A stretch of 56,138 nt of DNA from a virus (Duplodnaviria > Caudoviricetes), in IMG/VR virus record IMGVR_UViG_3300017909_002576, positions 1 to 56,138 of that record; one strand, written 5' to 3'. The translations under genes were made by a program, and so were the position numbers. The notes below the pieces were generated by a model, which did no database searches, was not told where the DNA came from, and was given only the letters and a program-made list of their open reading frames with translations. Positions 1 through 56,138 of this stretch are shown here, in pieces. How positions within the stretch are numbered: the stretch's first letter is position 1; each line of letters opens with the position of its first letter.

Positions 1-1
1 A

Positions 2-1405
2 ATGGCAAAAATGATAGGTGTTGTTACTGAAGCAGGACCTGGTCCTAATCAGTTTATGATAATGCCTAACAATCAGATAATAGACTTTGAGCCTGCTATA
101 CCAGGTAGTCAGGGCGATTACATATATGTTGATAGCACAGGTGAGTTCACTACATCAGATACAGGAAAAATTGCATTTTTAAAATTACAAAATGCAATAT
201 CAACAGTACTTTTGGGTAATGTTGATGCTCCAACTGTTCCAAGTAACCATAGTTTAAGTTTAAACGGTGAAACAGTAACATTCTATGATGGCGGCGGTAA
301 TGTTAATGCCAGTTCAATGGCGGCAAACATTAATAGTGTTGCTAATACATTTGTTGTAGCAAACACTACGCCAACGCCTACAACTGTAACGTCTAATACA
401 GAATCAGTTGCGTATGGACTTGTAGGAGGATATGTGCCGTTTAGTGCATACATAGACAGTGGTAGTGGTAACACACTTGTAAACTTTACTACAGATACAG
501 CAGGCCAGGCCGCATATAGTTTAGCAGTAGGTATTGCAGAAGACATGGTAACAGACATCACTGCGGCTAACATAGCCAACTTGACTGCAACCGTGAGCGG
601 TAGTAACTTATTAAAACTTACAGAAGCAAATGGTAATGCAATCAATATTGTTAATGGTAATGCAGATGCCAGTGCTAATCCGTTTGTAGGTAGCAGTAAT
701 GTATCAGGATTGCCGGCAACAACAAGTGCAACAGGTACAACAAGATTAAAACTTACAAGAAGCGATGGCGGACCTATAGACATTTACGAATCAACGGAAA
801 ATTTCAGAGTAGGCACAGGTATAACAAGCGGACATACAGGCATGTATCCACTTGCAATGAATATCGAACAAGGTATTAGAACAGGAGGTACAACTCTTGT
901 TGCAGATATAAGTGCCAGAGACGCATTGGGTTCTCAAGCAGGTGATCAGGCATACGTTACTAACAAAGGCGACGGTGAATGGGGGTTATATCTTTATACC
1001 GGTAGTGCTTGGGTACAAGTTGCTGACTCAGATAGTGCAAACACAGATGCAAAAACATTAACAACATCATTCACAATGCCTGTAGGAGGCTTTGGTACCA
1101 GCAGTACAAATTCACTTGGTAACATATCACCAGGTAGAAGAATACTAAGTGTTAGTGTTGATGTAAATACTGCATTTGCTGGATATTCAGGTAATGTTTT
1201 ACCAAATATTGAAGTAGGCACAATAGCAGATCCTGATGTTTATTGTGATAGTCCAAGCAACGATTTAACAGTTCAAGAGAATTTTTTATGTAATGCAGAC
1301 TATGTTTATCCTGTAGAAGAATCTCAAGAACAGGAACTTAGAGTACGTTGTAATCACTACAATGCAACCAGCGGAAATGTTACTGTAAAACTAACCTACG
1401 TCTAA
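2..1405 (+). CDS. Virion structural protein (tail/baseplate-associated), probably 5'-truncated by the window
   Basis: 467-aa T/S/G/N-rich ORF running from the window edge. It contains a DISARDAL..QAGDQAYV..GEWGLYLYTGSAW module of the kind seen in phage fibre/structural proteins, and ends in TYV like the next gene (NYV). Confidence 0.6.
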   Translation: MAKMIGVVTEAGPGPNQFMIMPNNQIIDFEPAIPGSQGDYIYVDSTGEFTTSDTGKIAFLKLQNAISTVLLGNVDAPTVPSNHSLSLNGETVTFYDGGGNVNASSMAANINSVANTFVVANTTPTPTTVTSNTESVAYGLVGGYVPFSAYIDSGSGNTLVNFTTDTAGQAAYSLAVGIAEDMVTDITAANIANLTATVSGSNLLKLTEANGNAINIVNGNADASANPFVGSSNVSGLPATTSATGTTRLKLTRSDGGPIDIYESTENFRVGTGITSGHTGMYPLAMNIEQGIRTGGTTLVADISARDALGSQAGDQAYVTNKGDGEWGLYLYTGSAWVQVADSDSANTDAKTLTTSFTMPVGGFGTSSTNSLGNISPGRRILSVSVDVNTAFAGYSGNVLPNIEVGTIADPDVYCDSPSNDLTVQENFLCNADYVYPVEESQEQELRVRCNHYNATSGNVTVKLTYV

Positions 1406-1423
1406 CTTAATTTCCAAATATTT

Positions 1424-1431
1424 GATAAATA
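1424..1431 (+). promoter_or_regulatory. Putative late promoter (GATAAATA)
   Basis: TAAATA core in the intergenic space before the fibre gene, resembling the T4-type late TATAAATA. The same core recurs at 5213, 8151, 26599, 27322, 32000 and 33241 (+), and at about 5190, 6558 and 51853 (-). Confidence 0.6.
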
Positions 1432-1502
1432 TACTTTAACAAGGCTATTTGACATAGGTAGTCATGTTATCGATAACAAAATCAAAGTATTAGGAGATAC
1501 AA

Positions 1503-4500
1503 ATGGCTGACATTAAAAACTTTGGGATCAAAGGTATTGCGGCTGATGTGCAGATGGGTAAATCCGGGGGTCGTCTTAAGTATGACTCAGGTAACGGAAG
1601 ATTTGACCTAACACAATCCGATGGTAGCACACTCGAAGATTTACGTCTTGGTAGTGTTACTGCAGGTACGTGGACAGGTACTGCAATCGGACAAGCATAC
1701 GGTGGTTCCGGCGTAGATACATCATCATCCACGGGTATCGTCTCATATTCAAGTGGTACAGCATCAGTAGGTGCTATATCACTTGCAGATACTAACTTAG
1801 TTTCTGGAGTTGTAGCAGTTGCAAATGGCGGTACTGGCGCAAATACGGCGGCCGGTGCAAGAACCAATTTAGGTTTAGGTACTATAGCAACTCAGGCTTC
1901 TGACTCAGTTAATATTGATGGTGGCGCAATTGACGGAACAGTAATTGGTGGATCAACTGCGGCGGCAGGTAGTTTTACAACTATCAACGCCTCCGGAGCA
2001 ATTACAGGTGACTTAACAGGAACGGCTGATGATGCCGATGGCCTGTCAAGTGCTGTAACAGTTGCTCTATCAGGTGATGTCACAGGAAGTGCAACTTTCC
2101 AAGATGCTGGTGATACAGCAACTATAAGTGCCACACTTGCAACCACAATGGGTAGCGGAAACGCCGCAACTACTCCAGGTAGTTTTGGTAGTTCAAGTGC
2201 TATTCCTGTTATTACTGTTGATGATCACGGTAGAATTACTCAGGTAACTACTGCATCAACATCAAGTACATTAACAATTGGAGCAGACTCCGGTGCAGAT
2301 GATACTGTAACAGTAGGAACAGATACTCTAAACTTTGTTGGTACAAGTAATGAGATTGAAACCACAGTAAGTGACAACCAAATTCAAATTGGTTTACCTA
2401 ACGATGTTACAGTTGGAAACAACTTAACAGTTACAGGCAGTTTCTTATCAGACGATATTACATCAACGTCTGTAGCAATTAACGGTGCCTGTACAATTTC
2501 AGGTAACTTAACTGTAAGTGGAACAACAACAACAGTTAACTCAACTACAGTTAACATTGCAGATCCAATTTTTGAAATTGGTGATGATTCAAGTGATGAT
2601 AACTTAGATAGAGGTATTAAATTTAAATATAACAGTGGTGGTGCTAAAGTTGGATTCTTTGGATTTGACGATAGTGCAGGCGTATTTACTGTAATCAATG
2701 ATGCAACTGATTCATCAAGTGTATTCAGTGGTTCAGCAGGTGCTGTTAAGTTTGGAACAGTAGAAGGTACATCATTTAGTGATGGTACTATTTCGGGTGT
2801 TACATTTGTCGATGAAGATGATATGACATCTAATAGTGCAACAAGAATTCCAACACAGCAATCTGTTAAAGCATATGTTGACTCACAAGTAACTGCACAG
2901 GATTTAGACGTTGCAGGTGATAGTGGTACAGGTGCAGTTGATTTAGACTCACAGTCACTAACTATTGCAGGCGGTACTGGTTTAACTTCTGCGGCAAGTG
3001 GTCAAACTGTTACTGTAACACTTGACAATACCGCGGTATCGGCAGGTGAATATGGTAATGCTACTGCAATTCCAGTAATTAACGTAGACGCACAAGGACG
3101 TGTTATTTCGGCTTCAACAGCCGCTATTTCTACATCATTCACATTAGCAGGTGATTCAGGTTCTGAAACTGTTAATGGTGGTGATACCCTAACAGTTGCA
3201 GGTGGTACTAATATTACTACAGCAGTATCGGCAACTGATACAGCAACAATCAACCTTGACACTACCTTAACAGGTATGGTTGCAGGTACATTTAGTGGTG
3301 CTGTACAAGGTGGAAGTATTACAGACGGTACAGCAACAATGACTGGCGGAGCCTTAACAGGCTTAACCGGAGCATTAACCACTTCGGGCACAGTTACTGG
3401 TGGTACATTAACAGATGGTACATTAAGTATCAATTCAGGTAACATTACATCAGGTGTTGCGGCTACATTCAGTGGTGCTGTAACAGGTGGTAGTTTAACT
3501 GATGGTACTTTAAATATTGCTTCTGGTAATATTACTTCAGGTGTTGCGGCAACATTTAGTGGTGCTGTACAAGGTGGATCATTAACTGATGGTACATTAA
3601 CTGCATCAAGTGGTGCAATTACTGGTGCTACAAATATCACAGCAAGTGGTACAGTACAATATGGTTCATTAAGTGATGGTACTATTACTATTACAGGCTT
3701 TGTTGATGAAGACAACATGGCAAGTGATAGTGCAACATTAGTTCCTACACAACAATCTGTTAAAGCATACGTTGACTCACAAGTTGGCGGTCAAGATTTA
3801 GACTTCCAAGGTGATACAGGTGGTGCTCTAAGTATAGACTTAGATTCAGAAACACTTGATATTGCAGGTGGTACTAACATCAATACTGCAGGTAGTGGTA
3901 ATCAAATTGACATTAATTTGGATACAACATTAACTGGTTTAACAAGTGTTACATCTACAACATTAACAGACGGAACAGCAACATTAACAGGTGGTGCTTT
4001 ATCAGGTGTTACAACTGTTAATACATCAGGAGATGTAACAGTTGGTGGTAACTTAACAGTTAGTGGTACTACTACAAGTGTTAATTCAACTAACACAACT
4101 ATTACTGATACATTGGTTGTTTTACAATCAGGTTTAAGTGGTGCTAACCCTAACGACATAGGTCACATTTACGAAAGAGGTACAGATGGAGACAACGGCT
4201 TCTTAGGATGGGACCAAAGTGTTGATAGGTTTGTAGCAGGTACTACAACAGCAGATGGTAGTTCAGCAGGTGACTTATCATTAACAGCGGCTGACTTTGA
4301 AGCGGCTCAATTGATAGGTTCAAGTGCTACAATCAGTGGTGCTGTAAGTTTCGGTTCATTAACAGATAGTGGTGAATCAATTACAGTAACTAAGTTTGTT
4401 GACGAGGCAGACGGAATTAGCAGTAACGATAATGATACTACTATTCCAACTTCAGCGGCAGTTAAGGACTATGTTGATAATAACGGTGGTGACGGACTAT

Positions 4501-4856
4501 TAATAAGACGTGCTCTTGCAAGTGGTTCAACAACATTGGATACATCAGCAGTTCCAAATGTAAGTTCAAGAACTTACTATGCTGAAAAGATTGTTATTAA
4601 GATTGGTACAGCATTTAGTGGTGGATCATTTAACCACATTCTTGTTAAAGAGAATGCAGGTTCAGGTGATACACTTGTAGCGGCAACAGATGCCGATGCA
4701 GGTACAACAGGTACATACATCATCGAATTAGATGGTGACCAAACACTTACTAAGAATGCGGCAATCCAGGTACAGTTCATGCAGACAGATGGCACAACAG
4801 CGGCCACAACCACTGCAGGTTCCGGTACTATTAGCATTCACTATAATTACGTTTAA
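1503..4856 (+). CDS. Long tail/head fibre-like structural protein
   Basis: 1117 aa, very rich in G/T/S/D. Repeated PTQQSVKAYVD motifs (2 copies plus PTSAAVKDYVD), two IPVIxVDxxGR motifs, and a VANGGTGA-TAAGARTNLGLG motif typical of phage fibres. GGAG RBS upstream. Confidence 0.75.
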   Translation: MADIKNFGIKGIAADVQMGKSGGRLKYDSGNGRFDLTQSDGSTLEDLRLGSVTAGTWTGTAIGQAYGGSGVDTSSSTGIVSYSSGTASVGAISLADTNLVSGVVAVANGGTGANTAAGARTNLGLGTIATQASDSVNIDGGAIDGTVIGGSTAAAGSFTTINASGAITGDLTGTADDADGLSSAVTVALSGDVTGSATFQDAGDTATISATLATTMGSGNAATTPGSFGSSSAIPVITVDDHGRITQVTTASTSSTLTIGADSGADDTVTVGTDTLNFVGTSNEIETTVSDNQIQIGLPNDVTVGNNLTVTGSFLSDDITSTSVAINGACTISGNLTVSGTTTTVNSTTVNIADPIFEIGDDSSDDNLDRGIKFKYNSGGAKVGFFGFDDSAGVFTVINDATDSSSVFSGSAGAVKFGTVEGTSFSDGTISGVTFVDEDDMTSNSATRIPTQQSVKAYVDSQVTAQDLDVAGDSGTGAVDLDSQSLTIAGGTGLTSAASGQTVTVTLDNTAVSAGEYGNATAIPVINVDAQGRVISASTAAISTSFTLAGDSGSETVNGGDTLTVAGGTNITTAVSATDTATINLDTTLTGMVAGTFSGAVQGGSITDGTATMTGGALTGLTGALTTSGTVTGGTLTDGTLSINSGNITSGVAATFSGAVTGGSLTDGTLNIASGNITSGVAATFSGAVQGGSLTDGTLTASSGAITGATNITASGTVQYGSLSDGTITITGFVDEDNMASDSATLVPTQQSVKAYVDSQVGGQDLDFQGDTGGALSIDLDSETLDIAGGTNINTAGSGNQIDINLDTTLTGLTSVTSTTLTDGTATLTGGALSGVTTVNTSGDVTVGGNLTVSGTTTSVNSTNTTITDTLVVLQSGLSGANPNDIGHIYERGTDGDNGFLGWDQSVDRFVAGTTTADGSSAGDLSLTAADFEAAQLIGSSATISGAVSFGSLTDSGESITVTKFVDEADGISSNDNDTTIPTSAAVKDYVDNNGGDGLLIRRALASGSTTLDTSAVPNVSSRTYYAEKIVIKIGTAFSGGSFNHILVKENAGSGDTLVAATDADAGTTGTYIIELDGDQTLTKNAAIQVQFMQTDGTTAATTTAGSGTISIHYNYV
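3399..3659 (+). repeat. Imperfect 87-nt (29-aa) tandem coding repeat in the fibre gene
   Basis: Units start at 3399, 3486 and 3573: GGTLTDGTLSINSGNITSGVAATFSGAVT / GGSLTDGTLNIASGNITSGVAATFSGAVQ / GGSLTDGTLTASSGAIT... Confidence 0.8.
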
Positions 4857-4871
4857 AACTAATTAATAGTT

Positions 4872-4901
4872 AAGAAAGGGCCTTAATGGCCCTTTCTTTT
4901 T
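4872..4901. terminator. Bidirectional intrinsic terminator
   Basis: AAGAAAGGGCC-TTAAT-GGCCCTTTCTT plus T run, between convergent genes. Confidence 0.85.
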
Positions 4902-4907
4902 GGAACT

Positions 4908-5135
4908 TTAGTCAGTTCTGTTTACAAAACTATATAATTCTTCTGCTGTTTGAATTATTTGATCTGTAGTAATGGTGATAATAGGTGCTTTTTCACCTTG
5001 TCTTTCCTCATCAGGTCTGGCGTAAAAAGCCATAGTTGCCTGTTCTCTATTGGCTTCTAATAAGCCAGTAGCCATTCCTAATATATCAGTTCTGAGTTCA
5101 TAACCACTCTTGTGGTAGGGATTTTTACTATTCAT
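4908..5135 (-). CDS. Conserved phage hypothetical protein
   Basis: 75 aa, GYELRTDIL...TAEELYSFV. AGGAG RBS with a CA-rich leader, and a minus-strand TAAATA upstream. Confidence 0.7.
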   Translation of the reverse strand: MNSKNPYHKSGYELRTDILGMATGLLEANREQATMAFYARPDEERQGEKAPIITITTDQIIQTAEELYSFVNRTD

Positions 5136-5212
5136 ATTTTCTCCTGTGTGTATGTGTTAAATAGTATGTAACATCTGTGTTACAAAAATTATTTATATGT
5201 TACATTACAAAA

Positions 5213-5220
5213 GATAAATA
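5213..5220 (+). promoter_or_regulatory. Putative late promoter driving the riboswitch/DUF4278-like transcript
   Basis: GATAAATA about 20 nt upstream of the first aptamer. Confidence 0.5.
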
Positions 5221-5240
5221 ATTTATGAGTATAAAAACTC

Positions 5241-5288
5241 ATCGTTCATCCTGTAAAGGACGGAAGTAGTCATAAGACGAAGGAACGC
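5241..5288 (+). ncRNA. Glutamine riboswitch (glnA RNA motif) aptamer 1
   Basis: ATCGTTCA-TCCT gtaa AGGA-CGGAAGTA-GTC ataa GAC-GAAGGAACGC. P1 is CGTTC/GAACG, with P2, the E-loop GAAGTA/GAA and P3 all matching the glnA motif. Confidence 0.85.
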
Positions 5289-5292
5289 CGAA

Positions 5293-5353
5293 ATCGTTCA
5301 TTCACTCTAAATGTAGCAGTGAACGGAAGTAGGTAATTGTACCGAAGGAACGC
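5293..5353 (+). ncRNA. Glutamine riboswitch (glnA RNA motif) aptamer 2
   Basis: ATCGTTCA-TTCACT ctaaatgtagc AGTGAA-CGGAAGTA-GGTA attg TACC-GAAGGAACGC. The core is identical to aptamer 1, with different but fully paired P2/P3. Confidence 0.85.
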
Positions 5354-5378
5354 ATCTAACTTTAATTAGGAGGATGTT

Positions 5379-5543
5379 ATGACACATATCTATAGAGGTG
5401 TAGAGTACAAGGTAGCAAACGAAAGTTTACCTAAAGTAAAATTCGTTGGCATGTACCGTGGACAAAAGTACACCGCAAGACAAACCCAAAGACAGCAACA
5501 AGCCAAGCACGGCACATATCGTGGTGTCTCATGGGTCCAGTAA
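5379..5543 (+). CDS. DUF4278-like small protein (54 aa, not in the ORF track)
   Basis: MTHIYRGVEYKVANESLPKVKFVGMYRGQKYTARQTQRQQQAKHGTYRGVSWVQ, with three YRG motifs and an AGGAGG RBS. DUF4278 genes are known companions of glutamine riboswitches. Confidence 0.8.
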   Translation: MTHIYRGVEYKVANESLPKVKFVGMYRGQKYTARQTQRQQQAKHGTYRGVSWVQ

Positions 5544-5562
5544 TAGACTAAGGTCTGAAAGT

Positions 5563-5587
5563 AAAAGGGTCACCAAGTGGCCCTTTT
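5563..5587. terminator. Bidirectional intrinsic terminator
   Basis: AAAAGGGTCAC-CAA-GTGGCCCTTTT between the convergent DUF4278-like and ferredoxin genes. Confidence 0.75.
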
Positions 5588-5589
5588 CT

Positions 5590-5919
5590 CTAATCTATTT
5601 GAACTACTTTTATTGCTTCTGAAATTGAATACGGACTTTTTTCTGCTAAAGGTTCTTTAGTTTCTACTATATTAGCATCGCTATATTTAATAGCACCTTT
5701 GGCATTGATTTCTATAAAATCAATCTGATCTGAAGGAAGTTCATCATCAGAGTAAATGGCTTGTACAGGACATTCAGGCTCGCACAATGCACAGTCAATG
5801 CATTCTTCTGGGTCTATGTATAGCATGTCTGGTCCTTCATAAAAGCAGTCAACAGGACATACTTCTACACACTTAGTATCTTTACACCCTACACAGGCGG
5901 CACCTATAACAAACGACAA
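5590..5919 (-). CDS. fdxA: 7Fe ([3Fe-4S][4Fe-4S]) ferredoxin
   Basis: [21 protein letters not shown]...[17 protein letters not shown] matches the proteobacterial FdxA pattern. TTG start with GGAG RBS. Confidence 0.85.
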
Positions 5920-5943
5920 TTCTTACTCCGATAATTTTTTATT

Positions 5944-5972
5944 ATTATATATTAAAATTTATTACTTGTCAA
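5944..5972 (-). promoter_or_regulatory. Sigma70-type promoter for ferredoxin
   Basis: TTGACA-17-TATAAT on the minus strand. Confidence 0.7.
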
Positions 5973-5973
5973 A

Positions 5974-6552
5974 CTATTTTTTAGGATTAGGAAAGGCTGT
6001 AAATGTACAGTAAAATATTTCTGTATCTATCATACTTGCATTTGGTGTAAACCCTGCAGGAATATGTGCTGGCCAAAATACATATTTCCATTGTTTTGAT
6101 AATTCAAAATGTGTATAATCTTGTATGCCTGGCGGATCAGAGTATCTTTTACCAGTAAAGTTTTCTAAGTATAATCCACTACCTTTATTAGTTGTTTGAA
6201 GCCATACACAGCCATTATACCATCTATTTCTTTCTAACATGGTTGGTAAACTGTGATTTGGTTTCACGCCTAAGATAGTTGGCTCGACTACTTCAACTTG
6301 CCTGTCCAGTGCTGGTTTATGTTTGTCTTTTATTGCATCAATAAAATAACTACCTACCAGTAATTGTAACTTCCTGAGATTTCCAGTCTGCGGTACTTCT
6401 TTAAGAGTTGTGTATCCAAATGTTGTTTGGTGTTTAACACCTTTATCCAAAGAGTCAAGATCATCTCTGATGCCATTTTCTATCTCTGGTGTAAGTGTAA
6501 TTTCTCCCGTAAATACCCAGTCTGGAAATACTGTAAATGTTTTCTTTGACAT
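5974..6552 (-). CDS. Degenerate 2OG-Fe(II) oxygenase-like protein
   Basis: Probable start MSKKTFTVFP at 6552. Layout (NGCVWL...GSGLYL...FWPAHI) resembles phage 2OG dioxygenases, but the metal-binding His residues are not evident. Confidence 0.45.
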   Translation of the reverse strand: MSKKTFTVFPDWVFTGEITLTPEIENGIRDDLDSLDKGVKHQTTFGYTTLKEVPQTGNLRKLQLLVGSYFIDAIKDKHKPALDRQVEVVEPTILGVKPNHSLPTMLERNRWYNGCVWLQTTNKGSGLYLENFTGKRYSDPPGIQDYTHFELSKQWKYVFWPAHIPAGFTPNASMIDTEIFYCTFTAFPNPKK

Positions 6553-6573
6553 AAGTATATTTATATTTTTAGG

Positions 6574-6601
6574 TTGACAATAACTAAGAATCGTGTATAA
6601 T
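6574..6601 (+). promoter_or_regulatory. Sigma70-type early promoter
   Basis: TTGACA-16-TATAAT. Confidence 0.75.
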
Positions 6602-6621
6602 GTATTTGCATAGGAGAATAA

Positions 6622-7233
6622 ATGAAACAAAAAGTTATTTTAACAGACTGCGACGGTGTTGTTTTAGATTGGGAGGAAGGATTCTCAGTATGGATGGAAC
6701 ACCATGGACACAAAAAAGTTGATGGATATCAATTTGTATATAACATAGGCGAGAGATATGGCATGCCATATGAAGCCGGCAGTAAACTTGTTAAGCAATT
6801 TAACGAAAGTGCCGCAATAGGTTTTCTACCACCACTACGCGATGCTCAATACTTTGTAAAAAAATTACACGAACAACATCAATATAAATTTGTATGCATC
6901 ACAAGTTTAAGTTTAGACCCACATGCAAAAGCATTAAGAGAACGTAATCTTAAAAAACTTATGGGAGATGCATTCATAGAAGTAGTTTGTTTAGACACAG
7001 GTGCTGACAAAGACGATATTTTAGTTGAGTACGGTAAAAAGTATCCAGGATCTTATTGGATTGAGGATAAGCCTGAAAATGTACAATCAGGTATAAACGT
7101 AGGATTACAGGGTATCTTAATTGAACACGGTCACAATATGGATTATAAAGGTGATGCAACTGTGGTAAAAAATTGGGAAGACATTTATAATATTGTTGTT
7201 AATCAACAGGTTTGGGAGCCATATACTCGTTAA
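6622..7233 (+). CDS. HAD-superfamily hydrolase (5'(3')-deoxyribonucleotidase-like)
   Basis: DCDGVVLDW motif I, ITS motif II, WIEDKPEN motif IV. Confidence 0.8.
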   Translation: MKQKVILTDCDGVVLDWEEGFSVWMEHHGHKKVDGYQFVYNIGERYGMPYEAGSKLVKQFNESAAIGFLPPLRDAQYFVKKLHEQHQYKFVCITSLSLDPHAKALRERNLKKLMGDAFIEVVCLDTGADKDDILVEYGKKYPGSYWIEDKPENVQSGINVGLQGILIEHGHNMDYKGDATVVKNWEDIYNIVVNQQVWEPYTR

Positions 7234-7239
7234 AACTGG

Positions 7240-7267
7240 TTGACAATAATTAATTTTTTGCTATAAT
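7240..7267 (+). promoter_or_regulatory. Sigma70-type early promoter
   Basis: TTGACA-16-TATAAT with extended -10 (TGcTATAAT). Confidence 0.8.
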
Positions 7268-7297
7268 ATGCATATAGTTAGAAATTAGGAGTAATTT

Positions 7298-7966
7298 ATG
7301 GTACCAGAATTTAATATCGAAGATGTAATGTCAGCAAGTGTTTCAGCACACAGGTTGAATAGAGGTTTTATTAAGAAAGACCAAATTCGATTAGACTCTG
7401 AGTACGAAGGTGCTATATCAAACGCACAACTTCTGTACAGACACTTCTTTCAAAACGAAACACTTGATATCACTGATAATGATCGCAATACTGCTTCAGA
7501 AATTATTGATTATTTAAAAGGATTAAGTTTTAAGGCAATTGAAAGAAAGTTAACTGATTTTGAAAAAAATGTTTTGTCAATAGTAACCTCCCCTACAATT
7601 ATAAAACAGCAGATTGGGATTGCCGCAAGTTTACCTAAAGTTTATTACAATAAGTTAGAACAAGATGATTGGAGTTCAAGAGAACTTGAATTAAGTAGAA
7701 CAAGTGTTGCACTTGGAAAACTACGAGAGAGGAGCAACTTTGTTGCTAAAGTGGAATTTAATCGTTACATTCCAAAAACTATGAGTTACCTTGTTACAGC
7801 AAGTGTTGATAATAAAAGTATCTTAAAGTTCTTTAGTGACAAAAAACAGGCTCTTGGCAAGGAGATTAATATCTCAGGATATGTTAAGAGTCAATCAGAG
7901 GGTCGTTACCATTCTGGTATGGAAACTATTATTAATAGAATTAAAATCGAAGAAAGCAACGACTAA
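7298..7966 (+). CDS. Conserved phage hypothetical protein (possible C-terminal OB fold)
   Basis: 222 aa with AGGAG RBS. C-terminal ISGYVKSQ...ETIINRIK pattern. Confidence 0.6.
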   Translation: MVPEFNIEDVMSASVSAHRLNRGFIKKDQIRLDSEYEGAISNAQLLYRHFFQNETLDITDNDRNTASEIIDYLKGLSFKAIERKLTDFEKNVLSIVTSPTIIKQQIGIAASLPKVYYNKLEQDDWSSRELELSRTSVALGKLRERSNFVAKVEFNRYIPKTMSYLVTASVDNKSILKFFSDKKQALGKEINISGYVKSQSEGRYHSGMETIINRIKIEESND

Positions 7967-7978
7967 CAGAGCGATTTC

Positions 7979-8110
7979 CCACGTTGCGTGGAGGTTTAGA
8001 GACTCTTTAAACTAAAAGCCAAAAGTAGCAGACAACTGATCGATGTCTATAAACAGATCCGTGTAGAATGAGTCAACAGCACTTGGACTCTCAAAATAGT
8101 GCATTAGAGT
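7979..8110 (+). ncRNA. Candidate structured RNA (two hairpins plus two H-type pseudoknots)
   Basis: Intergenic. CCACG/CGTGG, GTTTAGAG/CTTTAAAC, AGACA/TGTCT with loop GATC pairing to GATC at 8056, and GAGTC/GACTC with loop GCACT pairing to AGTGC at 8098. Confidence 0.35.
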
Positions 8111-8112
8111 AG

Positions 8113-8143
8113 AATGCCCTGTTTATTAACAGGGCATTTTTTT
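8113..8143 (+). terminator. Intrinsic terminator
   Basis: AATGCCCTGTT-TATT-AACAGGGCATT plus T run. Confidence 0.85.
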
Positions 8144-8184
8144 ATACTCAGATAAATAGTAGTAACGGTAGAGGAGTTATTACT

Positions 8185-8514
8185 ATGGCAGAAGAAAAGG
8201 TAGAAAATAAAGTTTATCATCCTGCAGACACAAACGGAGATGGTAAAGTAAGCAAAGCAGAGCATGATATGTATATGGAATTCAAACGCAAAGAGTTAGA
8301 AGACCAAGATGCAATGAGAGACGCACAACGTCAAATGGCGTGGTTCTCATTATATGGAATGTTAGCATATCCTGTACTGGTTATTGGGTCTAATTTTGTA
8401 GGCTTCGAAAAAGCCGCAGACATATTAGGCGATATGGCTGGTGTTTACTTTATTGCAGTTGCTGGTATTGTAGCGGCATTCTTCGGTGCTCAGGCATGGA
8501 CAGGTAAGAAGTAA
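8185..8514 (+). CDS. Small membrane protein with an EF-hand-like loop (holin-like)
   Basis: DTNGDGKVSKAE loop and two hydrophobic helices. Preceded by GATAAATA (8151) and GAGGAG. Confidence 0.6.
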   Translation: MAEEKVENKVYHPADTNGDGKVSKAEHDMYMEFKRKELEDQDAMRDAQRQMAWFSLYGMLAYPVLVIGSNFVGFEKAADILGDMAGVYFIAVAGIVAAFFGAQAWTGKK

Positions 8515-8823
8515 ATGTTTATAAAACACTTTTGTAGAATGTTAACACGTGAAGAACTCAGTGATGAGGACGTCATGGTGTATTATGACATTGTGCAAAG
8601 TGTTGTACCAACAAAACTTATAACTGCATATGACGAAGTCAAAAAGAAAGTAGGTGTTGACGTTATAGCATACACCGATGACGATAACCAAGGTCCTATG
8701 TGGATATATGAAATTGTTTTAGCAAATGAAATTGATCCAGAAGAAGGCGACAACATTTCTGAAATTTTGTTTGATGAATTTGAAGAAGTACAATTTACTT
8801 TTGAAGCATCAGTAGAAGTATGA
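8515..8823 (+). CDS. Hypothetical acidic protein
   Basis: 102-aa ORF abutting both neighbours. Confidence 0.6.
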   Translation: MFIKHFCRMLTREELSDEDVMVYYDIVQSVVPTKLITAYDEVKKKVGVDVIAYTDDDNQGPMWIYEIVLANEIDPEEGDNISEILFDEFEEVQFTFEASVEV

Positions 8824-9023
8824 TTGTAGAAGTTCATTATGTAGGCAATGAGTTTGTTGCCTACGATGAACAAGGTAAACGTATTACTGATCGTTCTATA
8901 TTAGATCAAATTTCTTTTGATCAATTCCCCGGATACAACTCTGTAGTCAAATTAGAACTTGACAATTCCAGTATTCCTGTTATAATACAACCATTAGGCG
9001 TAAATATTAACATTAAAACTTAG
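8820..9023 (+). CDS. Hypothetical protein
   Basis: 67 aa with an ATGA overlap. Contains an internal TTGACA-16-TATAAT (8959-8986) serving the next gene. Confidence 0.55.
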   Translation: MIVEVHYVGNEFVAYDEQGKRITDRSILDQISFDQFPGYNSVVKLELDNSSIPVIIQPLGVNINIKT

Positions 9024-9031
9024 GAATAAAT

Positions 9032-9295
9032 ATGGCATTTAATAAAGTATTCAATCAAGAAGAAGTAGCCAGATTGAAAAAGTTAATTCAGGAAGGCGAC
9101 CAAGTTCTTTATGAAGTAGACGCTCTTAATACTGGTTTAAGAGAAACTGTAAAAGCAATCGCAGAGGAAATGGACGTTAAACCAAGCATCTTAATGAAAG
9201 CAGTAAAGATTGCTCATAAAGCCAAGTTCACAGATGAACGAGATAATTTTGATGAACTTGAAACAATTCTTGAGGCAGTAGGCAAAACGTTGTAA
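9032..9295 (+). CDS. Small dsDNA-binding protein (T4 DsbA/GapR-like)
   Basis: 87-aa helical protein, LRETVKAIAEEMDVKPSILMKAVKIAHK...FDELETIL. Confidence 0.55.
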   Translation: MAFNKVFNQEEVARLKKLIQEGDQVLYEVDALNTGLRETVKAIAEEMDVKPSILMKAVKIAHKAKFTDERDNFDELETILEAVGKTL

Positions 9296-9915
9296 TGACT
9301 GTACCTTACATATTTGGTACAACAAAAAACTTATCACCTGAAGATATTATTTTATTGGACAAGTACAGTGAGCAACACGGTATGTTCACATCTGCTAAAA
9401 CTAATCAAAATACATATCCGCCTGTAGTAGCAGATAACTGGACGTTAAGTTCTCATCCTCGACATTTAAAATCTATACTACTTTCGGTATTTGAAGAACA
9501 TGATCTTTGGGATATAGACATTTACAATCCTATACAGTTTAGTAAAAATATTGAAGTACTTAAATATGCTAACACTGGCGAATTTCCTTGGCATATAGAC
9601 ACTACTCAGGACCAAGTATGGAATTGTACGTTAAGAGAAACAAACGACGAAACTATAGTTGGCGACTATAATGTAGCAGTAGTAGATGCCTTAGATAGAA
9701 AAGTTACTTGTATCTTATCTTTGTCTTCTGATTATGAAGGAGGTAATTTTCAGATAAGAGAAATAGATTCGGAAGATATTATTTTTGATCGTAGATTATT
9801 GTTTGGTGAATATATTATTTTTCCTACAGTTTATCCCCATCGTGTAACATCAGTTACAGGTGGTGAAAGACATGTTTTAGCATCATGGCTTAAAGGAAAG
9901 CCATATAATGCTTGA
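9295..9915 (+). CDS. 2OG-Fe(II) oxygenase
   Basis: FPWHID (HxD), RKVTCILSLS.DYEGG, FPTVYPHRV, ERHVLASW. Confidence 0.85.
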   Translation: MTVPYIFGTTKNLSPEDIILLDKYSEQHGMFTSAKTNQNTYPPVVADNWTLSSHPRHLKSILLSVFEEHDLWDIDIYNPIQFSKNIEVLKYANTGEFPWHIDTTQDQVWNCTLRETNDETIVGDYNVAVVDALDRKVTCILSLSSDYEGGNFQIREIDSEDIIFDRRLLFGEYIIFPTVYPHRVTSVTGGERHVLASWLKGKPYNA

Positions 9916-9939
9916 CAAACTACAATTTTGTAGTATAAT
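9912..9939 (+). promoter_or_regulatory. Sigma70-type promoter for DNA polymerase
   Basis: TTGACA-16-TATAAT. Confidence 0.75.
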
Positions 9940-9954
9940 TTAATTTTAGGTATT

Positions 9955-9974
9955 GCGTCAGCCACAAATGATGC
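9955..9974 (+). promoter_or_regulatory. Leader hairpin before the polymerase RBS (possible translational operator)
   Basis: GCGTCA-GCCACAAA-TGATGC immediately 5' of TTGGAG. Confidence 0.4.
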
Positions 9975-9989
9975 TTGGAGATTATTGTA

Positions 9990-12674
9990 ATGAGTTATGT
10001 AGATGCCATTCACGACACAAAAAATGATGTTGTAAATGTTGTAGAAAGGGTAGATGGTAAAAGAATATTTACAGAACTGAAACCTATCTATAATTTTTAT
10101 TATGCAGATCCATATGGCAAGAAACGTAGCATTTACGATGAGCCAGTCACAGAAGTAAAGTGTAGCAGTCAAAAAGACTTTAGAAAAAACGTCGGCTTAC
10201 ACAAAAATCGAAAAACATATGAAAGCGATATTAAGGTTGTAAACAAAACCTTATCTGCACATTATGGCGGCCAGGAAGGGCCTAAACTGCATACATGCTT
10301 TTTTGATATTGAGGTAGACTTTGATCCTAAACGTGGATACAGTAGTCCTCAAGATCCTTTCACTCCAATTACTGCAATAGGCTGTTATCTCGATTGGTTA
10401 GATGTAACAGTATGCTTGGCAGTTCCACCCAAAACACTGAGTTGGGAACAGGCACAAGAAGTTGCCAAAGAGTTACCAGAAGTAAAATTATTTAGAACAG
10501 AAAAAGAAATGCTTGATGTATTTCTTGATGTCATCGATGATGCTGATATCTTAAGCGGATGGAATTCAGAAGGGTATGATATTCCATACACAATTAATCG
10601 TATCATTAGAACTATGGGTAAAGCAGAAACAAGACGTATGTGCCTACTTAATAAGTTTCCTAAAGAACGTAGGTATGAACAGTTTGGTAGAGAAACAGTT
10701 AGTTATGATTTAGTTGGTAGAGTACACCTTGACTATTTGCAACTATACAGAAAGTATAACTATGAAGAACGACACAGTTATAGGCTTGACTACATTGGCG
10801 AAATGGAAGTAGGTGAGAAGAAAGTAGCCTATGAAGGAAGTTTAGATAGGCTTTATAATCATGACTTTCTAAAATTTTTAGAATACAACATTCAAGACGT
10901 TGTTCTCTTGGCTAAGATGGATAAGAAATTACAGTTTATTGATCTTGCTAACACTATTGCACATGACAATACAGTACTACTTCCTGTAACAATGGGTGCT
11001 GTAGCAACAACAGAACAAGCAATTATTAATGAAGCACATAGGCGTAATTTTGTTGTTCCAGATAGAAACAGAGAGCAAAAAGGAGATACTACTGCCGCTG
11101 GTGCCTATGTGGCATTTCCAAAGAAAGGTTTTCATGAATGGATAGGTAGCATGGACTTAAACAGTCTGTATCCATCTGTTTTCCGGGCATTGAACATGGC
11201 GCCAGAAACTATTGTAGGTCAGTTAAGACAAGACTATACAGAAGAAGAAATACAAAACAAGATTAAATTAGAAAAGAAATCATTTGCAGATGCGTGGTTA
11301 GGTAAGTTTGGTAGTAATGAATATGACTTTGTTATAGGTAAAGATGTTGACCACAAAATGCATTTGGATATGGAAGATGGTACAAGTGTTGAAGTTACAG
11401 GTGCTGATGTTTATAACTTAGTTTTCAATAGTGGTCAACCTTGGAACATTAGTGCCAATGGTACTATATTTAAAACAGACTTCCAAGGCATTGTACCTGG
11501 ACTATTAGAACGTTGGTATGCTGAAAGACAAGAACTACAAGCAAAGAAAAAACAAGCAACCACTGATGCCGAGATTGCATTTTGGGATAAAAGACAGTTG
11601 GTTAAAAAGATTAACCTTAACAGTTTGTATGGTGCAATATTGAATCCAGGTTGTAGATTCTTTGATAAAAGAATCGGTCAAAGTACAACTCTAACAGGTC
11701 GTGCTATCACAAAACACATGGGAGCAGAAACTAACAGACTGCTAACAGGTACATATGATCATGTTGGTGAAACTATTGTTTATGGTGATACTGACTCTGT
11801 ATATTTTACAGCCGTACCAGCACTACCCGAAGGCGAAAAATTAGATATGGATAGTGCGATTAAGTTGTATGATCACATATCAGATACTGTAAGTGAAACA
11901 TTTCCACAAATGTTAAAAGATCAGTTTAACGTGCCTTTAAGTTCTGGCAAAGTAATGAAAGCAGGACGTGAAGTGGTTGGTAGAGCAGGATTGTTTATCA
12001 CTAAGAAAAGATATGCTATTAACTGTTTAGATATAGAAGGTTGGCAACCAGAAGGCGGAAAACTTAAAGTTATGGGCCTCGATATTAAGAGATCAGATAC
12101 TCCTGAGTTTGTACAAGACTTTCTCGAAGAACTCTTAAAAGATGCTTTGGCAGGCAACACAGAAGATGAAATTTTTACAAAGATTAAAGAGTACAAGAAA
12201 TACTTTAACAGTTTAGACTCTTGGAAGAAAGGCATGCCTAAACGTGTAAACAATCTTACAATGTACACAGCAAAGTTACTGAAACAAGCAAAAGTACCAG
12301 AGAATTATAGACTGCACAAATTAGAAGCAGTAAAGAATGAATCAGAAAATAATATGATACCTGGTCACGTGAGGGCCAGTATTAATTGGAATAACCTTAA
12401 ACAAGCAAACAGCGATAACTACAGTTTACCAATTACTGATGGTGCAAAAGTTATTGTGTGTAGGCTTAGAAGTAATCCTATGGGTTATACCAGTGTTGCA
12501 TATCCAACCGATGAACTCAACTTGCCCGAATGGTTCAAAGAACTACCATTTGATGATGATGGTATGGAAGAAGCAGTATTGGATAAGAAGATTGAAAATG
12601 TGATTGGTGCAATGGGTTACGATATGAATAGAATGAATGAAAGCGAAACATTACAAGCATTCTTTGAATTTTAA
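9990..12674 (+). CDS. Family B DNA polymerase
   Basis: ExoI FDIEV, ExoII GWNSEGYD, ExoIII YNIQD, motif A DLNSLYPS, motif B KINLNSLYG, motif C YGDTDS, KKRY. Start set at MSYVDA after GGAG. Confidence 0.97.
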   Translation: MSYVDAIHDTKNDVVNVVERVDGKRIFTELKPIYNFYYADPYGKKRSIYDEPVTEVKCSSQKDFRKNVGLHKNRKTYESDIKVVNKTLSAHYGGQEGPKLHTCFFDIEVDFDPKRGYSSPQDPFTPITAIGCYLDWLDVTVCLAVPPKTLSWEQAQEVAKELPEVKLFRTEKEMLDVFLDVIDDADILSGWNSEGYDIPYTINRIIRTMGKAETRRMCLLNKFPKERRYEQFGRETVSYDLVGRVHLDYLQLYRKYNYEERHSYRLDYIGEMEVGEKKVAYEGSLDRLYNHDFLKFLEYNIQDVVLLAKMDKKLQFIDLANTIAHDNTVLLPVTMGAVATTEQAIINEAHRRNFVVPDRNREQKGDTTAAGAYVAFPKKGFHEWIGSMDLNSLYPSVFRALNMAPETIVGQLRQDYTEEEIQNKIKLEKKSFADAWLGKFGSNEYDFVIGKDVDHKMHLDMEDGTSVEVTGADVYNLVFNSGQPWNISANGTIFKTDFQGIVPGLLERWYAERQELQAKKKQATTDAEIAFWDKRQLVKKINLNSLYGAILNPGCRFFDKRIGQSTTLTGRAITKHMGAETNRLLTGTYDHVGETIVYGDTDSVYFTAVPALPEGEKLDMDSAIKLYDHISDTVSETFPQMLKDQFNVPLSSGKVMKAGREVVGRAGLFITKKRYAINCLDIEGWQPEGGKLKVMGLDIKRSDTPEFVQDFLEELLKDALAGNTEDEIFTKIKEYKKYFNSLDSWKKGMPKRVNNLTMYTAKLLKQAKVPENYRLHKLEAVKNESENNMIPGHVRASINWNNLKQANSDNYSLPITDGAKVIVCRLRSNPMGYTSVAYPTDELNLPEWFKELPFDDDGMEEAVLDKKIENVIGAMGYDMNRMNESETLQAFFEF

Positions 12675-12698
12675 TCGAAAAAAATGGATAAAAAACAC

Positions 12699-12727
12699 TT
12701 GACTTATCTAAATAGTTATAGTATAAT
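12699..12727 (+). promoter_or_regulatory. Sigma70-type promoter with embedded TAAATA
   Basis: TTGACT-17-TATAAT, with CTAAATAG in the spacer. Confidence 0.6.
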
Positions 12728-12751
12728 TTATGAATAATATTGGAGGTCCTT

Positions 12752-13507
12752 ATGGCAAATAATTATATTAAAGATGTTTTTAAAGATGTGTTAAAACATA
12801 CACATGGTTTAGGCATCTTTGAAATGGTAAAAGTAATTGGTACTGTAGAAAGTACTGAAATAGAAACTGTAGACGCAGAAAAAACTGTTATCTTAAAAGG
12901 TAGCACTCATACGCCTGTGCCTGACTTTGTAGACGCAACTGTAGGGTTAAGTAGAATGGGTGTACTACAAGGTTATTTACAGTATCCCGGTTTTGACAAT
13001 GAAGATGCAACAGTTGAAATTAAAACACAAGAACGTAATGATGATACAGTTCCTGTAGAAGTAGAATTTAAAAGTTCAGATGGTAACGATGCACATTACA
13101 GATTTATGTTAGCAGATGTTATTAATCAACAACTTAAAGACATTAAGTTCAAAGGTGCAGAGTTTGATATTAACATTGTGCCAAGTGTAAAAAATTTAAA
13201 AGACTTAGCATATTTTAATAGTGTGTTAGGTACATATGAAGGTAACTTTAGTCCTAAAACAAATGGTACTGAATTACATTTTAACATTGGTGACGGTGTT
13301 AGTGATAGAACACAAATTTTAATTAACAGCGATATTGATGGCAGTATCACAAGAGATTGGAGATGGCCATTAGATATTGTTCTAAAGATTTTAAGACTTG
13401 GAGAGTCTGGTAATTGTGTAATGAGTTTCAATGATCAAGGTCTATTACAAATTGTTGTAGATAGTGGTCTTGGTGTGTACACATACTTATTGCCAGCAAA
13501 AAGTTAA
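12752..13507 (+). CDS. Probable sliding clamp / processivity factor
   Basis: About 250 aa, directly after the polymerase. Alternating alpha/beta pattern and a C-terminal YTYLLPA strand as in gp45/PCNA-type clamps. The call rests on size, position and pattern only. Confidence 0.55.
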   Translation: MANNYIKDVFKDVLKHTHGLGIFEMVKVIGTVESTEIETVDAEKTVILKGSTHTPVPDFVDATVGLSRMGVLQGYLQYPGFDNEDATVEIKTQERNDDTVPVEVEFKSSDGNDAHYRFMLADVINQQLKDIKFKGAEFDINIVPSVKNLKDLAYFNSVLGTYEGNFSPKTNGTELHFNIGDGVSDRTQILINSDIDGSITRDWRWPLDIVLKILRLGESGNCVMSFNDQGLLQIVVDSGLGVYTYLLPAKS

Positions 13508-13508
13508 T

Positions 13509-15059
13509 ATGGATTTAGGCAAAACACAAAGAGATTATGCAGTTTATCTCCCTGCTATCAGCAGTTTTTACACTAAGCAATTAGAAAAAGTAGAAAGAGT
13601 TACTGAAAGTAGAGTTCCTGCAGGCTTTGAAAAAGGACATGAAGGTTTAGACTTTTTACGTCCAGATGCCTATTTTTATTATCCTAATGGTTTGTATTCG
13701 GCAGGCCATGCTCAGTTAGACTTAGATAAAACAGATAAAGACGAACCTATGATTCAACATAGAGATAGGAATACGTCTATGATACTTGGAGACTCAGGTG
13801 GTTTCCAGATTGCAACTGGTGTTCTTAAAATGGATTGGAAAAATGCCAAGGACCCAAACGATCCAGCCAGAACTGCAATTTGTAATAAAATTCTCAAGTG
13901 GTTAGAACATACAGCAGATTGGAGTATGACACTTGATATACCAGCCTTTGCCGCAGTGGCGCCTTTAAGTAAAAAAACAGGACTAACTGATTTTAAGGAT
14001 ACACTTGATATAAGTTTATTAAATCTTGATTATTTTGTTAGAAATAGAACGCCGGGTGCTACTAAATTCCTTAATGTTTTGAGTGGTACTGATGAGTCTA
14101 CAAGTAAAGAATGGTACGAGGCAGTAAAGCATTTTTCTAATTCTGCTTTTGTCTCAGAAGGATACGGCGATGCAAACAGAACTCTTGAGGGATATGCATT
14201 TGCTGGTATTAACATGAAAGACATGTCTTGTGTACTTAATAGAATGCTTGACTTACGTGAAGATGGATTACTGGAAGGCAAAGATTGGATACACTTTCTC
14301 GGCACAGGTAGATTACAATGGGCATGTTTCTTAACTGCAATACAAAGGCAACTAAGAAAATATGACAATCCAAACATTACATTGAGTTTTGATGCCGCAA
14401 GTCCTTTTGTTAATACTGCATATGGTCAAACTTATGCTTATAACTTCTTTGAACCAGGCAAGTTTGGTTATTTTATGGACAGAGCATTTGACAATCAGAG
14501 ATGGAAAGATTCAGATACACCTGCACCATTTGGCCATAGTCCTGTAATGAGCAGACTTACAATGGGCGATTTATGTCCTATGGCGGCAGGTGATTTGGAT
14601 AAAAATGGCAAGGCCAAACTTGCTGAGGGACAGCCTATATTAGACAAAGAGGGCAAACCTAAACTTGACAGCGAAGGTAATCCTATGGTTGCAGAACGCG
14701 ATAGTACAAGTTGGGACACACAAAGTTACTTGTATTACATGGGGCATAGTGTGTTCAATCATATTACAGCAGTACAAGAAGCAAACAGACTTGCTGATGT
14801 AGAAAGATATAGAGAAGATATTGATTACAAACATTGGAAGAAGCCTACTAAGAAAAGCAGTAAGGCACAAGAAATCTCTCCATATGTACCTGTAAACATT
14901 ATATATTTTCAAAAATTTGTCGAAGATTTACTCGACCCACAAAATCCTAATCCAAGAGAAATGATTTCTAAATACAAAGAGTTTCTTACACATATTAGTT
15001 TTGGTGGTGAGGAAGATGAAGTAGATGAAGAAGTAATGGATACGTTTTTTGAATTTTAA
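13509..15059 (+). CDS. TGT/DpdA-fold guanine transglycosylase
   Basis: GDSGGFQ, MTLDIP, IHFLGTG and SFDAASP are the TGT catalytic and substrate-binding motifs. No CxCxxC zinc site. Start MDLGK at 13509. Confidence 0.75.
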   Translation: MDLGKTQRDYAVYLPAISSFYTKQLEKVERVTESRVPAGFEKGHEGLDFLRPDAYFYYPNGLYSAGHAQLDLDKTDKDEPMIQHRDRNTSMILGDSGGFQIATGVLKMDWKNAKDPNDPARTAICNKILKWLEHTADWSMTLDIPAFAAVAPLSKKTGLTDFKDTLDISLLNLDYFVRNRTPGATKFLNVLSGTDESTSKEWYEAVKHFSNSAFVSEGYGDANRTLEGYAFAGINMKDMSCVLNRMLDLREDGLLEGKDWIHFLGTGRLQWACFLTAIQRQLRKYDNPNITLSFDAASPFVNTAYGQTYAYNFFEPGKFGYFMDRAFDNQRWKDSDTPAPFGHSPVMSRLTMGDLCPMAAGDLDKNGKAKLAEGQPILDKEGKPKLDSEGNPMVAERDSTSWDTQSYLYYMGHSVFNHITAVQEANRLADVERYREDIDYKHWKKPTKKSSKAQEISPYVPVNIIYFQKFVEDLLDPQNPNPREMISKYKEFLTHISFGGEEDEVDEEVMDTFFEF

Positions 15060-15073
15060 AAGAGGATATTATA

Positions 15074-15400
15074 ATGGATAAACTGGACCCACCATTAGCA
15101 AAAGCATATCATTTAATTAGAAACATTAAACAATGGCATCATGATAGAAATCTTATTGATGGTGCAACAGATAAAGATCAATTAGCAAAACTTATTCAAG
15201 AAATGGGGGAACTAAGTGATAATATTTGTAAAGGCAAAGATGTTGCTGATGATATAGGTGACATGATTGTTGTATTAATAAACATTGCTGAAAGAAACAA
15301 TCTTACAATAGAGGACTGTTTAGAACAAGCATGGAATGATATCAAAGATCGTAAAGGCAAAATGGTTGATGGTATCTTTGTTAAAGAAGGAGACTTATAA
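15074..15400 (+). CDS. MazG-like nucleotide pyrophosphohydrolase
   Basis: QLAKLIQEMGEL...ADDIGDMIVVL...AWNDIKDRKGKMVDGIFVKE. Confidence 0.85.
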   Translation: MDKLDPPLAKAYHLIRNIKQWHHDRNLIDGATDKDQLAKLIQEMGELSDNICKGKDVADDIGDMIVVLINIAERNNLTIEDCLEQAWNDIKDRKGKMVDGIFVKEGDL

Positions 15401-15537
15401 TGATTTTGAAATGGTTATTAATTGGAATTTTAGTTGGCTGGCTTACTCCAAGGCCTGAATACTTGGCTCCTATAGAAGAAGCAATATGGAAGCCAATCAA
15501 AAAGAAAATTCCAGCAAAGTATAGATTCTGGGGATAA
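15400..15537 (+). CDS. Small membrane protein (45 aa, not in track)
   Basis: MILKWLLIGILVGWLTPRPEYLAPIEEAIWKPIKKKIPAKYRFWG. TAATG overlap and GGAG RBS. Confidence 0.65.
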   Translation: MILKWLLIGILVGWLTPRPEYLAPIEEAIWKPIKKKIPAKYRFWG

Positions 15538-15538
15538 A

Positions 15539-16051
15539 ATGGAAAGAGAAGGCCACGACATAGACACTAAGTTTTTTATTGGAACAGAAGTTGAACATAG
15601 TCCTGCTTATGGGCAAAAGACTTTGTTTGTTGTCGGCACACAACCTTACAAAGAAATTTTAGCAAGAGCACTTAACAATGAGTGCCCACATATCTACTTA
15701 GGCGCAAACCAAAGTTTTAGTGTCGACACAGAACATGCAAGTCAAGAGTGGGACTTTATGTTAAACAAACTTGTAGAAAATACTGGTATTTGGGTAACAC
15801 TTGATTTTGATGTAAAATATGTAGAATGGGTTCTCGAAAGTGGTATGACAGAGTATGACACTTTTATACCAATGATGAGTTGCAAATTACCTTACATTAA
15901 TCAATTAGGATATAATGCTTGTCTAAAAATAGACGACAAGGATTTTAAAGCAACAAACCCAGGTGTATGGACACACAAGGTACACGATTTAATGGATAGA
16001 AAAGTGTTTACCGATTGGACCAAATATACCAAAGATGAAGTTATAGAATAG
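15539..16051 (+). CDS. Conserved hypothetical protein in the deazaguanine cluster
   Basis: 170 aa, FFIGTEVEHSPAYGQKTLFVVG, HIYLGANQSF, KIDDKDFKATNPGVW. No recognised family. Confidence 0.7.
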   Translation: MEREGHDIDTKFFIGTEVEHSPAYGQKTLFVVGTQPYKEILARALNNECPHIYLGANQSFSVDTEHASQEWDFMLNKLVENTGIWVTLDFDVKYVEWVLESGMTEYDTFIPMMSCKLPYINQLGYNACLKIDDKDFKATNPGVWTHKVHDLMDRKVFTDWTKYTKDEVIE

Positions 16052-16052
16052 G

Positions 16053-16081
16053 TTGACAAATTATAGTTTTTATTATAAAAT
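16053..16081 (+). promoter_or_regulatory. Sigma70-type promoter (leaderless transcript)
   Basis: TTGACA-17-TAAAAT, with ATG 7 nt downstream. Confidence 0.6.
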
Positions 16082-16087
16082 ACATAT

Positions 16088-16276
16088 ATGGAAATAGTTC
16101 TTAAATACAAAAAAGGTAGATCTACTATATCTAATACTTTAGATATTAGCAATGTAAATGACCCAGAAGAACTTCAAGAAGTGTTGTTAGAATTTTTTGA
16201 TTTTATGATACTTGCTGGTGCAGAACTACCAGAAGAGGTATTAGAGGAATTAGACAATTATGATAGAAGTGATTAA
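16088..16276 (+). CDS. Hypothetical protein
   Basis: 62-aa ORF after the promoter. Confidence 0.6.
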   Translation: MEIVLKYKKGRSTISNTLDISNVNDPEELQEVLLEFFDFMILAGAELPEEVLEELDNYDRSD

Positions 16277-16424
16277 TTTTATTTTAGGTATAATCCTTAC
16301 TATTGCTATGGGATTTTTTGCTTATATGAGCCATGTGTTAGTAAGCGAAAAAAAAGCAAGATATAGAGCAGGAACACATGATTATTATGATAATCCAATA
16401 AAGGAACGTAATGAGCAGAGTTAA
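16260..16424 (+). CDS. Small single-TM protein (54 aa)
   Basis: MIEVINFILGIILTIAMGFFAYMSHVLV..., with GAGGA RBS. Confidence 0.6.
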   Translation: MIEVINFILGIILTIAMGFFAYMSHVLVSEKKARYRAGTHDYYDNPIKERNEQS

Positions 16425-16491
16425 AAAAGCAGTTATAGTTGTTATAGTTGTATTTGCATTAATTATAATTACTATGCCTGCACATGGATAA
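16411..16491 (+). CDS. Micro-peptide, signal/TM-like (26 aa)
   Basis: MSRVKKAVIVVIVVFALIIITMPAHG, with AAGGA RBS. Confidence 0.45.
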   Translation: MSRVKKAVIVVIVVFALIIITMPAHG

Positions 16492-16496
16492 GTTTT

Positions 16497-16655
16497 ATGG
16501 GACATCCTACTAACAGTCAAATTAAAAGAGCAGTTGATGAGGGTGTTGAAAAGATCCTTAAGGAACTTAAGGAGATAAAAGGAAGGTTACCTGCAGGACT
16601 ACACATAGAAAGTGGTTGGGCAGATGAAGAACGTAAAAAGAAGGACAATGATTGA
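16497..16655 (+). CDS. Hypothetical protein (52 aa)
   Basis: MGHPTNSQIKRAVDEGVEKILKELKEIKGRLPAG...; fills the gap in the gene chain. Confidence 0.5.
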   Translation: MGHPTNSQIKRAVDEGVEKILKELKEIKGRLPAGLHIESGWADEERKKKDND

Positions 16656-16734
16656 AGTATTAATTTGGTTAGCATTTATATTTGCAGGCATGTTGACAGT
16701 AGCAGTAATGTGGTATGAAATGAGAATCAAATGA
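16648..16734 (+). CDS. Single-TM micro-peptide (28 aa)
   Basis: MIEVLIWLAFIFAGMLTVAVMWYEMRIK, with AAGGA RBS. Confidence 0.5.
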   Translation: MIEVLIWLAFIFAGMLTVAVMWYEMRIK

Positions 16735-16826
16735 TAGAGGTTTTTATATGGAGCATTTTAGTAGTTACATGGGCAACATACGGAATGCATGTTTTAAAAG
16801 AGTTTGTGAGGAACCACACAGAATAG
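16731..16826 (+). CDS. Single-TM micro-peptide (31 aa)
   Basis: MIEVFIWSILVVTWATYGMHVLKEFVRNHTE, with an ATGA overlap. Confidence 0.5.
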   Translation: MIEVFIWSILVVTWATYGMHVLKEFVRNHTE

Positions 16827-16835
16827 GAGAGTATT

Positions 16836-17249
16836 ATGGCAGTTGAACCAAGTATTAAGAAGCCAAGTTTGTTTAGAAGAACTGTAATGGGTCTTGTAGC
16901 AGGTTGGAGGCGTGTAATGGATGTGAGATATAATCCACTTAAATATATCCCAGATCCGAGTTTACAAACATACTTTATGTTAGTTTTGTTTGTTGTGTGG
17001 AGTATATTTTTTGGACTTGTAGCGGCAAACTATTTAGGGTGGTTTGGTTATAACATTGTAGTTAGCATTGTTGTACATTGTGCTATTTTACTTCCGTTAG
17101 CCTTTACTAATGCTATCTTTATTGATGCAGAACGTGATGGGCATAAATGGTTAAAAGAATGGAAAGAAGAGCAAAACAGATGGACTCTTGTTACTAATAG
17201 ATTAAAGAAAAAGAATTTGGTAATTTGGAATCCAAACAAGGAGGCGTAA
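16836..17249 (+). CDS. Membrane protein
   Basis: 137 aa, two TM helices, YNPLKYIPDPSLQTYF motif, AGGAG RBS. Confidence 0.7.
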   Translation: MAVEPSIKKPSLFRRTVMGLVAGWRRVMDVRYNPLKYIPDPSLQTYFMLVLFVVWSIFFGLVAANYLGWFGYNIVVSIVVHCAILLPLAFTNAIFIDAERDGHKWLKEWKEEQNRWTLVTNRLKKKNLVIWNPNKEA

Positions 17250-17434
17250 TGGCAATATCAGATGAAATGAGAGAGCAACTTGAAATGGTTATCCAGTATG
17301 GAGACCAAATCAAGGCAATGTACAAAGAACAAGATGACGTTGATTATGAGATTGGCGACTATGATGAACCTATCACAGAACTGTTAGGTCATATGAATCA
17401 AGTGATGGAAGAAATTGACGGAGGTTGGTCATAA
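17249..17434 (+). CDS. Hypothetical acidic protein
   Basis: Start MAISDEM after AGGAGG. Confidence 0.65.
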   Translation: MAISDEMREQLEMVIQYGDQIKAMYKEQDDVDYEIGDYDEPITELLGHMNQVMEEIDGGWS

Positions 17435-17586
17435 TGGAATTGACACAATTGGTATTTATTGTTAGTTTGGTATGCTTTACACTAGCAACTATAAGTATAT
17501 TTTTGGTTGGTAAAGACAACAAGTCACATGGTGTTTCTTTTGGAGAACAAAAAAGCAAATTAAAACACATGGATGATATATTATGA
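17434..17586 (+). CDS. Small single-TM protein (50 aa)
   Basis: MELTQLVFIVSLVCFTLATISIFLVGKDN..., overlapping both neighbours. Confidence 0.55.
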   Translation: MELTQLVFIVSLVCFTLATISIFLVGKDNKSHGVSFGEQKSKLKHMDDIL

Positions 17587-18014
17587 GAAGTATTTGGGTA
17601 ACATTTAGTAAAGAGGGTATTCACAAGTACCCTGCGGCATTGGACGATCCTAAATTAGCAACTGGCGATTGGGACGATGTATCCTTTTTAGGATATCCAC
17701 ATAGACACATCTTTCACTTTAAGGTTTGGCTTGAAGTGTTTCATGATGACAGAGACGTAGAATTTATACAGTTCAAGAGATGGATGGAAAGACTATATGA
17801 TAAAGCCACACTTGAACTTGATTACAAATCATGCGAGATGATTGCAGATGATTTAGCGAGTGAGATACAAGCAATGTATCCTGGTCGCTGGTTAAAGATT
17901 TCGGTAGCCGAAGATAATGAAAACGGTTGCGAAATGGAATACCCTGTTGAGGACGGGGGTCCAAACTTTGAGGATACAGACGCAATAGAAGATGTATTCG
18001 AAAGTCTTAAATAA
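17583..18014 (+). CDS. queD: QueD/PTPS-like T-fold protein (6-carboxytetrahydropterin synthase-like)
   Basis: EGIH...HRHIFH metal ligands, DVEFIQFK, SCEMIA, VAEDNENG. Clustered with folE and queE. Confidence 0.65.
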   Translation: MRSIWVTFSKEGIHKYPAALDDPKLATGDWDDVSFLGYPHRHIFHFKVWLEVFHDDRDVEFIQFKRWMERLYDKATLELDYKSCEMIADDLASEIQAMYPGRWLKISVAEDNENGCEMEYPVEDGGPNFEDTDAIEDVFESLK

Positions 18015-18025
18015 AGGAGAAAATT

Positions 18026-18205
18026 ATGACAGAGTCACACTTAAAACTTAAAGCACTATTTGATGAGTATCACAGAGAAAGCGATAATTTTGAAATCAAT
18101 GGTGTAAAGGCCGCGGCCACAAGAGCAAGAAAGGCTTTAATGGAAATTTCAAAACTTTGTAAAACAAGAAGAGTTGAAATTCAAGATAAAAAGAACTCAA
18201 TGTAA
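18026..18205 (+). CDS. Hc1/histone H1-like small basic protein (59 aa, not in track)
   Basis: NGVKAAATRARKALMEISKLCKTRRVEIQ motif, AAGGAG RBS. Confidence 0.65.
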   Translation: MTESHLKLKALFDEYHRESDNFEINGVKAAATRARKALMEISKLCKTRRVEIQDKKNSM

Positions 18206-18351
18206 TGGAAAACGACAGTAATACTAAAGTTAAACCTAATATCATAAGCAAAGAAGAGGCTGATAAGAAGAACGACTTTGCTCAAGGATTAGATGACGAA
18301 ATTACTGACGTTGTAGATTACGGCGACTTAAACGGAGAAGATAATGCGTAA
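18205..18351 (+). CDS. Hypothetical acidic peptide (48 aa)
   Basis: TAATG overlap; fills the gap to the glycosyltransferase. Confidence 0.5.
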   Translation: MENDSNTKVKPNIISKEEADKKNDFAQGLDDEITDVVDYGDLNGEDNA

Positions 18352-19540
18352 ATTATTTTACATGGGGCTCGAGTCCTACGAGGCAAGATATACACTTCAG
18401 TTGCAAGACTGGAATGAAAGAGTATTTGGTAAACGTGGCATAGACTACGAAATCATTACTGGGCAAGAATTAGATAATTCTAAAGCCATTGTCACAGGTA
18501 GTGTACTTGATGCACATGGTAGAACTTTTTACAGTTTAAGTCAACACATGTCGCTTATACAAAAAATGAAAAACGGTGATATTACTTCCGATGATGTAAT
18601 TTTTTATGAGGACATGTTTACACCAGGTCTCGAATGTTTACCATATATTATGGACCAATCTCCTCCAGAATACAGACCTAAAGTATTCTTGAGATTCCTT
18701 GCACAAACAACTGATCCAGATGACTTCTTAATTAGAGAAGGCATGTTTGATTGGATGCGTAAGTATGAGGAAATGATTGATCAGTTTGTAGATGGTATAA
18801 TGGTAGCAAGTGAAGAGTTTGTTGCACATTTAAGAATTGCTGGTATTAAGGCACCTATATATGTTACAGGTTTGCCTTATGGTAAGGAAGAAGTTAGAAG
18901 TCGAATTGATTCTAATGTTCCTATACAGGACAGAAAAGATCGTGTTGGATTTGCGGCACGGTGGGATGATGAAAAACAACCACATTTCTATATGGACCTT
19001 GCAGAAGCCTATTATAAAATAGATCCTTCTGTAGAGTTTGCAATCTTTTGTGGTCATCCAGAACTAAAAAGTAATGATCCAGAGTATGTAGAACGTGCAT
19101 TGGCATTACAAAACAGTAATACAGCAAACTTTAAAGTCTACACAGGCTTAAAGAAGAATGATTACTATAATTTACTTGCTGACAGCAAAGTGTTATTCAA
19201 TTGTGCATTACAAGATTGGGTAAGCAATACTGTTAGTGAGGCAGATACATTTGGTACACTTACATTATATCCAGCATATAGAAGTTTTCCAGAAGTATTT
19301 GCAAACAACGGAAACCACTTGTATGTACCTTGGAGCATTGATGATGCTATTAATAAATTAATGGCAATGTTTGCCTCCATTGGTGCCGGCGATTTGTCGC
19401 AATACAATGTTGGTAAAATTAGTGATTATCAGAATGGCACAATTGATAGAACTATTGATTGTATGCTCGGACATGCAGAGCATTTAAGCAGAAATGATAA
19501 TTTATATAGAAGGCATGTAGCGAAGGCGAAATATGAATGA
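18344..19540 (+). CDS. GT-B fold glycosyltransferase
   Basis: GFAARWDDEKQP, YYNLLADSKVLFNCALQDWVSNTVSEA (GT-B donor-binding E/DxxGxxxxEA-type region), YRSFPEV. Confidence 0.7.
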   Translation: MRKLFYMGLESYEARYTLQLQDWNERVFGKRGIDYEIITGQELDNSKAIVTGSVLDAHGRTFYSLSQHMSLIQKMKNGDITSDDVIFYEDMFTPGLECLPYIMDQSPPEYRPKVFLRFLAQTTDPDDFLIREGMFDWMRKYEEMIDQFVDGIMVASEEFVAHLRIAGIKAPIYVTGLPYGKEEVRSRIDSNVPIQDRKDRVGFAARWDDEKQPHFYMDLAEAYYKIDPSVEFAIFCGHPELKSNDPEYVERALALQNSNTANFKVYTGLKKNDYYNLLADSKVLFNCALQDWVSNTVSEADTFGTLTLYPAYRSFPEVFANNGNHLYVPWSIDDAINKLMAMFASIGAGDLSQYNVGKISDYQNGTIDRTIDCMLGHAEHLSRNDNLYRRHVAKAKYE

Positions 19541-20501
19541 TAACGATACTAAAACTGTATTAGTAACAGGAGGTAATGGTTTTATTGGAACCATGCTATG
19601 TAAACTGCTTGTAGATACTGGTCATACTGTAATTAACATTGACAGGACTAAAAAACAACAACCAGGTGTTACATTATATCCTTTTGATATTGATAATTCT
19701 CAAGTTGACGGTGTTATAAAACTAACTAAACCAGATACTATTATTCATCTTGCCGCTGACCATGAAGTTGGTAGAAGTGTTACGGAACCAGAAGTGTTTT
19801 ACAAAAACAATGTAATGAACACAATAGGATTACTTAATAGTGCTATTTCAAGTGGAGTTAAAAACTTTATTTTTAGTAGTTCAAGTAGTGTCTATGGTGA
19901 TGTATTAGGTTTTCCAACTACAGAAGATAGTCCAAAAGCACCAATGAGTCCATATGGAAGAACCAAAGCAATGGTTGAAGACATATTACAAGATTACTCA
20001 CATGCACATGGACTGAATTTTGTTGCATTAAGATATTTTAATGCCGCAGGAGCAGATCCTGAATGTACACACGGTTACACTCAAGATCCTGCAAGTCACC
20101 TGATTCCAATTATTTGTAAAAAAGTTGTTGCAGGTGAAAAACTTGTTGTGAACGGCGACGATTACAATACGCCAGACGGCACAGTAGTAAGAGATTATAC
20201 TCACGTATTTGATATTGCTACAGCACATTTGGCCGCAATGAATTATCTTCTTGATGGCGGTGTTAGTACTGCAATAAATGTAGGCGCAGGAGACGGACAA
20301 AGTATTCTCGAAGTTATTAAAGCATTCGAAGACGCAGGGCATAATGTAGATTATGAAATGGGTCCAAGAAGAGCAGGAGATCCTCCGATGACATTTGCTG
20401 ATATTACCAAAGCAAACGAATTATTAGGTTGGTCACCAATGTATAACATAAAGGACATTGTAGAACATGCAATGGCTTGGGAAATTAAACAAAGTACTTG
20501 A
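19533..20501 (+). CDS. galE: UDP-glucose 4-epimerase
   Basis: VTGGNGFIG, FSSSSSVYG, YGRTK, LRYFNAAGA, TPDGTVVRDYTHV, RRAGDP. Confidence 0.9.
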   Translation: MNDNDTKTVLVTGGNGFIGTMLCKLLVDTGHTVINIDRTKKQQPGVTLYPFDIDNSQVDGVIKLTKPDTIIHLAADHEVGRSVTEPEVFYKNNVMNTIGLLNSAISSGVKNFIFSSSSSVYGDVLGFPTTEDSPKAPMSPYGRTKAMVEDILQDYSHAHGLNFVALRYFNAAGADPECTHGYTQDPASHLIPIICKKVVAGEKLVVNGDDYNTPDGTVVRDYTHVFDIATAHLAAMNYLLDGGVSTAINVGAGDGQSILEVIKAFEDAGHNVDYEMGPRRAGDPPMTFADITKANELLGWSPMYNIKDIVEHAMAWEIKQST

Positions 20502-20526
20502 CAAATAAAATAAAAGGTGTTACTAT
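20498..20526 (+). promoter_or_regulatory. Sigma70-type promoter (leaderless transcript)
   Basis: TTGACA-17-TACTAT with extended TG, and ATG 7 nt downstream. Confidence 0.6.
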
Positions 20527-20532
20527 ATTGTT

Positions 20533-21003
20533 ATGAATACGATAAAGATTTCATTTGACGATATCAAAAAAGATGTAGGTGATATTGCTCAGCAATTAAC
20601 TTCTGATGACTTTAAACCTGAAGTTATTTTTGGCCCTGGTAGAGGCGGATATGTTCCTGGAGTAATGTTAAGTCATTATTTTGGTGTACCGTTTCATGGA
20701 TTTGAATGGCAATTTAGAGACTTTGAAGTGCAAGAAGACGAACACTTAGGAGTATTATTAGACAGATATTTTAATAAAGATATCTTAATTGTAGATGATA
20801 TTAACGACAGCGGTAAAACAATGCAAAGCATTTATGCTAAAGTAATTGGTGTACAACATGATGGATATTGGATGCACGGTGATGTAAAATATGCATGTTT
20901 ATATGAACGTTTTAACACCGAGTTTAATAAATTAGATTACAGATCTAAATATATCGAAACAGAACAATGGTTAGACTTCCCTTGGGAGGATTGGTGGAAA
21001 TGA
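20533..21003 (+). CDS. Type I purine phosphoribosyltransferase (Gpt-like)
   Basis: GRGGYVPG, ILIVDDINDSGKT PRPP loop, WLDFPWE. Confidence 0.85.
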   Translation: MNTIKISFDDIKKDVGDIAQQLTSDDFKPEVIFGPGRGGYVPGVMLSHYFGVPFHGFEWQFRDFEVQEDEHLGVLLDRYFNKDILIVDDINDSGKTMQSIYAKVIGVQHDGYWMHGDVKYACLYERFNTEFNKLDYRSKYIETEQWLDFPWEDWWK

Positions 21004-21215
21004 AAACAGCAGTAATTCGTAAAAAGCCTAATTATAACGACGAAGTAAGAGGTCCCGATACTTTTACTTTTGTTGATCTTTACATAGACGGAAATAAGTT
21101 TGGTGAGTTAAATGTATCCGAACATAGTATCCACTATGCAAAAGATGTAGTCGAAAATTGGGAAAGCGGTATTTTAAAAGAGGACAATAAACATATTATT
21201 AAGGAGAATGTTTAA
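21000..21215 (+). CDS. Hypothetical protein
   Basis: Start MKTAV with an ATGA overlap; HSIHYAKDVVENWESGIL. Confidence 0.6.
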   Translation: MKTAVIRKKPNYNDEVRGPDTFTFVDLYIDGNKFGELNVSEHSIHYAKDVVENWESGILKEDNKHIIKENV

Positions 21216-21907
21216 TGGCGGATGAAGTAACAAATAAAATTTTAGGTAGAATCAAAGAAGCCGGAGCCAAGTATTGGGCAAGTGATAATGTTTCTGAGTT
21301 TATGGACGAAGGCGACGATCAAGCACTTATCGAAGAACTTGTACCCAAGTTTGAAAGCATTTTAGATACTTTAATCATTGATAGACATTCAGATCCTAAC
21401 AGTCAAGGTACTGCAAGGCGTCTTGCTAAAATGTATATAAACGAACTTATGTGGGGCAGATACAACGATATGCCTAATGCCACAGCATTTCCAAATGATA
21501 TCGAAGAAGGATATAAGGGCATGTTGGTTGTAAGAAGTGAAATACTTAGTATGTGTTCGCATCACCATCAACCAGTAAAAGGTACAGCATACATTGGTAT
21601 TATTGCAGGTGAAACATTAATCGGTTTAAGTAAATACACAAGAATTGCACAATGGTGTGCAAGACGTGGTACATTACAAGAAGAACTTGCTAATGATATT
21701 GCAAGAGAAATAATGAAAGCAACAGGTAGTGAAAACCTCGGTGTTTACATTCAAGCAACACATGGTTGCGTAGAGAATAGAGGTGTGTTAGCACACAGCA
21801 GTCTTACACAAACTACTGTTTTAGAAGGTTGCTTTTACGATGATCCTGGCACTAAAAAAGAGTTTTTTGATAACATAAAATTACAGCAACAGCATGCCTG
21901 CAGTTAA
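21215..21907 (+). CDS. folE: GTP cyclohydrolase I
   Basis: SMCSHHHQP, GLSKYTRI, LQEEL, HGCVENRGV. Confidence 0.95.
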   Translation: MADEVTNKILGRIKEAGAKYWASDNVSEFMDEGDDQALIEELVPKFESILDTLIIDRHSDPNSQGTARRLAKMYINELMWGRYNDMPNATAFPNDIEEGYKGMLVVRSEILSMCSHHHQPVKGTAYIGIIAGETLIGLSKYTRIAQWCARRGTLQEELANDIAREIMKATGSENLGVYIQATHGCVENRGVLAHSSLTQTTVLEGCFYDDPGTKKEFFDNIKLQQQHACS

Positions 21908-21915
21908 AAATTAAT

Positions 21916-22437
21916 ATGATTAGTACAAGAAATGCAACCAGAACATTAATAGTTGGTAAGCACGGAGTACCAGTTAGAGAAGTAACGGAATCCATTTGCG
22001 AAAGAAAATCATTGGATTGGATTACTACAAGATTTCCTGTAACTGTTACTGAAGTATTTGAATGTTTAGATGCTATTGCTGATTATGACAAACTGGTTAA
22101 AGGCGAACATTTAAAACTTGAAAATGTCAGTGAAGAAAAAAATGATTTATTAATTAAAGTTTTACAAATATCAGATACATGCTATTTAAAGATTTTACAA
22201 TTTGGTAAAGTACATTTACCCGATTCAAATGATATGGAACAATTATTTGATAAAGGTTTACTAATGATTGCGTATTTGTCGTTTAAAGACATTGTTGAAA
22301 ACCAAAGGAACTTTATTGATTCAGATGATTTAAGTCAAATAGTTATACAATCTTTTCAGTCATGTTGTGTTGACCATACAGACGAATCGTTGTATAATGT
22401 ATTAAAAGAACAAGTAGAATATGAAACTCAGGTATAG
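21916..22437 (+). CDS. Hypothetical protein (N-terminus faintly DUF433-like)
   Basis: 173 aa. Contains a TTGACC-17-TATAAT (22370-22398) for queE. Confidence 0.55.
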   Translation: MISTRNATRTLIVGKHGVPVREVTESICERKSLDWITTRFPVTVTEVFECLDAIADYDKLVKGEHLKLENVSEEKNDLLIKVLQISDTCYLKILQFGKVHLPDSNDMEQLFDKGLLMIAYLSFKDIVENQRNFIDSDDLSQIVIQSFQSCCVDHTDESLYNVLKEQVEYETQV

Positions 22438-23305
22438 CGAAGCATTTTATAGTGTACAAGGAGAAGGCAGATTTGTTGGTGTGCCTTCCGTTTTCCTACG
22501 AGTTTTTGGTTGTAATTTTGAATGTGCAGGGTTTGGACAACCAAGAGGAGACCTTATTCCAGTTACTGAAATGCCATATTACACAGACGACAGGGCAGAC
22601 AAAGATCACCCAGAAGCATACAAAAGTATAGATGAATTACCAGTCACACCAATAGGTTGTGATTCCAGTGCCAGTTGGGCAATGAAGTATAAACATTTAC
22701 AGATGACTAAATCTGTCGAAGAGGTGTATGATCATATCACCAGTTTACTTCCCAACGGTACATTCGCTGGCCAACACGGCGAAGACATACACTTGGTGAT
22801 CACAGGTGGTGAACCGCTACTGGGGTGGCAACGTGTTTGGCCAGAACTCTTAGATATGTGTAGAAGAGTTGGCTTGAAAAACGTTACCTTTGAGACCAAT
22901 GGCACTCAATTAGTAAAAAGTGATTTGGTAAACTATTTTAATCTACAAAATCAAGATATACATGTTACTTGGAGTACAAGTCCTAAATTAAGTATAAGTG
23001 GCGAAAAAACAGAAGACGCACTTATACCTGCAGTACTTAAAAGTATGAATGAAGTAGAAAACAGTTTTTTATATAACAAATTTGTTGTAAGAGATAAAGA
23101 ATGCTTACAAGAAGTAGATATGTTTGTTGAAGCATACACACAGGCAAGAGTACGTCTTGACTCAGTGTACTTAATGCCAGAAGGTGCTACATTTGAGCAA
23201 CAAACATTAACAGAAAAGAATGTAGCAGAAATTTGTATGAACACAGGATACAAATTTAGTCCAAGATTACATATTAACTTATTTGGTAATGCTTGGGGAA
23301 CGTAG
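22421..23305 (+). CDS. queE: 7-carboxy-7-deazaguanine synthase (radical SAM)
   Basis: SEAFYSVQGEG..GVPSVFLRVFGCNFEC...(insert)...GCDS, TGGEPL, ETNGT, SPKL, SPRLH. Confidence 0.9.
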   Translation: MKLRYSEAFYSVQGEGRFVGVPSVFLRVFGCNFECAGFGQPRGDLIPVTEMPYYTDDRADKDHPEAYKSIDELPVTPIGCDSSASWAMKYKHLQMTKSVEEVYDHITSLLPNGTFAGQHGEDIHLVITGGEPLLGWQRVWPELLDMCRRVGLKNVTFETNGTQLVKSDLVNYFNLQNQDIHVTWSTSPKLSISGEKTEDALIPAVLKSMNEVENSFLYNKFVVRDKECLQEVDMFVEAYTQARVRLDSVYLMPEGATFEQQTLTEKNVAEICMNTGYKFSPRLHINLFGNAWGT

Positions 23306-23314
23306 GAGAAGATT

Positions 23315-23881
23315 ATGAATAAAATAGAATTAAATATTAAAAGTCCATGGGCATTACTAATTACTCTTAGTATGGCTGTAATGTTTTTATCTGTGATAGC
23401 ATTAGCCGAAGACGAGGAAGATCCGGTGATTGGATATACGCATGATGGATTACCTGTATTAGAATCTGAAGTTCCTAAAGATGCTGAGCAATATATTGCT
23501 AAAGGCCTTAGGCAACTTGATATAGGCGTAACTTTGCAAAAAGGGTTGAAAGTAAACGTGTTAAATCAAAACACATTAGAACTTTTTATCAAAGATACTG
23601 TTTACACAATTTTACTTAATTGTGTTAAAGCAGGTACAACTAAAAAAGCAGTATTAACACCTATAGACTTTTTTGACTGGGCAGTTGCAGGTAAGATTGA
23701 ACAAAACTCGCAAGTACTTGTCACTCGTAATCCAGTAAAAAACTTTGGTAATCCTGCAATCAAAAAAATGATAGAAAAAAATGATGTAAGGTTAAGTAAA
23801 TGGGACTTTGACCCAAGAACTTGTACTGTAGTTGGAATACAGCAAAAACTTTTAGAGGATAACAATGGCGAAGAAAACTAA
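23315..23881 (+). CDS. Hypothetical exported protein
   Basis: N-terminal hydrophobic signal ending ALA; AGGAG RBS. Confidence 0.6.
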   Translation: MNKIELNIKSPWALLITLSMAVMFLSVIALAEDEEDPVIGYTHDGLPVLESEVPKDAEQYIAKGLRQLDIGVTLQKGLKVNVLNQNTLELFIKDTVYTILLNCVKAGTTKKAVLTPIDFFDWAVAGKIEQNSQVLVTRNPVKNFGNPAIKKMIEKNDVRLSKWDFDPRTCTVVGIQQKLLEDNNGEEN

Positions 23882-24380
23882 ATTACCATTTAGTATGATG
23901 CCTGCCAGTTGGGGACTTAAAGGCAAGTCTCGAGCAATAGCAGAAGCAGAATACTATTACGAAGGCGAAGATCTTGAAAAAGCATTAGCAGAAATAGATG
24001 CAGAATCAGAGGATGATAAAGTATTAGCCGCCTTAGATATTGATCTAAAAAACGAAAGAATTGGAAGATCAGAATACGATAAACGTAGAGCAGAGATATT
24101 AAAAGAGCCATATGTAAATGTATTACACATGGACGTTAATCCTGAAAATGCAAAAGCAGGATATATTGAATTAGACTGGAATGAGCATTTTGTAAAGTTT
24201 CTACATGATAATGGTTATACTGGTACAAGTGACGAAGATGTAGTTAATAAATGGTTTAACGATGTTTGCAGAACAGTACTAATTCAAGAGCAAGCCGATT
24301 TAGATTACGGCTTACAAGAAGAAATGGGAGATGAAATTGTCGTCACAAAAACAGAGCCTGGAACTGAGAGCGAAGACTAA
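23865..24380 (+). CDS. Conserved phage hypothetical protein
   Basis: EPYVNVL...GYIELDWNEHFV...DEDVVNKWFNDVC. Confidence 0.7.
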   Translation: MAKKTKLPFSMMPASWGLKGKSRAIAEAEYYYEGEDLEKALAEIDAESEDDKVLAALDIDLKNERIGRSEYDKRRAEILKEPYVNVLHMDVNPENAKAGYIELDWNEHFVKFLHDNGYTGTSDEDVVNKWFNDVCRTVLIQEQADLDYGLQEEMGDEIVVTKTEPGTESED

Positions 24381-24585
24381 ACTCGCAGAATTATCATTAC
24401 AGTTAGATAATTTATTAGAGGAAAAACTTAGCGAGTTTGAATCTACAGAAATAGATTTTGTGTTAGAAAATTATAGCAAATTTTTAACATATGATCTTAA
24501 ACGTTCTTTTGAATCGCAACGAGAAAAGAACTTAAAAGAATCCCCATTTGATGCAATCATAAATGACGATCTAAATTTAGATTGA
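24331..24585 (+). CDS. Hypothetical protein
   Basis: 84 aa, GGGAG before the ATG. Confidence 0.55.
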   Translation: MKLSSQKQSLELRAKTKLAELSLQLDNLLEEKLSEFESTEIDFVLENYSKFLTYDLKRSFESQREKNLKESPFDAIINDDLNLD

Positions 24586-24609
24586 CAAACTTTTAAAAAT
24601 GTGTATAAT
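24582..24609 (+). promoter_or_regulatory. Sigma70-type promoter (leaderless transcript)
   Basis: TTGACA-16-TATAAT, with ATG at 24616. Confidence 0.7.
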
Positions 24610-24615
24610 ATTATT

Positions 24616-25611
24616 ATGAGTAAAAGAACTTACATATTAGTTGATTCTCTTAACATGTTTTTCCGTGCTAAACATGTAGGAGGCGGTAGAGATATAGACA
24701 TGCGAGTAGGTATGGCTATGCATATCATGTTTAACAGCATTAGAAAATGTTGGAGAGAATTTAATGGTAGTCATGTTGTAATGTGCCTTGAAGGTAGAAG
24801 TTGGCGTAAAGACTTTTATGCTCCTTACAAAGCAAATCGTAAGGTTACAATGGATAAGCGAAGTGTCAAAGAACAAGAAGATGACGAATTGTTTTTTGAA
24901 GCATATGATGATATGGTAAACTTCTTTAATGACAAAACTAATTGCACAGTAATTAGGCAACCTAATGCAGAGGCTGATGACTTAATTGCTACTTGGATTC
25001 AACAACATCCAGAAGACGACCATGTTATTGTAAGTACAGATAGTGACTTTTATCAGTTGTTAGCACCTAATGTAATACAATACAACGGCACTACAGACCA
25101 AATAGTTAGTTTAGAAGGTTTCAAAAATGCTAAAACAGGCGACTGGGTAATTGATAAAAAGACTGGAGAGCCTAAGAAAGCAATTGATCCAGAGTTTACA
25201 CTATTTGAGAAATGTGTTAGAGGTGATGCAAGTGATAACATCTTTAGTGCATATCCAGGTGCAAGACTTAAAGGCAGTAAGAACAAAACTGGTATCACAG
25301 AAGCATTTAACGACCGTATAACAGGCGGGTTTGATTATAATAACTTCATGTTACAACGTTGGGTAGATCATGAAGAACAAGAACATAGAGTGTTAGATGA
25401 TTTTGAACGTAACAAGATACTTATTGATCTTACACAACAACCAGATGAAATTAAAGAATTAAGTAAAGAAATTATAAATGAAGCGGTAAATAAAAGTACT
25501 GTTTCACAGGTAGGCATTCACTTCTTGAAGTTTTGCAGTAAATGGAATCTTCAACGCATGAGTGAACAGCCTGGTGATTATGCAGATTTTCTAAATGGCC
25601 AAGTTAGATAA
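24616..25611 (+). CDS. RNase H / 5'-3' flap exonuclease (T4 Rnh-like)
   Basis: ILVDSLN, SWRK..YKANR, EADDLIA, STDSDFYQL, RGDASDNI. Confidence 0.9.
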   Translation: MSKRTYILVDSLNMFFRAKHVGGGRDIDMRVGMAMHIMFNSIRKCWREFNGSHVVMCLEGRSWRKDFYAPYKANRKVTMDKRSVKEQEDDELFFEAYDDMVNFFNDKTNCTVIRQPNAEADDLIATWIQQHPEDDHVIVSTDSDFYQLLAPNVIQYNGTTDQIVSLEGFKNAKTGDWVIDKKTGEPKKAIDPEFTLFEKCVRGDASDNIFSAYPGARLKGSKNKTGITEAFNDRITGGFDYNNFMLQRWVDHEEQEHRVLDDFERNKILIDLTQQPDEIKELSKEIINEAVNKSTVSQVGIHFLKFCSKWNLQRMSEQPGDYADFLNGQVR

Positions 25612-25840
25612 AGTAGATAAAGCCATTAGAAGAATTTGCGATGAGTGGCCTGTAGAACCTTATTGGATTTATACCACTCCAGATAACGGTAAACACGTTT
25701 ATAGAGCAATGCGAACTGATGTTTGTCCTGAAGTCTTTAAAGATTCGTTTGGACAACCAATAAAACAGTTATGCTCAGTAAATGGTAAAAATGTCGCTCG
25801 TGATGAGGACTATGGAAAACAGGAGATACATACATGGTAA
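25595..25840 (+). CDS. Hypothetical protein
   Basis: 81 aa, YTTPDNGKHVYRA. Confidence 0.55.
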   Translation: MAKLDKVDKAIRRICDEWPVEPYWIYTTPDNGKHVYRAMRTDVCPEVFKDSFGQPIKQLCSVNGKNVARDEDYGKQEIHTW

Positions 25841-26355
25841 CAAAAGATAAAAATAAAGCAGTATTACAACAAGTTTCAGATACTGCATGGTTGCTTAGAC
25901 AAGGTCCACGAAAAGTTGGTATCTTAAACAAAGACATTCAAGAAAAATACTTTTATATAAATGGTAAAACAGTTGAGTATTTTGAAACTGAAGAAGAGGT
26001 TGGAAAAAAGTTTGGTAATGCAAAAATTTTTGAGGAGCAAATTACTACTTCCCCAGTAGTGCAAGATGAGTTCTTTATAAAAGGTCACAAAATTGATTAT
26101 GACAATCCTTTTCCTATAGATCATAATCATCCTGCATATGATTCTGAGGTACCTTTATATACTAAAACACCTGATAGTGACATATATTATGCCGCAGGTT
26201 GGTATGCAATTAATTTTGAGAAAGGTTGGAAACATGGACACGGGCCTAAATACAGTACATTAATCAAGTATGGATACAGAGGTCCGTACAAAACAGAAAT
26301 TGAATGTAGACAGGAACTAAGTAGGCTTAATAAAATTAAAAAACAAAGTGTATAA
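25834..26355 (+). CDS. Conserved phage hypothetical protein
   Basis: PLYTKT..S..YYAAGWYAINFEKGW..PK...YRGPYKT, AGGAG RBS. Confidence 0.7.
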   Translation: MVTKDKNKAVLQQVSDTAWLLRQGPRKVGILNKDIQEKYFYINGKTVEYFETEEEVGKKFGNAKIFEEQITTSPVVQDEFFIKGHKIDYDNPFPIDHNHPAYDSEVPLYTKTPDSDIYYAAGWYAINFEKGWKHGHGPKYSTLIKYGYRGPYKTEIECRQELSRLNKIKKQSV

Positions 26356-26605
26356 GATTCCAGAAGATTGCGGTTATAATAAGATTTTTAAGTATCAATG
26401 GCCACAAGAAGATTACGGAATAAACATGTCAACTGTTACAGAAATTAGTAAAATTGTATCTGGTAGATGGGGTTGGTATTTTAGACCAAAAGATAATATG
26501 GATTACAATCGTGAGGATTGGTACGAAAGGCAAAATGTTGTTGTGTCGTTTGAAAAAAGATGGGACCTTATTTTGTGCAAATTAATGATAAGTTTTAATA
26601 AATAA
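26348..26605 (+). CDS. Hypothetical protein
   Basis: 85 aa, GRWGWYF, GTG start. Confidence 0.55.
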   Translation: MYKIPEDCGYNKIFKYQWPQEDYGINMSTVTEISKIVSGRWGWYFRPKDNMDYNREDWYERQNVVVSFEKRWDLILCKLMISFNK

Positions 26606-26609
26606 AGTT

Positions 26610-27053
26610 ATGGATAATCAATTTATTTTAGTAAGTATAATTTGTGCGGCAATGTTTGGTATTATATCGCATACATACGCAGGATTAGAATATAAAGGTG
26701 TAAGTCGTGTACATGGTTGTACAGGAGAATGTTACGAAGAATATGTTGCACTTAATGGTACAGCAGTTGAAATAGAACAACGTAAACAAGCATTAGCACA
26801 AAGCGATGAATTTAGCAGTATTAGAAGTTTATGGGCAGGTTGTGCCGCATGTCATGGTGGACAAGGACAAGGTGGCGTAGGCCCAATGTTAGCAGGGCAA
26901 AGTTCAAACGACATTATTAATAAATTAACCATTTACAAAAACAATGGGCAAATTGGTGCTCAAAGTGCCCTAATGTGGGGACAAGCGGCAATGTTATCCG
27001 AACAGGATATAGAAACTATCGGCAAATTTATCGAAGCCGGATTACCAGAGTAA
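26610..27053 (+). CDS. Membrane-anchored class I cytochrome c
   Basis: N-terminal TM, heme motif CAACH, GPMLAGQ, distal Met in ALMWGQA, LSEQDI. Confidence 0.85.
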   Translation: MDNQFILVSIICAAMFGIISHTYAGLEYKGVSRVHGCTGECYEEYVALNGTAVEIEQRKQALAQSDEFSSIRSLWAGCAACHGGQGQGGVGPMLAGQSSNDIINKLTIYKNNGQIGAQSALMWGQAAMLSEQDIETIGKFIEAGLPE

Positions 27054-27055
27054 TT

Positions 27056-27292
27056 ATGAAAGTAGTAATTTATAGTAAACCTCAATGCCCATATTGTGAT
27101 ATGGCAAAAAGACTTGCAGAGCAAAAAGAACTTGATCTTACATATAAGATGTTAGACGAGGATTTTAGCAGAGAAGAACTAATGGAAACATTTCCAGGTG
27201 CAAGAACTTTCCCTCAAATTATAGTTAATGGTGACAAAATTGGTGGCTACCAAGAGTTCAAAAAACTAATAGATTCTAATATATTAGATTAA
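27056..27292 (+). CDS. Glutaredoxin
   Basis: CPYC, TFPQI, IGGY. Start MKVVIYSK. Confidence 0.92.
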   Translation: MKVVIYSKPQCPYCDMAKRLAEQKELDLTYKMLDEDFSREELMETFPGARTFPQIIVNGDKIGGYQEFKKLIDSNILD

Positions 27293-27350
27293 CATTAACA
27301 ACTGTTTTAACTGCATTTTTTGATAAATAAGTGTATAGGAGACTATACAC

Positions 27351-27665
27351 ATGAGTAGACCAAAACCAGAAATTTTATTAGAAAACGTTAATAAAACTAC
27401 ATACAAATCAGAGCAAGTCCTTAGTGCAGATGCAATTTTTAGTGTCTTTTATAAAGATAAACCTATTAATTTGCGTACATTACACACTTTAGTTTCTTAT
27501 CCAGGACCCAAGTATAAAAAGGTAAGTTTTAGTAACCCAGGCCATGCTTTCAACTTAGCACAGAGACTTAATAAAAATTTCGATACTGAAGATTTTTCTG
27601 TTGTGATGCTTACTGCAGGCAAGGTTGTAACAGAAGATGAAGTCAAAACCCTTAAAGATAACTAA
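27351..27665 (+). CDS. Conserved phage hypothetical protein
   Basis: MSRPKP...YPGPKYKKVSFSNPGHAFNLA. Preceded by GATAAATA (27322) and AGGAG. Confidence 0.7.
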   Translation: MSRPKPEILLENVNKTTYKSEQVLSADAIFSVFYKDKPINLRTLHTLVSYPGPKYKKVSFSNPGHAFNLAQRLNKNFDTEDFSVVMLTAGKVVTEDEVKTLKDN

Positions 27666-28080
27666 TACGTTACAAGATCAAATTTTAAATAGATTACTTC
27701 AAGTAATTGACGAAGGAATATTACACTCAAAATCACGTAGACCTGGAATGCCTAAGAACAATAAGTTTTATAGGCAATTCAAAAAGTTAGATCGAAAGCA
27801 ATTATTCTATAAAATATTTGACAACTTTAGAATAAAAAATGGCGAACCTACTGGATTACGTTTAACTTATTTAGGCAATGAACTTTTAAAACGCAATTTT
27901 GATTACTATGAATTTTCGCATGATGTAACACCTACACCAAAAATGTATGTTAAGTTAGATAGAGGAATGGAGTGGCCTTATTATTTTACTAAAAAGAAAC
28001 TGACACTTTACAGTAAAGAAGATGCAAGTTGGTTTAAACTTAATGGTTCAGAAATAGGTGCTTTTATTGAGATAATATAA
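27637..28080 (+). CDS. Conserved phage hypothetical protein
   Basis: GLRLT..G...LDRGMEWPYY motif. Confidence 0.65.
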   Translation: MKSKPLKITNTLQDQILNRLLQVIDEGILHSKSRRPGMPKNNKFYRQFKKLDRKQLFYKIFDNFRIKNGEPTGLRLTYLGNELLKRNFDYYEFSHDVTPTPKMYVKLDRGMEWPYYFTKKKLTLYSKEDASWFKLNGSEIGAFIEII

Positions 28081-28535
28081 TGTATAGATATGTTGAAAAC
28101 ATAATCAACGAGCAGTATGCAAAAGATTTATATGAAGCATATATTTTACGCAAACCTTCTTTAGTTATACACGAAGGCATTACATATAACAAGAAACCAA
28201 ATGATATTATGTTTCCTTTGAATGCAGGAATATTTTTTAGTAAGTCTGGGTTCGACGCATTTAAATATACACCAAATACATCTGTCTACATTCACAGATT
28301 TGCAGAAGGGTTTGAGTTAGATTGGCATGATGACCACGATATGATAAATCAAGCAACAATATACATAACTCCACATTGGAGTGAAGAAATGGGAGGATTA
28401 TTCTTGCAAGAAGGTGCAGAACCTATTGTTCCAAGATTCAACTGTGGTGTTATACAAGATTCTCCTGTAAAGCATAAAATCTCTAAAATTGTAGGTAACC
28501 AAGTTCGCCTTTCGATCCAAATAATGCAAATATAG
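28080..28535 (+). CDS. 2OG-Fe(II) oxygenase
   Basis: WHDD, TIYI..W.EEMGG, PRFN, KH, RLSIQ. Confidence 0.8.
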   Translation: MYRYVENIINEQYAKDLYEAYILRKPSLVIHEGITYNKKPNDIMFPLNAGIFFSKSGFDAFKYTPNTSVYIHRFAEGFELDWHDDHDMINQATIYITPHWSEEMGGLFLQEGAEPIVPRFNCGVIQDSPVKHKISKIVGNQVRLSIQIMQI

Positions 28536-28536
28536 G

Positions 28537-28564
28537 TTGACAAACTATTATTCTTTGCTATAAT
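28537..28564 (+). promoter_or_regulatory. Sigma70-type early promoter
   Basis: TTGACA-16-TATAAT with extended -10. Confidence 0.8.
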
Positions 28565-28618
28565 GTTACAAACTATGAAAATAGTTTATTTTGTTTAAAG
28601 AAGAAAATAGGAGGTCAT

Positions 28619-28882
28619 ATGACTACTTCAACAAAAGAAAGCAGAGTGCTAACAGCACTACAAGAAGGAAGAACTCTTTCATCTGCACAGATGAGAGCAT
28701 TCTTTGGAACAGGTAACCCACAAGCAGTGATTCAATCACTTAGATTCAAAGGTTATCCAATCTACCTAAATACTGTTACTGACACAAAAGGCAGAAGCAG
28801 AAACGTTTATCGTTTAGGCACAGCCTCAAGAGCAGTTATTGCCGCTGGTTATAAAGCAATGGCAACAGGTACTACTGTTTAA
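28619..28882 (+). CDS. Winged-HTH DNA-binding protein
   Basis: RVLTALQEGRTLSSAQM...NPQAVIQSLRFKGYPIYLN...YRLGT, AGGAGG RBS. Confidence 0.7.
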   Translation: MTTSTKESRVLTALQEGRTLSSAQMRAFFGTGNPQAVIQSLRFKGYPIYLNTVTDTKGRSRNVYRLGTASRAVIAAGYKAMATGTTV

Positions 28883-28895
28883 TTAAACAGCAGAT

Positions 28896-28923
28896 AAAAA
28901 GGGCGGTTTTCCGCCCTTTTTTT
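28896..28923 (+). terminator. Intrinsic terminator
   Basis: AAAAAGGGCGG-TTTT-CCGCCCTTTTTTT. Confidence 0.9.
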
Positions 28924-28937
28924 ATGGCAAAAAAAGG

Positions 28938-29051
28938 TTGACAATATTTCAAAATTTGCTATACTAATAATATGAGTAAGGGAAATCACATTAAATTTTT
29001 TACAAAAAAGTTTAAAAAAGTGGTTGACAATATTAAAAAAGGTGCTATACT
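28938..29051 (+). promoter_or_regulatory. Two tandem sigma70-type early promoters
   Basis: TTGACA-16-TATACT at 28938-28965 and at 29024-29051, both with TGc extended -10. Confidence 0.8.
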
Positions 29052-29085
29052 ATTTGTATAGTTAGGAAATTAGGAGTAACAATAA

Positions 29086-30192
29086 ATGGAAACATTAAAC
29101 GTAAGACCCACAGATGTAGAGCCTGTAGTACACAGAGCAATGCAAGTAAATCGACCAATCTTCCTTTGGGGAGCACCGGGTATTGGTAAATCAGAACTTA
29201 TCCAAGGCATCGTAGATAGCGGAGCACTTGGTAATGCTATGCTCATTGACATGAGACTGGCACTTATGGAACCCACTGACTTGCGTGGATATCCTTTTAG
29301 GAATCCAGAAACTAACGCAATGGAGTGGTCCCCACCTGCAGACCTTCCATCTCAAGAACTTGCTGATCAGTATGATCACATTGTATTGTTCTTAGATGAG
29401 TTGAACTCTGCGCCTCCAAGTGTACAGGCGGCGGCTTATCAGTTAGTATTGAACAAGCGAGTTGGACAATACAAACTGCCTAAAAATGTTAGGATTGTTG
29501 CGGCAGGTAACCGTGAGACTGATAGAGGTGTAACTTACAGAATGCCAGCACCGTTGGCTAACAGGTTCCGACACATTAACATGGAAGTGAACTTTGAAGA
29601 TTGGTCTAAATGGGCAATCATGAATGACATTCACCCTGATGTTATTGGTTATTTGAGTTTTTCAAAAGGTGACTTGTTTGACTTTGATGCAAAAAGTAGT
29701 TCACAATCTTTTGCAACTCCAAGGTCGTGGTCCTTTGTAAGTGAAATTCTCGGAGCAGATGGCTTTGATTCAGCAAGTGCCTTCCAACAAAAGGCAGAAA
29801 TTGCAGGTGCTATTGGCGAAGGTATGGCAATCAAGTTTGTTGAACATAGAAAGATTGCAAGTAAACTTCCAAACCCAGAACAAATTTTAAATGGAGATGT
29901 TAAATCTTTAGACACCAAACTGTCCAAAGAAATTTCAGCAAAATATTCTTTAGTAGTTGGGTTAGCATATGAACTGAACGAAATGTTCAAAGAAAATGGT
30001 ATTGATGATACATTTAAAAAGTCTCTCAATAATACTGTTCGCTTCTCATATGATAACTTTGAACCAGAAATGGTAGTGTTCTTGTTCAAGACTATTATGA
30101 AAGATTACCAGATTAGGTTCAATGTGAGAACTGATCTTGAAAAAGATCTACACAAGACCTTCTCTGATAGATATACAAAGTATATCGCATAG
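29086..30192 (+). CDS. MoxR/dynein-related AAA+ ATPase
   Basis: GAPGIGKS, LFLDELN, AAGNR, LANRF, TPRSW. Confidence 0.9.
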   Translation: METLNVRPTDVEPVVHRAMQVNRPIFLWGAPGIGKSELIQGIVDSGALGNAMLIDMRLALMEPTDLRGYPFRNPETNAMEWSPPADLPSQELADQYDHIVLFLDELNSAPPSVQAAAYQLVLNKRVGQYKLPKNVRIVAAGNRETDRGVTYRMPAPLANRFRHINMEVNFEDWSKWAIMNDIHPDVIGYLSFSKGDLFDFDAKSSSQSFATPRSWSFVSEILGADGFDSASAFQQKAEIAGAIGEGMAIKFVEHRKIASKLPNPEQILNGDVKSLDTKLSKEISAKYSLVVGLAYELNEMFKENGIDDTFKKSLNNTVRFSYDNFEPEMVVFLFKTIMKDYQIRFNVRTDLEKDLHKTFSDRYTKYIA

Positions 30193-30200
30193 TTTAAAAC

Positions 30201-30246
30201 CCTTGTGCACCTACCTATGTTACTCCCTACCTAAGAATGCACAAGG
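30201..30246 (+). ncRNA. Candidate 3'UTR small RNA with an anti-RBS loop
   Basis: 9-bp stem CCTTGTGCA/TGCACAAGG enclosing a 28-nt loop with TATGTTACTCC flanked by two CCTACCTA; followed directly by a terminator. Confidence 0.45.
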
Positions 30247-30247
30247 T

Positions 30248-30277
30248 GACACCCGGACTTTTGTCCGGGTGTTTTTT
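30248..30277 (+). terminator. Intrinsic terminator
   Basis: GACACCCGGAC-TTTT-GTCCGGGTGTT plus T run. Confidence 0.9.
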
Positions 30278-30289
30278 ATTTAAATCCGG

Positions 30290-30317
30290 TTGACAAACAT
30301 ACAAAATCTGCTATAAT
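30290..30317 (+). promoter_or_regulatory. Sigma70-type early promoter
   Basis: TTGACA-16-TATAAT with extended -10. Confidence 0.8.
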
Positions 30318-30344
30318 ATATACATATAGTTAGGAGTAACAAAT

Positions 30345-31682
30345 ATGACAGATACAATGGCTACAAAGAATACAGGTACAGCGGCAGATCGAGCCAGTAA
30401 AACAAAAGTTGAAATACCTGTAACTTCTTTAACCTCAAAAGAAATTGAGGATAAGTTAATTAAAGCAAGAATTGAGATGCTAATTTCAGCACCATTTTTT
30501 GGTAATCTTGCTACACGTTTACATTTCAAAGATGCTACAGAATGGTGTCCTACTGCCGCTACAGACGGCAAGTATTTTTATTACAATCGTAATTTTGTTG
30601 CCGCACTTAGTGATGCAGAAATTATTTTCTTAATGGGACACGAAGTATTACATTGTGTGTATGATCATATGGATGCTACTCGTAGAGGCGATCGTAATCC
30701 AATGCTTTGGAACATAGCAAATGATTATGTAATTAATGCAGATTTGATTGATGCTAATATTGGCGAGCAAATAAAGATTGTTGATATTTGTTTTGATTGG
30801 AAATATCGAGGTAAGATATCAGAAGAAATTTACGATGAACTGTTTGACGAAATGGACAAGAATGGTCAAATACAATATGTAGATACTTTTGATGTACACT
30901 TAGATCGTGAGGAAGGCGATGACGAAGGTGCCGGTGCTTCTGCTAATACAGATGGCGGAGATGACGAAGAAGGCAAAGATGCTCCTGCAAAATATACACA
31001 AGAAGAAAAAGACAAGATTAAGCAAGAGTTCCAGAATGCTGTAATGCAATCTGCTAAGGCGGCAGGTGCTGGTAATTTACCTAATGGTGTTAAAAGAATA
31101 TTAGACAAATGGCTTAATCCTCAACTTGATTGGAGACAACTTCTTGCTATGCAGATTCAAAGTGTAATTAAAAGTGATTACACAATGATGAATCCAAGTA
31201 GAAAAGGACGTGAGCAAGGATTCTATTTGCCAGGTATGGATCGTGAGACTACAATTGATATTGTGTGTGCATTGGATATGTCTGGTAGTATTTTAGACGA
31301 ACAAGCCACAGACTTCCTTAGCGAAGTATATGGTATAATGAGTCAATACAGCGACTTTCGTATTCACTTGTTTTGCTTTGATACAGAGGTTCATAACCCA
31401 CAAACATTTACTGAGCAAAACTTAGAAGAAATTAAAGAGTACGAACTTGCTGGAGGCGGCGGTACTGAGTTTGATTGTTGTTTTGATTACATGAAAGAAG
31501 AAGGTATTGTACCTCAGAAATTTGTAATGTTTACAGACGGCTACCCTTGGGGCAGTTGGGGTGATGAATCTTACTGTGATTCATTGTTTATCGTACACGG
31601 CGGATATGGTGGTAGTACACCAGAAGCACCTTTTGGTATAACTGTACCATATACAAGAGACGAAAGTGGACTTATTGGATGA
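30345..31682 (+). CDS. HExxH metallopeptidase-like + vWA protein (DUF2201 type)
   Basis: TAATDG, HEVLH, WNIANDYVIN, MIDAS DMSGS, GGGGT, FTDG. The usual partner of the upstream AAA ATPase. Confidence 0.85.
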   Translation: MTDTMATKNTGTAADRASKTKVEIPVTSLTSKEIEDKLIKARIEMLISAPFFGNLATRLHFKDATEWCPTAATDGKYFYYNRNFVAALSDAEIIFLMGHEVLHCVYDHMDATRRGDRNPMLWNIANDYVINADLIDANIGEQIKIVDICFDWKYRGKISEEIYDELFDEMDKNGQIQYVDTFDVHLDREEGDDEGAGASANTDGGDDEEGKDAPAKYTQEEKDKIKQEFQNAVMQSAKAAGAGNLPNGVKRILDKWLNPQLDWRQLLAMQIQSVIKSDYTMMNPSRKGREQGFYLPGMDRETTIDIVCALDMSGSILDEQATDFLSEVYGIMSQYSDFRIHLFCFDTEVHNPQTFTEQNLEEIKEYELAGGGGTEFDCCFDYMKEEGIVPQKFVMFTDGYPWGSWGDESYCDSLFIVHGGYGGSTPEAPFGITVPYTRDESGLIG

Positions 31683-31966
31683 TAAAAGCAACAAACTTTA
31701 TTCACAAAGAAGATTGGCAAAATCTTAATGGTAATGATTTATATGTGTCTATGCTTCGTAATAAAACGTATGCAGACGTAGACGGAGATCAATTAGAACA
31801 GATTATAAAGTACTTAGAATCTAATGTTGTTGGTCTTTGTTTTGTAGACAGAGAAAAAATTTACAATCATTTTAAAGTTTATGTTTACTTTGAAAATCCA
31901 GTAGATAGAGATAACTATATTGCAACTTGTAATACAATTTTAGGACTCAATAAAATCAATTCGTAA
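31679..31966 (+). CDS. Hypothetical protein
   Basis: 95 aa with an ATGA overlap. Confidence 0.6.
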   Translation: MIKATNFIHKEDWQNLNGNDLYVSMLRNKTYADVDGDQLEQIIKYLESNVVGLCFVDREKIYNHFKVYVYFENPVDRDNYIATCNTILGLNKINS

Positions 31967-32034
31967 CCACTTTTTTAACAGTATCATTAAAACATCTGTT
32001 AAATAGTAGTATAAATTTAATCGGAGAATAATTT

Positions 32035-32328
32035 ATGTCAGAAGAAAATATTTCAAATGAACCTGTAGCAGAGAATGTTGCACAGGAACCAGAAGCCGCT
32101 CCTGAAAGCATAAGTTTACAGGAACTTGGTTTACTGGCACAAATAGTCGATTTAGCATCGCAAAGAGGAGCATTCAGAGGTACTGAACTTACTCAAGTAG
32201 GTGCTGTTTATGATAAACTTACTGCATTTTTAGGTAAGGTAGAAGAGGCTCAAAAAGCCGCGGCCGAAGAAGCCGAGGGTGAGCAAGTACCTGTTGAAGA
32301 TGCAGAATCAGGAGACGCAAATGGCTGA
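32035..32328 (+). CDS. Conserved phage hypothetical protein
   Basis: IVDLASQRGAFRGTELTQVGAVYDKL; TAAATA at 32000. Confidence 0.7.
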   Translation: MSEENISNEPVAENVAQEPEAAPESISLQELGLLAQIVDLASQRGAFRGTELTQVGAVYDKLTAFLGKVEEAQKAAAEEAEGEQVPVEDAESGDANG

Positions 32329-32911
32329 TATTATGAAGCATGTAGGCTCATATGGTGATAAACCATGTGTAGTTCTTTTCAGAGAAGTACCAAACGAACC
32401 TGAGAATGCCCTAATTGTAGAAACAGGGTCATTAGAAGATCAAAAGCATGATGATCTAATGAATGTTGTACAAAGTGGCGAGGCTCAAGAAGCAAAAGAA
32501 TTATCAGAAGTTCTTACAAGAAGACAGTTTACTGATGGTTCTAATATGCTTAATGATCTTCACTTTACTAAGAAGATTCAAAAAGTTCCAGTCGATATGG
32601 TATATCTTACTCCTACCCCACAGCAAAAAGTTTCTTTAAAAGAAGTAAATGCTGAAATTAATAAAATTGATGGAGGTTATACTCCACCTGTAACTGACCC
32701 TGCAAGTCAGGAAAATATTCCTGTACCAGCAGAAGTTCCTGTAGAAGGAGCCAGTCAAGCAGAAGGGTTATTAGTTCAAGCAGAACTTATGGAGCAAGAC
32801 GCAAAGTCAATGTTGGCTGAAGCAGAAGCAAGAAAAGAACAGGCATACCAGATGGACGAAAGTCTAAGACCTAAAAAAGGTCCAGGTAGACCGCCTAAGA
32901 AACCAGCATAA
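32321..32911 (+). CDS. Conserved phage hypothetical protein
   Basis: MKHVG...VLFREVP, C-terminal AT-hook-like GRPPK, AGGAG RBS. Confidence 0.7.
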   Translation: MADIMKHVGSYGDKPCVVLFREVPNEPENALIVETGSLEDQKHDDLMNVVQSGEAQEAKELSEVLTRRQFTDGSNMLNDLHFTKKIQKVPVDMVYLTPTPQQKVSLKEVNAEINKIDGGYTPPVTDPASQENIPVPAEVPVEGASQAEGLLVQAELMEQDAKSMLAEAEARKEQAYQMDESLRPKKGPGRPPKKPA

Positions 32912-33243
32912 TGTCATTTAAGAGCACCAGAGTTGTGCTCTTAGGACGTAAGACTAACGAGGGCGAAAGCCTTAGTGAATTATTGGGTTCAATCTTTCCC
33001 ACTGAAGTTCCTATTGAGTTCATACATAAAATAAATCTCATTTTTGACTCTGGAGAAACCACAGAGGTCCTACCATCCAAATTAAAAAATCCTGTATATT
33101 TAGATGACCCTGGTGCATTATTGCACGATCTAAATGTAAGAAAATCTTTAGACACATTGGAGGTTGTTATCGATCTACCTTTAATTAAAGAAAAATTAAC
33201 CACAACTACAGCAGATATATTAGATAAATTTATTGAAGAATAA
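32911..33243 (+). CDS. Hypothetical protein
   Basis: 110 aa with a TAATG overlap; EVPIEFI motif. Confidence 0.6.
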   Translation: MSFKSTRVVLLGRKTNEGESLSELLGSIFPTEVPIEFIHKINLIFDSGETTEVLPSKLKNPVYLDDPGALLHDLNVRKSLDTLEVVIDLPLIKEKLTTTTADILDKFIEE

Positions 33244-33316
33244 ATAGTATTACAATTTCTAAATTTAGTGATGTGTACACCCACAGGTGTGCATTTTAGT
33301 AAATGAGGAGATTAAT

Positions 33317-33751
33317 ATGAAATATTTACTACTGGTAGTATTAGGATTTTTATCCTTTAATGTGTACGCAGACACAGTTATCAATTACGATGACGGATCT
33401 ACATACACTCTCGGAGAACGAGAAAAGATCTATGTTTCCACTGGAAAGGTTTTTGATAAGAAAAACTATAAAAATGGAAATGTGTTCTTTACCAATCGTG
33501 CTGAACACGGACGTAGAGACTATGTTGCTCAACCCACGGATGGATTAACAGGGCACGAATGGTGTGCGGCTTATGTGCCCTGGAGCGAAGGATTAACGTT
33601 TGGTATGATTCAGTGGCAACGACAATGTGATACCAATAACGACGATGTGTATGACATTTGTGATTACTATGAGCCTACAGGAGCCGCTACATTCGAAGAA
33701 ATTGAATGGCAAAACCGGTGTAATGAAGGCCAACCCTGGGACGGGTCTTAA
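33317..33751 (+). CDS. Hypothetical secreted protein
   Basis: Signal peptide MKYLLLVVLGFLSFNVYA, 4 Cys, GAGGAG RBS. Confidence 0.65.
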   Translation: MKYLLLVVLGFLSFNVYADTVINYDDGSTYTLGEREKIYVSTGKVFDKKNYKNGNVFFTNRAEHGRRDYVAQPTDGLTGHEWCAAYVPWSEGLTFGMIQWQRQCDTNNDDVYDICDYYEPTGAATFEEIEWQNRCNEGQPWDGS

Positions 33752-33793
33752 GTTACATGGGGCAAGGACGCCCTATTTTTCACTAAAAACAGG

Positions 33794-33821
33794 TTGACAA
33801 ATCATATAAATTTGCTATAAT
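33794..33821 (+). promoter_or_regulatory. Sigma70-type early promoter
   Basis: TTGACA-16-TATAAT with extended -10. Confidence 0.8.
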
Positions 33822-33846
33822 ATATAGTAAATGTTAGGAGTAACAT

Positions 33847-34176
33847 ATGATTGAGATACTGCAAGAAGTAACTGATTGGGGCAAATACAAGGTAAACAAT
33901 GGTGTTTATCATGTAAATGGTGCCGGCAAATTAGTTGCATACCAAGTTAACCAAAAGTCAGAAGTACAAGTTCTTAATGTGCCAAGCACAAAATTTAGTA
34001 AAGCAAGACGTAAGTTTGTAAAAATAGGCGAAAGAGAAGAAGAGTTAGCAAGTCATATTATTGAAGTTAAAGGTTCTACAGGTAATACTTATTATGTAGA
34101 TACAATTAAAAAGACTTGTACTTGTCCAGGTTTTACATACAGAGGGAATTGTAAGCATGTTAAAGAATATTGTTAG
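33847..34176 (+). CDS. SWIM zinc-finger protein
   Basis: VKGSTGNTYYV...CTCPGFTYRGNCKH. Confidence 0.8.
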   Translation: MIEILQEVTDWGKYKVNNGVYHVNGAGKLVAYQVNQKSEVQVLNVPSTKFSKARRKFVKIGEREEELASHIIEVKGSTGNTYYVDTIKKTCTCPGFTYRGNCKHVKEYC

Positions 34177-35803
34177 TGTTCTTGCAGTTATTGTTTTAAC
34201 TGCATGTGGCGGTGGCGGCGGTAGTACTTCGCCTGCACCAATTATAACACCACCTACTACACCACCTGATCCTACACCTACTGACTATAGAATAGAATTT
34301 ACAGAGTTTTCAGATACATTTAATGACATATATGGTGATTCTATAGTTACATATATGATGTCAGAATGGGACACAAATTTATGGCCTAATGAAACTGAAT
34401 CATATGAAATAGGCGACTTTGGTTTCTTAAAAATACAAGTGGATGGTAGACATAATGGTAGTAATGAAGGAGATGAATCTACTTCTCCAGGTCCATTTAC
34501 AAGCGGAGGTTACTGGTACGAAGCAAATTTAAACAATGATGGTTATACAGATATGCTATTTGTTGGACATACTGACGGAGCATTAGATTGGGTGCCAGGT
34601 ATTCGCATGTTAGCATGGATAAATGACGGATATGGTCATTTTACATTAGAGTCTAATGTATTTGAAAATCAGGAGTTCCCTTGTGTATATGGTAATGGAC
34701 CGCAAGTTGATAACACAGATTTTAACAGTTTATGCGGATTTACACAAGGTAATAATTACCCTATAGTAAAAGATTTTAATGGTGATGGTATTACCGATTA
34801 TTTAAATATTGCACAATTACTTATAAGTGATAATGGTGTTATAACAAACAAAAGCCAACAAAATCTTCCTGAGATATTTTTTCAAGATCATATAGGTCCT
34901 GTATTTGTACATCGATTTGTGTCCGGTGATATGGATAATGATGGTGACTTAGATGTATTTTTACCTGTTAACCAAACAACCAAAGAAAATTTTAATATAG
35001 ATGGGTCCTATGCTGGTTGCGACGGTTGTAATCAAGAATTACCATGGATTATGTTAGTAAATGATGGTACTGGTGTTTTTAGTGTGAACACAAAGTTTAA
35101 TAAACCTACGTGGACAGACGGTGTACTTATTTGGCCTACTGCAACTGCAATAGGCGATTTTAACAATGACGGTCATCAAGATATAGTAGTAGGCTGGGAA
35201 TCACCTTCTTATGCAGAAAAATATGGCTGGATAAGTAATAGTTCTGGTAACATTTATCTAAATGATGGCAACAATGATTGGCGTACACAACCTATTAATT
35301 TACCTTCTGCATGGTTTGGCGATAATTCAATTATAGTTGATATGCAAACTATTGATTTTAATCAAGACGGTGCTTTAGATATTGTTATGCAAGTTACAAA
35401 ACATCAACCATATTATCAAGGTAATGTAATTCAGTTTTTACAAAATGATGGTTTTGGTAATTTTGTTGATGTAACTACAGACATCAATACTAATCTTTTA
35501 AAATATCAAGACGGTAGCGGTACATCATACTGGAATGGTGGCGGCGTTTTACATGTATTAGACTATGATGATGACGGGGATAATGATATTGTTTCAACTA
35601 ATGGTAGAAGTTATGTTTTGATAAACAATGCTGGTACTTTTGAAATATTTGATGACTTTCCTTTATATAATTCTGGTGAAGGCGGCAACTTATGGCCGAT
35701 CAAAATTAACAGCGATTACTATTATGATTTTATTGGTCAAGTTAGTGATACAAAATCTGGTAGTAGATCTACTACTGAATACTATCAAGTATTAAGCAAG
35801 TAA
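34157..35803 (+). CDS. Lipoprotein with FG-GAP/VCBS repeats
   Basis: Lipobox LTAC followed by a Gly/Pro linker. Repeats DFNGDGITD, GDMDNDGDLD, GDFNNDGHQD, DFNQDGALD, DYDDDGDND. Confidence 0.8.
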   Translation: MLKNIVSVLAVIVLTACGGGGGSTSPAPIITPPTTPPDPTPTDYRIEFTEFSDTFNDIYGDSIVTYMMSEWDTNLWPNETESYEIGDFGFLKIQVDGRHNGSNEGDESTSPGPFTSGGYWYEANLNNDGYTDMLFVGHTDGALDWVPGIRMLAWINDGYGHFTLESNVFENQEFPCVYGNGPQVDNTDFNSLCGFTQGNNYPIVKDFNGDGITDYLNIAQLLISDNGVITNKSQQNLPEIFFQDHIGPVFVHRFVSGDMDNDGDLDVFLPVNQTTKENFNIDGSYAGCDGCNQELPWIMLVNDGTGVFSVNTKFNKPTWTDGVLIWPTATAIGDFNNDGHQDIVVGWESPSYAEKYGWISNSSGNIYLNDGNNDWRTQPINLPSAWFGDNSIIVDMQTIDFNQDGALDIVMQVTKHQPYYQGNVIQFLQNDGFGNFVDVTTDINTNLLKYQDGSGTSYWNGGGVLHVLDYDDDGDNDIVSTNGRSYVLINNAGTFEIFDDFPLYNSGEGGNLWPIKINSDYYYDFIGQVSDTKSGSRSTTEYYQVLSK

Positions 35804-36661
35804 TTTTTCAAATTTAGGAATGGCAATTTCTGTTGCCCATCTCTTTTGTGCCCACTCACTTAAATGATGACAATGATTATGGTCTGGGTGTTCTATACTA
35901 TCTGGATTCTTTTCTAAATCCCATTGTAAAGCATCTGCAATACCTTTTGTGATTAAATTTTTCTCTGGCACAAAGTCAAAAATAAATTCGTCCATATAAA
36001 TTTTGTCTTGATCCTCTTCCCATGTAAGATTTTGAGTGTCTTGTTTTGTTTGTAGCCATCTAAAAGTATTAGGTGACATTAAGTAAGGTATATTTGCTTT
36101 TTCTAATTGATGTACAGCACCTTGCATCATGTAATATTGGTTTTGTGCTTCTATATTGTCATCATACACATGAATATAGTAATCTCTTAATACCTTAAAT
36201 TTTTTTTCAGTTAGATAATGTGTTGCCCATGGCCAAAACTGTTTGACTGTTTCCCAATCTGCTGTAATGTCTTCTGCAAAAATTAAACCATTTATACTTT
36301 GTCCTATAATTTTAGGCTCGTTAGGATATTCAGGATGATTTAATTCGTTAGTAAAAAAGGAGTCAACATCATAGTCTAATGCACCAAGACCATCGCCGTA
36401 TTTGTAATCTTTGCCTGTATGATTCACAAGCATTCTACATGATGTAGTCCAGTTTAAAATTATGTAGTCTGCCTTGAGGTTTTTAATTGCATGATCTAAT
36501 TGCATTCTGATCCCCCAATTAGGATTTCCTACTACTGCAATATTTTGATAGTCCCAATTAAAGTGTTGCGATACAAAATATCCAAACTCTGTGTCTGGAT
36601 AATTTAAATCTCTACTACTCCAACTACAGCCGCATACTACAAGTTTCTTTTTCAACTGCAT
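35792..36661 (-). CDS. SGNH/GDSL-like acyl hydrolase/transferase
   Basis: VVCGCSWS nucleophile block, NIAVVGNPN, C-terminal His (CHHLS). Confidence 0.55.
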   Translation of the reverse strand: MQLKKKLVVCGCSWSSRDLNYPDTEFGYFVSQHFNWDYQNIAVVGNPNWGIRMQLDHAIKNLKADYIILNWTTSCRMLVNHTGKDYKYGDGLGALDYDVDSFFTNELNHPEYPNEPKIIGQSINGLIFAEDITADWETVKQFWPWATHYLTEKKFKVLRDYYIHVYDDNIEAQNQYYMMQGAVHQLEKANIPYLMSPNTFRWLQTKQDTQNLTWEEDQDKIYMDEFIFDFVPEKNLITKGIADALQWDLEKNPDSIEHPDHNHCHHLSEWAQKRWATEIAIPKFEKLLA

Positions 36662-36809
36662 TCTCCAGTACTATTCTTTTAACAGTTTCGTTACATGTCT
36701 TACATTGTGTGCAAAGTCCAGTTGTATTTATTATGTTTTCTACTGTATTTTCTTTAAGTAATTCTTTTAGTTTACTTTCGCTTATATTTTTACATACGCA
36801 AACTATCAT
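36624..36809 (-). CDS. bfd: Bfd-like [2Fe-2S] ferredoxin
   Basis: MIVCVCKNISE...GLCTQCKTC. Confidence 0.8.
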   Translation of the reverse strand: MIVCVCKNISESKLKELLKENTVENIINTTGLCTQCKTCNETVKRIVLENAVEKETCSMRL

Positions 36810-37354
36810 ACGCCTCTCCTTGCTCTATCTTGCACATATTCAAATGCTACGTCTACTGCATTATCAGTCAAGTCTTTTAAGTAAAAAAACGGTATGTTTA
36901 AATCTTTAAATTGTTCTAAAATAGCATTGTCAATATCTCTACTGCCTTCTTCATTTTGTGCTCTACCGGTTTGCTTAAAAAATTTAGGTCTGTCTAACAT
37001 GAAGTTAATGTTGTCGTATTTGTTGTAACATTCTAAAGCAAGTTGGTCTATAAGTTCACTGTATAATGGTCCATCATACAGTTCTCTATAAATGCTACTG
37101 AGCAAAACAGGCGAGTCTGTAATCACATAATCAACTTTACCAACTAACCTAAGTATCTTTCTGTGCTGATGTGCTAACATGTATAACTGATCTTTCAGCA
37201 TAGGAACATTATCTTCCCATACACATTCTTTGGCAAACTCATTGTTAAGTTCAACACTGAATCCAGCCATATTCATTTTGTAATATAATCCTGCGGCCTT
37301 AGTACTTTTACCAGATCCAGGTCCGCCATAAAAATTAATGACTTTTGTTTTCAT
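36806..37354 (-). CDS. P-loop ATPase/kinase (NadR/AAA_28-like)
   Basis: GGPGSGKST, EFAKE, ITDSP, GRAQNEE. Confidence 0.8.
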   Translation of the reverse strand: MKTKVINFYGGPGSGKSTKAAGLYYKMNMAGFSVELNNEFAKECVWEDNVPMLKDQLYMLAHQHRKILRLVGKVDYVITDSPVLLSSIYRELYDGPLYSELIDQLALECYNKYDNINFMLDRPKFFKQTGRAQNEEGSRDIDNAILEQFKDLNIPFFYLKDLTDNAVDVAFEYVQDRARRGV

Positions 37355-37524
37355 ACTATGTGTTGTTCTCTGCTTTTGTGTGCTGTATGTTTTACACCGC
37401 TTTTGCTTATATAAGGTTGTGTAATACCTTTAGTTCCGCCATCATTGGTAATTACTTGAATCATTAAACTAAACAATCCGATAACGGCAGGCACTATTAC
37501 TGCTATTAAAATTACTCCATCCAT
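37351..37524 (-). CDS. Small single-TM protein (57 aa, not in track)
   Basis: MDGVILIAVIVPAVIGLFSLMIQVITNDGGTKG..., overlapping both neighbours. Confidence 0.55.
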   Translation of the reverse strand: MDGVILIAVIVPAVIGLFSLMIQVITNDGGTKGITQPYISKSGVKHTAHKSREQHIV

Positions 37525-38201
37525 TATTTGTATCCTATTTGCATATATCTTGTGTATGCAGGTGTTATCATTTCTCCAATATAAATTGTTTGTGATAAAG
37601 GATATTTATCCTGCATCTCCTTGACAGTATAGCACGGATTGATATGTCCGTCAAACTCTTCTGAATTATTTGTTTGCATTACGATAAGTTGATCATTATC
37701 TACACTATCAAACCATAATGTACTCATATGTTCGCAACTGGTGTTTATAATCCAATCTGGTTTTACATTTATTAATTCGCCACCTGTTTCAAATTGCATA
37801 TTGTCACAATCAAGCATATCGACATTGTGTACTACACCTTTATACTGCCAGTTGTTTTGCACAAAAGACTGATTTAACTTCTCTGATTTTTCTATTGCTT
37901 CAGCATCTGTATCTATGCCATAAATGCGTTCTATAGGAATAGTTTTGTGTAAAGGCTCTACTAATGCACCAACCCAACTTCCTAAAATTGCTATTGTAGG
38001 TTTTGGTATTTTTGGATATGTATGATTCAATTCTTTTAATAACCAACTTTTACTTGCTAACTGTCCTTTGCTAAATGCATGAGCAGGGTAGTAACTATTA
38101 TGCTGAACTATATGTTCAAAATAACTGGGTGTGGGTTGCCAGAAGCCATCGTCTATATATTTAGATACTTCTTTCCAATTTTTTAAATTGATTGTTTCCA
38201 T
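37524..38201 (-). CDS. Class I SAM-dependent methyltransferase-like protein
   Basis: AFSKGQLASKSWL, IAILGSWVG, YGIDTD, INTSCEH, RYMQIG. Confidence 0.6.
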   Translation of the reverse strand: METINLKNWKEVSKYIDDGFWQPTPSYFEHIVQHNSYYPAHAFSKGQLASKSWLLKELNHTYPKIPKPTIAILGSWVGALVEPLHKTIPIERIYGIDTDAEAIEKSEKLNQSFVQNNWQYKGVVHNVDMLDCDNMQFETGGELINVKPDWIINTSCEHMSTLWFDSVDNDQLIVMQTNNSEEFDGHINPCYTVKEMQDKYPLSQTIYIGEMITPAYTRYMQIGYK

Positions 38202-41200
38202 AATTTCTCTAACCATTTAAAGTCATTGATTTTGTCTAACTCAGACAAGTTGTTTTTATTTTGAGTTGCAAACAGGTTCCCTTCTGATGCTCCTCTAACT
38301 GCTTCTTCTACATAATCACCCCTGGTGGCACTTAACCACTTGTTTAATCTCTCTAAACTTTCAGTATCGTTATTGAGTGTAAGTTTAACACATTCTCTAA
38401 AAGCACTTCTCCATGTACTAAAAGCATCTGTATTAAATTTAGTTATACAACTAACTTGCTCAATGGATTTGAAACGTTTTGAAAGGCCAGTAGTAAAGTC
38501 TAACCCCCAACTTGTTGCGTCTCTTACAAGTTCTGTAGGAAACAGTTTAACTCCCCCATAACCGTATCTATCACCTGTTACAGGATTTTCACTTGACCAG
38601 ACATGCACAACTTCATCATCATATACGTCTGGAATGTAACTAAAATTAAAATCATCTGTAATATCTGCATCGGCATCTACTACCCAAAACATTTTGCTGT
38701 CTACTCTATTTGCGGCTTCTTTGTGAGCATTGAATATTCCTTCGACATCTCTAACCCAAATTAATTTTAAATCTGGATGTGTTTCAATTAATTTTTGCTG
38801 TAATTTTCTAAAGTTAATATCTGCAAAAGGCTCTTTGTAACTTAAGAATACTACGTCAAATAAATTAGTTGTACACCCAGGTTCTTTTACATATTCCAAT
38901 TGCTTAAACCTATTAAGTTTTACATCATCTGATTTTAATGTACTGTAATCTATAAAAGTAGGCCATAATCTAAGGCCGCCGTATGCGTGAACTTTGTCTG
39001 TGATATTGTTGACTTTTTGCCAAGAATGTATTTTATTTACATTTGTAATTTTTGGCAAGTAGCCAGAATCTATTACCTTCTGATCTACTTTAACATCTGG
39101 GTCTATAGTCCAAATAAAGGGTGTTTTGGCTTCCTCTATTGCGTTTACGACCTCTTTCTTTTCTAAACTTTGCAAGTAGATAACTGGCCATTTAGGCTTA
39201 AGGCTTGCAATAGTATTTATTAATTTTAAGTTTGCAAAAGAGTTATTAGCAATATCTTTGTCTGTATATTCGTTATCTAAAAAAGTATTTTTTGGTATTA
39301 GTCTTACGTTTCTATGTGTATTGTCTTCATTTAAAAATACATGCACGTTCTTTTTATCCCATTGCGTAGGGTAGTAATCAAATTTAAAATCCTCGTTTAT
39401 TTGTGTAAATGCATCTACTATCCAGTACATATCGGCGTTAGATTGGGTGCTTAGACGCACATAGACGCTCTGTAAGCCGTCTTTATAGTCTTCTGGGTGT
39501 AAGTGATATACTGGATATTCAATTTGAACACACGCAGGCTCTCTAATGTATTTAGGCCTTTTATGTTTAGTTGAAGGCACTTTAGGACACAACATTATGC
39601 CACCGTAATCATACTGCCTGCCTGTAATTGGATTTAATTTTTGCCATACATGTGTTTTACCACTATCCCATATACTTGGAATATAACTAAAGTCAAAATC
39701 TTCTAACGGCGTAACATCATTTTCTATAACCCAAAACCAGTCTTTTGATGTAAGTTCTCTGCCTTCTTCTTCAGTTTGATAACGTTCAAAAACAGGTTTT
39801 GTAAACGGAGATTCGCTGTGTATTTTTGTTTCTGCATTTTCCCAGTCATATGGCACCCAACGTATGCCTCCTATCTCTTCTGGATACTTATGTTCTAATT
39901 GACCTTGAACATGAAATGTATGTATATAGTCCTTTTCAAAATTGCTTGGTACCCATTCAAAGTTTTCATCTATAATATATTCCTTGTCTATTAACCAACA
40001 TTCGCCAATTGCTTGAGAATAATCATTTGGATCATCTACTACTAAAGCAGGATATTTTTTTGCTTTTACAGGAACGTCATCGTGTACAACATACTCGCCA
40101 TTCCAATTTTTAGGCACCCAACGTACACCTCCCATTTGTTCAGGGTATTTGTGTTTTAGTTGATTAGGTACATGAAATGTGTGTTGGCACAGCATTTCAA
40201 AGCCAGGAGGACACCAATCAATATCACTGTCAATTTGATATTCTTTGTCTATCAGCCAACAGTCCTCAGTTACAATAGATAAATCCTCAACATCATCAAC
40301 ATACAAAATAGGAAATTCTCTGGGTTTTACATGTAAATTTCCTTTATATTTTTTGCTTGTATTACTGTTGATAGATGTTGGTACAAGATAAACACCACCT
40401 TCTTTCTCAGGATATTTATGTATAAGTTGATCTGTAATTTTAAAATTAAGCAAATATTTTTGCTCATCGCGAGTAGGAACATACTTTAATACTTGACTAA
40501 TATTATGTTCGCTATCTATCGACCAAAACATTTTAGTTCTACTCTTTTTTACTGTGTTATAAAAATCTTGCGGATTATCTGTGAAGAAAAGATCGTACCT
40601 CACTGGTACAACATCGTCTTGATATTTGTGTTTTGTATAGTCAAACTCTTTGTGTACAAGTCTTACACCTCCACATCTGAAGTCCCACGGGTCTGTAAAA
40701 TCGTGTGGGTATCTAAAGTCTAAATGCCCTGGTATTTTAAATACGTGAATGTACTCTTGCTCATGTTCTGCAGGAACATAAAGTAATTTTCCATTAAATT
40801 CAAAATCACGATCTACTACCCAAAACCAATCTGTTTTACTTCTGTCTGCATAATCGTTCAATGCTTCTGCTGTAAATTCATTTTCGTCTACATAGAATAC
40901 ATCATAATTTTCGTCCTCTATAGGACATGCAGGGTGTATTTTTATTTCTGCTTCTTTCCAATCTTTAGGAACAAGTCTTACTCCTCCCATCGCCATAGGA
41001 TACTTTTCAGTTAGTTGGTAAGGCATTCTAAAACTGTGAATCATATTTTTTTCAAATGGGTTTGGCACCCAGTCTACAGTTTTAACATTTATTTTATGAT
41101 CTTTATCTATGAGCCATACATAGTCGTCTTCTAATATATCTCTTTGTACATAATCGTTTACATCTTTTACATACAATATAGGATATATTACGTTAGCATC

Positions 41201-41755
41201 TAAATATGTGTGATACTTTATATCTGCATTTTTCCAGTCACGTGGAAACAATTTTATGCCTCCCTCTTCTGCAGGATACTTATGCTCAAGTTGTCCACGT
41301 AAATGGAAACTATGTATAAAGTTTGGTTCGAAATTCCCTGGTGCCCAATCTATATCATCTGCTAATTCGTAATCATTATCAACACACCAAACATGTGTTG
41401 CAAGGCTGTTTTGCTTAAAATAATCTTCTGGTGTGTCAGTATTTAGAATATCAAATACTTTTTTACATACTACTTTGTTGTGATATACTGTTTCTAATTT
41501 ATCAGTTGCTACTTTAGGTAAAAGACTGATTCCTCCGTAATTAGAACTATTCCATTTCCAACAATGTATAAATTTATCTTGCCATGTGTCTGGTCTAAAA
41601 TCAAAAATATCAAAATTTGTAATTTCAATATTAGGTTCTATTAACCAATATAATTTTGTGTTGGCTTTCACTTTAGATGCATCTGTAACTTTTTTAGCAA
41701 ACGGCAGTTTTTCTTGCAGTTGCAAATTTTCGCCTATGTAAAATACATCAAACAT
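38183..41755 (-). CDS. Multi-module glycosyltransferase-like (GT-A-like) repeat protein
   Basis: About 11 copies of (Y/F)(D/P)V...W(V/L)(V/I)D....P......H.F...GG(V/I)xLxP. The last copy has FDVVFLSY, FWVVDAD (DxD), YGYGGVKLFP and WRSAFRECVKL. Confidence 0.65.
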   Translation of the reverse strand: MFDVFYIGENLQLQEKLPFAKKVTDASKVKANTKLYWLIEPNIEITNFDIFDFRPDTWQDKFIHCWKWNSSNYGGISLLPKVATDKLETVYHNKVVCKKVFDILNTDTPEDYFKQNSLATHVWCVDNDYELADDIDWAPGNFEPNFIHSFHLRGQLEHKYPAEEGGIKLFPRDWKNADIKYHTYLDANVIYPILYVKDVNDYVQRDILEDDYVWLIDKDHKINVKTVDWVPNPFEKNMIHSFRMPYQLTEKYPMAMGGVRLVPKDWKEAEIKIHPACPIEDENYDVFYVDENEFTAEALNDYADRSKTDWFWVVDRDFEFNGKLLYVPAEHEQEYIHVFKIPGHLDFRYPHDFTDPWDFRCGGVRLVHKEFDYTKHKYQDDVVPVRYDLFFTDNPQDFYNTVKKSRTKMFWSIDSEHNISQVLKYVPTRDEQKYLLNFKITDQLIHKYPEKEGGVYLVPTSINSNTSKKYKGNLHVKPREFPILYVDDVEDLSIVTEDCWLIDKEYQIDSDIDWCPPGFEMLCQHTFHVPNQLKHKYPEQMGGVRWVPKNWNGEYVVHDDVPVKAKKYPALVVDDPNDYSQAIGECWLIDKEYIIDENFEWVPSNFEKDYIHTFHVQGQLEHKYPEEIGGIRWVPYDWENAETKIHSESPFTKPVFERYQTEEEGRELTSKDWFWVIENDVTPLEDFDFSYIPSIWDSGKTHVWQKLNPITGRQYDYGGIMLCPKVPSTKHKRPKYIREPACVQIEYPVYHLHPEDYKDGLQSVYVRLSTQSNADMYWIVDAFTQINEDFKFDYYPTQWDKKNVHVFLNEDNTHRNVRLIPKNTFLDNEYTDKDIANNSFANLKLINTIASLKPKWPVIYLQSLEKKEVVNAIEEAKTPFIWTIDPDVKVDQKVIDSGYLPKITNVNKIHSWQKVNNITDKVHAYGGLRLWPTFIDYSTLKSDDVKLNRFKQLEYVKEPGCTTNLFDVVFLSYKEPFADINFRKLQQKLIETHPDLKLIWVRDVEGIFNAHKEAANRVDSKMFWVVDADADITDDFNFSYIPDVYDDEVVHVWSSENPVTGDRYGYGGVKLFPTELVRDATSWGLDFTTGLSKRFKSIEQVSCITKFNTDAFSTWRSAFRECVKLTLNNDTESLERLNKWLSATRGDYVEEAVRGASEGNLFATQNKNNLSELDKINDFKWLEKLWKQSI

Positions 41756-41954
41756 TTCTATCTCTAAACTTACCTAAAATATCTACTACTATATCATTTA
41801 TATGTTTTACACTATTATCGATTGTTTCTAATCGTTTGAGTTGCTCTTCACTTTCTACTGGACATACGCCTATATGTTTAGGCAGATCGCCGCCGCAAAC
41901 GTAACATCTACCTTCTAATTTTCGTTGTATTTTGTTCCAGTTAGTCTTGGACAT
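41748..41954 (-). CDS. Hypothetical protein with a CxxC...HxxxC motif
   Basis: RCYVCGGDLPKHIGVCP. Confidence 0.55.
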   Translation of the reverse strand: MSKTNWNKIQRKLEGRCYVCGGDLPKHIGVCPVESEEQLKRLETIDNSVKHINDIVVDILGKFRDRNV

Positions 41955-43455
41955 GTACCTTTACTCCGTAATGTTGAGCAAAGGCTTCTGCATCTTTTTC
42001 GTCATTTACAATTGGTTGTCCTTTTATGTTTAAACTTGTATTAAGTAACATAGGACAGCCTGATTGCTTGTAAAATTTTGTTAAAAGATTATGTAAGTCA
42101 GGGTGTTCTTCTTTACGAACTGTTTGAACACGGCTGGTGCCGTCTTCGTGTATTATCGCAGGAAACTCTTCTGGCTTTTTACACTTTGCTACAAATTGCA
42201 TATATGGTGCATGACTAATACCTCCCGGCATTTCAAAATAGTCATGTACATGCTCCTCCAGTATCATTGGTGCAAACGGTCTAAACTTTTGACGTTTTTT
42301 AATAACGTTCATTTTGTCTTTGACCTTAGGACCTCTTGGGTCAGCACATAGACTTCTGTTGCCTAATGCACGTGGCCCAAATTCTGCACGGCCGTTTGCT
42401 ATACCAAACAGTTCCCCCGCTTTTAAACTCTTTAATGCTTTTTTAATTGGATATTTTCCTTCTATGTTATATCCAAGATATGGCGTCTCCCAGTTTACTC
42501 TGTTGCCTGTTTTACTGTGATAGTGTAGTGCCGCGGCACCTAAACTACTTCCAGCATCTCCTGGATTAGGCATTATAAAGATATTTTTAAATATATCAAA
42601 TAGTTTACTGTTTGCTACACAATTAAGTGCTACTCCTCCCATGTAAACTAAATTATTACTGCCAGTAAGTTGTTTAGCAAACTGACCGTATGAAAAAATT
42701 CTTTCTTCAACTTGATTCTGAGCCGCCGCCGCTAAATCAAAATCGTCTACGCCTTGATACAGGCTTTTAGGCAATCCTCTTTGCAAATTTATTTTACTTT
42801 TTATTGCATTTTTTTGGCTTATCCAAGGATACTTATGAAAGAATAAGTCACTGCCCATTTGATTTGATAAGTCTGCCCAATTTTCTTTTTTACCATATGC
42901 GGCCATGCCCATTAAGATATATTCATCTTCCATAGGTTTCAAACCGGCTCTATGAGTAACAGCACTATAAAATAAACCTAAACTGTCAGGAAAGCCGATC
43001 CTGTGCATTTGTGTAAGTTTATTATTTTTCCATTTCCATATAGTAGCAGTATCAAACTCTCCAATTGCATCTATAACCATTACAGCACATTCCTCAAACT
43101 CACTGCTTAAAGCACCTGCGGCCGCATGAGTTTCATGATGCCAATAATCTTTTATAGGTATATCTTTTATTTGAGGATAAAACTTTTTAATCCATTGTCT
43201 TTGTGTTGGCTCGTGTAATGCTGACCAATTGCCGTAAATAATATTTCTTAATTTTTTTGCCCATGCTTTTTCGTGTATCACAATGACGTCAGGCATTCCG
43301 CCTTCTATTGCGGCGTTAATAAGATCCTGATTGATCCATGGATCGTTTTTGACTTTACTGTATCTTTCTGCATGGCTGGCAAATTCTATGTCACCGTTGT
43401 TTAGCATACAGGCACCAGCATCGTGGAAGCCAAAACTTAAACCGAGTGTTCTCAT
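41941..43455 (-). CDS. Carbamoyltransferase (NodU/CmcH/TobZ family)
   Basis: HDAGAC, ERYS..KND, HHETHAA, EYILMGMAAYG, GGVALNC, EFGPRALGNRS, RPFAP, LNTSLN. Confidence 0.95.
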   Translation of the reverse strand: MRTLGLSFGFHDAGACMLNNGDIEFASHAERYSKVKNDPWINQDLINAAIEGGMPDVIVIHEKAWAKKLRNIIYGNWSALHEPTQRQWIKKFYPQIKDIPIKDYWHHETHAAAGALSSEFEECAVMVIDAIGEFDTATIWKWKNNKLTQMHRIGFPDSLGLFYSAVTHRAGLKPMEDEYILMGMAAYGKKENWADLSNQMGSDLFFHKYPWISQKNAIKSKINLQRGLPKSLYQGVDDFDLAAAAQNQVEERIFSYGQFAKQLTGSNNLVYMGGVALNCVANSKLFDIFKNIFIMPNPGDAGSSLGAAALHYHSKTGNRVNWETPYLGYNIEGKYPIKKALKSLKAGELFGIANGRAEFGPRALGNRSLCADPRGPKVKDKMNVIKKRQKFRPFAPMILEEHVHDYFEMPGGISHAPYMQFVAKCKKPEEFPAIIHEDGTSRVQTVRKEEHPDLHNLLTKFYKQSGCPMLLNTSLNIKGQPIVNDEKDAEAFAQHYGVKVHVQD

Positions 43456-43649
43456 CTATATATAAACGGATCTCTTTTCCTCATTTGCTCCAATTTTTTC
43501 TTGAGCAACTCTTCCTCTTTTTCTGTTAACGAAATATCTGGGTTTTCTTCTTTTGAGAGATCCTCTCCGTATCTACCTCTGTCTCTATTTCCGTCGCTGT
43601 TGAGTTCGGTTAGATCTTGTTGTGTTTCCTTGAAATTTTTATTAGGCAT
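43452..43649 (-). CDS. Hypothetical protein
   Basis: 65 aa ending RKRDPFIYR; tight overlaps. Confidence 0.6.
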   Translation of the reverse strand: MPNKNFKETQQDLTELNSDGNRDRGRYGEDLSKEENPDISLTEKEEELLKKKLEQMRKRDPFIYR

Positions 43650-44260
43650 TACAATTCCTTTAGTATTGCTTTAGCAATTTTTTCGTGTATAAAAGGATCA
43701 GTTGCATGTTTAGTATCACTAAATTTATCTGGATACTGTTCCATTAATTGTTCGATAAAACTGCTATATGGCTGTATATATTTACTCTTATCTATATTTT
43801 GCCACATAGGTATCTGGCAATTTTCGGGTATATTATTAAACATATTTAAGTATATATAAGGTATTTTTTTACTCTGTAAGAAAGTTTGCAATCCCAACTG
43901 ATATGTTATTGTATTTTGTAATCCAATATTCCAATCTGCCATATGTAAGTCAGCATACCTATAAAATTTTTGTAATTCGTCGTTATAACTGGTCTTATAT
44001 AATGTATAATCTTGCTCCTCGCCGTCGAAACTAAACTCAAATCTTTCGTGAGTAGTCCATCCTATTATGACAAGATCTACTTTATTATTTTCGTTGCAAA
44101 GGTACTCCATTGAAGACCTGTAAATTTTATGATTTCCGCCTCCTGGTGTTGCTTGGTTAACAACACTATACCCAAGTTTTTCAGCAACTATCTCACCATA
44201 ATTTGTGCTACATTCACTGCCAGCAGTATGACTGCAACCATTTACATATAAAGTTTTCAA
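43649..44260 (-). CDS. SGNH/GDSL-like acyl hydrolase/transferase
   Basis: YVNGCSHTAG, NQATPGGGN, DTKH (DxxH). Confidence 0.65.
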   Translation of the reverse strand: MKTLYVNGCSHTAGSECSTNYGEIVAEKLGYSVVNQATPGGGNHKIYRSSMEYLCNENNKVDLVIIGWTTHERFEFSFDGEEQDYTLYKTSYNDELQKFYRYADLHMADWNIGLQNTITYQLGLQTFLQSKKIPYIYLNMFNNIPENCQIPMWQNIDKSKYIQPYSSFIEQLMEQYPDKFSDTKHATDPFIHEKIAKAILKEL

Positions 44261-45567
44261 CTGTTGCTCCTATACATTAAAGTATGTAATTCTGGAAATG
44301 CTTCTTCCATACTTTCATTTCTTTGTTTATCTAACATTGCAGTATATTTTTCAAATACAACTAATTCTTGTCTCCAATTGTCTTTACGATTTTCTTTCAA
44401 TGCTTTTATAGTCGCTTCTATACTTTGTTTATTCTCTGGCCTATTTACAAGAACTTTACTACGTTGTAACCATTGTTCTAATCTACCTGCGGCAACTGAT
44501 CTTACACTTTCTGGACAGTTTCTAAAATCTAAACTGGTAGGATAATCGCAAATTAAGAATGTAACAAACACTTCCCTACCGTATTCTAATTCTAACTCTT
44601 CACAAAAGTCTAATAGTTTTGTAATTGTTAAGATGTTGTAAATCTGAATTACAGGACTAAACAATACTGTTCCTACTACATCACTTGCACAATATGTTCT
44701 TAAGTTTTTTTCAACTCTACTCCAATGGCTTGCACCTCTAATATACTCGTTTTCGTGTCCGTAAGCATCAACACTTATGCACATTAATACATTTTTAAAC
44801 TGCTCTACTAAATTTAAAAAACGTTTTTGTATATTAGTCATATTACTGTTGAACACTAACTCGATATCTTTTGCAATACCCATTTCAACACATTTTTCCA
44901 TAATCCAATAAACACGTTCTATAATTGTGGGTTCACCACCTGTGAAATATAATTTACTAACATTAGGTAACCACTCTTCAACTTGTCGTAAAAATTCAGG
45001 GTCGTCCTCCCAATTAGTTAAGTTATCTACAAATTGTCCCCATGTAAAATTATCTTTTATAAATTGGCCCGCTTCAGGGTCAGCAGTTTCAATTTTTTTA
45101 TATTCTTTTTGTATTTGACTCGAGTTTTGTGGCTGGCACATTCTACACTTTAAGTTACACATATTGCCAAGCCTAAAGTCTAAATACATTGGACTTTCCT
45201 CTACTCTATAATCGTTGTTTATGCTTTTTTCTATAATGTTATGTATCTCTTCACCTCTGCCGCTGTACTCAAACCAATCCCGAATATAGTTTGTTCTATA
45301 ACTCGGAAATCCCATATCTTCTAAATCATAACAATGTTCACAACCTTTTACCACTTCACCTTCAATCATTTGTTTGCGTATATTACGCATATGGTTGCTG
45401 TTCCACACAGTTTCTATTTTGTGTCCGCGATTTAGATCTACCATACTCCCGTCATCATTTTTAAAATTATCACGTGCAACACAACACCAACTCACAGTAC
45501 CAGTTGGTTGTGTCATTACATGTATCCAAGGATACGGACAAAATGTTTTACTATACTCTTTAGTCAT
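44257..45567 (-). CDS. Radical SAM protein with N-terminal Twitch/SPASM-like domain (1)
   Basis: FCPYPW..WCC..GCEHC, CNLKCRMC, TGGEP. Confidence 0.9.
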   Translation of the reverse strand: MTKEYSKTFCPYPWIHVMTQPTGTVSWCCVARDNFKNDDGSMVDLNRGHKIETVWNSNHMRNIRKQMIEGEVVKGCEHCYDLEDMGFPSYRTNYIRDWFEYSGRGEEIHNIIEKSINNDYRVEESPMYLDFRLGNMCNLKCRMCQPQNSSQIQKEYKKIETADPEAGQFIKDNFTWGQFVDNLTNWEDDPEFLRQVEEWLPNVSKLYFTGGEPTIIERVYWIMEKCVEMGIAKDIELVFNSNMTNIQKRFLNLVEQFKNVLMCISVDAYGHENEYIRGASHWSRVEKNLRTYCASDVVGTVLFSPVIQIYNILTITKLLDFCEELELEYGREVFVTFLICDYPTSLDFRNCPESVRSVAAGRLEQWLQRSKVLVNRPENKQSIEATIKALKENRKDNWRQELVVFEKYTAMLDKQRNESMEEAFPELHTLMYRSNS

Positions 45568-46735
45568 ATCTGTAATCTTTTAATAATTCGTGTAGTTCTG
45601 GAAATGTATCTGCAAACTTTTCATTTCTCATTTGATCACTAAATTTAGTCATACCCACAAATGTTTGTAATGCTAACTCCTCATAATGTTCGCCGTTCAT
45701 AAAATCTAATGTGCGTTGTACATAATCTGTGCAAGGTGTATATTTTTTAGTTATATATTCTTTTACTTCCTTAGGTAGCATTTTAGGAGAATTATGTTCA
45801 GGTGTAAATACCATATTATAATGAATAGGTATTTTTAAATCAATAAATTCTCTAATGTATTTAGTGAGGTCATATAAGTTACAAATATTATAAACACTAA
45901 TAGTTTGAAAAATTCCAATTTCAAAATTTCCTGCTGTCTTATTATCTCTTAATGCTAAAAATTTTTGTAAGTTACCAATTACCTCTTCAAAATTTCCTGG
46001 GTGTCTGATGTATTCAAATCTATCATATACATCATCAATACTGAAAAATATTTCTACTACGTTAAAATGTTTCCATAAGTGTATAAATTTTTCTGGGTAT
46101 ATACTGCCGTTAGTGTTGTAACTTAGAGAAATTTTATGTGCTATACCTTTGTCTATACATTTTTCTAATATTTTAAATCCTTTCTCAATTAAAAAAGGTT
46201 CACCCCCAAAAAATTCTAATTTTCTAACATGTTCTAAATGATTATCAATGTCTTCCCAAAAATTATCATTTGTATTTGGCCATGCACCTTTCTTGTTAAC
46301 AAGTTTTTTTAATTCTGCTGTTTCGGGTTCCCATTTTATCTCTTCTGCTACCCATTGACTACTTGCAAAACTACTACATATTCTACACTTACTATTACAA
46401 ATGTTTCCTAATTTTAAATCCATAGATAATGTTGGTAACTTTTTTTGCCCTAAAAAATCTTGCCAATAAACATTTTCTCTTAATCTCTTGCTTTGTATTC
46501 CTGCTTTTTCTTCGTTCCAGCAATTAGCACAGGCGTCTGGTCTTTTACCTGCTTCAAAATCTCGTTGTAATCTTTTCAACCATTTGCTTTTTTTAACGTC
46601 TGATAAAGTATCGCCGTTTGCTAAATTGTATTCTGTTCCATCTTCTTTAAGAGCATGTTCTTGCATTATACAGCATACACTCATAGTACCATCAGTACGA
46701 GCCTCTAAATTTATAAATGGTAAAATACAACTCAT
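45560..46735 (-). CDS. Radical SAM protein with N-terminal Twitch/SPASM-like domain (2)
   Basis: SCILPF..VCC..ACANC, CNSKCRIC, FGGEP. Confidence 0.9.
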   Translation of the reverse strand: MSCILPFINLEARTDGTMSVCCIMQEHALKEDGTEYNLANGDTLSDVKKSKWLKRLQRDFEAGKRPDACANCWNEEKAGIQSKRLRENVYWQDFLGQKKLPTLSMDLKLGNICNSKCRICSSFASSQWVAEEIKWEPETAELKKLVNKKGAWPNTNDNFWEDIDNHLEHVRKLEFFGGEPFLIEKGFKILEKCIDKGIAHKISLSYNTNGSIYPEKFIHLWKHFNVVEIFFSIDDVYDRFEYIRHPGNFEEVIGNLQKFLALRDNKTAGNFEIGIFQTISVYNICNLYDLTKYIREFIDLKIPIHYNMVFTPEHNSPKMLPKEVKEYITKKYTPCTDYVQRTLDFMNGEHYEELALQTFVGMTKFSDQMRNEKFADTFPELHELLKDYRYD

Positions 46736-47955
46736 ATGCCTACTAACTCTGGATAAACATCATCAAAGTTTTCCTCTCTCAACTTGTCAAACTCAACATT
46801 AAATGCTTTAAATTCATCGAGTAAGTGTGTATGGTCATCATCTAAAAATTTTATAGCACTATTATAACCTTCTGTTGCTCTACCTATGTGATCCAAAGGT
46901 TCTAACCAACGTAAATGTTTATTCCATTTTGCTTTTATTTCTGCTTTTAAACTTTGAGGTAGCACACTCATTCTAAAACGTGGATTGTTAAGTAAAACAT
47001 TAACATACCAGTCTCCTGGTTTTATATATCCTGCTTCTACCCAGTTTCTATGAAAGTCAGTAATATGCCAGGCGTTATAGGCACTTACTGTTGCACTTAT
47101 ATAAAAGTCAACTTCAGGAGATTTTTCTCTTAATTGTTTTATATTGTCTACAACATCTTGCCATACTGTGCCTTTACGTTGATATTCTCCACGTTTTCCT
47201 TCTGCATCTAAACTGGCACCTACACTTATATTATCAAAGTTTTTCCATAAGTCTAATACACTTTGTCCTTTATATTCTAATGTTGTAAAGTTTGTATTAT
47301 AAAAAATTCGTATATCAGTTTTGCCCATTTCAACGAGCCTATTCATTATACCCCAATGCTCGTCCATTAAAATAGGCTCGCCTCCTGCCCAGTATATTTG
47401 TTCTATGTGTTCTAACATAGGATCAAATTCTTCCATAAAGTTATCTACATCTTTACGAATTTGTATAATTCTTTCTGTGGGACTTACATTAAATGTACTT
47501 GCTTTTGCATCAGCATACCAATTACTACTAAGTTCAGGTCCGCAATATCTACAACGTAAATTACACACATTACTAAAGCGAAAATCTAAGTAAACAATAT
47601 GTAAATCATCTAAACTTCCATCTGGGTTTGTGTTAGTAACTTTGTCCCAATGTTTTGCTAACCAGTCTTTATTACTTCTTGTACGCAAACTGTCATGTCC
47701 ATAGTTTTCTTTTTCATAACAACGTACACATTCTTTACATTTTTTACCGTTTAGCATATTCAAACGTATTTCTTTCATACGTTTACTATTCCAAACTTCC
47801 TGCAGACTGTTTTCTCGCAAGTCACCTATATTATGTTCCCATGGAGAGTCACAACACAACATTGTTTTACCGTTAGGCCATGGGTGCATATGAATCCATG
47901 GTAGGATACACATTACATCATTATCGTGATCTTCAATATTTGTGCTGAATTCCAT
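46732..47955 (-). CDS. Radical SAM protein with N-terminal Twitch/SPASM-like domain (3)
   Basis: MCILPW..LCC..ECVRC, CNLRCRYC, AGGEP. Confidence 0.9.
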   Translation of the reverse strand: MEFSTNIEDHDNDVMCILPWIHMHPWPNGKTMLCCDSPWEHNIGDLRENSLQEVWNSKRMKEIRLNMLNGKKCKECVRCYEKENYGHDSLRTRSNKDWLAKHWDKVTNTNPDGSLDDLHIVYLDFRFSNVCNLRCRYCGPELSSNWYADAKASTFNVSPTERIIQIRKDVDNFMEEFDPMLEHIEQIYWAGGEPILMDEHWGIMNRLVEMGKTDIRIFYNTNFTTLEYKGQSVLDLWKNFDNISVGASLDAEGKRGEYQRKGTVWQDVVDNIKQLREKSPEVDFYISATVSAYNAWHITDFHRNWVEAGYIKPGDWYVNVLLNNPRFRMSVLPQSLKAEIKAKWNKHLRWLEPLDHIGRATEGYNSAIKFLDDDHTHLLDEFKAFNVEFDKLREENFDDVYPELVGI

Positions 47956-49171
47956 TAATCTCACACACAGAAATTAGTTCAGGAAATATTGCTCTCCAAC
48001 CGCTTTCGTGTCCTCTTATTTTATCTAACTCATCGTTATACCTACAAAAATGTTCCCATTTAACTTCGTCCCAGTCGTCATTGTCAAACATACTTAGTAA
48101 TGTACCGAGTTCATATCTGTTACCTAACGTTTTTCTAAACTTATCGTGTGCCATGCGTCTCACGACGGGTGGCAAGATTGCAGGCGATAGGTAATCTGGA
48201 TCATATACAAAGTTCATATCAACTGGACAAGGTGCCCAGTTTAAAAAGTCGTCTACATAAATATAATTATATGCACTTACAGTTTGTGTAATTCTTGTAG
48301 TAAGCACATCTTCTTTTAAAAGTATATCTAAATTTTTTGTTACATCTAACCATTGTGTTGGATATCTTATGTAATAATTTCTGGTATCTAAACAATCAAT
48401 ACTTGGACATACTCTTGTTTCTTTGAATTCTTTCCACAACGGAATTGCTTCTTCGGGCAAATTAGTCATATTAATATTGTACCATAGCACAATATTTTTA
48501 CTTCTGCCACTTGATACTAACTTATCTAAAAACTTCCAATGTGCTTTTATAAGGGTCGGCTCGCCACCATTAATATACAAAACTTCCATGTTAGGTGCAC
48601 ACTCAAATAAATCCTCGTAAAAGGATTCATCTTCCGGCCATTGAAAGTCATGTTTGTGGTCGAGCCAACTGTATCCATCGTTGACAAAATCTAACGAGTC
48701 AACAATTTGTTTATAATCTTTAACCCACCTTGAACTACTTGCTGGATTACAAGTGCGACAGCGGATATTACATACGTTACCAAGACGCAACTCGACAAAA
48801 CGAAGATCCAGAGGTATGCTACCATCCTCACCTGTAAGTCTGGATGCGTAACTGGTGTCAAAGTCCGAATAAATCTTGGACTCAAATTGTCTTTTGCTCT
48901 CGACTCCCTTTCTTTCTTCCTCGTAGCATCGAGTACATGCTTTAGGCTCCACATCATTTAACATCTCCAATCTAATCTGCTTAAAGTAATCACTGTTCAT
49001 ATGTGTATCTATGTTGTGATCATTTAAATTAAAAAATTTATCTCCCTCATCAGTAAAATTTCTTGCTCTATTTTTACCTGCAGTCATGTCGGAAATACAA
49101 CAAGGTGTAACACCTCCATGAGGGTGTGTGCCTAAATGCATCCAAGGTAATGGGCAAAACGTTTTACTCAT
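47933..49171 (-). CDS. Radical SAM protein with N-terminal Twitch/SPASM-like domain (4)
   Basis: FCPLPW..PCC..ACTRC, CNIRCRTC, NGGEP. Confidence 0.9.
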   Translation of the reverse strand: MSKTFCPLPWMHLGTHPHGGVTPCCISDMTAGKNRARNFTDEGDKFFNLNDHNIDTHMNSDYFKQIRLEMLNDVEPKACTRCYEEERKGVESKRQFESKIYSDFDTSYASRLTGEDGSIPLDLRFVELRLGNVCNIRCRTCNPASSSRWVKDYKQIVDSLDFVNDGYSWLDHKHDFQWPEDESFYEDLFECAPNMEVLYINGGEPTLIKAHWKFLDKLVSSGRSKNIVLWYNINMTNLPEEAIPLWKEFKETRVCPSIDCLDTRNYYIRYPTQWLDVTKNLDILLKEDVLTTRITQTVSAYNYIYVDDFLNWAPCPVDMNFVYDPDYLSPAILPPVVRRMAHDKFRKTLGNRYELGTLLSMFDNDDWDEVKWEHFCRYNDELDKIRGHESGWRAIFPELISVCEINGIQHKY

Positions 49172-50490
49172 ATTACACTCCCTTTTTCTAAAGTACCATA
49201 ATTTGGATTTACTTTTGCTTCTTTTAGTTCTCCATCATAATAAAATACTTTATGATTTTTTAACACAGTAAATAATTCAGGAAAACTTTCTCTAAAGTTT
49301 TCTTTCCTATATAAATCACCTGCAACGGTCTGTGATATAAACAAACTCCACCGCCATGCTATTTCATTTTCTACAGTATCATTTATGCCTGTACCGTAAG
49401 GGACAACTGTTTCTGTTCTTGGAGTAAGTACATGTTTAATTATACCAGCAATATCGTCTCTATATTCTTCCCTAAATTGCTCTAAGTTTTGTAATGGTTT
49501 TACAATCTCTTCCTTACATTCTTCTGGAAAAATATTAGGATTATACCAAGTTGGAAAGTTAGCCATGTTGTGAAAAATTTTAAACTTAGGCCAACGTTCT
49601 GCAAAAATTTTATGAAACTCTGCAAGATACATTACGTTTAAACTTGATACTGTATGTGTAACACCAATTGCAATAGCAGGTAATAAACTGTGAAAGTAAT
49701 CTAAATTTTCGCAAACTTCTTTCCAAACAGCACCATGTCTTAGATATTCAAATCTTTTAGCCACTGCACCATCTATACTTATATTAAAACCAACACTTGC
49801 AAAGTTATCAATCATTTTTTGTAAAAAATCTTTGTTTAGTGTAGTTCCATTTGTGCTTAAATTAACATGTACATTTTTAGCAATGTCGTCATCGATTAAT
49901 TTGTTAGCAAATACTTTGAACTCTTTCATGTAAAAAGGTTCACCTCCCATTATTTCTAAGTATTTTGCATGTGGTAGCCAGTCATCAATTTCTGTCCAAA
50001 ATTTACTGTTGTTTACATCATCAAAATTTATTTTAACTTTTTCTTTGACATAAGGCATTCTTCTCTCTTCGGCTTCTTTTACCCATTTGCTACTGTAATT
50101 TGGATTGCATGTTCTACATTTTAAATTACATGTTGTACTTAAAATAATTTGCAAATCCTCAGGCATATCTGGTTCTTCTGCGTAGTCTATGTCTGGATAT
50201 CTATAATCTGCATATTCATTGTATATTTGTCTTTTAGACTTTACACCATTGCGTTCGTCTCTCCAACAAGGTTCACAATTAGAAGGCATTTTACCTTCTC
50301 TTATTTCTTGCCTAATGTTTTTATAATAATCACTGTGAAAAACATCACGTATAGATGTTTCGCCTAAAGTATATTCCTTACCATCTGAATCGGTAACTCT
50401 ATCTCTTGCTATGCAACATGTTCTAACATGTCCAAACGGTTCGTTCGAGATGTGTTTCCATAGTAAGGAACAATACTTAGGTTTACTCAT
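49168..50490 (-). CDS. Radical SAM protein with N-terminal Twitch/SPASM-like domain (5)
   Basis: YCSLLW..TCC..NCEPC, CNLKCRTC, MGGEP. Confidence 0.9.
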   Translation of the reverse strand: MSKPKYCSLLWKHISNEPFGHVRTCCIARDRVTDSDGKEYTLGETSIRDVFHSDYYKNIRQEIREGKMPSNCEPCWRDERNGVKSKRQIYNEYADYRYPDIDYAEEPDMPEDLQIILSTTCNLKCRTCNPNYSSKWVKEAEERRMPYVKEKVKINFDDVNNSKFWTEIDDWLPHAKYLEIMGGEPFYMKEFKVFANKLIDDDIAKNVHVNLSTNGTTLNKDFLQKMIDNFASVGFNISIDGAVAKRFEYLRHGAVWKEVCENLDYFHSLLPAIAIGVTHTVSSLNVMYLAEFHKIFAERWPKFKIFHNMANFPTWYNPNIFPEECKEEIVKPLQNLEQFREEYRDDIAGIIKHVLTPRTETVVPYGTGINDTVENEIAWRWSLFISQTVAGDLYRKENFRESFPELFTVLKNHKVFYYDGELKEAKVNPNYGTLEKGSVI

Positions 50491-51812
50491 TATTTTGCTC
50501 GAGTATTACCGTAATGAACTACTTTAACACCTTCTATATCTGGAGTTTTTCTCCATGGATCAACTACAATACTACCTGGTGCAAAATTTAATTCTGTACC
50601 ATTGCCTGTTGATACTAAAGCATCGTCACAGTCTGTAACTTTATGGTCACCGTACCAGCCTGGTACAGTATCTAATTGATCGCCATAAGTGATTCCTGGA
50701 TTATGTGCAAGTAGATATACAGCAGGTTTGTTTAATATTTCTTGAGGTGGCATATCGCCTGTTTTCTCATCATAATAGTATAACTCGTGACCAGCATGTT
50801 CTACATAATGTCCAACTAACATACTTGCCGAGCCGGCTTCATATTCTACTAATGGCTTATAAGCCTTACCAACAATAATAATAGGCAATCCGTTAATGTG
50901 AGTGCTTGTTGTTGGATGGTAATCGCTCTCAGATAAATCTATTAATCTGTGTGCCATATTTTTTGCTTGTACTTCTCTGGAAAGCATCACAGCATCAAAT
51001 AAGTCATAACCAAGGTCTAATTCTTCTGCCATCCAACGTAAGGCAATATTATCTCTTGGGTGACAAGCACCACCATCGCCCATACCTGGCTTCATATAAC
51101 CTGGTCCCATAATACGTCTGTCACTTTGTGCAAGGGCATCACACACAACTTCTGCATTAATGTTACCTTGCTTTTCTGCTACGTCTTGTATCATGTTTAC
51201 CAAACTTACTTTTGCTGATATAAATGTATTGTAGAATACTTTAATACATTCTGTTTCGTCCCAAGTGCCTATAATGTATCTTGGTTCGTTCTGCATGATC
51301 GTTTTATAAAAGTCAACAAGTTCTTTTGCATCACCTGTTTCACTTCCGTCTTCTGTTCCTATCATTACCATTTCTGGATTAACCATATCCCACTTTACTG
51401 TACCCATAGCAATAAGATATGGATTGTAAACGAATCTGGCATTTGGAATTAAATCAATAAATTCTCGTCTGGTTGTACCAGGCAAGACTGTTGATATAAG
51501 GACTACTAATTGGTCTTTTGTTGCAACCGCATTTACTTCACTAAGTACTTGCTTGACCAATGTATAGTCAAAGTCCTTATTAGGTAAATGGCTGGTTGGT
51601 GCTTTTCCATCATACTGTGGGTCATGTGGAGTAGGTACTGCAATAAAAACTATATCTCTGTCTTTAACTGCACCTTCCAATGTGTCGCTCATTGTAAAGT
51701 TTTCAGGCTCTACAGGATTAACATCATACCCAACAACATCATGTACTTCAGCGACCATCTCGGCACAGGCTTGTCCTAACTTACCTACACCGATAAATCC
51801 GACTGAGGCCAT
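50490..51812 (-). CDS. ugd: UDP-glucose/GDP-mannose 6-dehydrogenase family
   Basis: GVGKLG, AVPTP, STVLPGTT, IKVFYNTF, GGACHPRD (catalytic Cys), GKAYKP, DPW. Confidence 0.85.
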   Translation of the reverse strand: MASVGFIGVGKLGQACAEMVAEVHDVVGYDVNPVEPENFTMSDTLEGAVKDRDIVFIAVPTPHDPQYDGKAPTSHLPNKDFDYTLVKQVLSEVNAVATKDQLVVLISTVLPGTTRREFIDLIPNARFVYNPYLIAMGTVKWDMVNPEMVMIGTEDGSETGDAKELVDFYKTIMQNEPRYIIGTWDETECIKVFYNTFISAKVSLVNMIQDVAEKQGNINAEVVCDALAQSDRRIMGPGYMKPGMGDGGACHPRDNIALRWMAEELDLGYDLFDAVMLSREVQAKNMAHRLIDLSESDYHPTTSTHINGLPIIIVGKAYKPLVEYEAGSASMLVGHYVEHAGHELYYYDEKTGDMPPQEILNKPAVYLLAHNPGITYGDQLDTVPGWYGDHKVTDCDDALVSTGNGTELNFAPGSIVVDPWRKTPDIEGVKVVHYGNTRAK

Positions 51813-51852
51813 CTTTATCTCCTGTGTTGTTATGTAGTATTAACTACAGTTA

Positions 51853-51860
51853 TATTTATC
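51853..51860 (-). promoter_or_regulatory. Putative late promoter for the ugd-radical SAM operon
   Basis: GATAAATA on the minus strand, about 40 nt upstream of ugd; AGGAG RBS at about 51820. Confidence 0.55.
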
Positions 51861-52572
51861 AGAGTAGTTTTTGGTATCTTTGAATTTCAGATTCCAGATA
51901 TCTTTCTATGTAAAAGTAAATATTTGTATTTTTTAAACACTCTTCTATTTTGCTTTTTATTATAGAATCGCTTACATTTGCTGTGCTTCTCTTGAGACCG
52001 AGATCTGACATGTATGCATTTAGTTGCTTTGAATCTACTATAATTGCGTTATCGTAGATTTCTGCTTCATATAGCCAATTTCTTGTATGATAATTATAGT
52101 GTAATGCAAAGTCTGAAGGGTAAGGGAAATCTTTATCCCAATCCCAAGTTTTTTGTTTTTTGAATTCAGATAGATAATACAATCTATCTAACTGTTTAGT
52201 TAAAGTTTTATTATCTAAATTTTTAATTAATTTGTTATAATCTTCTGCTGTATATAAAATTGATAAAGAGTCTTGTAGTATTTCTAAAATACCGCTTACA
52301 TACCTTTGCCAAGGATCTCTAATAATAAAGATAGGTTGATAATTTCTATCAGAAACTAACATGTCTAATGCTATTAATTGATCAACGTAATGTTTCTCCC
52401 AGCCATGCACACCTTGTTCAGGTATGTCGTACAGTTCGTTCATAAATTGTGCGTCCATTTCGCCTACGCAATACCAATTAGGTAAATTTTCTACTGACTG
52501 TTGAAAACTTGTAGTGCCAGTTTTGCCTAAACTGTAAACTGCAAGATTATTTTGTGTATCAACTGCTAACAT
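51859..52572 (-). CDS. Sulfotransferase-like protein
   Basis: KTGTTS (5'-PSB-like) and IIRDPWQRYVSG (3'-PB-like) motifs. Confidence 0.6.
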   Translation of the reverse strand: MLAVDTQNNLAVYSLGKTGTTSFQQSVENLPNWYCVGEMDAQFMNELYDIPEQGVHGWEKHYVDQLIALDMLVSDRNYQPIFIIRDPWQRYVSGILEILQDSLSILYTAEDYNKLIKNLDNKTLTKQLDRLYYLSEFKKQKTWDWDKDFPYPSDFALHYNYHTRNWLYEAEIYDNAIIVDSKQLNAYMSDLGLKRSTANVSDSIIKSKIEECLKNTNIYFYIERYLESEIQRYQKLL

Positions 52573-53975
52573 TATCTTTGATTATCTTTGAAATCCGTTC
52601 TCATCCACCAGTCATATAATTCGTTGTCTAATTTGTAAACATCTTCTATAGTAGTTGCTTCATCTGGTCTCATTTCTGCTATACGTCTTTGCCATTTTCT
52701 GCCTTTGAAGAAACTATCCTCATGCTCTTCAGGCCATTGCTCCTCAAATGTAGGTACAGTTAACATATTTTCTAATTCTCTTATTAATGTTTCCTGTTTT
52801 TGTGTTGCACGTGGACGTATATAATCTAAATTTTCATTTATAATTCTATCTAAAATATGTCTTGGCCAGGCCATAGGACTAAACACTATGTCACTGTGAA
52901 AAGCAAACATACGTTTTGTTTCAATTTTTACATCTAACTCTAATGCGTAATCAAAGAAGTTTTTGAGATCAAACATGCCAGGTCCTGTTAATGTTAAGTC
53001 CATTAACATTTTATCATTACCACCAGGTAGTGCTACACCCTCTCTGAAGTTTTTGTCCCACTCGTCCCATTTAAGTCCTGTACGAATAAATTCTCCTATC
53101 CAACCTGTTGCATCTATACTTGCACACATTGTCCAGTCTTTTGCCTGTGGTAACCAGTCATACAAATAATGTTTGCCTAAACGTACACGACTTAAATTAC
53201 TATTATAACGTAAGTGTACAAGTTTTAGTGTATCATCTTGTGCTAACCTATCCATTGCTCGCCAATGTATATCATACATAAGTGGTTCACCACCTACCCA
53301 ATATAATTCTTCAACTGTACCTGAGCATATATACTCCCAAAATTCTTCTTCAACTACCTCTTTTTGAAATTTGTCAATTATCTTTTTATTCTCTGGAACC
53401 ATGAACGGCTGGTTCTCAGGCGACCATTGATTATGCTTTCTCTTTTCCGCCTCCCAACTTGAACTGAGCGGCTCGCCACACATACGGCATTTAAAATTGC
53501 ATAAATTACTAACCCTATAATCAAAAGAGATAGGCTCCATTGTAGTGTATCCATTTTCGTCTGTCTCCTCAAAACATTTATCTATTTTATCTTCAAACAA
53601 GTAGCCTGTAAACCATTGTCTATATGTACTTTGACTTAGTACACTATCATTACAAACATTACATTGTGGTATTTCCTCACCTGCCATTAGTTTTTTTCTA
53701 ATGTCCATCATGTATTCGCTATTCCAATGCTCCTTTAATGTAACTGGTTTATAATCTGCAATAGTTCCTACAGGCCTAAACATACCTGTACTTTCATCAT
53801 TACTGGCATCTATGTATTGTTTTTGCATCATGTGATCTTCGCGGGAGGCACAGCACATACGTCTTTCACTTTGTGGACTTATATAGGTATGTGTCCAGGG
53901 TGCTGTACAAAACACCTTGTTAGGTGAGTCTGGACTCATTTGGCCATGTTGCCATTTAGGTTTTATTTTAGCCAT
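52572..53975 (-). CDS. Radical SAM protein with N-terminal Twitch/SPASM-like domain (6)
   Basis: FCTAPW..MCC..QCNVC, CNFKCRMC, VGGEP. Confidence 0.9.
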   Translation of the reverse strand: MAKIKPKWQHGQMSPDSPNKVFCTAPWTHTYISPQSERRMCCASREDHMMQKQYIDASNDESTGMFRPVGTIADYKPVTLKEHWNSEYMMDIRKKLMAGEEIPQCNVCNDSVLSQSTYRQWFTGYLFEDKIDKCFEETDENGYTTMEPISFDYRVSNLCNFKCRMCGEPLSSSWEAEKRKHNQWSPENQPFMVPENKKIIDKFQKEVVEEEFWEYICSGTVEELYWVGGEPLMYDIHWRAMDRLAQDDTLKLVHLRYNSNLSRVRLGKHYLYDWLPQAKDWTMCASIDATGWIGEFIRTGLKWDEWDKNFREGVALPGGNDKMLMDLTLTGPGMFDLKNFFDYALELDVKIETKRMFAFHSDIVFSPMAWPRHILDRIINENLDYIRPRATQKQETLIRELENMLTVPTFEEQWPEEHEDSFFKGRKWQRRIAEMRPDEATTIEDVYKLDNELYDWWMRTDFKDNQR

Positions 53976-54741
53976 TAGCAATCTCTAATTGATTCATGTT
54001 TACAAAAAAGTCATAGAATTTTTCTGGACTTAGGATTGCACCTTCTGAATCGTTATCCCCTAAATATTTTTCTACATAGTGTACATTTTTAAAAACAACT
54101 GCACAATCTGGAAATACATCTGGTGTTCTACCTTCGTACCCTAAATAAAAATCTTTTTGAATCATACTTTTATAATCATCAATTGCACTTAAATTTATTT
54201 CTTCAATTTCACACGGTAGTTTGTTGCCTGCATGATAAAGTGTAAGACGTTTTCTTCTTTTTGTGTCAGTAAGATAATAATCAAAAATTTGTTTAATATA
54301 TTGCTTACATGTATTACAATTACCGCCATACATAATATTTTGAAAATTTTCTATAGCAAACTTAACAACTTCCCAATCTTTTCTTGAATCCCAATGTACT
54401 TTTACATTTCGGCATGCAGTATTTTCTTTAACCCATTCACCTGCTTGAGAATCTGTAATACACCATATCAATGGAATCCCTATTTGTTCTACTAAATCAT
54501 TAATTTTTCTTGCATTTAATTCATCTATTTCGCTTTTTTCTGCAACTTCAAGATAAGGTAAATGGCCCCACTTACTTTGTATGCTTAAATATTTTTTGTT
54601 TTCAGGTATTACTAAATGAGGTGTTGATTTAGTTAATACTACTGCATCAGCATTACATTGCGCCGCGGCAACTATTCGTTTTTTAATTACTTCAAAGTCG
54701 TTTTCGTGACCAACACCAATATTAGCATACAATTTAATCAT
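53968..54741 (-). CDS. Degenerate NeuB/PseI (nonulosonate synthase)-like protein
   Basis: ANIGVGHEND....I.AA..CNADAV, EEINL..I, LGYEGR, YVEKYL. These track the NeuB motifs AEIGxNHNG, ADAVKFQ, GYSDH and IEKH, with substitutions. Confidence 0.6.
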   Translation of the reverse strand: MIKLYANIGVGHENDFEVIKKRIVAAAQCNADAVVLTKSTPHLVIPENKKYLSIQSKWGHLPYLEVAEKSEIDELNARKINDLVEQIGIPLIWCITDSQAGEWVKENTACRNVKVHWDSRKDWEVVKFAIENFQNIMYGGNCNTCKQYIKQIFDYYLTDTKRRKRLTLYHAGNKLPCEIEEINLSAIDDYKSMIQKDFYLGYEGRTPDVFPDCAVVFKNVHYVEKYLGDNDSEGAILSPEKFYDFFVNMNQLEIANG

Positions 54742-56137
54742 TACCTGCTTCACCTCCTAAGCCATCAGTCTCGGTATCCCAACCTATGCTACTACCTGCT
54801 TGATTAATTTTTTCATCATCTGCATACTTTTTATCATCATAGTCATCTTGGCTTTCGCCTGTATTACGATTACGCATTTTCATTTCTACAACTTTAACTT
54901 CGCCATCTTCTGTAACAACTCTCTTTGCATATAATCCGCCAGTAACTCCTGCTGTTTTTGGTGCTTGTATATCTTCCTCATCTACGTTAAAGTCTTGTAA
55001 CTTAATACTATCATAAAATTCTACCATGTTGGGAAATGTTTCTCTAAAATCAAAACCACGTCTTGCATCGTACTGCTCATAAAATAGTTTAAAGTCATGC
55101 TCTAATAGTTCTCTGTCAGCAGTATTTCTGTGAGGAGTTTTTACAACGTCCAAGTATTCAATTAGTCTGCTTACTTGATCTTGCTCCCAAGGTTGCACTA
55201 ACAGTTGCCCGTCTTTGTCCTTTTCTTCTTTTTCTCTTACTTCTTTTAACCATGCAAAAACTTCGTCATGATATTTTTTACGCAAGTTATCAGGTAATGT
55301 TAAGGGTGACTGGAAACTTGGAAAACGTAAAATGTTACAGGTAAATCCAGGACGATTATGACCGTATTTACGTTTCATCTCAAGCATCCAGTCAAAAAAT
55401 TCGACAATACTATCTAAGCATAATGCATTAATAGTCATCATCATGTGTAAGCCTTCTATTCTTGCTTCACTACAAACTTTTTCAAATGCTTTAGTCCACT
55501 GCTCCCATTTTAGTCCGTCTCTAATATATTCTGCTTGTGGACCAAATGCTTCGCAACTTGTGTATAAATGGAATCTATTGATGTTTTGTGTGCCAGCAAT
55601 CATTTTATCTAACAAGTCTGGCTTTGCCATAAGATTACTATTAATTGCAAATCTCATGTTGTCTTTATTAGGCTCGTCTGTTGTTTCGAACCAATCAAAT
55701 AATTGATAAATGTCAGGAGTCATAAGTGGTTCTCCGCCTGTGACTCTAATTTCTTCTAATTCTGTACTTAATTCAGGCCACCATCTCCAGAATGCATCTA
55801 CATACGGATTGAATTCTCCCTGATCAAAGGGTTCGGCGTAGGGGGCATCATCAATAAAATGTCCTCTTGCATCTGATTTTATGCCTTGATAGCCTCCGTT
55901 AGTACGAATGTCTTTTACCCATGTAGAGGAGAATGCTGGGTTGCAGTAACTACATGCTAATTGACAAGTTCTATTAAAGGCTATTTCTAATGTTTTTAAG
56001 TTTACATCAAACTGTGGATCTAAGGTTGCCGCAGTATGTAAGTCATCATCTTCATATATAACTGTTTTATATACTCTATCACTTACAGGCTCATTACCGT
56101 CTGCGTCTTTGCCCATGTCTTCTATTTTCCAACAGTA
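54734..56137 (-). CDS. Radical SAM protein with Twitch/SPASM-like domain (7), 5'-truncated by the window
   Basis: The frame is open to the window end (YCWKIEDMGKD); CQLACSYC, TGGEP. Confidence 0.88.
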   Translation of the reverse strand, partial: YCWKIEDMGKDADGNEPVSDRVYKTVIYEDDDLHTAATLDPQFDVNLKTLEIAFNRTCQLACSYCNPAFSSTWVKDIRTNGGYQGIKSDARGHFIDDAPYAEPFDQGEFNPYVDAFWRWWPELSTELEEIRVTGGEPLMTPDIYQLFDWFETTDEPNKDNMRFAINSNLMAKPDLLDKMIAGTQNINRFHLYTSCEAFGPQAEYIRDGLKWEQWTKAFEKVCSEARIEGLHMMMTINALCLDSIVEFFDWMLEMKRKYGHNRPGFTCNILRFPSFQSPLTLPDNLRKKYHDEVFAWLKEVREKEEKDKDGQLLVQPWEQDQVSRLIEYLDVVKTPHRNTADRELLEHDFKLFYEQYDARRGFDFRETFPNMVEFYDSIKLQDFNVDEEDIQAPKTAGVTGGLYAKRVVTEDGEVKVVEMKMRNRNTGESQDDYDDKKYADDEKINQAGSSIGWDTETDGLGGEAGND

Positions 56138-56138
56138 C

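Follow-up and report, generated by a model that had tools for sequence, protein, structure and literature searches.

The locus described here raises the question of why a putative base-exchange enzyme of a phage should end in the same short peptide as the DNA polymerase of that phage. The window, i.e. the whole stretch of 56,138 nucleotides that was analyzed (IMG/VR record IMGVR_UViG_3300017909_002576), represents part of the genome of a large marine phage, and its replication module has the order polymerase, clamp, divergent guanine transglycosylase, with the last two genes one base apart. A preliminary description of the sequence proposed that the transglycosylase rides the clamp and swaps bases in nascent DNA.

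The first gene of the module (9990..12674, + strand) encodes a family-B, T4-like DNA polymerase of 894 aa when counted from the first ATG at 9990; the open reading frame itself opens at a TTG at 9975. The product is matched by PF00136 (E 1.1e-36), PF03104 (E 5.1e-19) and phrog_262 (E 1.7e-197), and 2218 phage records contain polymerases that match its C-terminal 324 aa. Sigma-70-like consensus matches were found upstream of the polymerase gene (12/12, 9912-9939), in the gap preceding the clamp gene (11/12, 12699..12727, + strand, a consensus match only) and at 16053-16081 (11/12).

The middle gene (12752..13507, + strand) encodes a protein of 251 aa with no sequence match in Pfam (E<=0.01, gp45 and PCNA models included), NCBIfam or PDB. 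Its AlphaFold2 model (pLDDT 88.8, pTM 0.86) gave at least 500 Foldseek matches in the PDB at E<=0.001; among the matches listed all are PCNA, the best is 2ijx_A (E 6.2e-12), the TM-scores lie between 0.59 and 0.70, and the alignment to PCNA spans both domains over the full length at a probability of 1.00. A further lead came from Atlas clusters bearing gp45-slide_C or PCNA_N. The modelled product is of the PCNA-type sliding-clamp fold, and the probable clamp of the preliminary description is thereby upheld. The gene at 29086-30192 encodes an ATPase that weakly matches a clamp loader (phrog_168, E 9.1e-5).

The third gene (13509..15059, + strand) encodes a protein of 516 aa; its open reading frame (13464-15059) opens with GTG, the likelier start being the ATG at 13509, one base past the clamp stop codon. 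The protein has no sequence match in Pfam (E<=0.01, PF01702 included), NCBIfam or PDB. Within its family PF01702 matches one of 66 members (E 0.0058), and the Pfam TGT model matches none of five records (three enzyme-carrying genomes, Phosso and phi19:2). PF01702 also misses the accepted DpdA of phage 9g and has zero matches in phi19:2, the DNA of which is dDG-modified and a relative of which, phiST, encodes DpdA3, so that the model is too narrow to exclude the membership of the enzyme. When profiles were compared by hhalign, the enzyme family matched a profile of 22 Tgt sequences at 94.1% (E 1.3e-7, 245 columns) and E. coli Tgt alone at 82.6% (E 9.7e-6). In these alignments GDSGGFQ (13788..13808, + strand), MTLD and LNVLxG are in register with TDSGGFQ, MIFDEC and LFGIVQG of Tgt, and EGxAFAG, HFLGTG and SFDAASP with DGYAIGG, YLMGVG and MFDCVMP. 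The aspartates of Tgt in DSGGFQ and in hFDxxxP are catalytic; D95 in GDSGGFQ and D295 in SFDAASP (14391..14393, + strand) align with these residues, D89 and D264. Of 114 family members at least 90% retain each of D95, S96, G97 and G98, and D95, D143 (13935-13937), H262 (14292-14294) and D295 hardly vary, if at all. The cysteines of the Tgt zinc site (C302, C304 and C307) are without conserved equivalents in the alignment of the family, whilst its histidine does align (H413-N414 with H333-N334 of Tgt). The CxCxxC motif is also missing from the 9g-type DpdA consensus, hence the zinc site does not define the DNA-acting branch. Judged by profile comparison, the 516-aa protein is a distant member of the TGT superfamily with its catalytic motifs intact, and the earlier assignment to the TGT type holds at the superfamily level. 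Within the superfamily the family is closer by hhalign to the tRNA-acting Tgt than to the validated 9g DpdA, with which its score is not significant (4.5%); the 9g DpdA family, for its part, reaches only 3% with that Tgt profile. A weak match (58%, E 9.8e-5, 82 columns) was obtained with gp042 of phi19:2, presumed from its gene position to be DpdA3.

The C-terminus of the polymerase is NESETLQAFFEF, with TLQAFFEF as the last residues (12648..12671, + strand), and that of the enzyme is GGEEDEVDEEVMDTFFEF, with VMDTFFEF (15033..15056, + strand) behind the acidic linker GGEEDEVDEE (15003..15032, + strand). Among all six-frame open reading frames of at least 40 aa in the window FFEF is restricted to these two C-termini, which confirms the tail identity noted earlier. 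The looser pattern F[FL][DE]F gave one extra match, internal to a 62-aa frame at 16088-16276, and the tail is present in two of the 74 non-overlapping coding-strand frames of the window, those of the polymerase and the 516-aa protein. The likeness was scored as the best 7-mer BLOSUM62 match between the last 9 residues of the polymerase and the last 50 of the enzyme, and compared with 200 composition-preserving shuffles for each polymerase/transglycosylase pair. One of the 200 shuffles reached the real score for the window, and at most 10 of 200 did so in 26 of 35 distinct pairs from related loci; the match was no better than shuffles in the other nine. The tail likeness in the window is not a chance match. 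In 31 close homologs of the enzyme F513 and F514 are conserved in 97% and 94%, above the linker residues 502-512 (29-84%). The consensus of the clamp-binding PIP motif is Qxxhxxaa (PMC3012046). Both tails match it at position 4 (L/I/M) and in the aromatic pair at positions 7-8 (S-E-T-L-Q-A-F-F in the polymerase, E-E-V-M-D-T-F-F in the enzyme) and lack the Q at position 1, where the polymerase has S and the enzyme E; the polymerase tail is thus PIP-like (h-x-x-a-a), and the enzyme follows the same h-x-x-F-F-E-F pattern. The tail of RB69 gp43, found at the same position as that of the window polymerase, is described as binding gp45 (PMC3012046).

The trio of polymerase, clamp and enzyme genes was found in 55 sources, comprising the window, 53 IMG/VR loci and the Pseudomonas jumbo phage PA5oct, with the clamp gene between the two tail-bearing genes in all 55 and synteny kept down to 25% identity of the clamp and 31% of the enzyme. 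In every clade the enzyme keeps a motif like that of its polymerase. In clades A and B a terminal FFEF of the polymerase is paired with a terminal FFEF of the enzyme, or with FFEE, internal and terminal; in clade C the polymerase ends in TFHSLFEFDD and the enzyme has an internal TFGALFETDEY; in clade D the terminal motifs are TTFxDLFDF and NLFDF[DSEN]. In PA5oct the polymerase ends in HFDSLFGW and the enzyme has an internal SFNSLFDV, and in one locus (L063) the ends are KAMKLFNY and KAKSLFEF. The enzyme motif is internal rather than terminal in clade C, PA5oct and one more locus (L045). On the tree the change from FxxLF to [LM]xxFF took place in polymerase and enzyme alike on one branch, so the co-variation amounts to a single event and could be explained by shared ancestry. 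The co-variation of tails suggested earlier as a check is therefore borne out in part: the tails are alike in distant relatives and switched together, but once and not many times. A permissive tail pattern occurs in 110 of 2199 open reading frames from 62 sources, 92 of the 110 being polymerase or enzyme, and F.[SDNTA]LF within the last 45 residues in five of the 646 frames of the complete PA5oct genome, including the polymerase and gp168. A terminal [LFM]F (last 8 residues) was found in 34 of 117 representatives of the wider family versus 3.5% of internal windows (binomial p 6e-22), and is missing from the remaining 83.

The window also carries genes for a 7-deazaguanine pathway. GTP cyclohydrolase I (FolE; 21215..21907, + strand) is matched by PF01227 (E 3.6e-37) and, below the cut-offs, by NCBIfam FolE models. 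A QueE-like radical SAM protein (22421..23305, + strand) is matched by Fer4_12 (E 2.2e-4) and partially by NCBIfam QueE models, whose match is confined to ~35 residues at the N-terminus and scores well under the cut-off (E 4.8e-11). A DpdL-like QueD paralog, proposed as a 7-carboxy-7-deazaguanine decarboxylase (17583..18014, + strand), shows 30% identity (E 2e-15) to gp040 of Cellulophaga phage phi19:2, and the two share a motif, LGYPHRHIF in the window (17688-17714), that fits the LxxxHRHxF described by Hutinet 2023 (PMC10516641). Among the other enzyme-carrying genomes FolE was found in five of five and PTPS in four of five. A MazG-like nucleotide pyrophosphohydrolase (15074..15400, + strand; PF03819, E 8.2e-5; phrog_1992, phrog_715) is encoded directly downstream of the enzyme and a phosphoribosyltransferase-domain protein (PF00156, E 1.8e-13) at 20533..21003 (+ strand). 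The presence of these two in the window allows a nucleotide-pool route to modification.

Several known systems resemble parts of this arrangement. The DpdA of phage 9g (Queuovirinae) introduces bases of the preQ0 type into DNA. Like the window enzyme it belongs to the TGT superfamily and is encoded with FolE, QueD and QueE, and its gene directly adjoins those of the replicative clamp and polymerase. The two enzymes differ in length (317 aa versus 516 aa) and show no significant sequence similarity, and the 9g clamp, of 330 aa, does not belong to the 251-aa PCNA type. QELF, QELY or QDLFD[DE] C-termini are found in 119 of 120 homologs of 9g DpdA, a short LF ending that is parallel to that of the window enzyme and independent of it; the 9g tail is not common to the 9g polymerase, whereas the window tail is common to both proteins. 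The QELF tail of 9g-type DpdA resembles the bacterial beta-clamp motif. DpdA3 (Cellulophaga phage phiST CGPG_00065; Hutinet et al. 2023, PMC10516641) occurs, as the window enzyme does, with FolE, QueE, DpdL, MazG and a phosphoribosyltransferase; QueC was not seen alongside either, and both are distant TGT relatives that escape direct Pfam detection. The presumed DpdA3 of phi19:2 has 259 aa and is devoid of the LF tail, and the polymerase of DpdA3 phages is of the Pol III alpha type, not of family B as in the window phage. In bacterial Tgt (PF01702), which acts on tRNA, the core motifs and both catalytic aspartates align in register with the window enzyme, which differs by an insertion of ~60 residues, a C-terminal helical region, the clamp-type tail and the unmatched CxCxxC. 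According to the preliminary description, gp55 and gp33 of T4-like phages reuse the clamp-binding tail of the polymerase. DNMT1 on PCNA and T4 alpha-glucosyltransferase on gp45 embody the same idea as proposed here, a clamp-riding modifier that marks nascent DNA, by methyl or glucosyl transfer and not by base exchange; a 2025 preprint (10.64898/2025.12.06.692756) did not reproduce the T4 case. The closest parallel to the polymerase tail is that of RB69/T4 gp43 on gp45 (PDB 1b8h; PMC3012046), where a family-B polymerase also carries a short aromatic end behind a flexible segment, and its module likewise includes the gene of a PCNA-type, trimeric-class clamp. Unlike RB69/T4, the window has a second peptide-bearing putative client, the base-exchange enzyme, and lacks the consensus Q.

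Four other explanations have been weighed against a clamp-tethered enzyme. The modification might take place mainly before replication, the phosphoribosyltransferase converting the base to a nucleotide, MazG clearing dGTP and the polymerase incorporating the analogue, with the clamp-borne transglycosylase only patching leftover guanines. Both genes accompany those of the pathway and the pair recurs in phi19:2, a phage of the kind in which all G is replaced by dDG (PMC10516641). We regard this as unlikely, since the conserved enzyme with its catalytic motifs intact suggests a main role and, as Hutinet 2023 (PMC10516641) argues, all phages with 7-deazaguanine DNA encode a transglycosylase and insertion follows replication. 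That the shared acidic aromatic tail binds another replisome partner (single-strand-binding protein, helicase or clamp loader) seems quite unlikely. Acidic tails with hydrophobic ends do serve other replisome contacts, e.g. the DFDDDIPF end of the 9g helicase, and the missing Q would fit; against it speak the clamp gene lying between the tail-bearing genes in 55 sources, the likeness of the 9g-type QELF tail to the beta-clamp motif, and the T4-like nature of the polymerase, whose RB69 counterpart docks on gp45 through a tail at the same position (PMC3012046).

It is very unlikely that the substrate of the enzyme is tRNA of host or phage and that the tail serves another purpose, even though the enzyme family is nearer to Tgt than to 9g DpdA, which itself scores so low against the Tgt profile. 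A tRNA enzyme would hardly need a polymerase-like tail or a fixed place next to the clamp, no tRNA genes were found in the window and the zinc-site cysteines are unmatched; moreover, PA5oct has no other detectable TGT, and the resistance of its DNA to five restriction enzymes follows a pattern suggestive of modified G (PMC12191111). Highly improbable, finally, is that the 251-aa protein, PCNA-like in fold, belongs to the virion and is not a working replication clamp, so that the tails are not addressed to it. This is prompted by annotations: the PA5oct homolog gp170 is labeled 'structural protein, ESI-MS/MS', the Phosso gene preceding the enzyme 'virion structural protein', and the Atlas cluster names read 'Structural protein family'. 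Presence in virion preparations is compatible with a role in replication, though, and the full-length two-domain PCNA match, the constant position after a T4-like polymerase with a clamp-type tail and the absence of another clamp in the window argue for a clamp.

A clamp-tethered DNA-guanine transglycosylase fed by the 7-deazaguanine genes of the phage is, as a whole, the explanation that we consider somewhat probable. The earlier interpretation thus gains from the clamp fold, the TGT superfamily membership and the matched tails, and is weakened by a co-variation that counts as one event; insertion has also been described as a post-replication event (Hutinet 2023, PMC10516641), which we have counted against the nascent-DNA proposal. 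The earlier statement that a replication-coupled DpdA was not known as described agrees with the literature searched, in which no DpdA-clamp link was found. We infer clamp binding by the enzyme tail, a DNA substrate and the nature of the base. The extreme C-terminus of the polymerase would be a PIP-like clamp-binding peptide, and the enzyme bears a copy of it on an acidic, poorly conserved linker. Since both carry the same short tail, both probably dock on the clamp encoded between them, the enzyme entering the pocket used by the polymerase. Docked in this way the enzyme would stay on freshly replicated duplex DNA, at the fork or closely behind it, where it may exchange guanine for a 7-deazaguanine base supplied by the phage FolE, QueE-like and DpdL-like enzymes, the inserted base probably being 7-deazaguanine or its 7-carboxy precursor.

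Three genes lie on the + strand of the window between 9.9 and 15.1 kb: the polymerase gene (first ATG at 9990, end at 12674), a gene for a protein of 251 amino acids (12752–13507) and a gene for a protein of 516 amino acids (13509–15059), whose ATG at 13509 is one base past the stop codon of its neighbor. The polymerase is a T4-like representative of family B (PF00136, E 1.1e-36; phrog_262, E 1.7e-197), and a search with its C-terminal 324 residues reached polymerases in 2218 phage records. The preliminary description had pointed to an FFEF tail shared by the polymerase and the 516-aa protein. The tail is real, since the two proteins end with ...NESETLQAFFEF and ...GGEEDEVDEEVMDTFFEF, respectively, and FFEF is confined to these two C-termini among all six-frame ORFs of at least 40 aa in the window. 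For the source phage the tail scan covers the window, estimated by CheckV at 12% of a phage genome, for which 74 non-overlapping ORFs were listed with their coding strands. Elsewhere in the window the tail motif is approached only by an internal LLEFFDF in a very acidic ORF of 62 aa (16088–16276, +), located directly after a near-consensus promoter (16053–16081). A 2OG-Fe(II) oxygenase (PF13640, E 6.7e-10) is encoded directly upstream of the polymerase (9295–9915, +). In megablast the region found no counterpart in the phage collection. Transcription converges around 35.8–36.6 kb of the window, where coding passes from the + to the − strand and both the GC and the AT skew reverse sign.

The product of the middle gene had been put forward as a probable sliding clamp. 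It has no match in Pfam, NCBIfam or PDB sequences and has been assigned to phrog_12062, a family of unknown function. Its AlphaFold2 model (26 homologs in the alignment; pLDDT 88.8, pTM 0.86) gave at least 500 Foldseek matches in PDB at E≤0.001, the best of them being 2ijx_A (E 6.2e-12), with TM of 0.59–0.70 among the matches listed. Since all the matches listed are PCNA over the full length, the clamp assignment is confirmed at fold level. A candidate clamp loader is the ATPase encoded at 29086–30192 (+), which matches phrog_1297 (E 1.7e-95) and, weakly, the phage clamp-loader family phrog_168 (E 9.1e-5).

The 516-aa protein, used singly or as a family profile, retrieved nothing useful from Pfam, NCBIfam or PDB sequences, and PF01702 was reached by one of 66 family members (E 0.0058). 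When compared by hhalign, the family profile matched E. coli Tgt, the bacterial tRNA transglycosylase, alone at 82.6% (E 9.7e-6) and a profile of 22 gammaproteobacterial Tgt at 94.1% (E 1.3e-7, 245 columns), with GDSGGFQ, MTLD, LNVLxG, EGxAFAG, HFLGTG and SFDAASP aligned in register with TDSGGFQ, MIFDEC, LFGIVQG, DGYAIGG, YLMGVG and MFDCVMP of Tgt. This profile-profile comparison settles the predicted membership in the TGT superfamily, and the "TGT-fold" assignment made earlier holds at the superfamily level. Among 114 members no variation occurs at D143, P145, H262 and D295, and conservation of D95-S-G-G reaches at least 90%; DSGG is present in 106 of 109 full-length representatives. The zinc cysteines of Tgt are unmatched in the family, as they are in the consensus of the DpdA (DNA 7-deazaguanine transglycosylase) of the phage 9g type. 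The family comprises at least 4580 proteins (4580 of 8000 scored candidates at E≤0.001), forming 795 clusters at 50% identity; it is very large, unannotated and marine.

In a direct hhalign comparison the family showed no significant similarity to 9g DpdA, whether the latter was taken singly or as a family (4.5% against the 9g family). This negative carries little weight because the accepted 9g DpdA family itself has no PDB-sequence match and scores 3% against the same Tgt profile; as it is also missed by Pfam, missing direct matches are normal for DNA-acting members. The Pfam TGT model likewise had no match in any of the five records searched (PA5oct, Phosso, phi19:2 and two large contigs). 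Identification of the enzyme as DpdA3, the type of Cellulophaga phage phiST, was considered and rejected as unsupported: size and tail differ and the match is weak. Within the initial 50 kb of Cellulophaga phage phi19:2, hmmsearch with the family profile found nothing.

Homologs of the enzyme occur in 13 records of cultured phages, namely eleven PA5oct-like Pseudomonas jumbo phages (52% identity), Sinorhizobium phage Phosso (30%) and a Vibrio phage, and in all 13 they are annotated as hypothetical. The order polymerase-clamp-enzyme is maintained in 55 sources (the window, 53 IMG/VR loci and PA5oct), the most distant trio being that of locus L063 (clamp 25% and enzyme 31% identical). In PA5oct the polymerase is followed by a clamp homolog of 248 aa, a small ORF and the enzyme homolog gp168, with a QueE-like gene 3 kb downstream. 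Several relatives have an interrupted polymerase gene: a homing endonuclease gene divides it in PA5oct (2605–7831 of locus L008), and in loci L055 and L063 it consists of two ORFs, the first part ending in an unrelated stretch. The annotation of the PA5oct clamp homolog, gp170 (7912–8658 of L008), is that of a structural protein, with detection by ESI-MS/MS. The Phosso gene preceding the enzyme (8205–8927 of locus L009) is annotated as 'virion structural protein', and it gave no BLASTP match to the window clamp.

Across these relatives the motif of the cognate polymerase is retained in the enzyme as a copy, within an otherwise poorly conserved linker. In clade A of the enzyme relatives, to which the window belongs, the polymerase ends with [LM]xxFF[ED]F and the enzyme with [LMI]xxFFEF. 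The polymerases of clade B terminate in LQxFFEF, and their enzymes carry an internal N[SA]FFEE and a terminal DFFEE; in clade C the polymerase tail TFHSLF[END]F[DN][DE] is paired with TFG[AS]LFETDEY, located about 35 residues before the end of the enzyme; in clade D, TTFxxLFDF is paired with terminal xxNLFDF[DSEN] or STFDSLFD. Single loci provide further pairs of polymerase and enzyme motifs: terminal HFDSLFGW and internal SFNSLFDV in PA5oct, terminal KAMKLFNY and KAKSLFEF in L063, terminal EEYFSFG and internal SEFFDET in locus L045, and terminal TTFNDLFTF and IVEGLF in Phosso.

Co-variation of the two tails had been proposed as a check on the shared-tail idea, and it was found in part. In a tree of 55 rows built from the clamp and from the enzyme trimmed by its 70 C-terminal residues, one change each accounts for the FxxLF and [LM]xxFF states, on the same branch (support 98), so that the motif did change in concert in both proteins. 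The tree yields one motif switch and one independent pair, and because the switch is one concerted event, neither a sign test nor statistical co-evolution is claimed. As regards the specificity of the motif, a permissive tail pattern matches 110 of 2199 ORFs of at least 80 aa from 62 sources; 92 of the matches are polymerase or enzyme, and antisense or hydrophobic ORFs account for most of the remaining 18. Of the 646 ORFs in the complete PA5oct genome, five have F.[SDNTA]LF in the last 45 residues, namely the polymerase, gp168, a 1319-aa ORF and two hydrophobic ORFs. The 1319-aa ORF (NC_071039, 61207–65166, −), with SKFGNLFQ, is the only other plausible motif carrier in PA5oct. Among close homologs of the enzyme, 111 of 120 have [FY]F[DE] or [LI]F[DE] within the last 45 residues, versus 4.8% of internal windows. 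For the wide family [LFM]F occurs within the last 8 residues in 34 of 117 representatives, versus 3.5% of internal windows (p 6e-22), and is absent from this segment in the remaining 83; for nine of 35 distinct polymerase/enzyme tail pairs the score does not exceed that of shuffles.

An independent parallel is provided by phage 9g (L064; NC_024146, 36–4644), in which the accepted DpdA, annotated as queuine tRNA-ribosyltransferase, has FolE and a 'replicative clamp' as its immediate neighbors on either side, with the polymerase following the clamp. It ends with RLQDLFDE, and 119 of 120 listed homologs (P0391–P0510; 70–99% identical) end with [IV]QELF, QELY or LQDLFD[DE], tails which we take to resemble the bacterial beta-clamp motif QxxLF. 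The DpdA tail is absent from the 9g polymerase, whereas in the window the enzyme and the polymerase share theirs. The presumed DpdA3 of phi19:2 differs from 9g DpdA in having no QELF-type tail.

The window also encodes elements of a 7-deazaguanine pathway: a phosphoribosyltransferase (20533–21003), FolE (21215–21907; PF01227, E 3.6e-37), a QueE-like radical SAM protein (22421–23305), matched by QueE models at the N-terminus only and below cut-offs, and MazG directly after the enzyme. Near-consensus promoters, identified as pattern matches, lie upstream of the polymerase and of the clamp, with the next one beyond 16051; this spacing would fit a clamp-enzyme-MazG transcription unit. The protein encoded at 17583–18014 shares 30% identity (E 2e-15) with phi19:2 gp040, and its motif LGYPHRHIF, common to both, conforms to the signature LxxxHRHxF of DpdL, the proposed 7-carboxy-7-deazaguanine decarboxylase (Hutinet et al. 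2023, PMC10516641). No Pfam match to QueC or QueD was found among the 27 of 74 ORFs scanned in the window, which is a genome fragment. FolE was present in all five and PTPS in four of five other enzyme-carrying genomes or contigs examined, the exception being a contig only 10% complete. A paralogous array of radical SAM proteins of about 400–470 aa each (44257–50490 and 52572–56116, −) has an N-terminal SPASM domain in the four paralogs scanned; it is set among a carbamoyltransferase (41941–43455), a glycosyltransferase-like protein of 1190 aa (38183–41755) and UDP-glucose dehydrogenase (50490–51812). For PA5oct a modified G in DNA has been inferred and QueE and PTPS genes have been named (PMC12191111). 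A 'deazaguanine synthesis/incorporation system' of PA5oct is mentioned by Iyer et al. 2021 (PMC7824862) with details in supplements, so gp168 may already be listed there. Our data point to gp168 as the hitherto missing enzyme for insertion in PA5oct-type Pseudomonas jumbo phages.

It has been described that gp43 of RB69 binds gp45 via a PIP-box (clamp-binding) peptide at its extreme C-terminus (residues 883–903, PDB 1b8h), with the consensus Qxxhxxaa (review PMC3012046). The window tails fit h-x-x-a-a, and differ in that Q is absent in both. On the most economical reading, both tail-bearing proteins would dock in the pocket of the clamp whose gene lies between theirs. The enzyme tail is thus a putative clamp ligand that would hold the transglycosylase on fresh duplex DNA, where it would exchange G for a phage-made 7-deazaguanine. 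Judging from the sequences, DNA is the probable substrate of the enzyme and the inserted base is probably of the 7-deazaguanine type.

Phage 7-deazaguanine DNA modifications protect from restriction and CRISPR systems. How the transglycosylase finds an entire genome and covers it has, to our knowledge, not been described; insertion is currently held simply to follow replication. In the text of Hutinet et al. 2023 (PMC10516641) insertion is a post-replication event and the word 'clamp' is absent; our literature search found no publication linking a DNA transglycosylase to a sliding clamp. As to the nearest phage precedent, T4 alpha-glucosyltransferase and gp45, a 2025 preprint (10.64898/2025.12.06.692756) did not reproduce it. 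We rate as new a large branch of predicted DNA-type transglycosylases with a putative new, testable mode of recruitment. That clamp docking is general to phage DNA-guanine transglycosylases, by a polymerase-like PIP-like tail on a PCNA-type clamp here and by a QELF tail of the beta-clamp kind in the 9g type, is a tentative proposal, which we hold slightly less probable than its opposite. If so, 7-deazaguanine would be written at the replication fork and not via free diffusion after replication, which would help to account for the high or complete G replacement in some phages. Through a clamp-binding tail, base exchange would be coupled to the fork by a concrete, easily tested mechanism, a base-exchange enzyme would join the known clamp clients, and the tail motif could mark DNA-acting versus tRNA-acting members of the superfamily.

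Follow-up and report, generated by a model that had tools for sequence, protein, structure and literature searches.

A conserved hairpin in the 3' UTR of a MoxR-like ATPase gene of uncultured marine phages, with a loop that co-varies with the gene's own ribosome binding site

The AAA unit and the hairpin at its 3' end

The stretch of DNA analyzed here (the window, 56,138 bp, 35% G+C) comes from an IMG/VR virus record to which CheckV assigns a completeness of 12%, and the DNA runs that contain the stretch carry the labels seawater, marine or estuary metagenome. The feature under study follows a gene encoding a MoxR-like AAA+ ATPase (the AAA gene, Table 1), whose nearest cultured relatives are found in jumbo phages; Pseudomonas phage PA5oct comes first with 47.5% identity, followed by Phosso, Bacillus phage G and Atu_ph07. 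This part of the window is built of short units, each provided with a perfect or near-perfect sigma70-type promoter, six of which lie on the + strand between positions 24000 and 40000, while 11 promoter-leader cassettes were counted in the whole window. We presume from promoter type only that the window genes with consensus promoters are early genes. The AAA gene occupies one such unit, bracketed by its promoter and an intrinsic terminator, and a second promoter further upstream may provide another start for its message. The neighbours of the AAA unit differ between relatives.

Contigs from four RNA libraries contain parts of the AAA gene, two of them being identical to the window. Two contigs start at 29051 (X16) and 28967 (X17), each a few bases from a predicted -10 box, and contigs of relatives span the hairpin described below; this material consists of assembled contigs that may contain DNA, whose ends and strand cannot be read and whose gaps carry no meaning, and we take it as a weak hint of AAA expression.

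Table 1. Coordinates of the features discussed, in window positions.
Feature	Position	Strand	Description
Upstream promoter	28938..28965	+	Sigma70-type, TTGACA-16-TATACT, 11/12 matches; possible second AAA start
AAA promoter	29024..29051	+	Sigma70-type, TTGACA-16-TATACT
AAA mRNA 5' leader (predicted, from a predicted TSS)	29058..29085	+	AUAGUUAGGAAAUUAGGAGUAACAAUAA
AAA SD/spacer	29073-29081	+	GGAGTAACA; partner of the loop; RNAduplex -18.2 kcal/mol
AAA gene	29086..30192	+	MoxR-like AAA+ ATPase, 368 aa; Pfam AAA_5, AAA_3, Sigma54_activat
3' UTR hairpin	30201..30246	+	9-bp stem closing a 28-nt loop; arms CCTTGTGCA (30201-30209) and TGCACAAGG (30238-30246)
Open pyrimidine-rich loop	30210..30237	+	CCUACCUA-UGUUACUC-CCUACCUA-AGAA (DNA: CCTACCTA-TGTTACTC-CCTACCTA-AGAA)
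Anti-RBS core	30216..30226	+	UAUGUUACUCC; complement of the AAA and vWA RBSs (9 nt) and of the SWIM RBS (11 nt)
Intrinsic terminator	30248..30283	+	11-bp stem (30248-30273) with 7 G-C pairs, tetraloop, U-run
vWA RBS	30333..30341	+	GGAGTAACA; possible trans target; RNAduplex -14.8 kcal/mol
vWA gene	30345-31682	+	Next after the AAA gene; DUF2201 metallopeptidase/VWA-like protein
SWIM RBS	33837..33847	+	GGAGTAACATA; possible trans target; 11-nt match reaching the A of ATG; RNAduplex -17.0 kcal/mol
SWIM gene	starts 33847	+	SWIM zinc finger (Pfam)

Counted from the stop codon (30192) until the U-run ends at ~30278, the 3' UTR of the AAA gene is 86 nt long; its stem, loop and terminator lie where the earlier note had placed them. 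The terminator begins 1 nt after the hairpin and gives the AAA mRNA the same 3' end as any RNA derived from its 3' UTR. This 3' region folds at -33.1 kcal/mol (z = -6.1), a value equalled in 0 of 200 shuffles. Within the loop the direct repeat CCTACCTA has its copies at 30210 and 30226. The fold of the minus strand is also stable (-37.9 kcal/mol), and the U-run of the terminator is present on the + strand only. A covariance model of the hairpin (see below) finds a single copy in the window.

No promoter-like site with at least 9/12 matches was found on the + strand between 30034 and 30289, so that a separate small RNA would require processing; the promoter of its own that a stand-alone trans-acting phage sRNA gene should have was thus looked for and not found. 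When the whole window was searched with Rfam 15, the only matches at gathering level were two glutamine riboswitches elsewhere, with none at the hairpin; over positions 30100-30350 the best score was that of MicC (29.1 bits, minus strand; gathering 90), and anti-hemB reached 20.9 bits (gathering 49.5).

The loop carries the exact complement of GGAGTAACA(TA), a sequence present at the RBSs of the AAA, vWA and SWIM genes. GGAGTAACA occurs at four sites in the window, three on the + strand (29073, 30333 and 33837) and one on the - strand (30218-30226, the loop itself), against 0.4 expected, and 0 of 100 shuffles reach four. The matches from which the earlier note had argued were all recovered, namely the 11-nt complement at the SWIM RBS, the 9-nt matches at the AAA and vWA RBSs, and the shorter GGAGTAA at 7288 (+) and at 5923 (-), the latter in the fdxA leader. 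Nevertheless, the three RBS copies are not independent, because the AAA, vWA and SWIM leaders lie in paralogous promoter-leader cassettes that are near-identical in the window phage, and the match within the window is unexceptional in itself, since 1% of arbitrary leader/3' region pairs have at least 9 nt in common. Complementarity of at least 9 nt between a gene's own leader and its own 3' region was seen for the AAA gene alone, 1 of 69 window genes, and is therefore not a general design of this phage. Moreover, when the loop (taken as 30210-30239, including 2 nt of the 3' arm, in this and the other RNAduplex tests) was compared with both strands of the window, at least 30 sites beat the RBS sites in energy; none of the AAA, vWA and SWIM RBSs was among the top 30 non-self sites, which lie mostly inside ORFs, and energy ranking alone thus misses targets. 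Significance beyond chance rests on conservation and co-variation in relatives, and not on the window match alone.

Conservation of the hairpin and co-variation of its loop

Searching with the AAA protein yielded 59 IMG/VR loci, and the 3' end was inspected in 57 of them, L034 and L059 being omitted as the match reaches the end of the locus. The hairpin lies directly 3' of the AAA stop codon in 39 of these 57 loci, and also in further loci recovered by later scans; the remaining 18 loci, whose proteins are all 50-54% identical, show just a plain terminator or lack one. A 24-nt loop core is letter-identical in 32 IMG/VR contigs, one copy in each, including six that the protein search had missed, and in all six the C-terminus of the AAA protein is encoded just upstream. 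The loop of class A (Table 2) is unchanged over AAA identities of 69-86%, and beneath it the stem varies yet stays paired (CCUUGUGCA, AAACUCGAGUA, AAACUAGAGA, AAAAUCCUUAUAC, GGGUUGAGC and others). In the relatives, too, a consensus-type promoter and a short leader precede the AAA start. Two further observations concern the flanks: many relatives have an A/U-rich stretch, UUUAAAA, ahead of the stem, and a conserved stretch of ~115 nt that follows the terminator in some of them has no significant fold (z = -1.5).

All 34 distinct relatives, folded as single sequences, form a stem, an open loop and a terminator-like hairpin, which in about 7 of them is followed by CACC, without a U-run. The covariance model, built from nine gap-free sequences, gave one match per locus in 32 of 67 sources. 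In the alignment made with it, compensatory changes on both sides were seen in 9 of 9 stem pairs, and 93% of stem cells are paired as against 61% when shuffled (a level attained in 0 of 500 shuffles) and 27-45% with the partner shifted 1-3 columns along; this alignment is fitted to the model and favours structure, while the folds of the 34 single sequences are independent of it. RNAalifold missed the stem on a plain MAFFT alignment because loop indels misaligned the 3' arms, a misalignment that the covariance model solved. Twelve stem cells are G.U and would become A.C on the other strand, which together with the one-sided U-run indicates that the + strand RNA is the functional form; the hairpin is a real, conserved + strand RNA.

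The exact loop core was found in 0 bacterial or archaeal genomes of the collection, and among cultured phages the search returned only a 17-nt chance match. In PA5oct, whose protein makes it the closest cultured relative, the ATPase gene is followed by a plain terminator and no such hairpin. Judging by the sequences in which it was found, the element is widespread in one clade of uncultured marine jumbo phages.

We then compared each loop with the leader of the same gene. Identical leader/loop pairs were collapsed, and a locus was used only if at least 80-90 nt followed the stop codon. In this set (48 loci, 35 distinct pairs) the 25 nt ahead of the AAA ATG and the gene's own loop are exactly complementary over a longest run of 7-12 nt. 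Lineages that have another RBS (GGAGUGAUGUA, GGAGUAGUA, GUAGGAGUAA, AAGGUAGGU or CAGGAGAA) bear the matching complement in their 3' UTR, as seen in Table 2. In class H, where UUCUCCUG(C) complements (G)CAGGAGAA, the pairing is with the SD only. Loci L096 and L035 still share 90% of their AAA protein, yet both RBS and loop differ between them in a matching way.

Table 2. Loops and AAA ribosome binding sites of six classes or lineages.
Class or lineage	Loop	AAA RBS	Match
Class A	UGUUACUCC	GGAGUAAC(A)	7-11 nt
L096	UACAUCACUCCU	AGGAGUGAUGUA	12 nt
L038	UACUACUCCU	AGGAGUAGUA	10 nt
Class E (L031, L062, L099, L104, others)	UUACUCCUAC	GUAGGAGUAA	10 nt
L097, L228	ACCUACCUU	AAGGUAGGU	9 nt
Class H (~55% protein identity)	Mini hairpin GCCUAG-UUCUCCUG-CUAGG over the stop codon	(G)CAGGAGAA	8-10 nt

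The earlier note had named loop/RBS co-variation in related phages as a check of its idea, and such co-variation is present. When the loop classes were permuted against the leaders, 12 of 5,040 permutations of seven classes (28 loci) reached the observed summed match (p = 0.0024; p = 0.014 by energy), and with eight classes (37 loci) and the unselected first 80 nt of each 3' UTR only 2 of 40,320 did so, one of them being the true assignment; these p-values are only indicative, because the classes were delimited by eye once the data had been seen, from a part of the loci, and members within a class are related. The match to the own loop was at least as long as the cross match in 7 of 7 classes, with a margin of just 0.2 nt in class A, where the own match of 8.2 nt compares with 8.5-9.1 nt for the loops of class E or G, so there is no own-over-cross advantage in that class. 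That the class A loop stays the same under a varying AAA RBS suggests other constraints on it, for example extra targets or a protein. L248 has kept a class H 3' UTR and matches its RBS over only ~5 nt.

Two large contigs show how specific the pair can be. In the 122-kb contig G001 (L096) GGAGTGATG occurs at two sites only, the AAA RBS and, as its complement, the loop, and GGAGTAGTA is likewise confined to these two places in the 63-kb contig G002 (L038). A second complement, between the 5' end of the leader and the flank of the loop, was found in L035 (8+8 nt), L098 (8+8 nt) and L102 (9+9 nt). On these sequence comparisons, the loop tracks the AAA gene's own RBS first.

Folding of whole messages was also considered. 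The predicted MFE structure of the 1205-nt window AAA mRNA pairs GGAGUAACA with UGUUACUCC, and for mRNAs of ~1.2 kb leader-loop pairing of 9-18 bp appears in the MFE of 9 of 14 homologues (window 9, L005 11, L007 13, L014 16, L024 17, L031 18, L035 16, L038 17 and L102 16 bp), being absent from that of L039, L096, L097, L098 and L104. These folds take in the 5'-terminal nucleotides of the leader. In a control with shuffled loops on six of these mRNAs, at least 4 leader-loop pairs formed in 11 of 36 cases, compared with 6 of 6 for the real sequences, so that composition explains part of the folding signal, but not all of it; some of the pairing between an open, pyrimidine-rich loop and purine-rich leaders comes from composition alone.

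Candidate targets beyond the AAA message

Judged by their sequences, the leaders of the vWA and SWIM genes probably serve as additional targets in the window phage. The earlier note went much further and proposed one antisense RNA directed against an RBS shared by a whole class of early mRNAs, which it would shut off. Such a trans-acting phage sRNA, of ~75-85 nt, would bind the shared early RBSs or leaders through its loop and act as an early-to-late switch, and several observations can be read in that way: the 9-11-nt complement stands at three RBSs of the window, in leaders that are paralogous; in L014 and L018 the AAA leader has evolved in step with the SWIM leader; L021 and G006 retain the same 11-mer at the SWIM RBS; and the class A loop stays invariant at AAA identities of 69-86%, as expected of an RNA with several targets. 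In addition, CCUAC modules in the loop flanks are complementary to the TSS-proximal UAGGU/AUGUAGG module found in other early leaders; in L096, for instance, the other half of the loop has its complement, AUGUAGGAUG, at the start of two other upstream early leaders.

Other results oppose a switch of that breadth. Of the window's 11 leaders with a consensus promoter, just 3 carry the 9-mer. Among the relatives, the complementarity of a vWA leader to its own loop extends no further than 5-9 nt, and in G001 and G002 the co-varying core is unique, besides the loop, to the AAA RBS; the SWIM protein was looked for and not found in these two contigs, which stand for classes D and F. Although GGAGTAAC has 32 sites in five class A contigs versus 3 for the reversed control, its 11 sites in the 250-kb contig G003 comprise nine off any RBS, a single RBS and the loop. 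The lack of a promoter with at least 9/12 matches just upstream of the hairpin also counts against an independent sRNA.

To these was added a comparison of the loop with the translation initiation regions (TIRs) of the window, of which the 67 full-length ones out of 69 were used, against 500 shuffled loops of the same composition. Eleven TIRs form a duplex of -14.5 kcal/mol or lower as against 5.5 in the shuffles (p = 0.04), which favours the switch, whereas the mean energy (p = 0.19) and the top five (p = 0.26) are no better than those of shuffled loops. Enrichment, which the earlier note had proposed to seek among early genes, is therefore weak over the TIRs of the window, being seen in the count and in neither of the other two measures, and the shut-off of a whole class of early mRNAs was overstated. 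What stands of that proposal is a + strand loop RNA whose complementarity to an SD co-varies; a whole shared class of targets is not supported, as the tie is to AAA's own RBS first. We consider the early-to-late switch unlikely, and a self-regulating message with a small regulon (AAA, vWA and SWIM) fits better.

Possible modes of action and known systems

We regard it as probable, with some reserve, that the AAA message damps its own translation, the loop in its 3' UTR hiding the SD either in cis, in the manner of icaR, or in trans, in the manner of OppZ. The AAA gene would then work as a self-contained unit in which a sigma70-type promoter is followed by an SD-bearing leader of ~28 nt, the ORF, the 3' UTR of 86 nt and the terminator. 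The centre of the loop would pair with the SD/spacer of the same message and, in several lineages, its flank may also pair with a 5'-terminal leader module of the UAGGU type. Pairing might take place within one molecule once the 3' end has been made, as in icaR, or between molecules by way of a stable hairpin-plus-terminator fragment, as in OppZ and CarZ. By either route the SD would be hidden and translation of the ATPase lowered, and the duplex may feed RNase III. The vWA and SWIM leaders could be caught in trans by the same loop because, in this phage and its close relatives, they are near-identical to the AAA leader. MoxR ATPases usually work with VWA partners, so that a brake shared by AAA and vWA would make sense. 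Pairing in vivo, repression as the direction of the effect, and action in cis or in trans are what we infer here, and between cis and trans the sequence cannot decide.

A more elaborate form of the same idea, which we put forward with low confidence, is a self-timing message that would be translated until its own 3' end is made; the loop would then close the leader and SD, the released hairpin-terminator fragment would spread the shut-off in trans to vWA and SWIM as parts of one functional module, and RBS and loop would form a private, fast-evolving address pair. If true, uncultured marine jumbo phages would possess a programmable feedback device made of RNA only, with an address pair that changes between phages still sharing 90% of the protein.

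The same 5'-3' pairing could also have the opposite effect, with the loop clamping the 5' end and the SD against nucleases that require a free 5' end or cleave at the SD, and so stabilising the mRNA, as in hbs (PMC5737220), for which regulation of stability through such a contact is described. The complementarity of the extreme 5' leader module to the loop (L035, L098 and L102) and the inclusion of the 5'-terminal nucleotides in the MFE folds would suit such a clamp, but the most conserved and co-varying part is the SD, whose occlusion should block initiation, and class H pairs with the SD only; by analogy with hbs stabilisation is conceivable, and we hold it to be less probable than the early-to-late switch.

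It would be more improbable again that the loop is a binding site for a protein (an RNA-binding protein of phage or host, or the ATPase), or that the hairpin is a mere 3' stabiliser, with the RBS complementarity incidental. An invariant 24-nt loop with its two copies of CCUACCUA over a varying stem has the classic look of protein recognition, and class A has no own-over-cross advantage. Neither version explains why lineages with another RBS carry an exactly complementary 3' UTR (2 of 40,320 permutations), why the copy is always the same-strand complement, or why the 9-mers are unique to RBS and loop in G001 and G002, and a plain stabiliser needs no conserved loop. Finally, elements acting at the DNA level, that is, inverted repeats flanking the AAA gene as an operator pair, a recombination site or cassette ends, and the decoy copy of the RBS that the earlier note had considered for the minus strand are hardly credible: RBS and loop core do form inverted repeats ~1.1 kb apart, the neighbours of the unit vary and the minus strand folds stably, but the 12 G.U cells and the U-run speak for the + strand, the left repeat falls within the unit, whose promoter is further upstream, being presented in a co-varying hairpin loop would serve no purpose in double-stranded DNA, and no start codon follows the minus-strand RBS, so that the decoy was rejected.

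Damping of its own translation by the AAA message, the reading that we prefer, comes with an unusually clear evolutionary record, in which the RBS and the 3' loop have changed in step across at least eight sequence classes. These classes are natural sets of compensatory mutations that can be tested directly in E. coli-type reporters, which are suitable because the promoters and SD are of the sigma70/GGAG type. For annotation it is a warning that the terminator regions after phage early genes may contain regulatory RNAs, and the element might serve as a compact, orthogonal, RNA-only part for setting the level of translation.

Among known RNAs, the only sRNA-type matches in Rfam on the + strand, both weak, were the Betaproteobacteria toxic sRNA RF02278 (18.0 bits; gathering 50) and anti-hemB RF02837 (20.9 bits; gathering 49.5), which we take to be sRNAs with C/U-rich anti-SD loops. 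They have in common with the phage element a pyrimidine-rich loop presented by a hairpin, together with a terminator; their scores lie below gathering, and the phage element is thus not a member of either family. The RNAs of both families are stand-alone bacterial genes.

The closer parallels are messages that act on themselves. In the hbs mRNA of Bacillus subtilis a contact between 5' and 3' UTR is described as modulating the action of RNase Y and J1 and the stability of the message (PMC5737220); the likeness lies in a long-range contact between both UTRs of one bacterial mRNA that controls nuclease access, whereas in the phage the partner would be the SD itself, and the two are not homologous. 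OppZ and CarZ of Vibrio cholerae are reported to be cut from the 3' ends of operons by RNase E and to repress their own transcripts by base pairing that inhibits translation, a negative feedback exerted by RNA, OppZ also triggering Rho termination and acting at the suboperonic level (PMC7398697). They resemble the phage element as RNAs from the 3' end of a message that have the parent terminator in common and are complementary to the parent transcript, here by sequence only; unlike the suboperonic action of OppZ, that in the phage would be on a monocistronic unit, at its first and only RBS.

The nearest precedent is the icaR mRNA of S. aureus, in which UCCCCUG in the 3' UTR is described as pairing with the SD, blocking initiation and making a substrate for RNase III, and which the abstract of that paper presents as a singular example of SD-hiding pairing between 5' and 3' UTRs (PMC3868564). 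Both have a pyrimidine-rich anti-SD motif in the 3' UTR of the same mRNA, and in the phages the complementarity also co-varies. They differ in that the icaR 3' UTR is long (>100 nt; PMC3868564), a length that the 86 nt found here do not reach, and in that, in place of UCCCCUG, the phages present their motif in a hairpin loop, 6-30 nt in size, immediately upstream of the terminator. The phage element is not homologous to icaR, is known here from sequence, and has a target sequence that two other genes share. Literature searches turned up no phage example of SD-hiding 5'-3' UTR pairing, which is no proof of absence. The kind of mechanism proposed here is therefore known but rare, and the RNA itself, on its sequence and structure, is a new family, borne by phages and built as a hairpin beside a terminator.

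Promoter-leader cassettes and riboswitches in the window

Eleven promoters in the window match TTGACA-N16/17-TATAAT perfectly or nearly so, and their leaders are short (see table). Among them, the cassettes of the AAA (MoxR-like ATPase), vWA and SWIM genes are paralogous, positions 30272-30344 and 33776-33848 sharing 80% identity. Because the AAA and SWIM leaders (predicted 5' UTRs including the SD) are near-identical to each other in the related loci L014 and L018, the sequences indicate concerted evolution of both leaders there. Two glutamine riboswitch aptamers (Rfam gathering score 35) were also detected in tandem on this phage contig.

Coordinates of the features in the window and in related IMG/VR loci with an AAA homologue
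Feature	Source	Position	Strand	Rfam match
Promoters	window	6574, 7240, 8959, 9912, 24582, 28537, 28938, 29024, 30290, 33794	+	
Promoter	window	5972	-	
Glutamine riboswitch aptamer 1	window	5241-5291	+	RF01739, 61.4 bits
Glutamine riboswitch aptamer 2	window	5293-5356	+	RF01739, 59.4 bits
AUGUAGGAUG leader starts	L096	1989-1998, 2219-2228		
13-mer GGTAGGGAGTAAC	contig G006 (L183)	C1:3981-3993		
Region of ~115-nt stretch	L012	4192-4390		
tRNA-Arg(TCT) gene	L012	4314-4390		
GGAGGCAGG/CCGTAAGTCCTCC hairpin	L108, L272-L276, L281, L295	first ~60 nt past AAA stop		
SD-like sequence	L005-L011, L023, L033, L101, L209	first 10-15 nt past AAA stop		

Loop complements away from the AAA RBS

The 13-mer of contig G006 matches the loop core exactly when reverse-complemented; it includes an extra G missing from the RBS sites, is not adjacent to a start codon and has no counterpart in the window, with roughly 0.04 occurrences expected by chance in that contig. 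In L096, the leaders of two upstream genes with consensus promoters start with AUGUAGGAUG, which complements the hairpin loop of that locus over its 5' half, together with 2 nt of the stem.

Sequences around the 3' hairpin in relatives

Distant AAA relatives (49-52% identity) carry a different conserved 3' hairpin (...GGAGGCAGG...CCGTAAGTCCTCC), which displayed no complementarity to the RBS of the same relatives. In L012, and also in L007, L009, L011, L013, L023 and L033, a conserved stretch of ~115 nt lies between the AAA terminator and the tRNA gene, with vWA located ~1.1 kb further on; this stretch folds no better than shuffles (z = -1.5).

A GGGAG(A/U)-type SD-like sequence, such as GGGAGAGG or GGGAGTAAGGG, lies between the AAA stop codon and the hairpin in some relatives, being absent ahead of the hairpin in the window. 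The loop is complementary to it in the loci listed for it in the table, and RNAfold paired the two in L008, L033, L035 and L101. The SD-like sequence could compete with the leader for loop pairing, a competition possibly dependent on a ribosome occupying the AAA stop codon.

Follow-up and report, generated by a model that had tools for sequence, protein, structure and literature searches.

The window analysed here is the whole 56,138-nt stretch of viral DNA, and it ends in a cluster of 19 genes (Table 1). All the genes named in a first-pass annotation were found; they lie on the minus strand, between 35792 and the end of the window. Most of them overlap, as had been noted (1–38 nt at 16 of 18 junctions), and the longer overlaps may be an effect of the first-start rule in the ORF list. 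The only two intergenic gaps are of 169 nt (between g4 and g3) and 46 nt (between g16 and g15). The cluster was thought to continue beyond the window, and it does: relatives show an eighth radical SAM paralogue, a glycosyltransferase (GT)-like gene, and a tail-fibre gene upstream, the cluster lying on the same strand as the tail-fibre gene and downstream of it. The same window carries 7-deazaguanine pathway genes, away from the cluster and on the opposite strand. The source is probably a jumbo phage, because CheckV estimates the record at 12% completeness, the cultured DNA polymerases nearest to the one of the window come from phages of 469–490 kb, and contigs bearing orthologous clusters reach 339,794 bp.

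A late-type promoter had been placed ahead of the g15 (ugd) block. There is indeed a motif in the gap before g15, GATAAATA, one letter off TATAAATA, the T4 late-promoter consensus. The promoter claim is weak, however, since the motif has this mismatch and is a common word: the window contains 16 ATAAATA sites, this one included, and several of them closely precede an ORF start. The exact TATAAATA is present at two sites only.

Table 1. Coordinates of the cluster, its genes, and the promoter-like motif (positions in the window; scores are against NF033640).
Feature	Position	Strand	Length (aa)	Description
cluster	35792..56138	-		19 tightly packed genes, ~20 kb
g1	35792..36661	-	289	SGNH-like (GCS...G...N...H), paralogue of g9
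g2	36624..36809	-	61	Bfd-like [2Fe-2S] ferredoxin
g3	36806..37354	-	182	P-loop kinase-like (AAA_28)
g4	37524..38216	-	230	viral-only family, possible class I methyltransferase
g5	38183..41755	-	1190	9–11 tandem ~90-aa repeats, with a complete GT-A-like module at the end
g6	41748..41954	-	68	small Cys-containing protein
g7	41941..43455	-	504	NodU/CmcH/TobZ-type carbamoyltransferase
g8	43452..43649	-	65	small, highly charged protein
g9	43649..44260	-	203	DUF6071 / SGNH-like
g10	44257..45567	-		radical SAM paralogue, N-terminal twitch; 354.8 bits
g11	45560..46735	-		radical SAM paralogue, N-terminal twitch; 320.3 bits
g12	46732..47964	-		radical SAM paralogue, N-terminal twitch; 399.4 bits
g13	47933..49171	-		radical SAM paralogue, N-terminal twitch; 348.1 bits
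g14	49168..50490	-		radical SAM paralogue, N-terminal twitch; 302.4 bits
g15	50490..51812	-	440	divergent NDP-sugar 6-dehydrogenase
GATAAATA	51852..51859	-		motif resembling a late promoter, in the 46-nt gap ahead of g15
g16	51859..52572	-	237	sulfotransferase-like
g17	52572..53981	-		radical SAM paralogue, N-terminal twitch; 292.7 bits
g18	53968..54753	-	261	divergent NeuB-family TIM barrel
g19	54734..56138	-		radical SAM paralogue, 5' end cut at window end; 225.9 bits

The radical SAM array

At least seven radical SAM paralogues had been counted, and all seven ORFs score above the curated cut-off (170 bits) of the NCBIfam family NF033640 (N_Twi_rSAM), at 225.9–399.4 bits, and contain CxxxCxxC. 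This family, "twitch domain-containing radical SAM protein", has the same domain order as the seven proteins, with the twitch, an auxiliary Fe-S domain, before the core; its entry gives a name and no function. For example, in g10 the SPASM match (residues 10–80) precedes the Radical_SAM match (134–321). The predicted model of g12 has a pLDDT of 90.5, and a 33-sequence alignment shows as invariant both its auxiliary-cluster cysteines (C19, C38, C79, and C82) and its radical SAM-cluster cysteines (C134, C138, and C141). The NF033640 match of g19 starts at model position 78, but loss of the twitch domain was rejected, since the ORF is open at, and truncated by, the window end and its full-length orthologues have 553–555 aa. 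Neither the accession NF033640 nor the phrase "N-terminal twitch" appears in the literature searched, where no paper on the function of the family was found; by titles and abstract openings, none of the papers found for "twitch domain-containing radical SAM" appears to concern it.

In a quick tree of the paralogues, each one in the window falls in a separate orthologue clade of four rows (window, G001, G002, and G003; SH-aLRT 100). Stems are long (0.79–2.74) and tips mostly short, and orthologues of g17 are 84%–94% identical. Separate, supported clades with long stems and short tips point to distinct conserved roles for the paralogues.

The fold search returned BlsE (Z 12.1), anSME (12.1), CteB (11.9), DesII (11.8), and SkfB (11.7). 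Because sugar- or nucleoside-acting enzymes (BlsE and DesII) thus tie with peptide-acting ones (anSME, CteB, and SkfB) at Z 11.7–12.1, it leaves sugar and peptide chemistry unseparated. BtrN, DesII, and BlsE share with the phage paralogues a radical SAM core and one auxiliary cluster, and BlsE and DesII are among the best structural matches, but in the phage proteins the twitch is N-terminal. The specific analogy with BtrN and NeoN drawn in the first-pass annotation is not upheld by this order, nor by the BtrN match itself, which has E = 0.028 over ~40 residues.

The closest unpermuted relatives found lie on the Brachyspira hyodysenteriae plasmid pBHWA1, where seven twitch/SPASM radical SAM genes stand among rfbABCD, rfbF, GDP-mannose dehydratase, and GT genes. 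The C-terminal twitch of these proteins corresponds to N_Twi model positions 2–76 and their cores to about 100–290. They differ from the phage proteins in being bacterial, in their unpermuted order, and in scoring 28–85 bits, under the NF033640 cut-off. A block of pBHWA1 genes has been linked to virulence (PMC4267127, in excerpt). Cultured phages with family members are Ralstonia phage RsoM2USA and the Vibrio phages K566/K567 and KVP40-like, with far smaller sets (1–4 copies) annotated as hypothetical or generic radical SAM. RsoM2USA_202 (305 bits, 47% identical to g19) has three DUF6071-like genes and one for a carbamoyltransferase around it (genes 199–203), the product of RsoM2USA_199 being 45% identical to g7, and K566 has four copies in a row (142–202 bits). 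The stretches examined in these phages gave no UGDH, NeuB-like, or g5-like GT match.

Putative sugar-building, joining, and decorating genes

Several earlier assignments were borne out by profile matches. The nucleotide-sugar 6-dehydrogenase g15 matches UDPG_MGDP_dh (central domain E = 2.4e-18, N domain E = 1.4e-15) and phrog_9148 (E = 3e-95), and carries a GGACHPRD motif with its Cys; against TIGR03026 it scores 144.5 bits, under the cut-off of 189.8. NeuB-like g18 matches PF03102 (E = 3e-11, 43.7 bits, cut-off 22.1), and reaches 43.2 bits against NeuB_NnaB (cut-off 399.65); G003 has an additional canonical NeuB-family gene (E = 6e-60). The sulfotransferase-like g16 lies above the Sulfotransfer_2 cut-off, but marginally so (23.4 versus 22 bits, E = 7.7e-5, residues 3–100 only). 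It has GKTGTTS near its N-terminus, was not detected in L016/G001, and is 32%–47% identical in other relatives. By their scores, g15, g16, and g18 are divergent, under the curated cut-offs of NCBIfam or marginally over those of Pfam. The carbamoyltransferase g7 matches Carbam_trans_C (E = 9.6e-54), Carbam_trans_N (E = 3.7e-35), and phrog_1601 (E = 1.5e-103). Bfd (g2) matches PF04324 (E = 1.9e-7, 31.7 bits, cut-off 26); it was found in L012 and not detected in L011, and contigs of two runs skip 36652–36805, within this gene. The kinase-like g3 matches AAA_28 (PF13521, E = 3.1e-12) and phrog_2107 "thymidylate kinase" (E = 7.8e-19).

The giant protein g5, described as made of GT repeats, has nine regex matches to the repeat motif GG[IV][RK], two degenerate copies by eye, and nine HMM matches to its family profile; its orthologues have 1099–1280 aa. 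Its GT2 sequence match is marginal (24.8 bits), but the last module models as a GT-A glycosyltransferase fold. The predicted model of the last 250 aa (pLDDT 87.5) gives a VIA Z of 12.2 to B4GALNT1 (rmsd 2.9, 141 aligned), 11.8 to a Leptospira GT, and 10.1–10.9 to viral GTs (PBCV-1 A64R 10.1, STIV A197 10.8, and Mimivirus R699 10.9), the viral scores being no higher than those to unrelated GT-A proteins. The fold is also common to nucleotidyltransferases, e.g., IspD (Z about 11). Invariant residues of the module are D87 and D89 (DxD), H71, W113, and N117, and H111 is near-invariant.

The remaining assignments are looser. No SGNH HMM matches g1 or g9, the two proposed SGNH proteins, but their alignment with 10 homologues shows the S/G/N/H pattern (G8-C9-S10, N35, N43, and H185 invariant; G40 near-invariant). 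Protein g1 has no Pfam or PHROG match, and homologues in L011 and L012 (39%–52% identity). Protein g9 matches DUF6071 (PF19547, E = 2.3e-7), and its Atlas neighbours are viral DUF6071 clusters, one having 11% Lipase_GDSL members. The methyltransferase suggested for g4 is a weak lead: Methyltransf_12 matches at E = 0.23 only, and the nearest named Atlas neighbours, among viral clusters, carry Methyltransf_31. In every relative, the distant L013 and L014 among them, g4 comes after the GT-like gene. For g6 and g8 no family match was found. Copies of g6 in L008–L011 are 58%–60% identical, and g8 is kept in L012 and in 8 of 47 g19-clade loci.

Gene context in relatives

The genes co-occur as a unit: synteny is kept in three related phages and, in part, in two distant relatives. 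In counts of loci without dereplication, seeded with single proteins, 42 of 47 viral loci have a g5-family GT-like gene no more than 10 kb from the g19-clade enzyme; at this distance UGDH is present in 18, a NeuB-like gene in 13, and a carbamoyltransferase in 7. A wider survey of 80 metagenome loci, counted in the same way from a 27%–45% identical family member, has 321 NF033640-family ORFs in 76 loci (1–9 per locus), GT-like genes in 24, SGNH-like in 14, UGDH in 12, and carbamoyltransferase in 7. Sugar enzymes make up 14 of the 63 recurrent neighbour clusters scanned in this survey. NDP-sugar epimerase/dehydratase clusters occur in 12+5+3 loci, and other such neighbours are GT10, GT11, GT2, FkbM methyltransferase, Methyltransf_13, DegT aminotransferase, ManC-like proteins, sulfotransferases, and GDSL. 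RREs, leader peptidases, and exporters are all lacking among the 63. The distant relative G004 has arginase-family and Asp/Asn beta-hydroxylase genes beside its arrays, and no recognisable NDP-sugar genes there.

Because family arrays recur beside NDP-sugar enzymes and GTs in many independent loci, with no hallmarks of peptide maturation seen, the gene context is best read as that of a sugar pathway. The glycan pathway by radical chemistry proposed earlier is thus favoured by its recurrent neighbours, but not by the fold search, with its tie. The paralogues might instead modify amino acids, in a small peptide or in a protein of the phage, by cross-linking, epimerisation, or hydroxylation-like chemistry, the sugar genes being a separate adjacent glycosylation module. 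Three of the tied best structural matches are peptide enzymes, and 7 of 30 long family members scanned have fusions to repeats of the TPR or Sel1 type, as a rule protein-binding. Clusters of relatives also contain Asp/Asn beta-hydroxylase, 2OG oxygenase, and arginase-family genes, and g6 and g8 are small conserved ORFs inside the operon. Known SPASM/twitch radical SAM enzymes are mostly peptide maturases (PMC11002830, in excerpt). We nevertheless judge this quite improbable: RRE/PqqD, leader peptidase, and exporter were found neither in the window nor among the 63 neighbour clusters, NDP-sugar enzymes and GTs are the commonest annotated neighbours, g6 and g8 are absent from some relatives, and the pBHWA1 genes lie in a sugar cluster.

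A putative cytoplasmic glycan pathway and its acceptor

The cluster may be a phage-encoded, wholly cytoplasmic island for glycan assembly and tailoring, in a marine, T4-related phage; we give this reading an even chance. We infer its reactions, step order, product, and acceptor as follows. Oxidation by g15 would turn an NDP-hexose into a uronic acid, and g18 would condense a sugar with PEP. Each of the eight radical SAM paralogues with an N-terminal twitch would cleave SAM at the CxxxCxxC [4Fe-4S] cluster, the four invariant N-terminal cysteines holding a single auxiliary [4Fe-4S] cluster, and the Bfd ferredoxin would be the source of electrons. The 5'-deoxyadenosyl radical would abstract hydrogen from a particular sugar carbon, leading to epimerisation, oxidation, deoxygenation, or C-C bond formation on NDP-sugars or the growing glycan. 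The GT-A modules of g5 would join the sugars, and the carbamoyltransferase and the sulfotransferase-, SGNH-, kinase-, and methyltransferase-like proteins would decorate the product, most likely borne by a structural protein of the phage, either tail fibre or capsid.

A similar gene mix is found in the host recognition cluster of pelagimyophages, a variable island in marine T4-related phages, with tail fibres, GTs, UDP-glucose 6-dehydrogenase, and radical SAM cassettes (Zaragoza-Solas et al. 2020, PMC7029224), and a T4-like marine genome has 12 radical SAM genes (Nishimura et al. 2017, PMC5332604). In excerpt, both papers note the genes only, without analysing this family of radical SAM proteins, the permuted order of its domains, its paralogues, or the link with sugar genes. 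The polymerase of the window is nearest to those of the 469–490 kb jumbo phages, not of cultured pelagiphage. For the pelagimyophage GTs, host-envelope remodelling was proposed, O-chain modification being favoured (PMC7029224, in excerpt). Here, likewise, the cluster could make unusual NDP-sugars and glycans that feed LPS, capsule, or S-layer pathways of the host during infection, altering its cell surface and so preventing superinfection. Surface-polysaccharide synthesis typically involves UGDH, NeuB-like, sulfotransferase, and carbamoyltransferase genes, and the analogue in bacteria, pBHWA1, is of the rfb type. This seems unlikely, however, as a crude hydropathy scan found no convincing transmembrane segment in the 19 cluster proteins, among which there is no lipid-carrier (polyprenyl-phosphate) transferase, flippase, polymerase, or exporter. 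The 11-module soluble GT looks self-sufficient, and the late-type motif and the tail-fibre linkage suit a virion product better.

Two other products are far less probable. Hypermodification would put a sugar or other group on phage DNA bases, evading host nucleases. The cluster includes a P-loop kinase-like gene, and the 7-deazaguanine genes of the window imply that the phage invests in DNA modification, but these stand apart on the other strand, and the cluster of relatives is linked to tail-fibre, not replication, genes. DNA modification is not known to involve anything as elaborate as a multi-module GT combined with NeuB-like and sulfotransferase-like genes. DNA glycosylation does exist in phages (PMC13326640), but a term search of that paper finds no mention of radical SAM, carbamoyl, or glucuronate enzymes. 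A soluble nucleoside- or aminoglycoside-like metabolite acting on the host or on competitors, hardly to be expected either, would agree with all enzymes being soluble. Radical SAM enzymes of the BlsE, DesII, and BtrN type and TobZ-type carbamoyltransferases serve such pathways. On the other hand, no exporter or self-resistance gene is present, and an oligo- or polysaccharide is suggested by the multi-module GT and by the variety of GT families among the neighbours in related loci.

To return to the glycan island, giant-virus glycosylation (chlorovirus A064R-type multi-domain GTs and Megavirinae sugar clusters) also combines soluble multi-domain GT-A proteins with the virus's own NDP-sugar pathways, but in eukaryotic viruses, which are not known to have radical SAM arrays in these systems. 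Reviews of virion glycosylation in these viruses are available (PMC9614988 and PMC10117803, in excerpt). All 19 proteins look soluble, and neither a lipid-carrier transferase nor a flippase or polymerase is present, so that the most likely acceptor is a cytoplasmic one, a structural protein of the phage, which would then glycosylate its own virion as giant viruses and mycobacteriophages do.

The cluster, its enzymes and its phage

The cluster is composed of 19 minus-strand open reading frames (ORFs), which overlap by 1–38 nt at 16 of the 18 junctions, the two gaps being of 169 nt and 46 nt. Pfam and NCBIfam searches of these ORFs bore out the gene list of the first-pass annotation, a radical SAM array with sugar-building and tailoring enzymes, and the 19-gene cluster is a real observation, far beyond chance. 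Only sub-threshold Pfam matches (E ≤ 10) were found for g1 (SGNH-like), g4 (a possible methyltransferase), the small ORFs g6 and g8, and the repeats of the giant protein g5.

The carbamoyltransferase (g7) had been likened to TobZ and NodU. This stands at the family level, with both domains above the Pfam cut-offs (Carbam_trans_N 122.4 bits versus 24, Carbam_trans_C 181.9 versus 27), but not at the level of the NodU equivalog (127.3 versus 1000 bits). The NDP-sugar dehydrogenase (UGDH, g15) has NAD N-terminal and central domains above Pfam cut-offs and a TIGR03026 score below the cut-off (144.5 versus 189.8 bits); no Pfam match was found for a C-terminal UDP-binding domain at E ≤ 0.01. It contains the cysteine-bearing sequence GGACHPRD, which we take to be the catalytic-Cys motif of the UDP-glucose/GDP-mannose dehydrogenase family. 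The NeuB-like protein (g18, 261 aa) scores above the cut-off of PF03102 (43.7 versus 22.1 bits) and far below that of the NeuB_NnaB equivalog (43.2 versus 399.65), with no match to the C-terminal SAF domain. In the sulfotransferase-like g16, Sulfotransfer_2 matches residues 3–100 only (23.4 bits versus 22), and GKTGTTS resembles what is presumably the motif of the 5′-PSB (PAPS-binding) loop. SGNH-like proteins keep S10, N43, and H185 invariant and G40 nearly so (12 sequences). Their only HMM match is DUF6071, their profile retrieved nothing relevant from the PDB, and one Atlas cluster near them holds 11% Lipase_GDSL members. The Bfd gene (g2) was not detected in one relative (L011) and is mostly skipped by contigs of two marine or estuarine runs; therefore, this ferredoxin is dispensable or variable in natural populations.

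The 1190-aa protein g5 contains nine repeats of ~90 aa by the regular expression GG[IV][RK], two more degenerate ones by eye, and nine matches to its family profile. Its orthologs span 1099–1280 aa, so the number of repeats varies. The last 250 aa belong to a family of 2,671 proteins (E ≤ 1e-5), of which the best 120 have no relevant Pfam domain (one unrelated match) and no informative name, and g5 has no match among PDB sequences. In this last module D87 and D89 (DxD, 34 sequences), H71, W113, and N117 are invariant, as is a YGYGG motif; H111 is nearly so. Its AlphaFold model (mean pLDDT 87.5) has 47 Foldseek matches at E ≤ 1e-3, and among the matches listed all are GT-A or related, the best being PcManGT (2.5e-5). 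VIA-align scores are Z 12.2 with B4GALNT1 (rmsd 2.9, 141 aligned), 11.8 with a Leptospira glycosyltransferase, and 10.1–10.9 with the viral proteins Mimivirus R699, STIV A197, and PBCV-1 A64R; IspD-type nucleotidyltransferases, which share the fold, also reach Z ~11. The last module, and that module only, is thus a predicted GT-A fold glycosyltransferase with a DxD motif.

The window is the entire IMG/VR virus record (56,138 bp), lacks end repeats, and has a completeness of ~12% according to CheckV. Its plus-strand half encodes a T4-type DNA polymerase (phrog_262, E = 1.7e-197), an exonuclease, a structural or tail-fibre-like protein, and 7-deazaguanine pathway genes (GTP cyclohydrolase I and a QueE-like radical SAM protein), whose grouping suggests that this phage may have a 7-deazaguanine DNA modification pathway. 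The sugar genes of the same half might feed the same pathway as the cluster. Among cultured phages, the nearest polymerases are those of Sinorhizobium phage Phosso (469 kb, 47% identity) and Agrobacterium phage Atu_ph07 (490 kb, 43%), and orthologous clusters are carried by contigs of up to 339,794 bp. Because of these sizes, we infer that the window likely comes from a jumbo phage. A megablast search of GenBank phages with 12 kb of the cluster returned no match.

Location of the cluster and of other features in the window
Feature	Coordinates	Strand	Observation
Cluster	35792–56138	minus	19 ORFs
Skip of most of the Bfd gene	36652–36805		Contigs join 36651 to 36806
Strand switch	~36 kb		GC skew changes sign where the coding strand switches
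2OG-Fe(II) oxygenase genes (n = 2)	9295–9915; 28080–28535	plus	
Sugar genes outside the cluster	18344–20501	plus (opposite to the cluster)	GT1-like protein (E = 1.4e-4, under the Pfam cut-off); NAD-dependent sugar epimerase/dehydratase (E = 1.5e-56)
7-deazaguanine genes	20533–23305	plus	Phosphoribosyltransferase, GTP cyclohydrolase I (E = 3.6e-37), and QueE-like radical SAM protein (phrog_2076, E = 3.6e-51), together
Cytochrome c domain protein	26610–27053	plus	Phage-encoded (E = 3.2e-7)
AAA ATPase, then DUF2201 metallopeptidase/VWA-like protein	29086–31682	plus	phrog_1297 (E = 1.7e-95) and E = 2.1e-36; conserved pair
548-aa protein with FG-GAP repeats	34157–35803	plus	Lipoprotein-like signal (…LTACGGGGG); convergent with the cluster end

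The radical SAM family

All seven radical SAM ORFs of the cluster belong to a single curated, uncharacterised family, NF033640 (N_Twi_rSAM), whose cut-off of 170 bits they all exceed (354.8, 320.3, 399.4, 348.1, 302.4, 292.7, and 225.9 bits). The paralogues are 20–31% identical to g10, one of the seven. The radical SAM cluster motif CxxxCxxC (C137, C141, C144) and the SAM-binding motif GGEP (G210-G211-E212-P213) are invariant both in the seven and in an alignment of 33 sequences; in the latter, four N-terminal cysteines (C19, C38, C79, C82) are also invariant, which fits one putative auxiliary [4Fe-4S] cluster. A Cys-rich twitch/SPASM-like domain precedes the core (in g10, SPASM is at 10–80 and Radical_SAM at 134–321), and SPASM, as defined by Pfam, or the twitch cysteines are found ahead of Radical_SAM in six of the seven. 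The apparent lack of the domain in the seventh, g19, arises because the contig ends: the ORF is open at the window edge, and its orthologs of 553–555 aa span the whole NF033640 model (positions 1–398 for the 553-aa one). This domain order speaks against the earlier analogy with BtrN, in which the twitch is C-terminal; the profile search matches BtrN at E = 0.028 over ~40 twitch residues only.

A tblastn search of plasmids gave one weak match (E = 1e-3), to pBHWA1 of Brachyspira hyodysenteriae, where seven radical SAM/SPASM genes lie among rfbABCD, rfbF, a GDP-mannose dehydratase, and glycosyltransferases. This is an analogy only. The plasmid proteins score 28–85 bits with the N_Twi model, below the cut-off. 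They match it with the core at ~100–290 and a C-terminal twitch at 2–76, and from this order the phage family looks like a circular permutation of pBHWA1-like enzymes.

The substrate of these enzymes is undecided by sequence or fold. The fold search with the model of one paralogue, g12 (pLDDT 90.5), does not separate substrate classes, tying BlsE (12.1), anSME (12.1), CteB (11.9), DesII (11.8), SkfB (11.7), MoaA (11.4), and viperin (11.0). PDB sequence searches with the family returned generic radical SAM matches only, the best profile match being 8vpo, a cyclopropylglycine synthase according to PMC10878394; g12 alone matched only SkfB (E = 0.027).

The family is very large: its representatives number 33,479 at E ≤ 0.001 and 7,509 at the stricter E ≤ 1e-30. 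It is mostly seen in phage-like contigs, and its arrays typically comprise up to nine members. A scan of prokaryote genomes with a single protein found three weak archaeal matches only. TPR repeats occur in six of the 30 long members scanned and Sel1 repeats in one, and in several others the enzyme itself is duplicated in tandem. Representatives P0241–P0390 include natural fusions in which two or three enzyme units follow one another (~790–1200 aa).

Gene order and neighborhoods in other viruses

The genes of the cluster co-occur as a unit in relatives. A search with g5 led to seven viral loci, of which L008–L010 gave identical tblastn results and so seem to represent one phage; L011 (record G002) and L012 (record G003) are distinct relatives, and L013 (record G004) and L014 are distant ones. 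The order kept across related viral loci is five radical SAM genes, (SGNH-like), carbamoyltransferase, g6, giant glycosyltransferase, g4, kinase-like gene, (Bfd), g1. Family members above the cut-off number eight in each of G001 (a related record), G002, and G003, and eight of 14 matches in G004. As had been anticipated, the cluster runs on past the window end. Upstream of that point, G002 has a tail-fibre protein of 1192 aa, which bears a Peptidase_S74 chaperone domain, about eleven unannotated ORFs (including a DUF1289 protein and a 332-aa homolog of the g5 repeats), an eighth paralogue (511 aa), and a WYL_2 protein, and then the orthologs of g19 and g17, with the NeuB-like gene between them, followed by the sulfotransferase-like gene and UGDH. 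The sulfotransferase-like gene was not detected in the G001 stretch, G003 has one more DUF6071-like gene as well as a canonical member of the NeuB family (E = 6e-60), and the L008 phage has a 2OG oxygenase-like insert. The 36.9 kb of G004 (L013/L024) that hold the 14 matches also carry an arginase-family gene (E = 1.3e-89) and an Asp/Asn beta-hydroxylase-like gene, and one G004 protein of 1023 aa has its radical SAM unit at the C-terminus.

In a quick maximum-likelihood tree of 39 proteins, each paralogue of the window is in its own clade of four (window, G001, G002, and G003), with SH-aLRT of 100, stems of 0.79–2.74, and tips mostly of 0.02–0.4. Therefore, the duplications are old and each copy has been kept.

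Sugar genes recur around the family well beyond these relatives. In 47 viral loci with a g19-clade enzyme, counting genes within 10 kb only, the g5-family glycosyltransferase-like gene is found in 42, UGDH in 18, the NeuB-like gene in 13, and carbamoyltransferase and sulfotransferase-like genes in seven each; radical SAM genes number 2–8 in 46 loci, and one short locus has zero by that count. A very different, TPR-fused member (P0313) seeded 80 metagenome loci of 175 confirmed, where local profiles find 321 family ORFs in 76 loci (1–9 per locus) and glycosyltransferase-like genes in 24, SGNH-like in 14, UGDH in 12, and carbamoyltransferase and g4-like genes in seven each. The remaining 494 non-overlapping ORFs form 204 clusters, and the scan covered 63 of the 70 present in at least two loci. 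Carbohydrate enzymes make up 14 of the 63: NAD epimerase/dehydratase (12, 5, and 3 loci), GT10 (5), GT11 (4), GT2 (4), FkbM methyltransferase (5 and 2), Methyltransf_13 (4), DegT/EryC1 aminotransferase (3), ManC-like (3), Stf0 sulfotransferase (3), Sulfotransfer_2 (2), and GDSL (3). Phage housekeeping functions (ligase, PhoH, UvdE, amidase, HNH) account for about a dozen, and 28 have no match. The most frequent neighbor occurs in 25 of the 80 loci (28 proteins of ~685 aa); it is a radical SAM protein that binds B12 and is absent from the window. Both locus sets are single-seed and not dereplicated, so that counts are indicative only. Two unannotated neighbor families recur in 20 and 12 loci (L072–L151), and a protein with FG-GAP repeats and a peptidoglycan-binding domain lies near family arrays in two of the 80.

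Cultured phages have smaller versions. With g12, tblastn retrieved 20 phage records from GenBank, none of which reaches 26% identity: KVP40-like Vibrio phages, Vibrio phages K566 and K567, and Ralstonia phage RsoM2USA. K566 has four family members in a row (142–202 bits). Genes 199–203 of RsoM2USA form a small version of the cluster, with three DUF6071-like genes, one family member (305 bits) that shares 47% identity with g19, and a carbamoyltransferase that shares 45% with g7. These genes of the Vibrio and Ralstonia phages are all annotated as hypothetical or generic radical SAM. Regarding environmental distribution, a 10-kb stretch of the cluster has at least half of its sampled words in 18 runs and at least part of them in 20, from 11 seawater, marine, or estuary studies, and contigs from three DNA runs leave none of the 30 bins of the cluster uncovered. 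In one RNA-labelled run, 32% of the stretch's sampled words are present; contigs are not informative on transcription, and the library may contain DNA.

Product, acceptor and significance

Conserved synteny and recurrent context make a sugar pathway the best-supported reading of the cluster. That the radical chemistry acts on sugars, as well as the product and the acceptor, we infer. A different reading, in which the radical SAM enzymes modify protein residues, draws on the TPR and Sel1 fusions, which hint at protein partners and count against a purely NDP-sugar view. The hallmarks of RiPP systems are missing, with no RRE/PqqD, leader peptidase, exporter, or recognized precursor peptide in the 19 window proteins, and no RRE, leader peptidase, or exporter among the 63 neighbor clusters. 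We regard modification of protein residues as quite unlikely.

Within the sugar pathway, the acceptor may be approached from what accompanies the enzymes. A 19-residue hydropathy scan of the 19 proteins shows no convincing membrane segment, the lone value above 1.6 being a barrel strand of g10 (1.72), and Pfam finds no lipid-carrier transferase, flippase, polymerase, or exporter family in the cluster. Gtr-type seroconversion and O-antigen modules, in contrast, have a membrane-embedded transferase and a flippase that handle lipid-linked sugar. The genes that precede the cluster in relatives, on the same strand, encode tail-fibre or receptor-binding proteins. The first-pass annotation also placed a late-type promoter before the UGDH block. 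The 46-nt gap before g15 does contain GATAAATA, which we liken to what we take to be the T4 late-promoter consensus, and several plus-strand ORFs are closely preceded by similar NATAAATA words. The exact motif TATAAATA is not found in the cluster. It occurs twice in the whole window, below the shuffled expectation of 8.75 (sd 2.98; 100 of 100 shuffles have at least two). Scans for sigma-70 promoters (78 versus 88.8 in shuffled sequence) and terminators (8 versus 8.9) are at or below expectation. Together, the lack of membrane and lipid-carrier genes, the tail-fibre linkage, and the late-like motif favor an acceptor that is cytoplasmic and produced late, as a virion protein would be; of the acceptors considered, a virion protein is the likeliest, though at less than even odds.

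The host envelope is the acceptor suggested by work on pelagimyophages. The host-recognition cluster described by Zaragoza-Solas et al. 2020 (PMC7029224) includes tail fibres, glycosyltransferases, UDP-glucose dehydrogenase, and radical SAM cassettes, and its authors propose modification of the host O-chain. Given the membrane functions missing here, a glycan on the host envelope seems unlikely. Glycosylation of DNA is very improbable, radical SAM, carbamoyl, and glucuronate terms being absent from the NAR 2026 paper on DNA glycosylation, and a small molecule as the product of the sugar genes is equally so.

Sugar islands of phages have been described before, and earlier work mentions radical SAM cassettes of marine T4-like phages in passing; Nishimura et al. 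2017 (PMC5332604) report 12 radical SAM genes in a T4-like marine genome of 183 kb. What is new is that this probable phage glycan island has a large radical SAM family without assigned function at its center. The literature searches found no paper on NF033640 or an N-terminal-twitch radical SAM family, and none tying radical SAM, glycosyltransferase, and carbamoyltransferase genes to a T4-like phage, although the supplementary tables of PMC5332604 and PMC7029224 may list related genes. A bolder and rather doubtful proposal is that NF033640 would be a combinatorial radical sugar-editing toolkit of aquatic phages, in which the paralogues would each alter a different carbon atom of an NDP-sugar or glycan, and the phage would then cover its tail fibres or capsid in rare sugars beyond the reach of any host pathway. 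If true, this would define a new class of enzymes, twitch radical SAM proteins of circularly permuted architecture that act on carbohydrates, and radical-chemistry virion glycosylation would be widespread in the ocean.

The eight conserved paralogues beside a UDP-sugar dehydrogenase provide enzymologists with a defined test set. If the radical SAM enzymes edit sugars, they would represent a large set of new carbohydrate radical chemistry and would explain an abundant and conspicuous "dark" block of phage genes. This block is nearly identical in runs from 11 marine and estuarine studies. The answer would bear on what large marine phages do to their own surface or that of their hosts.
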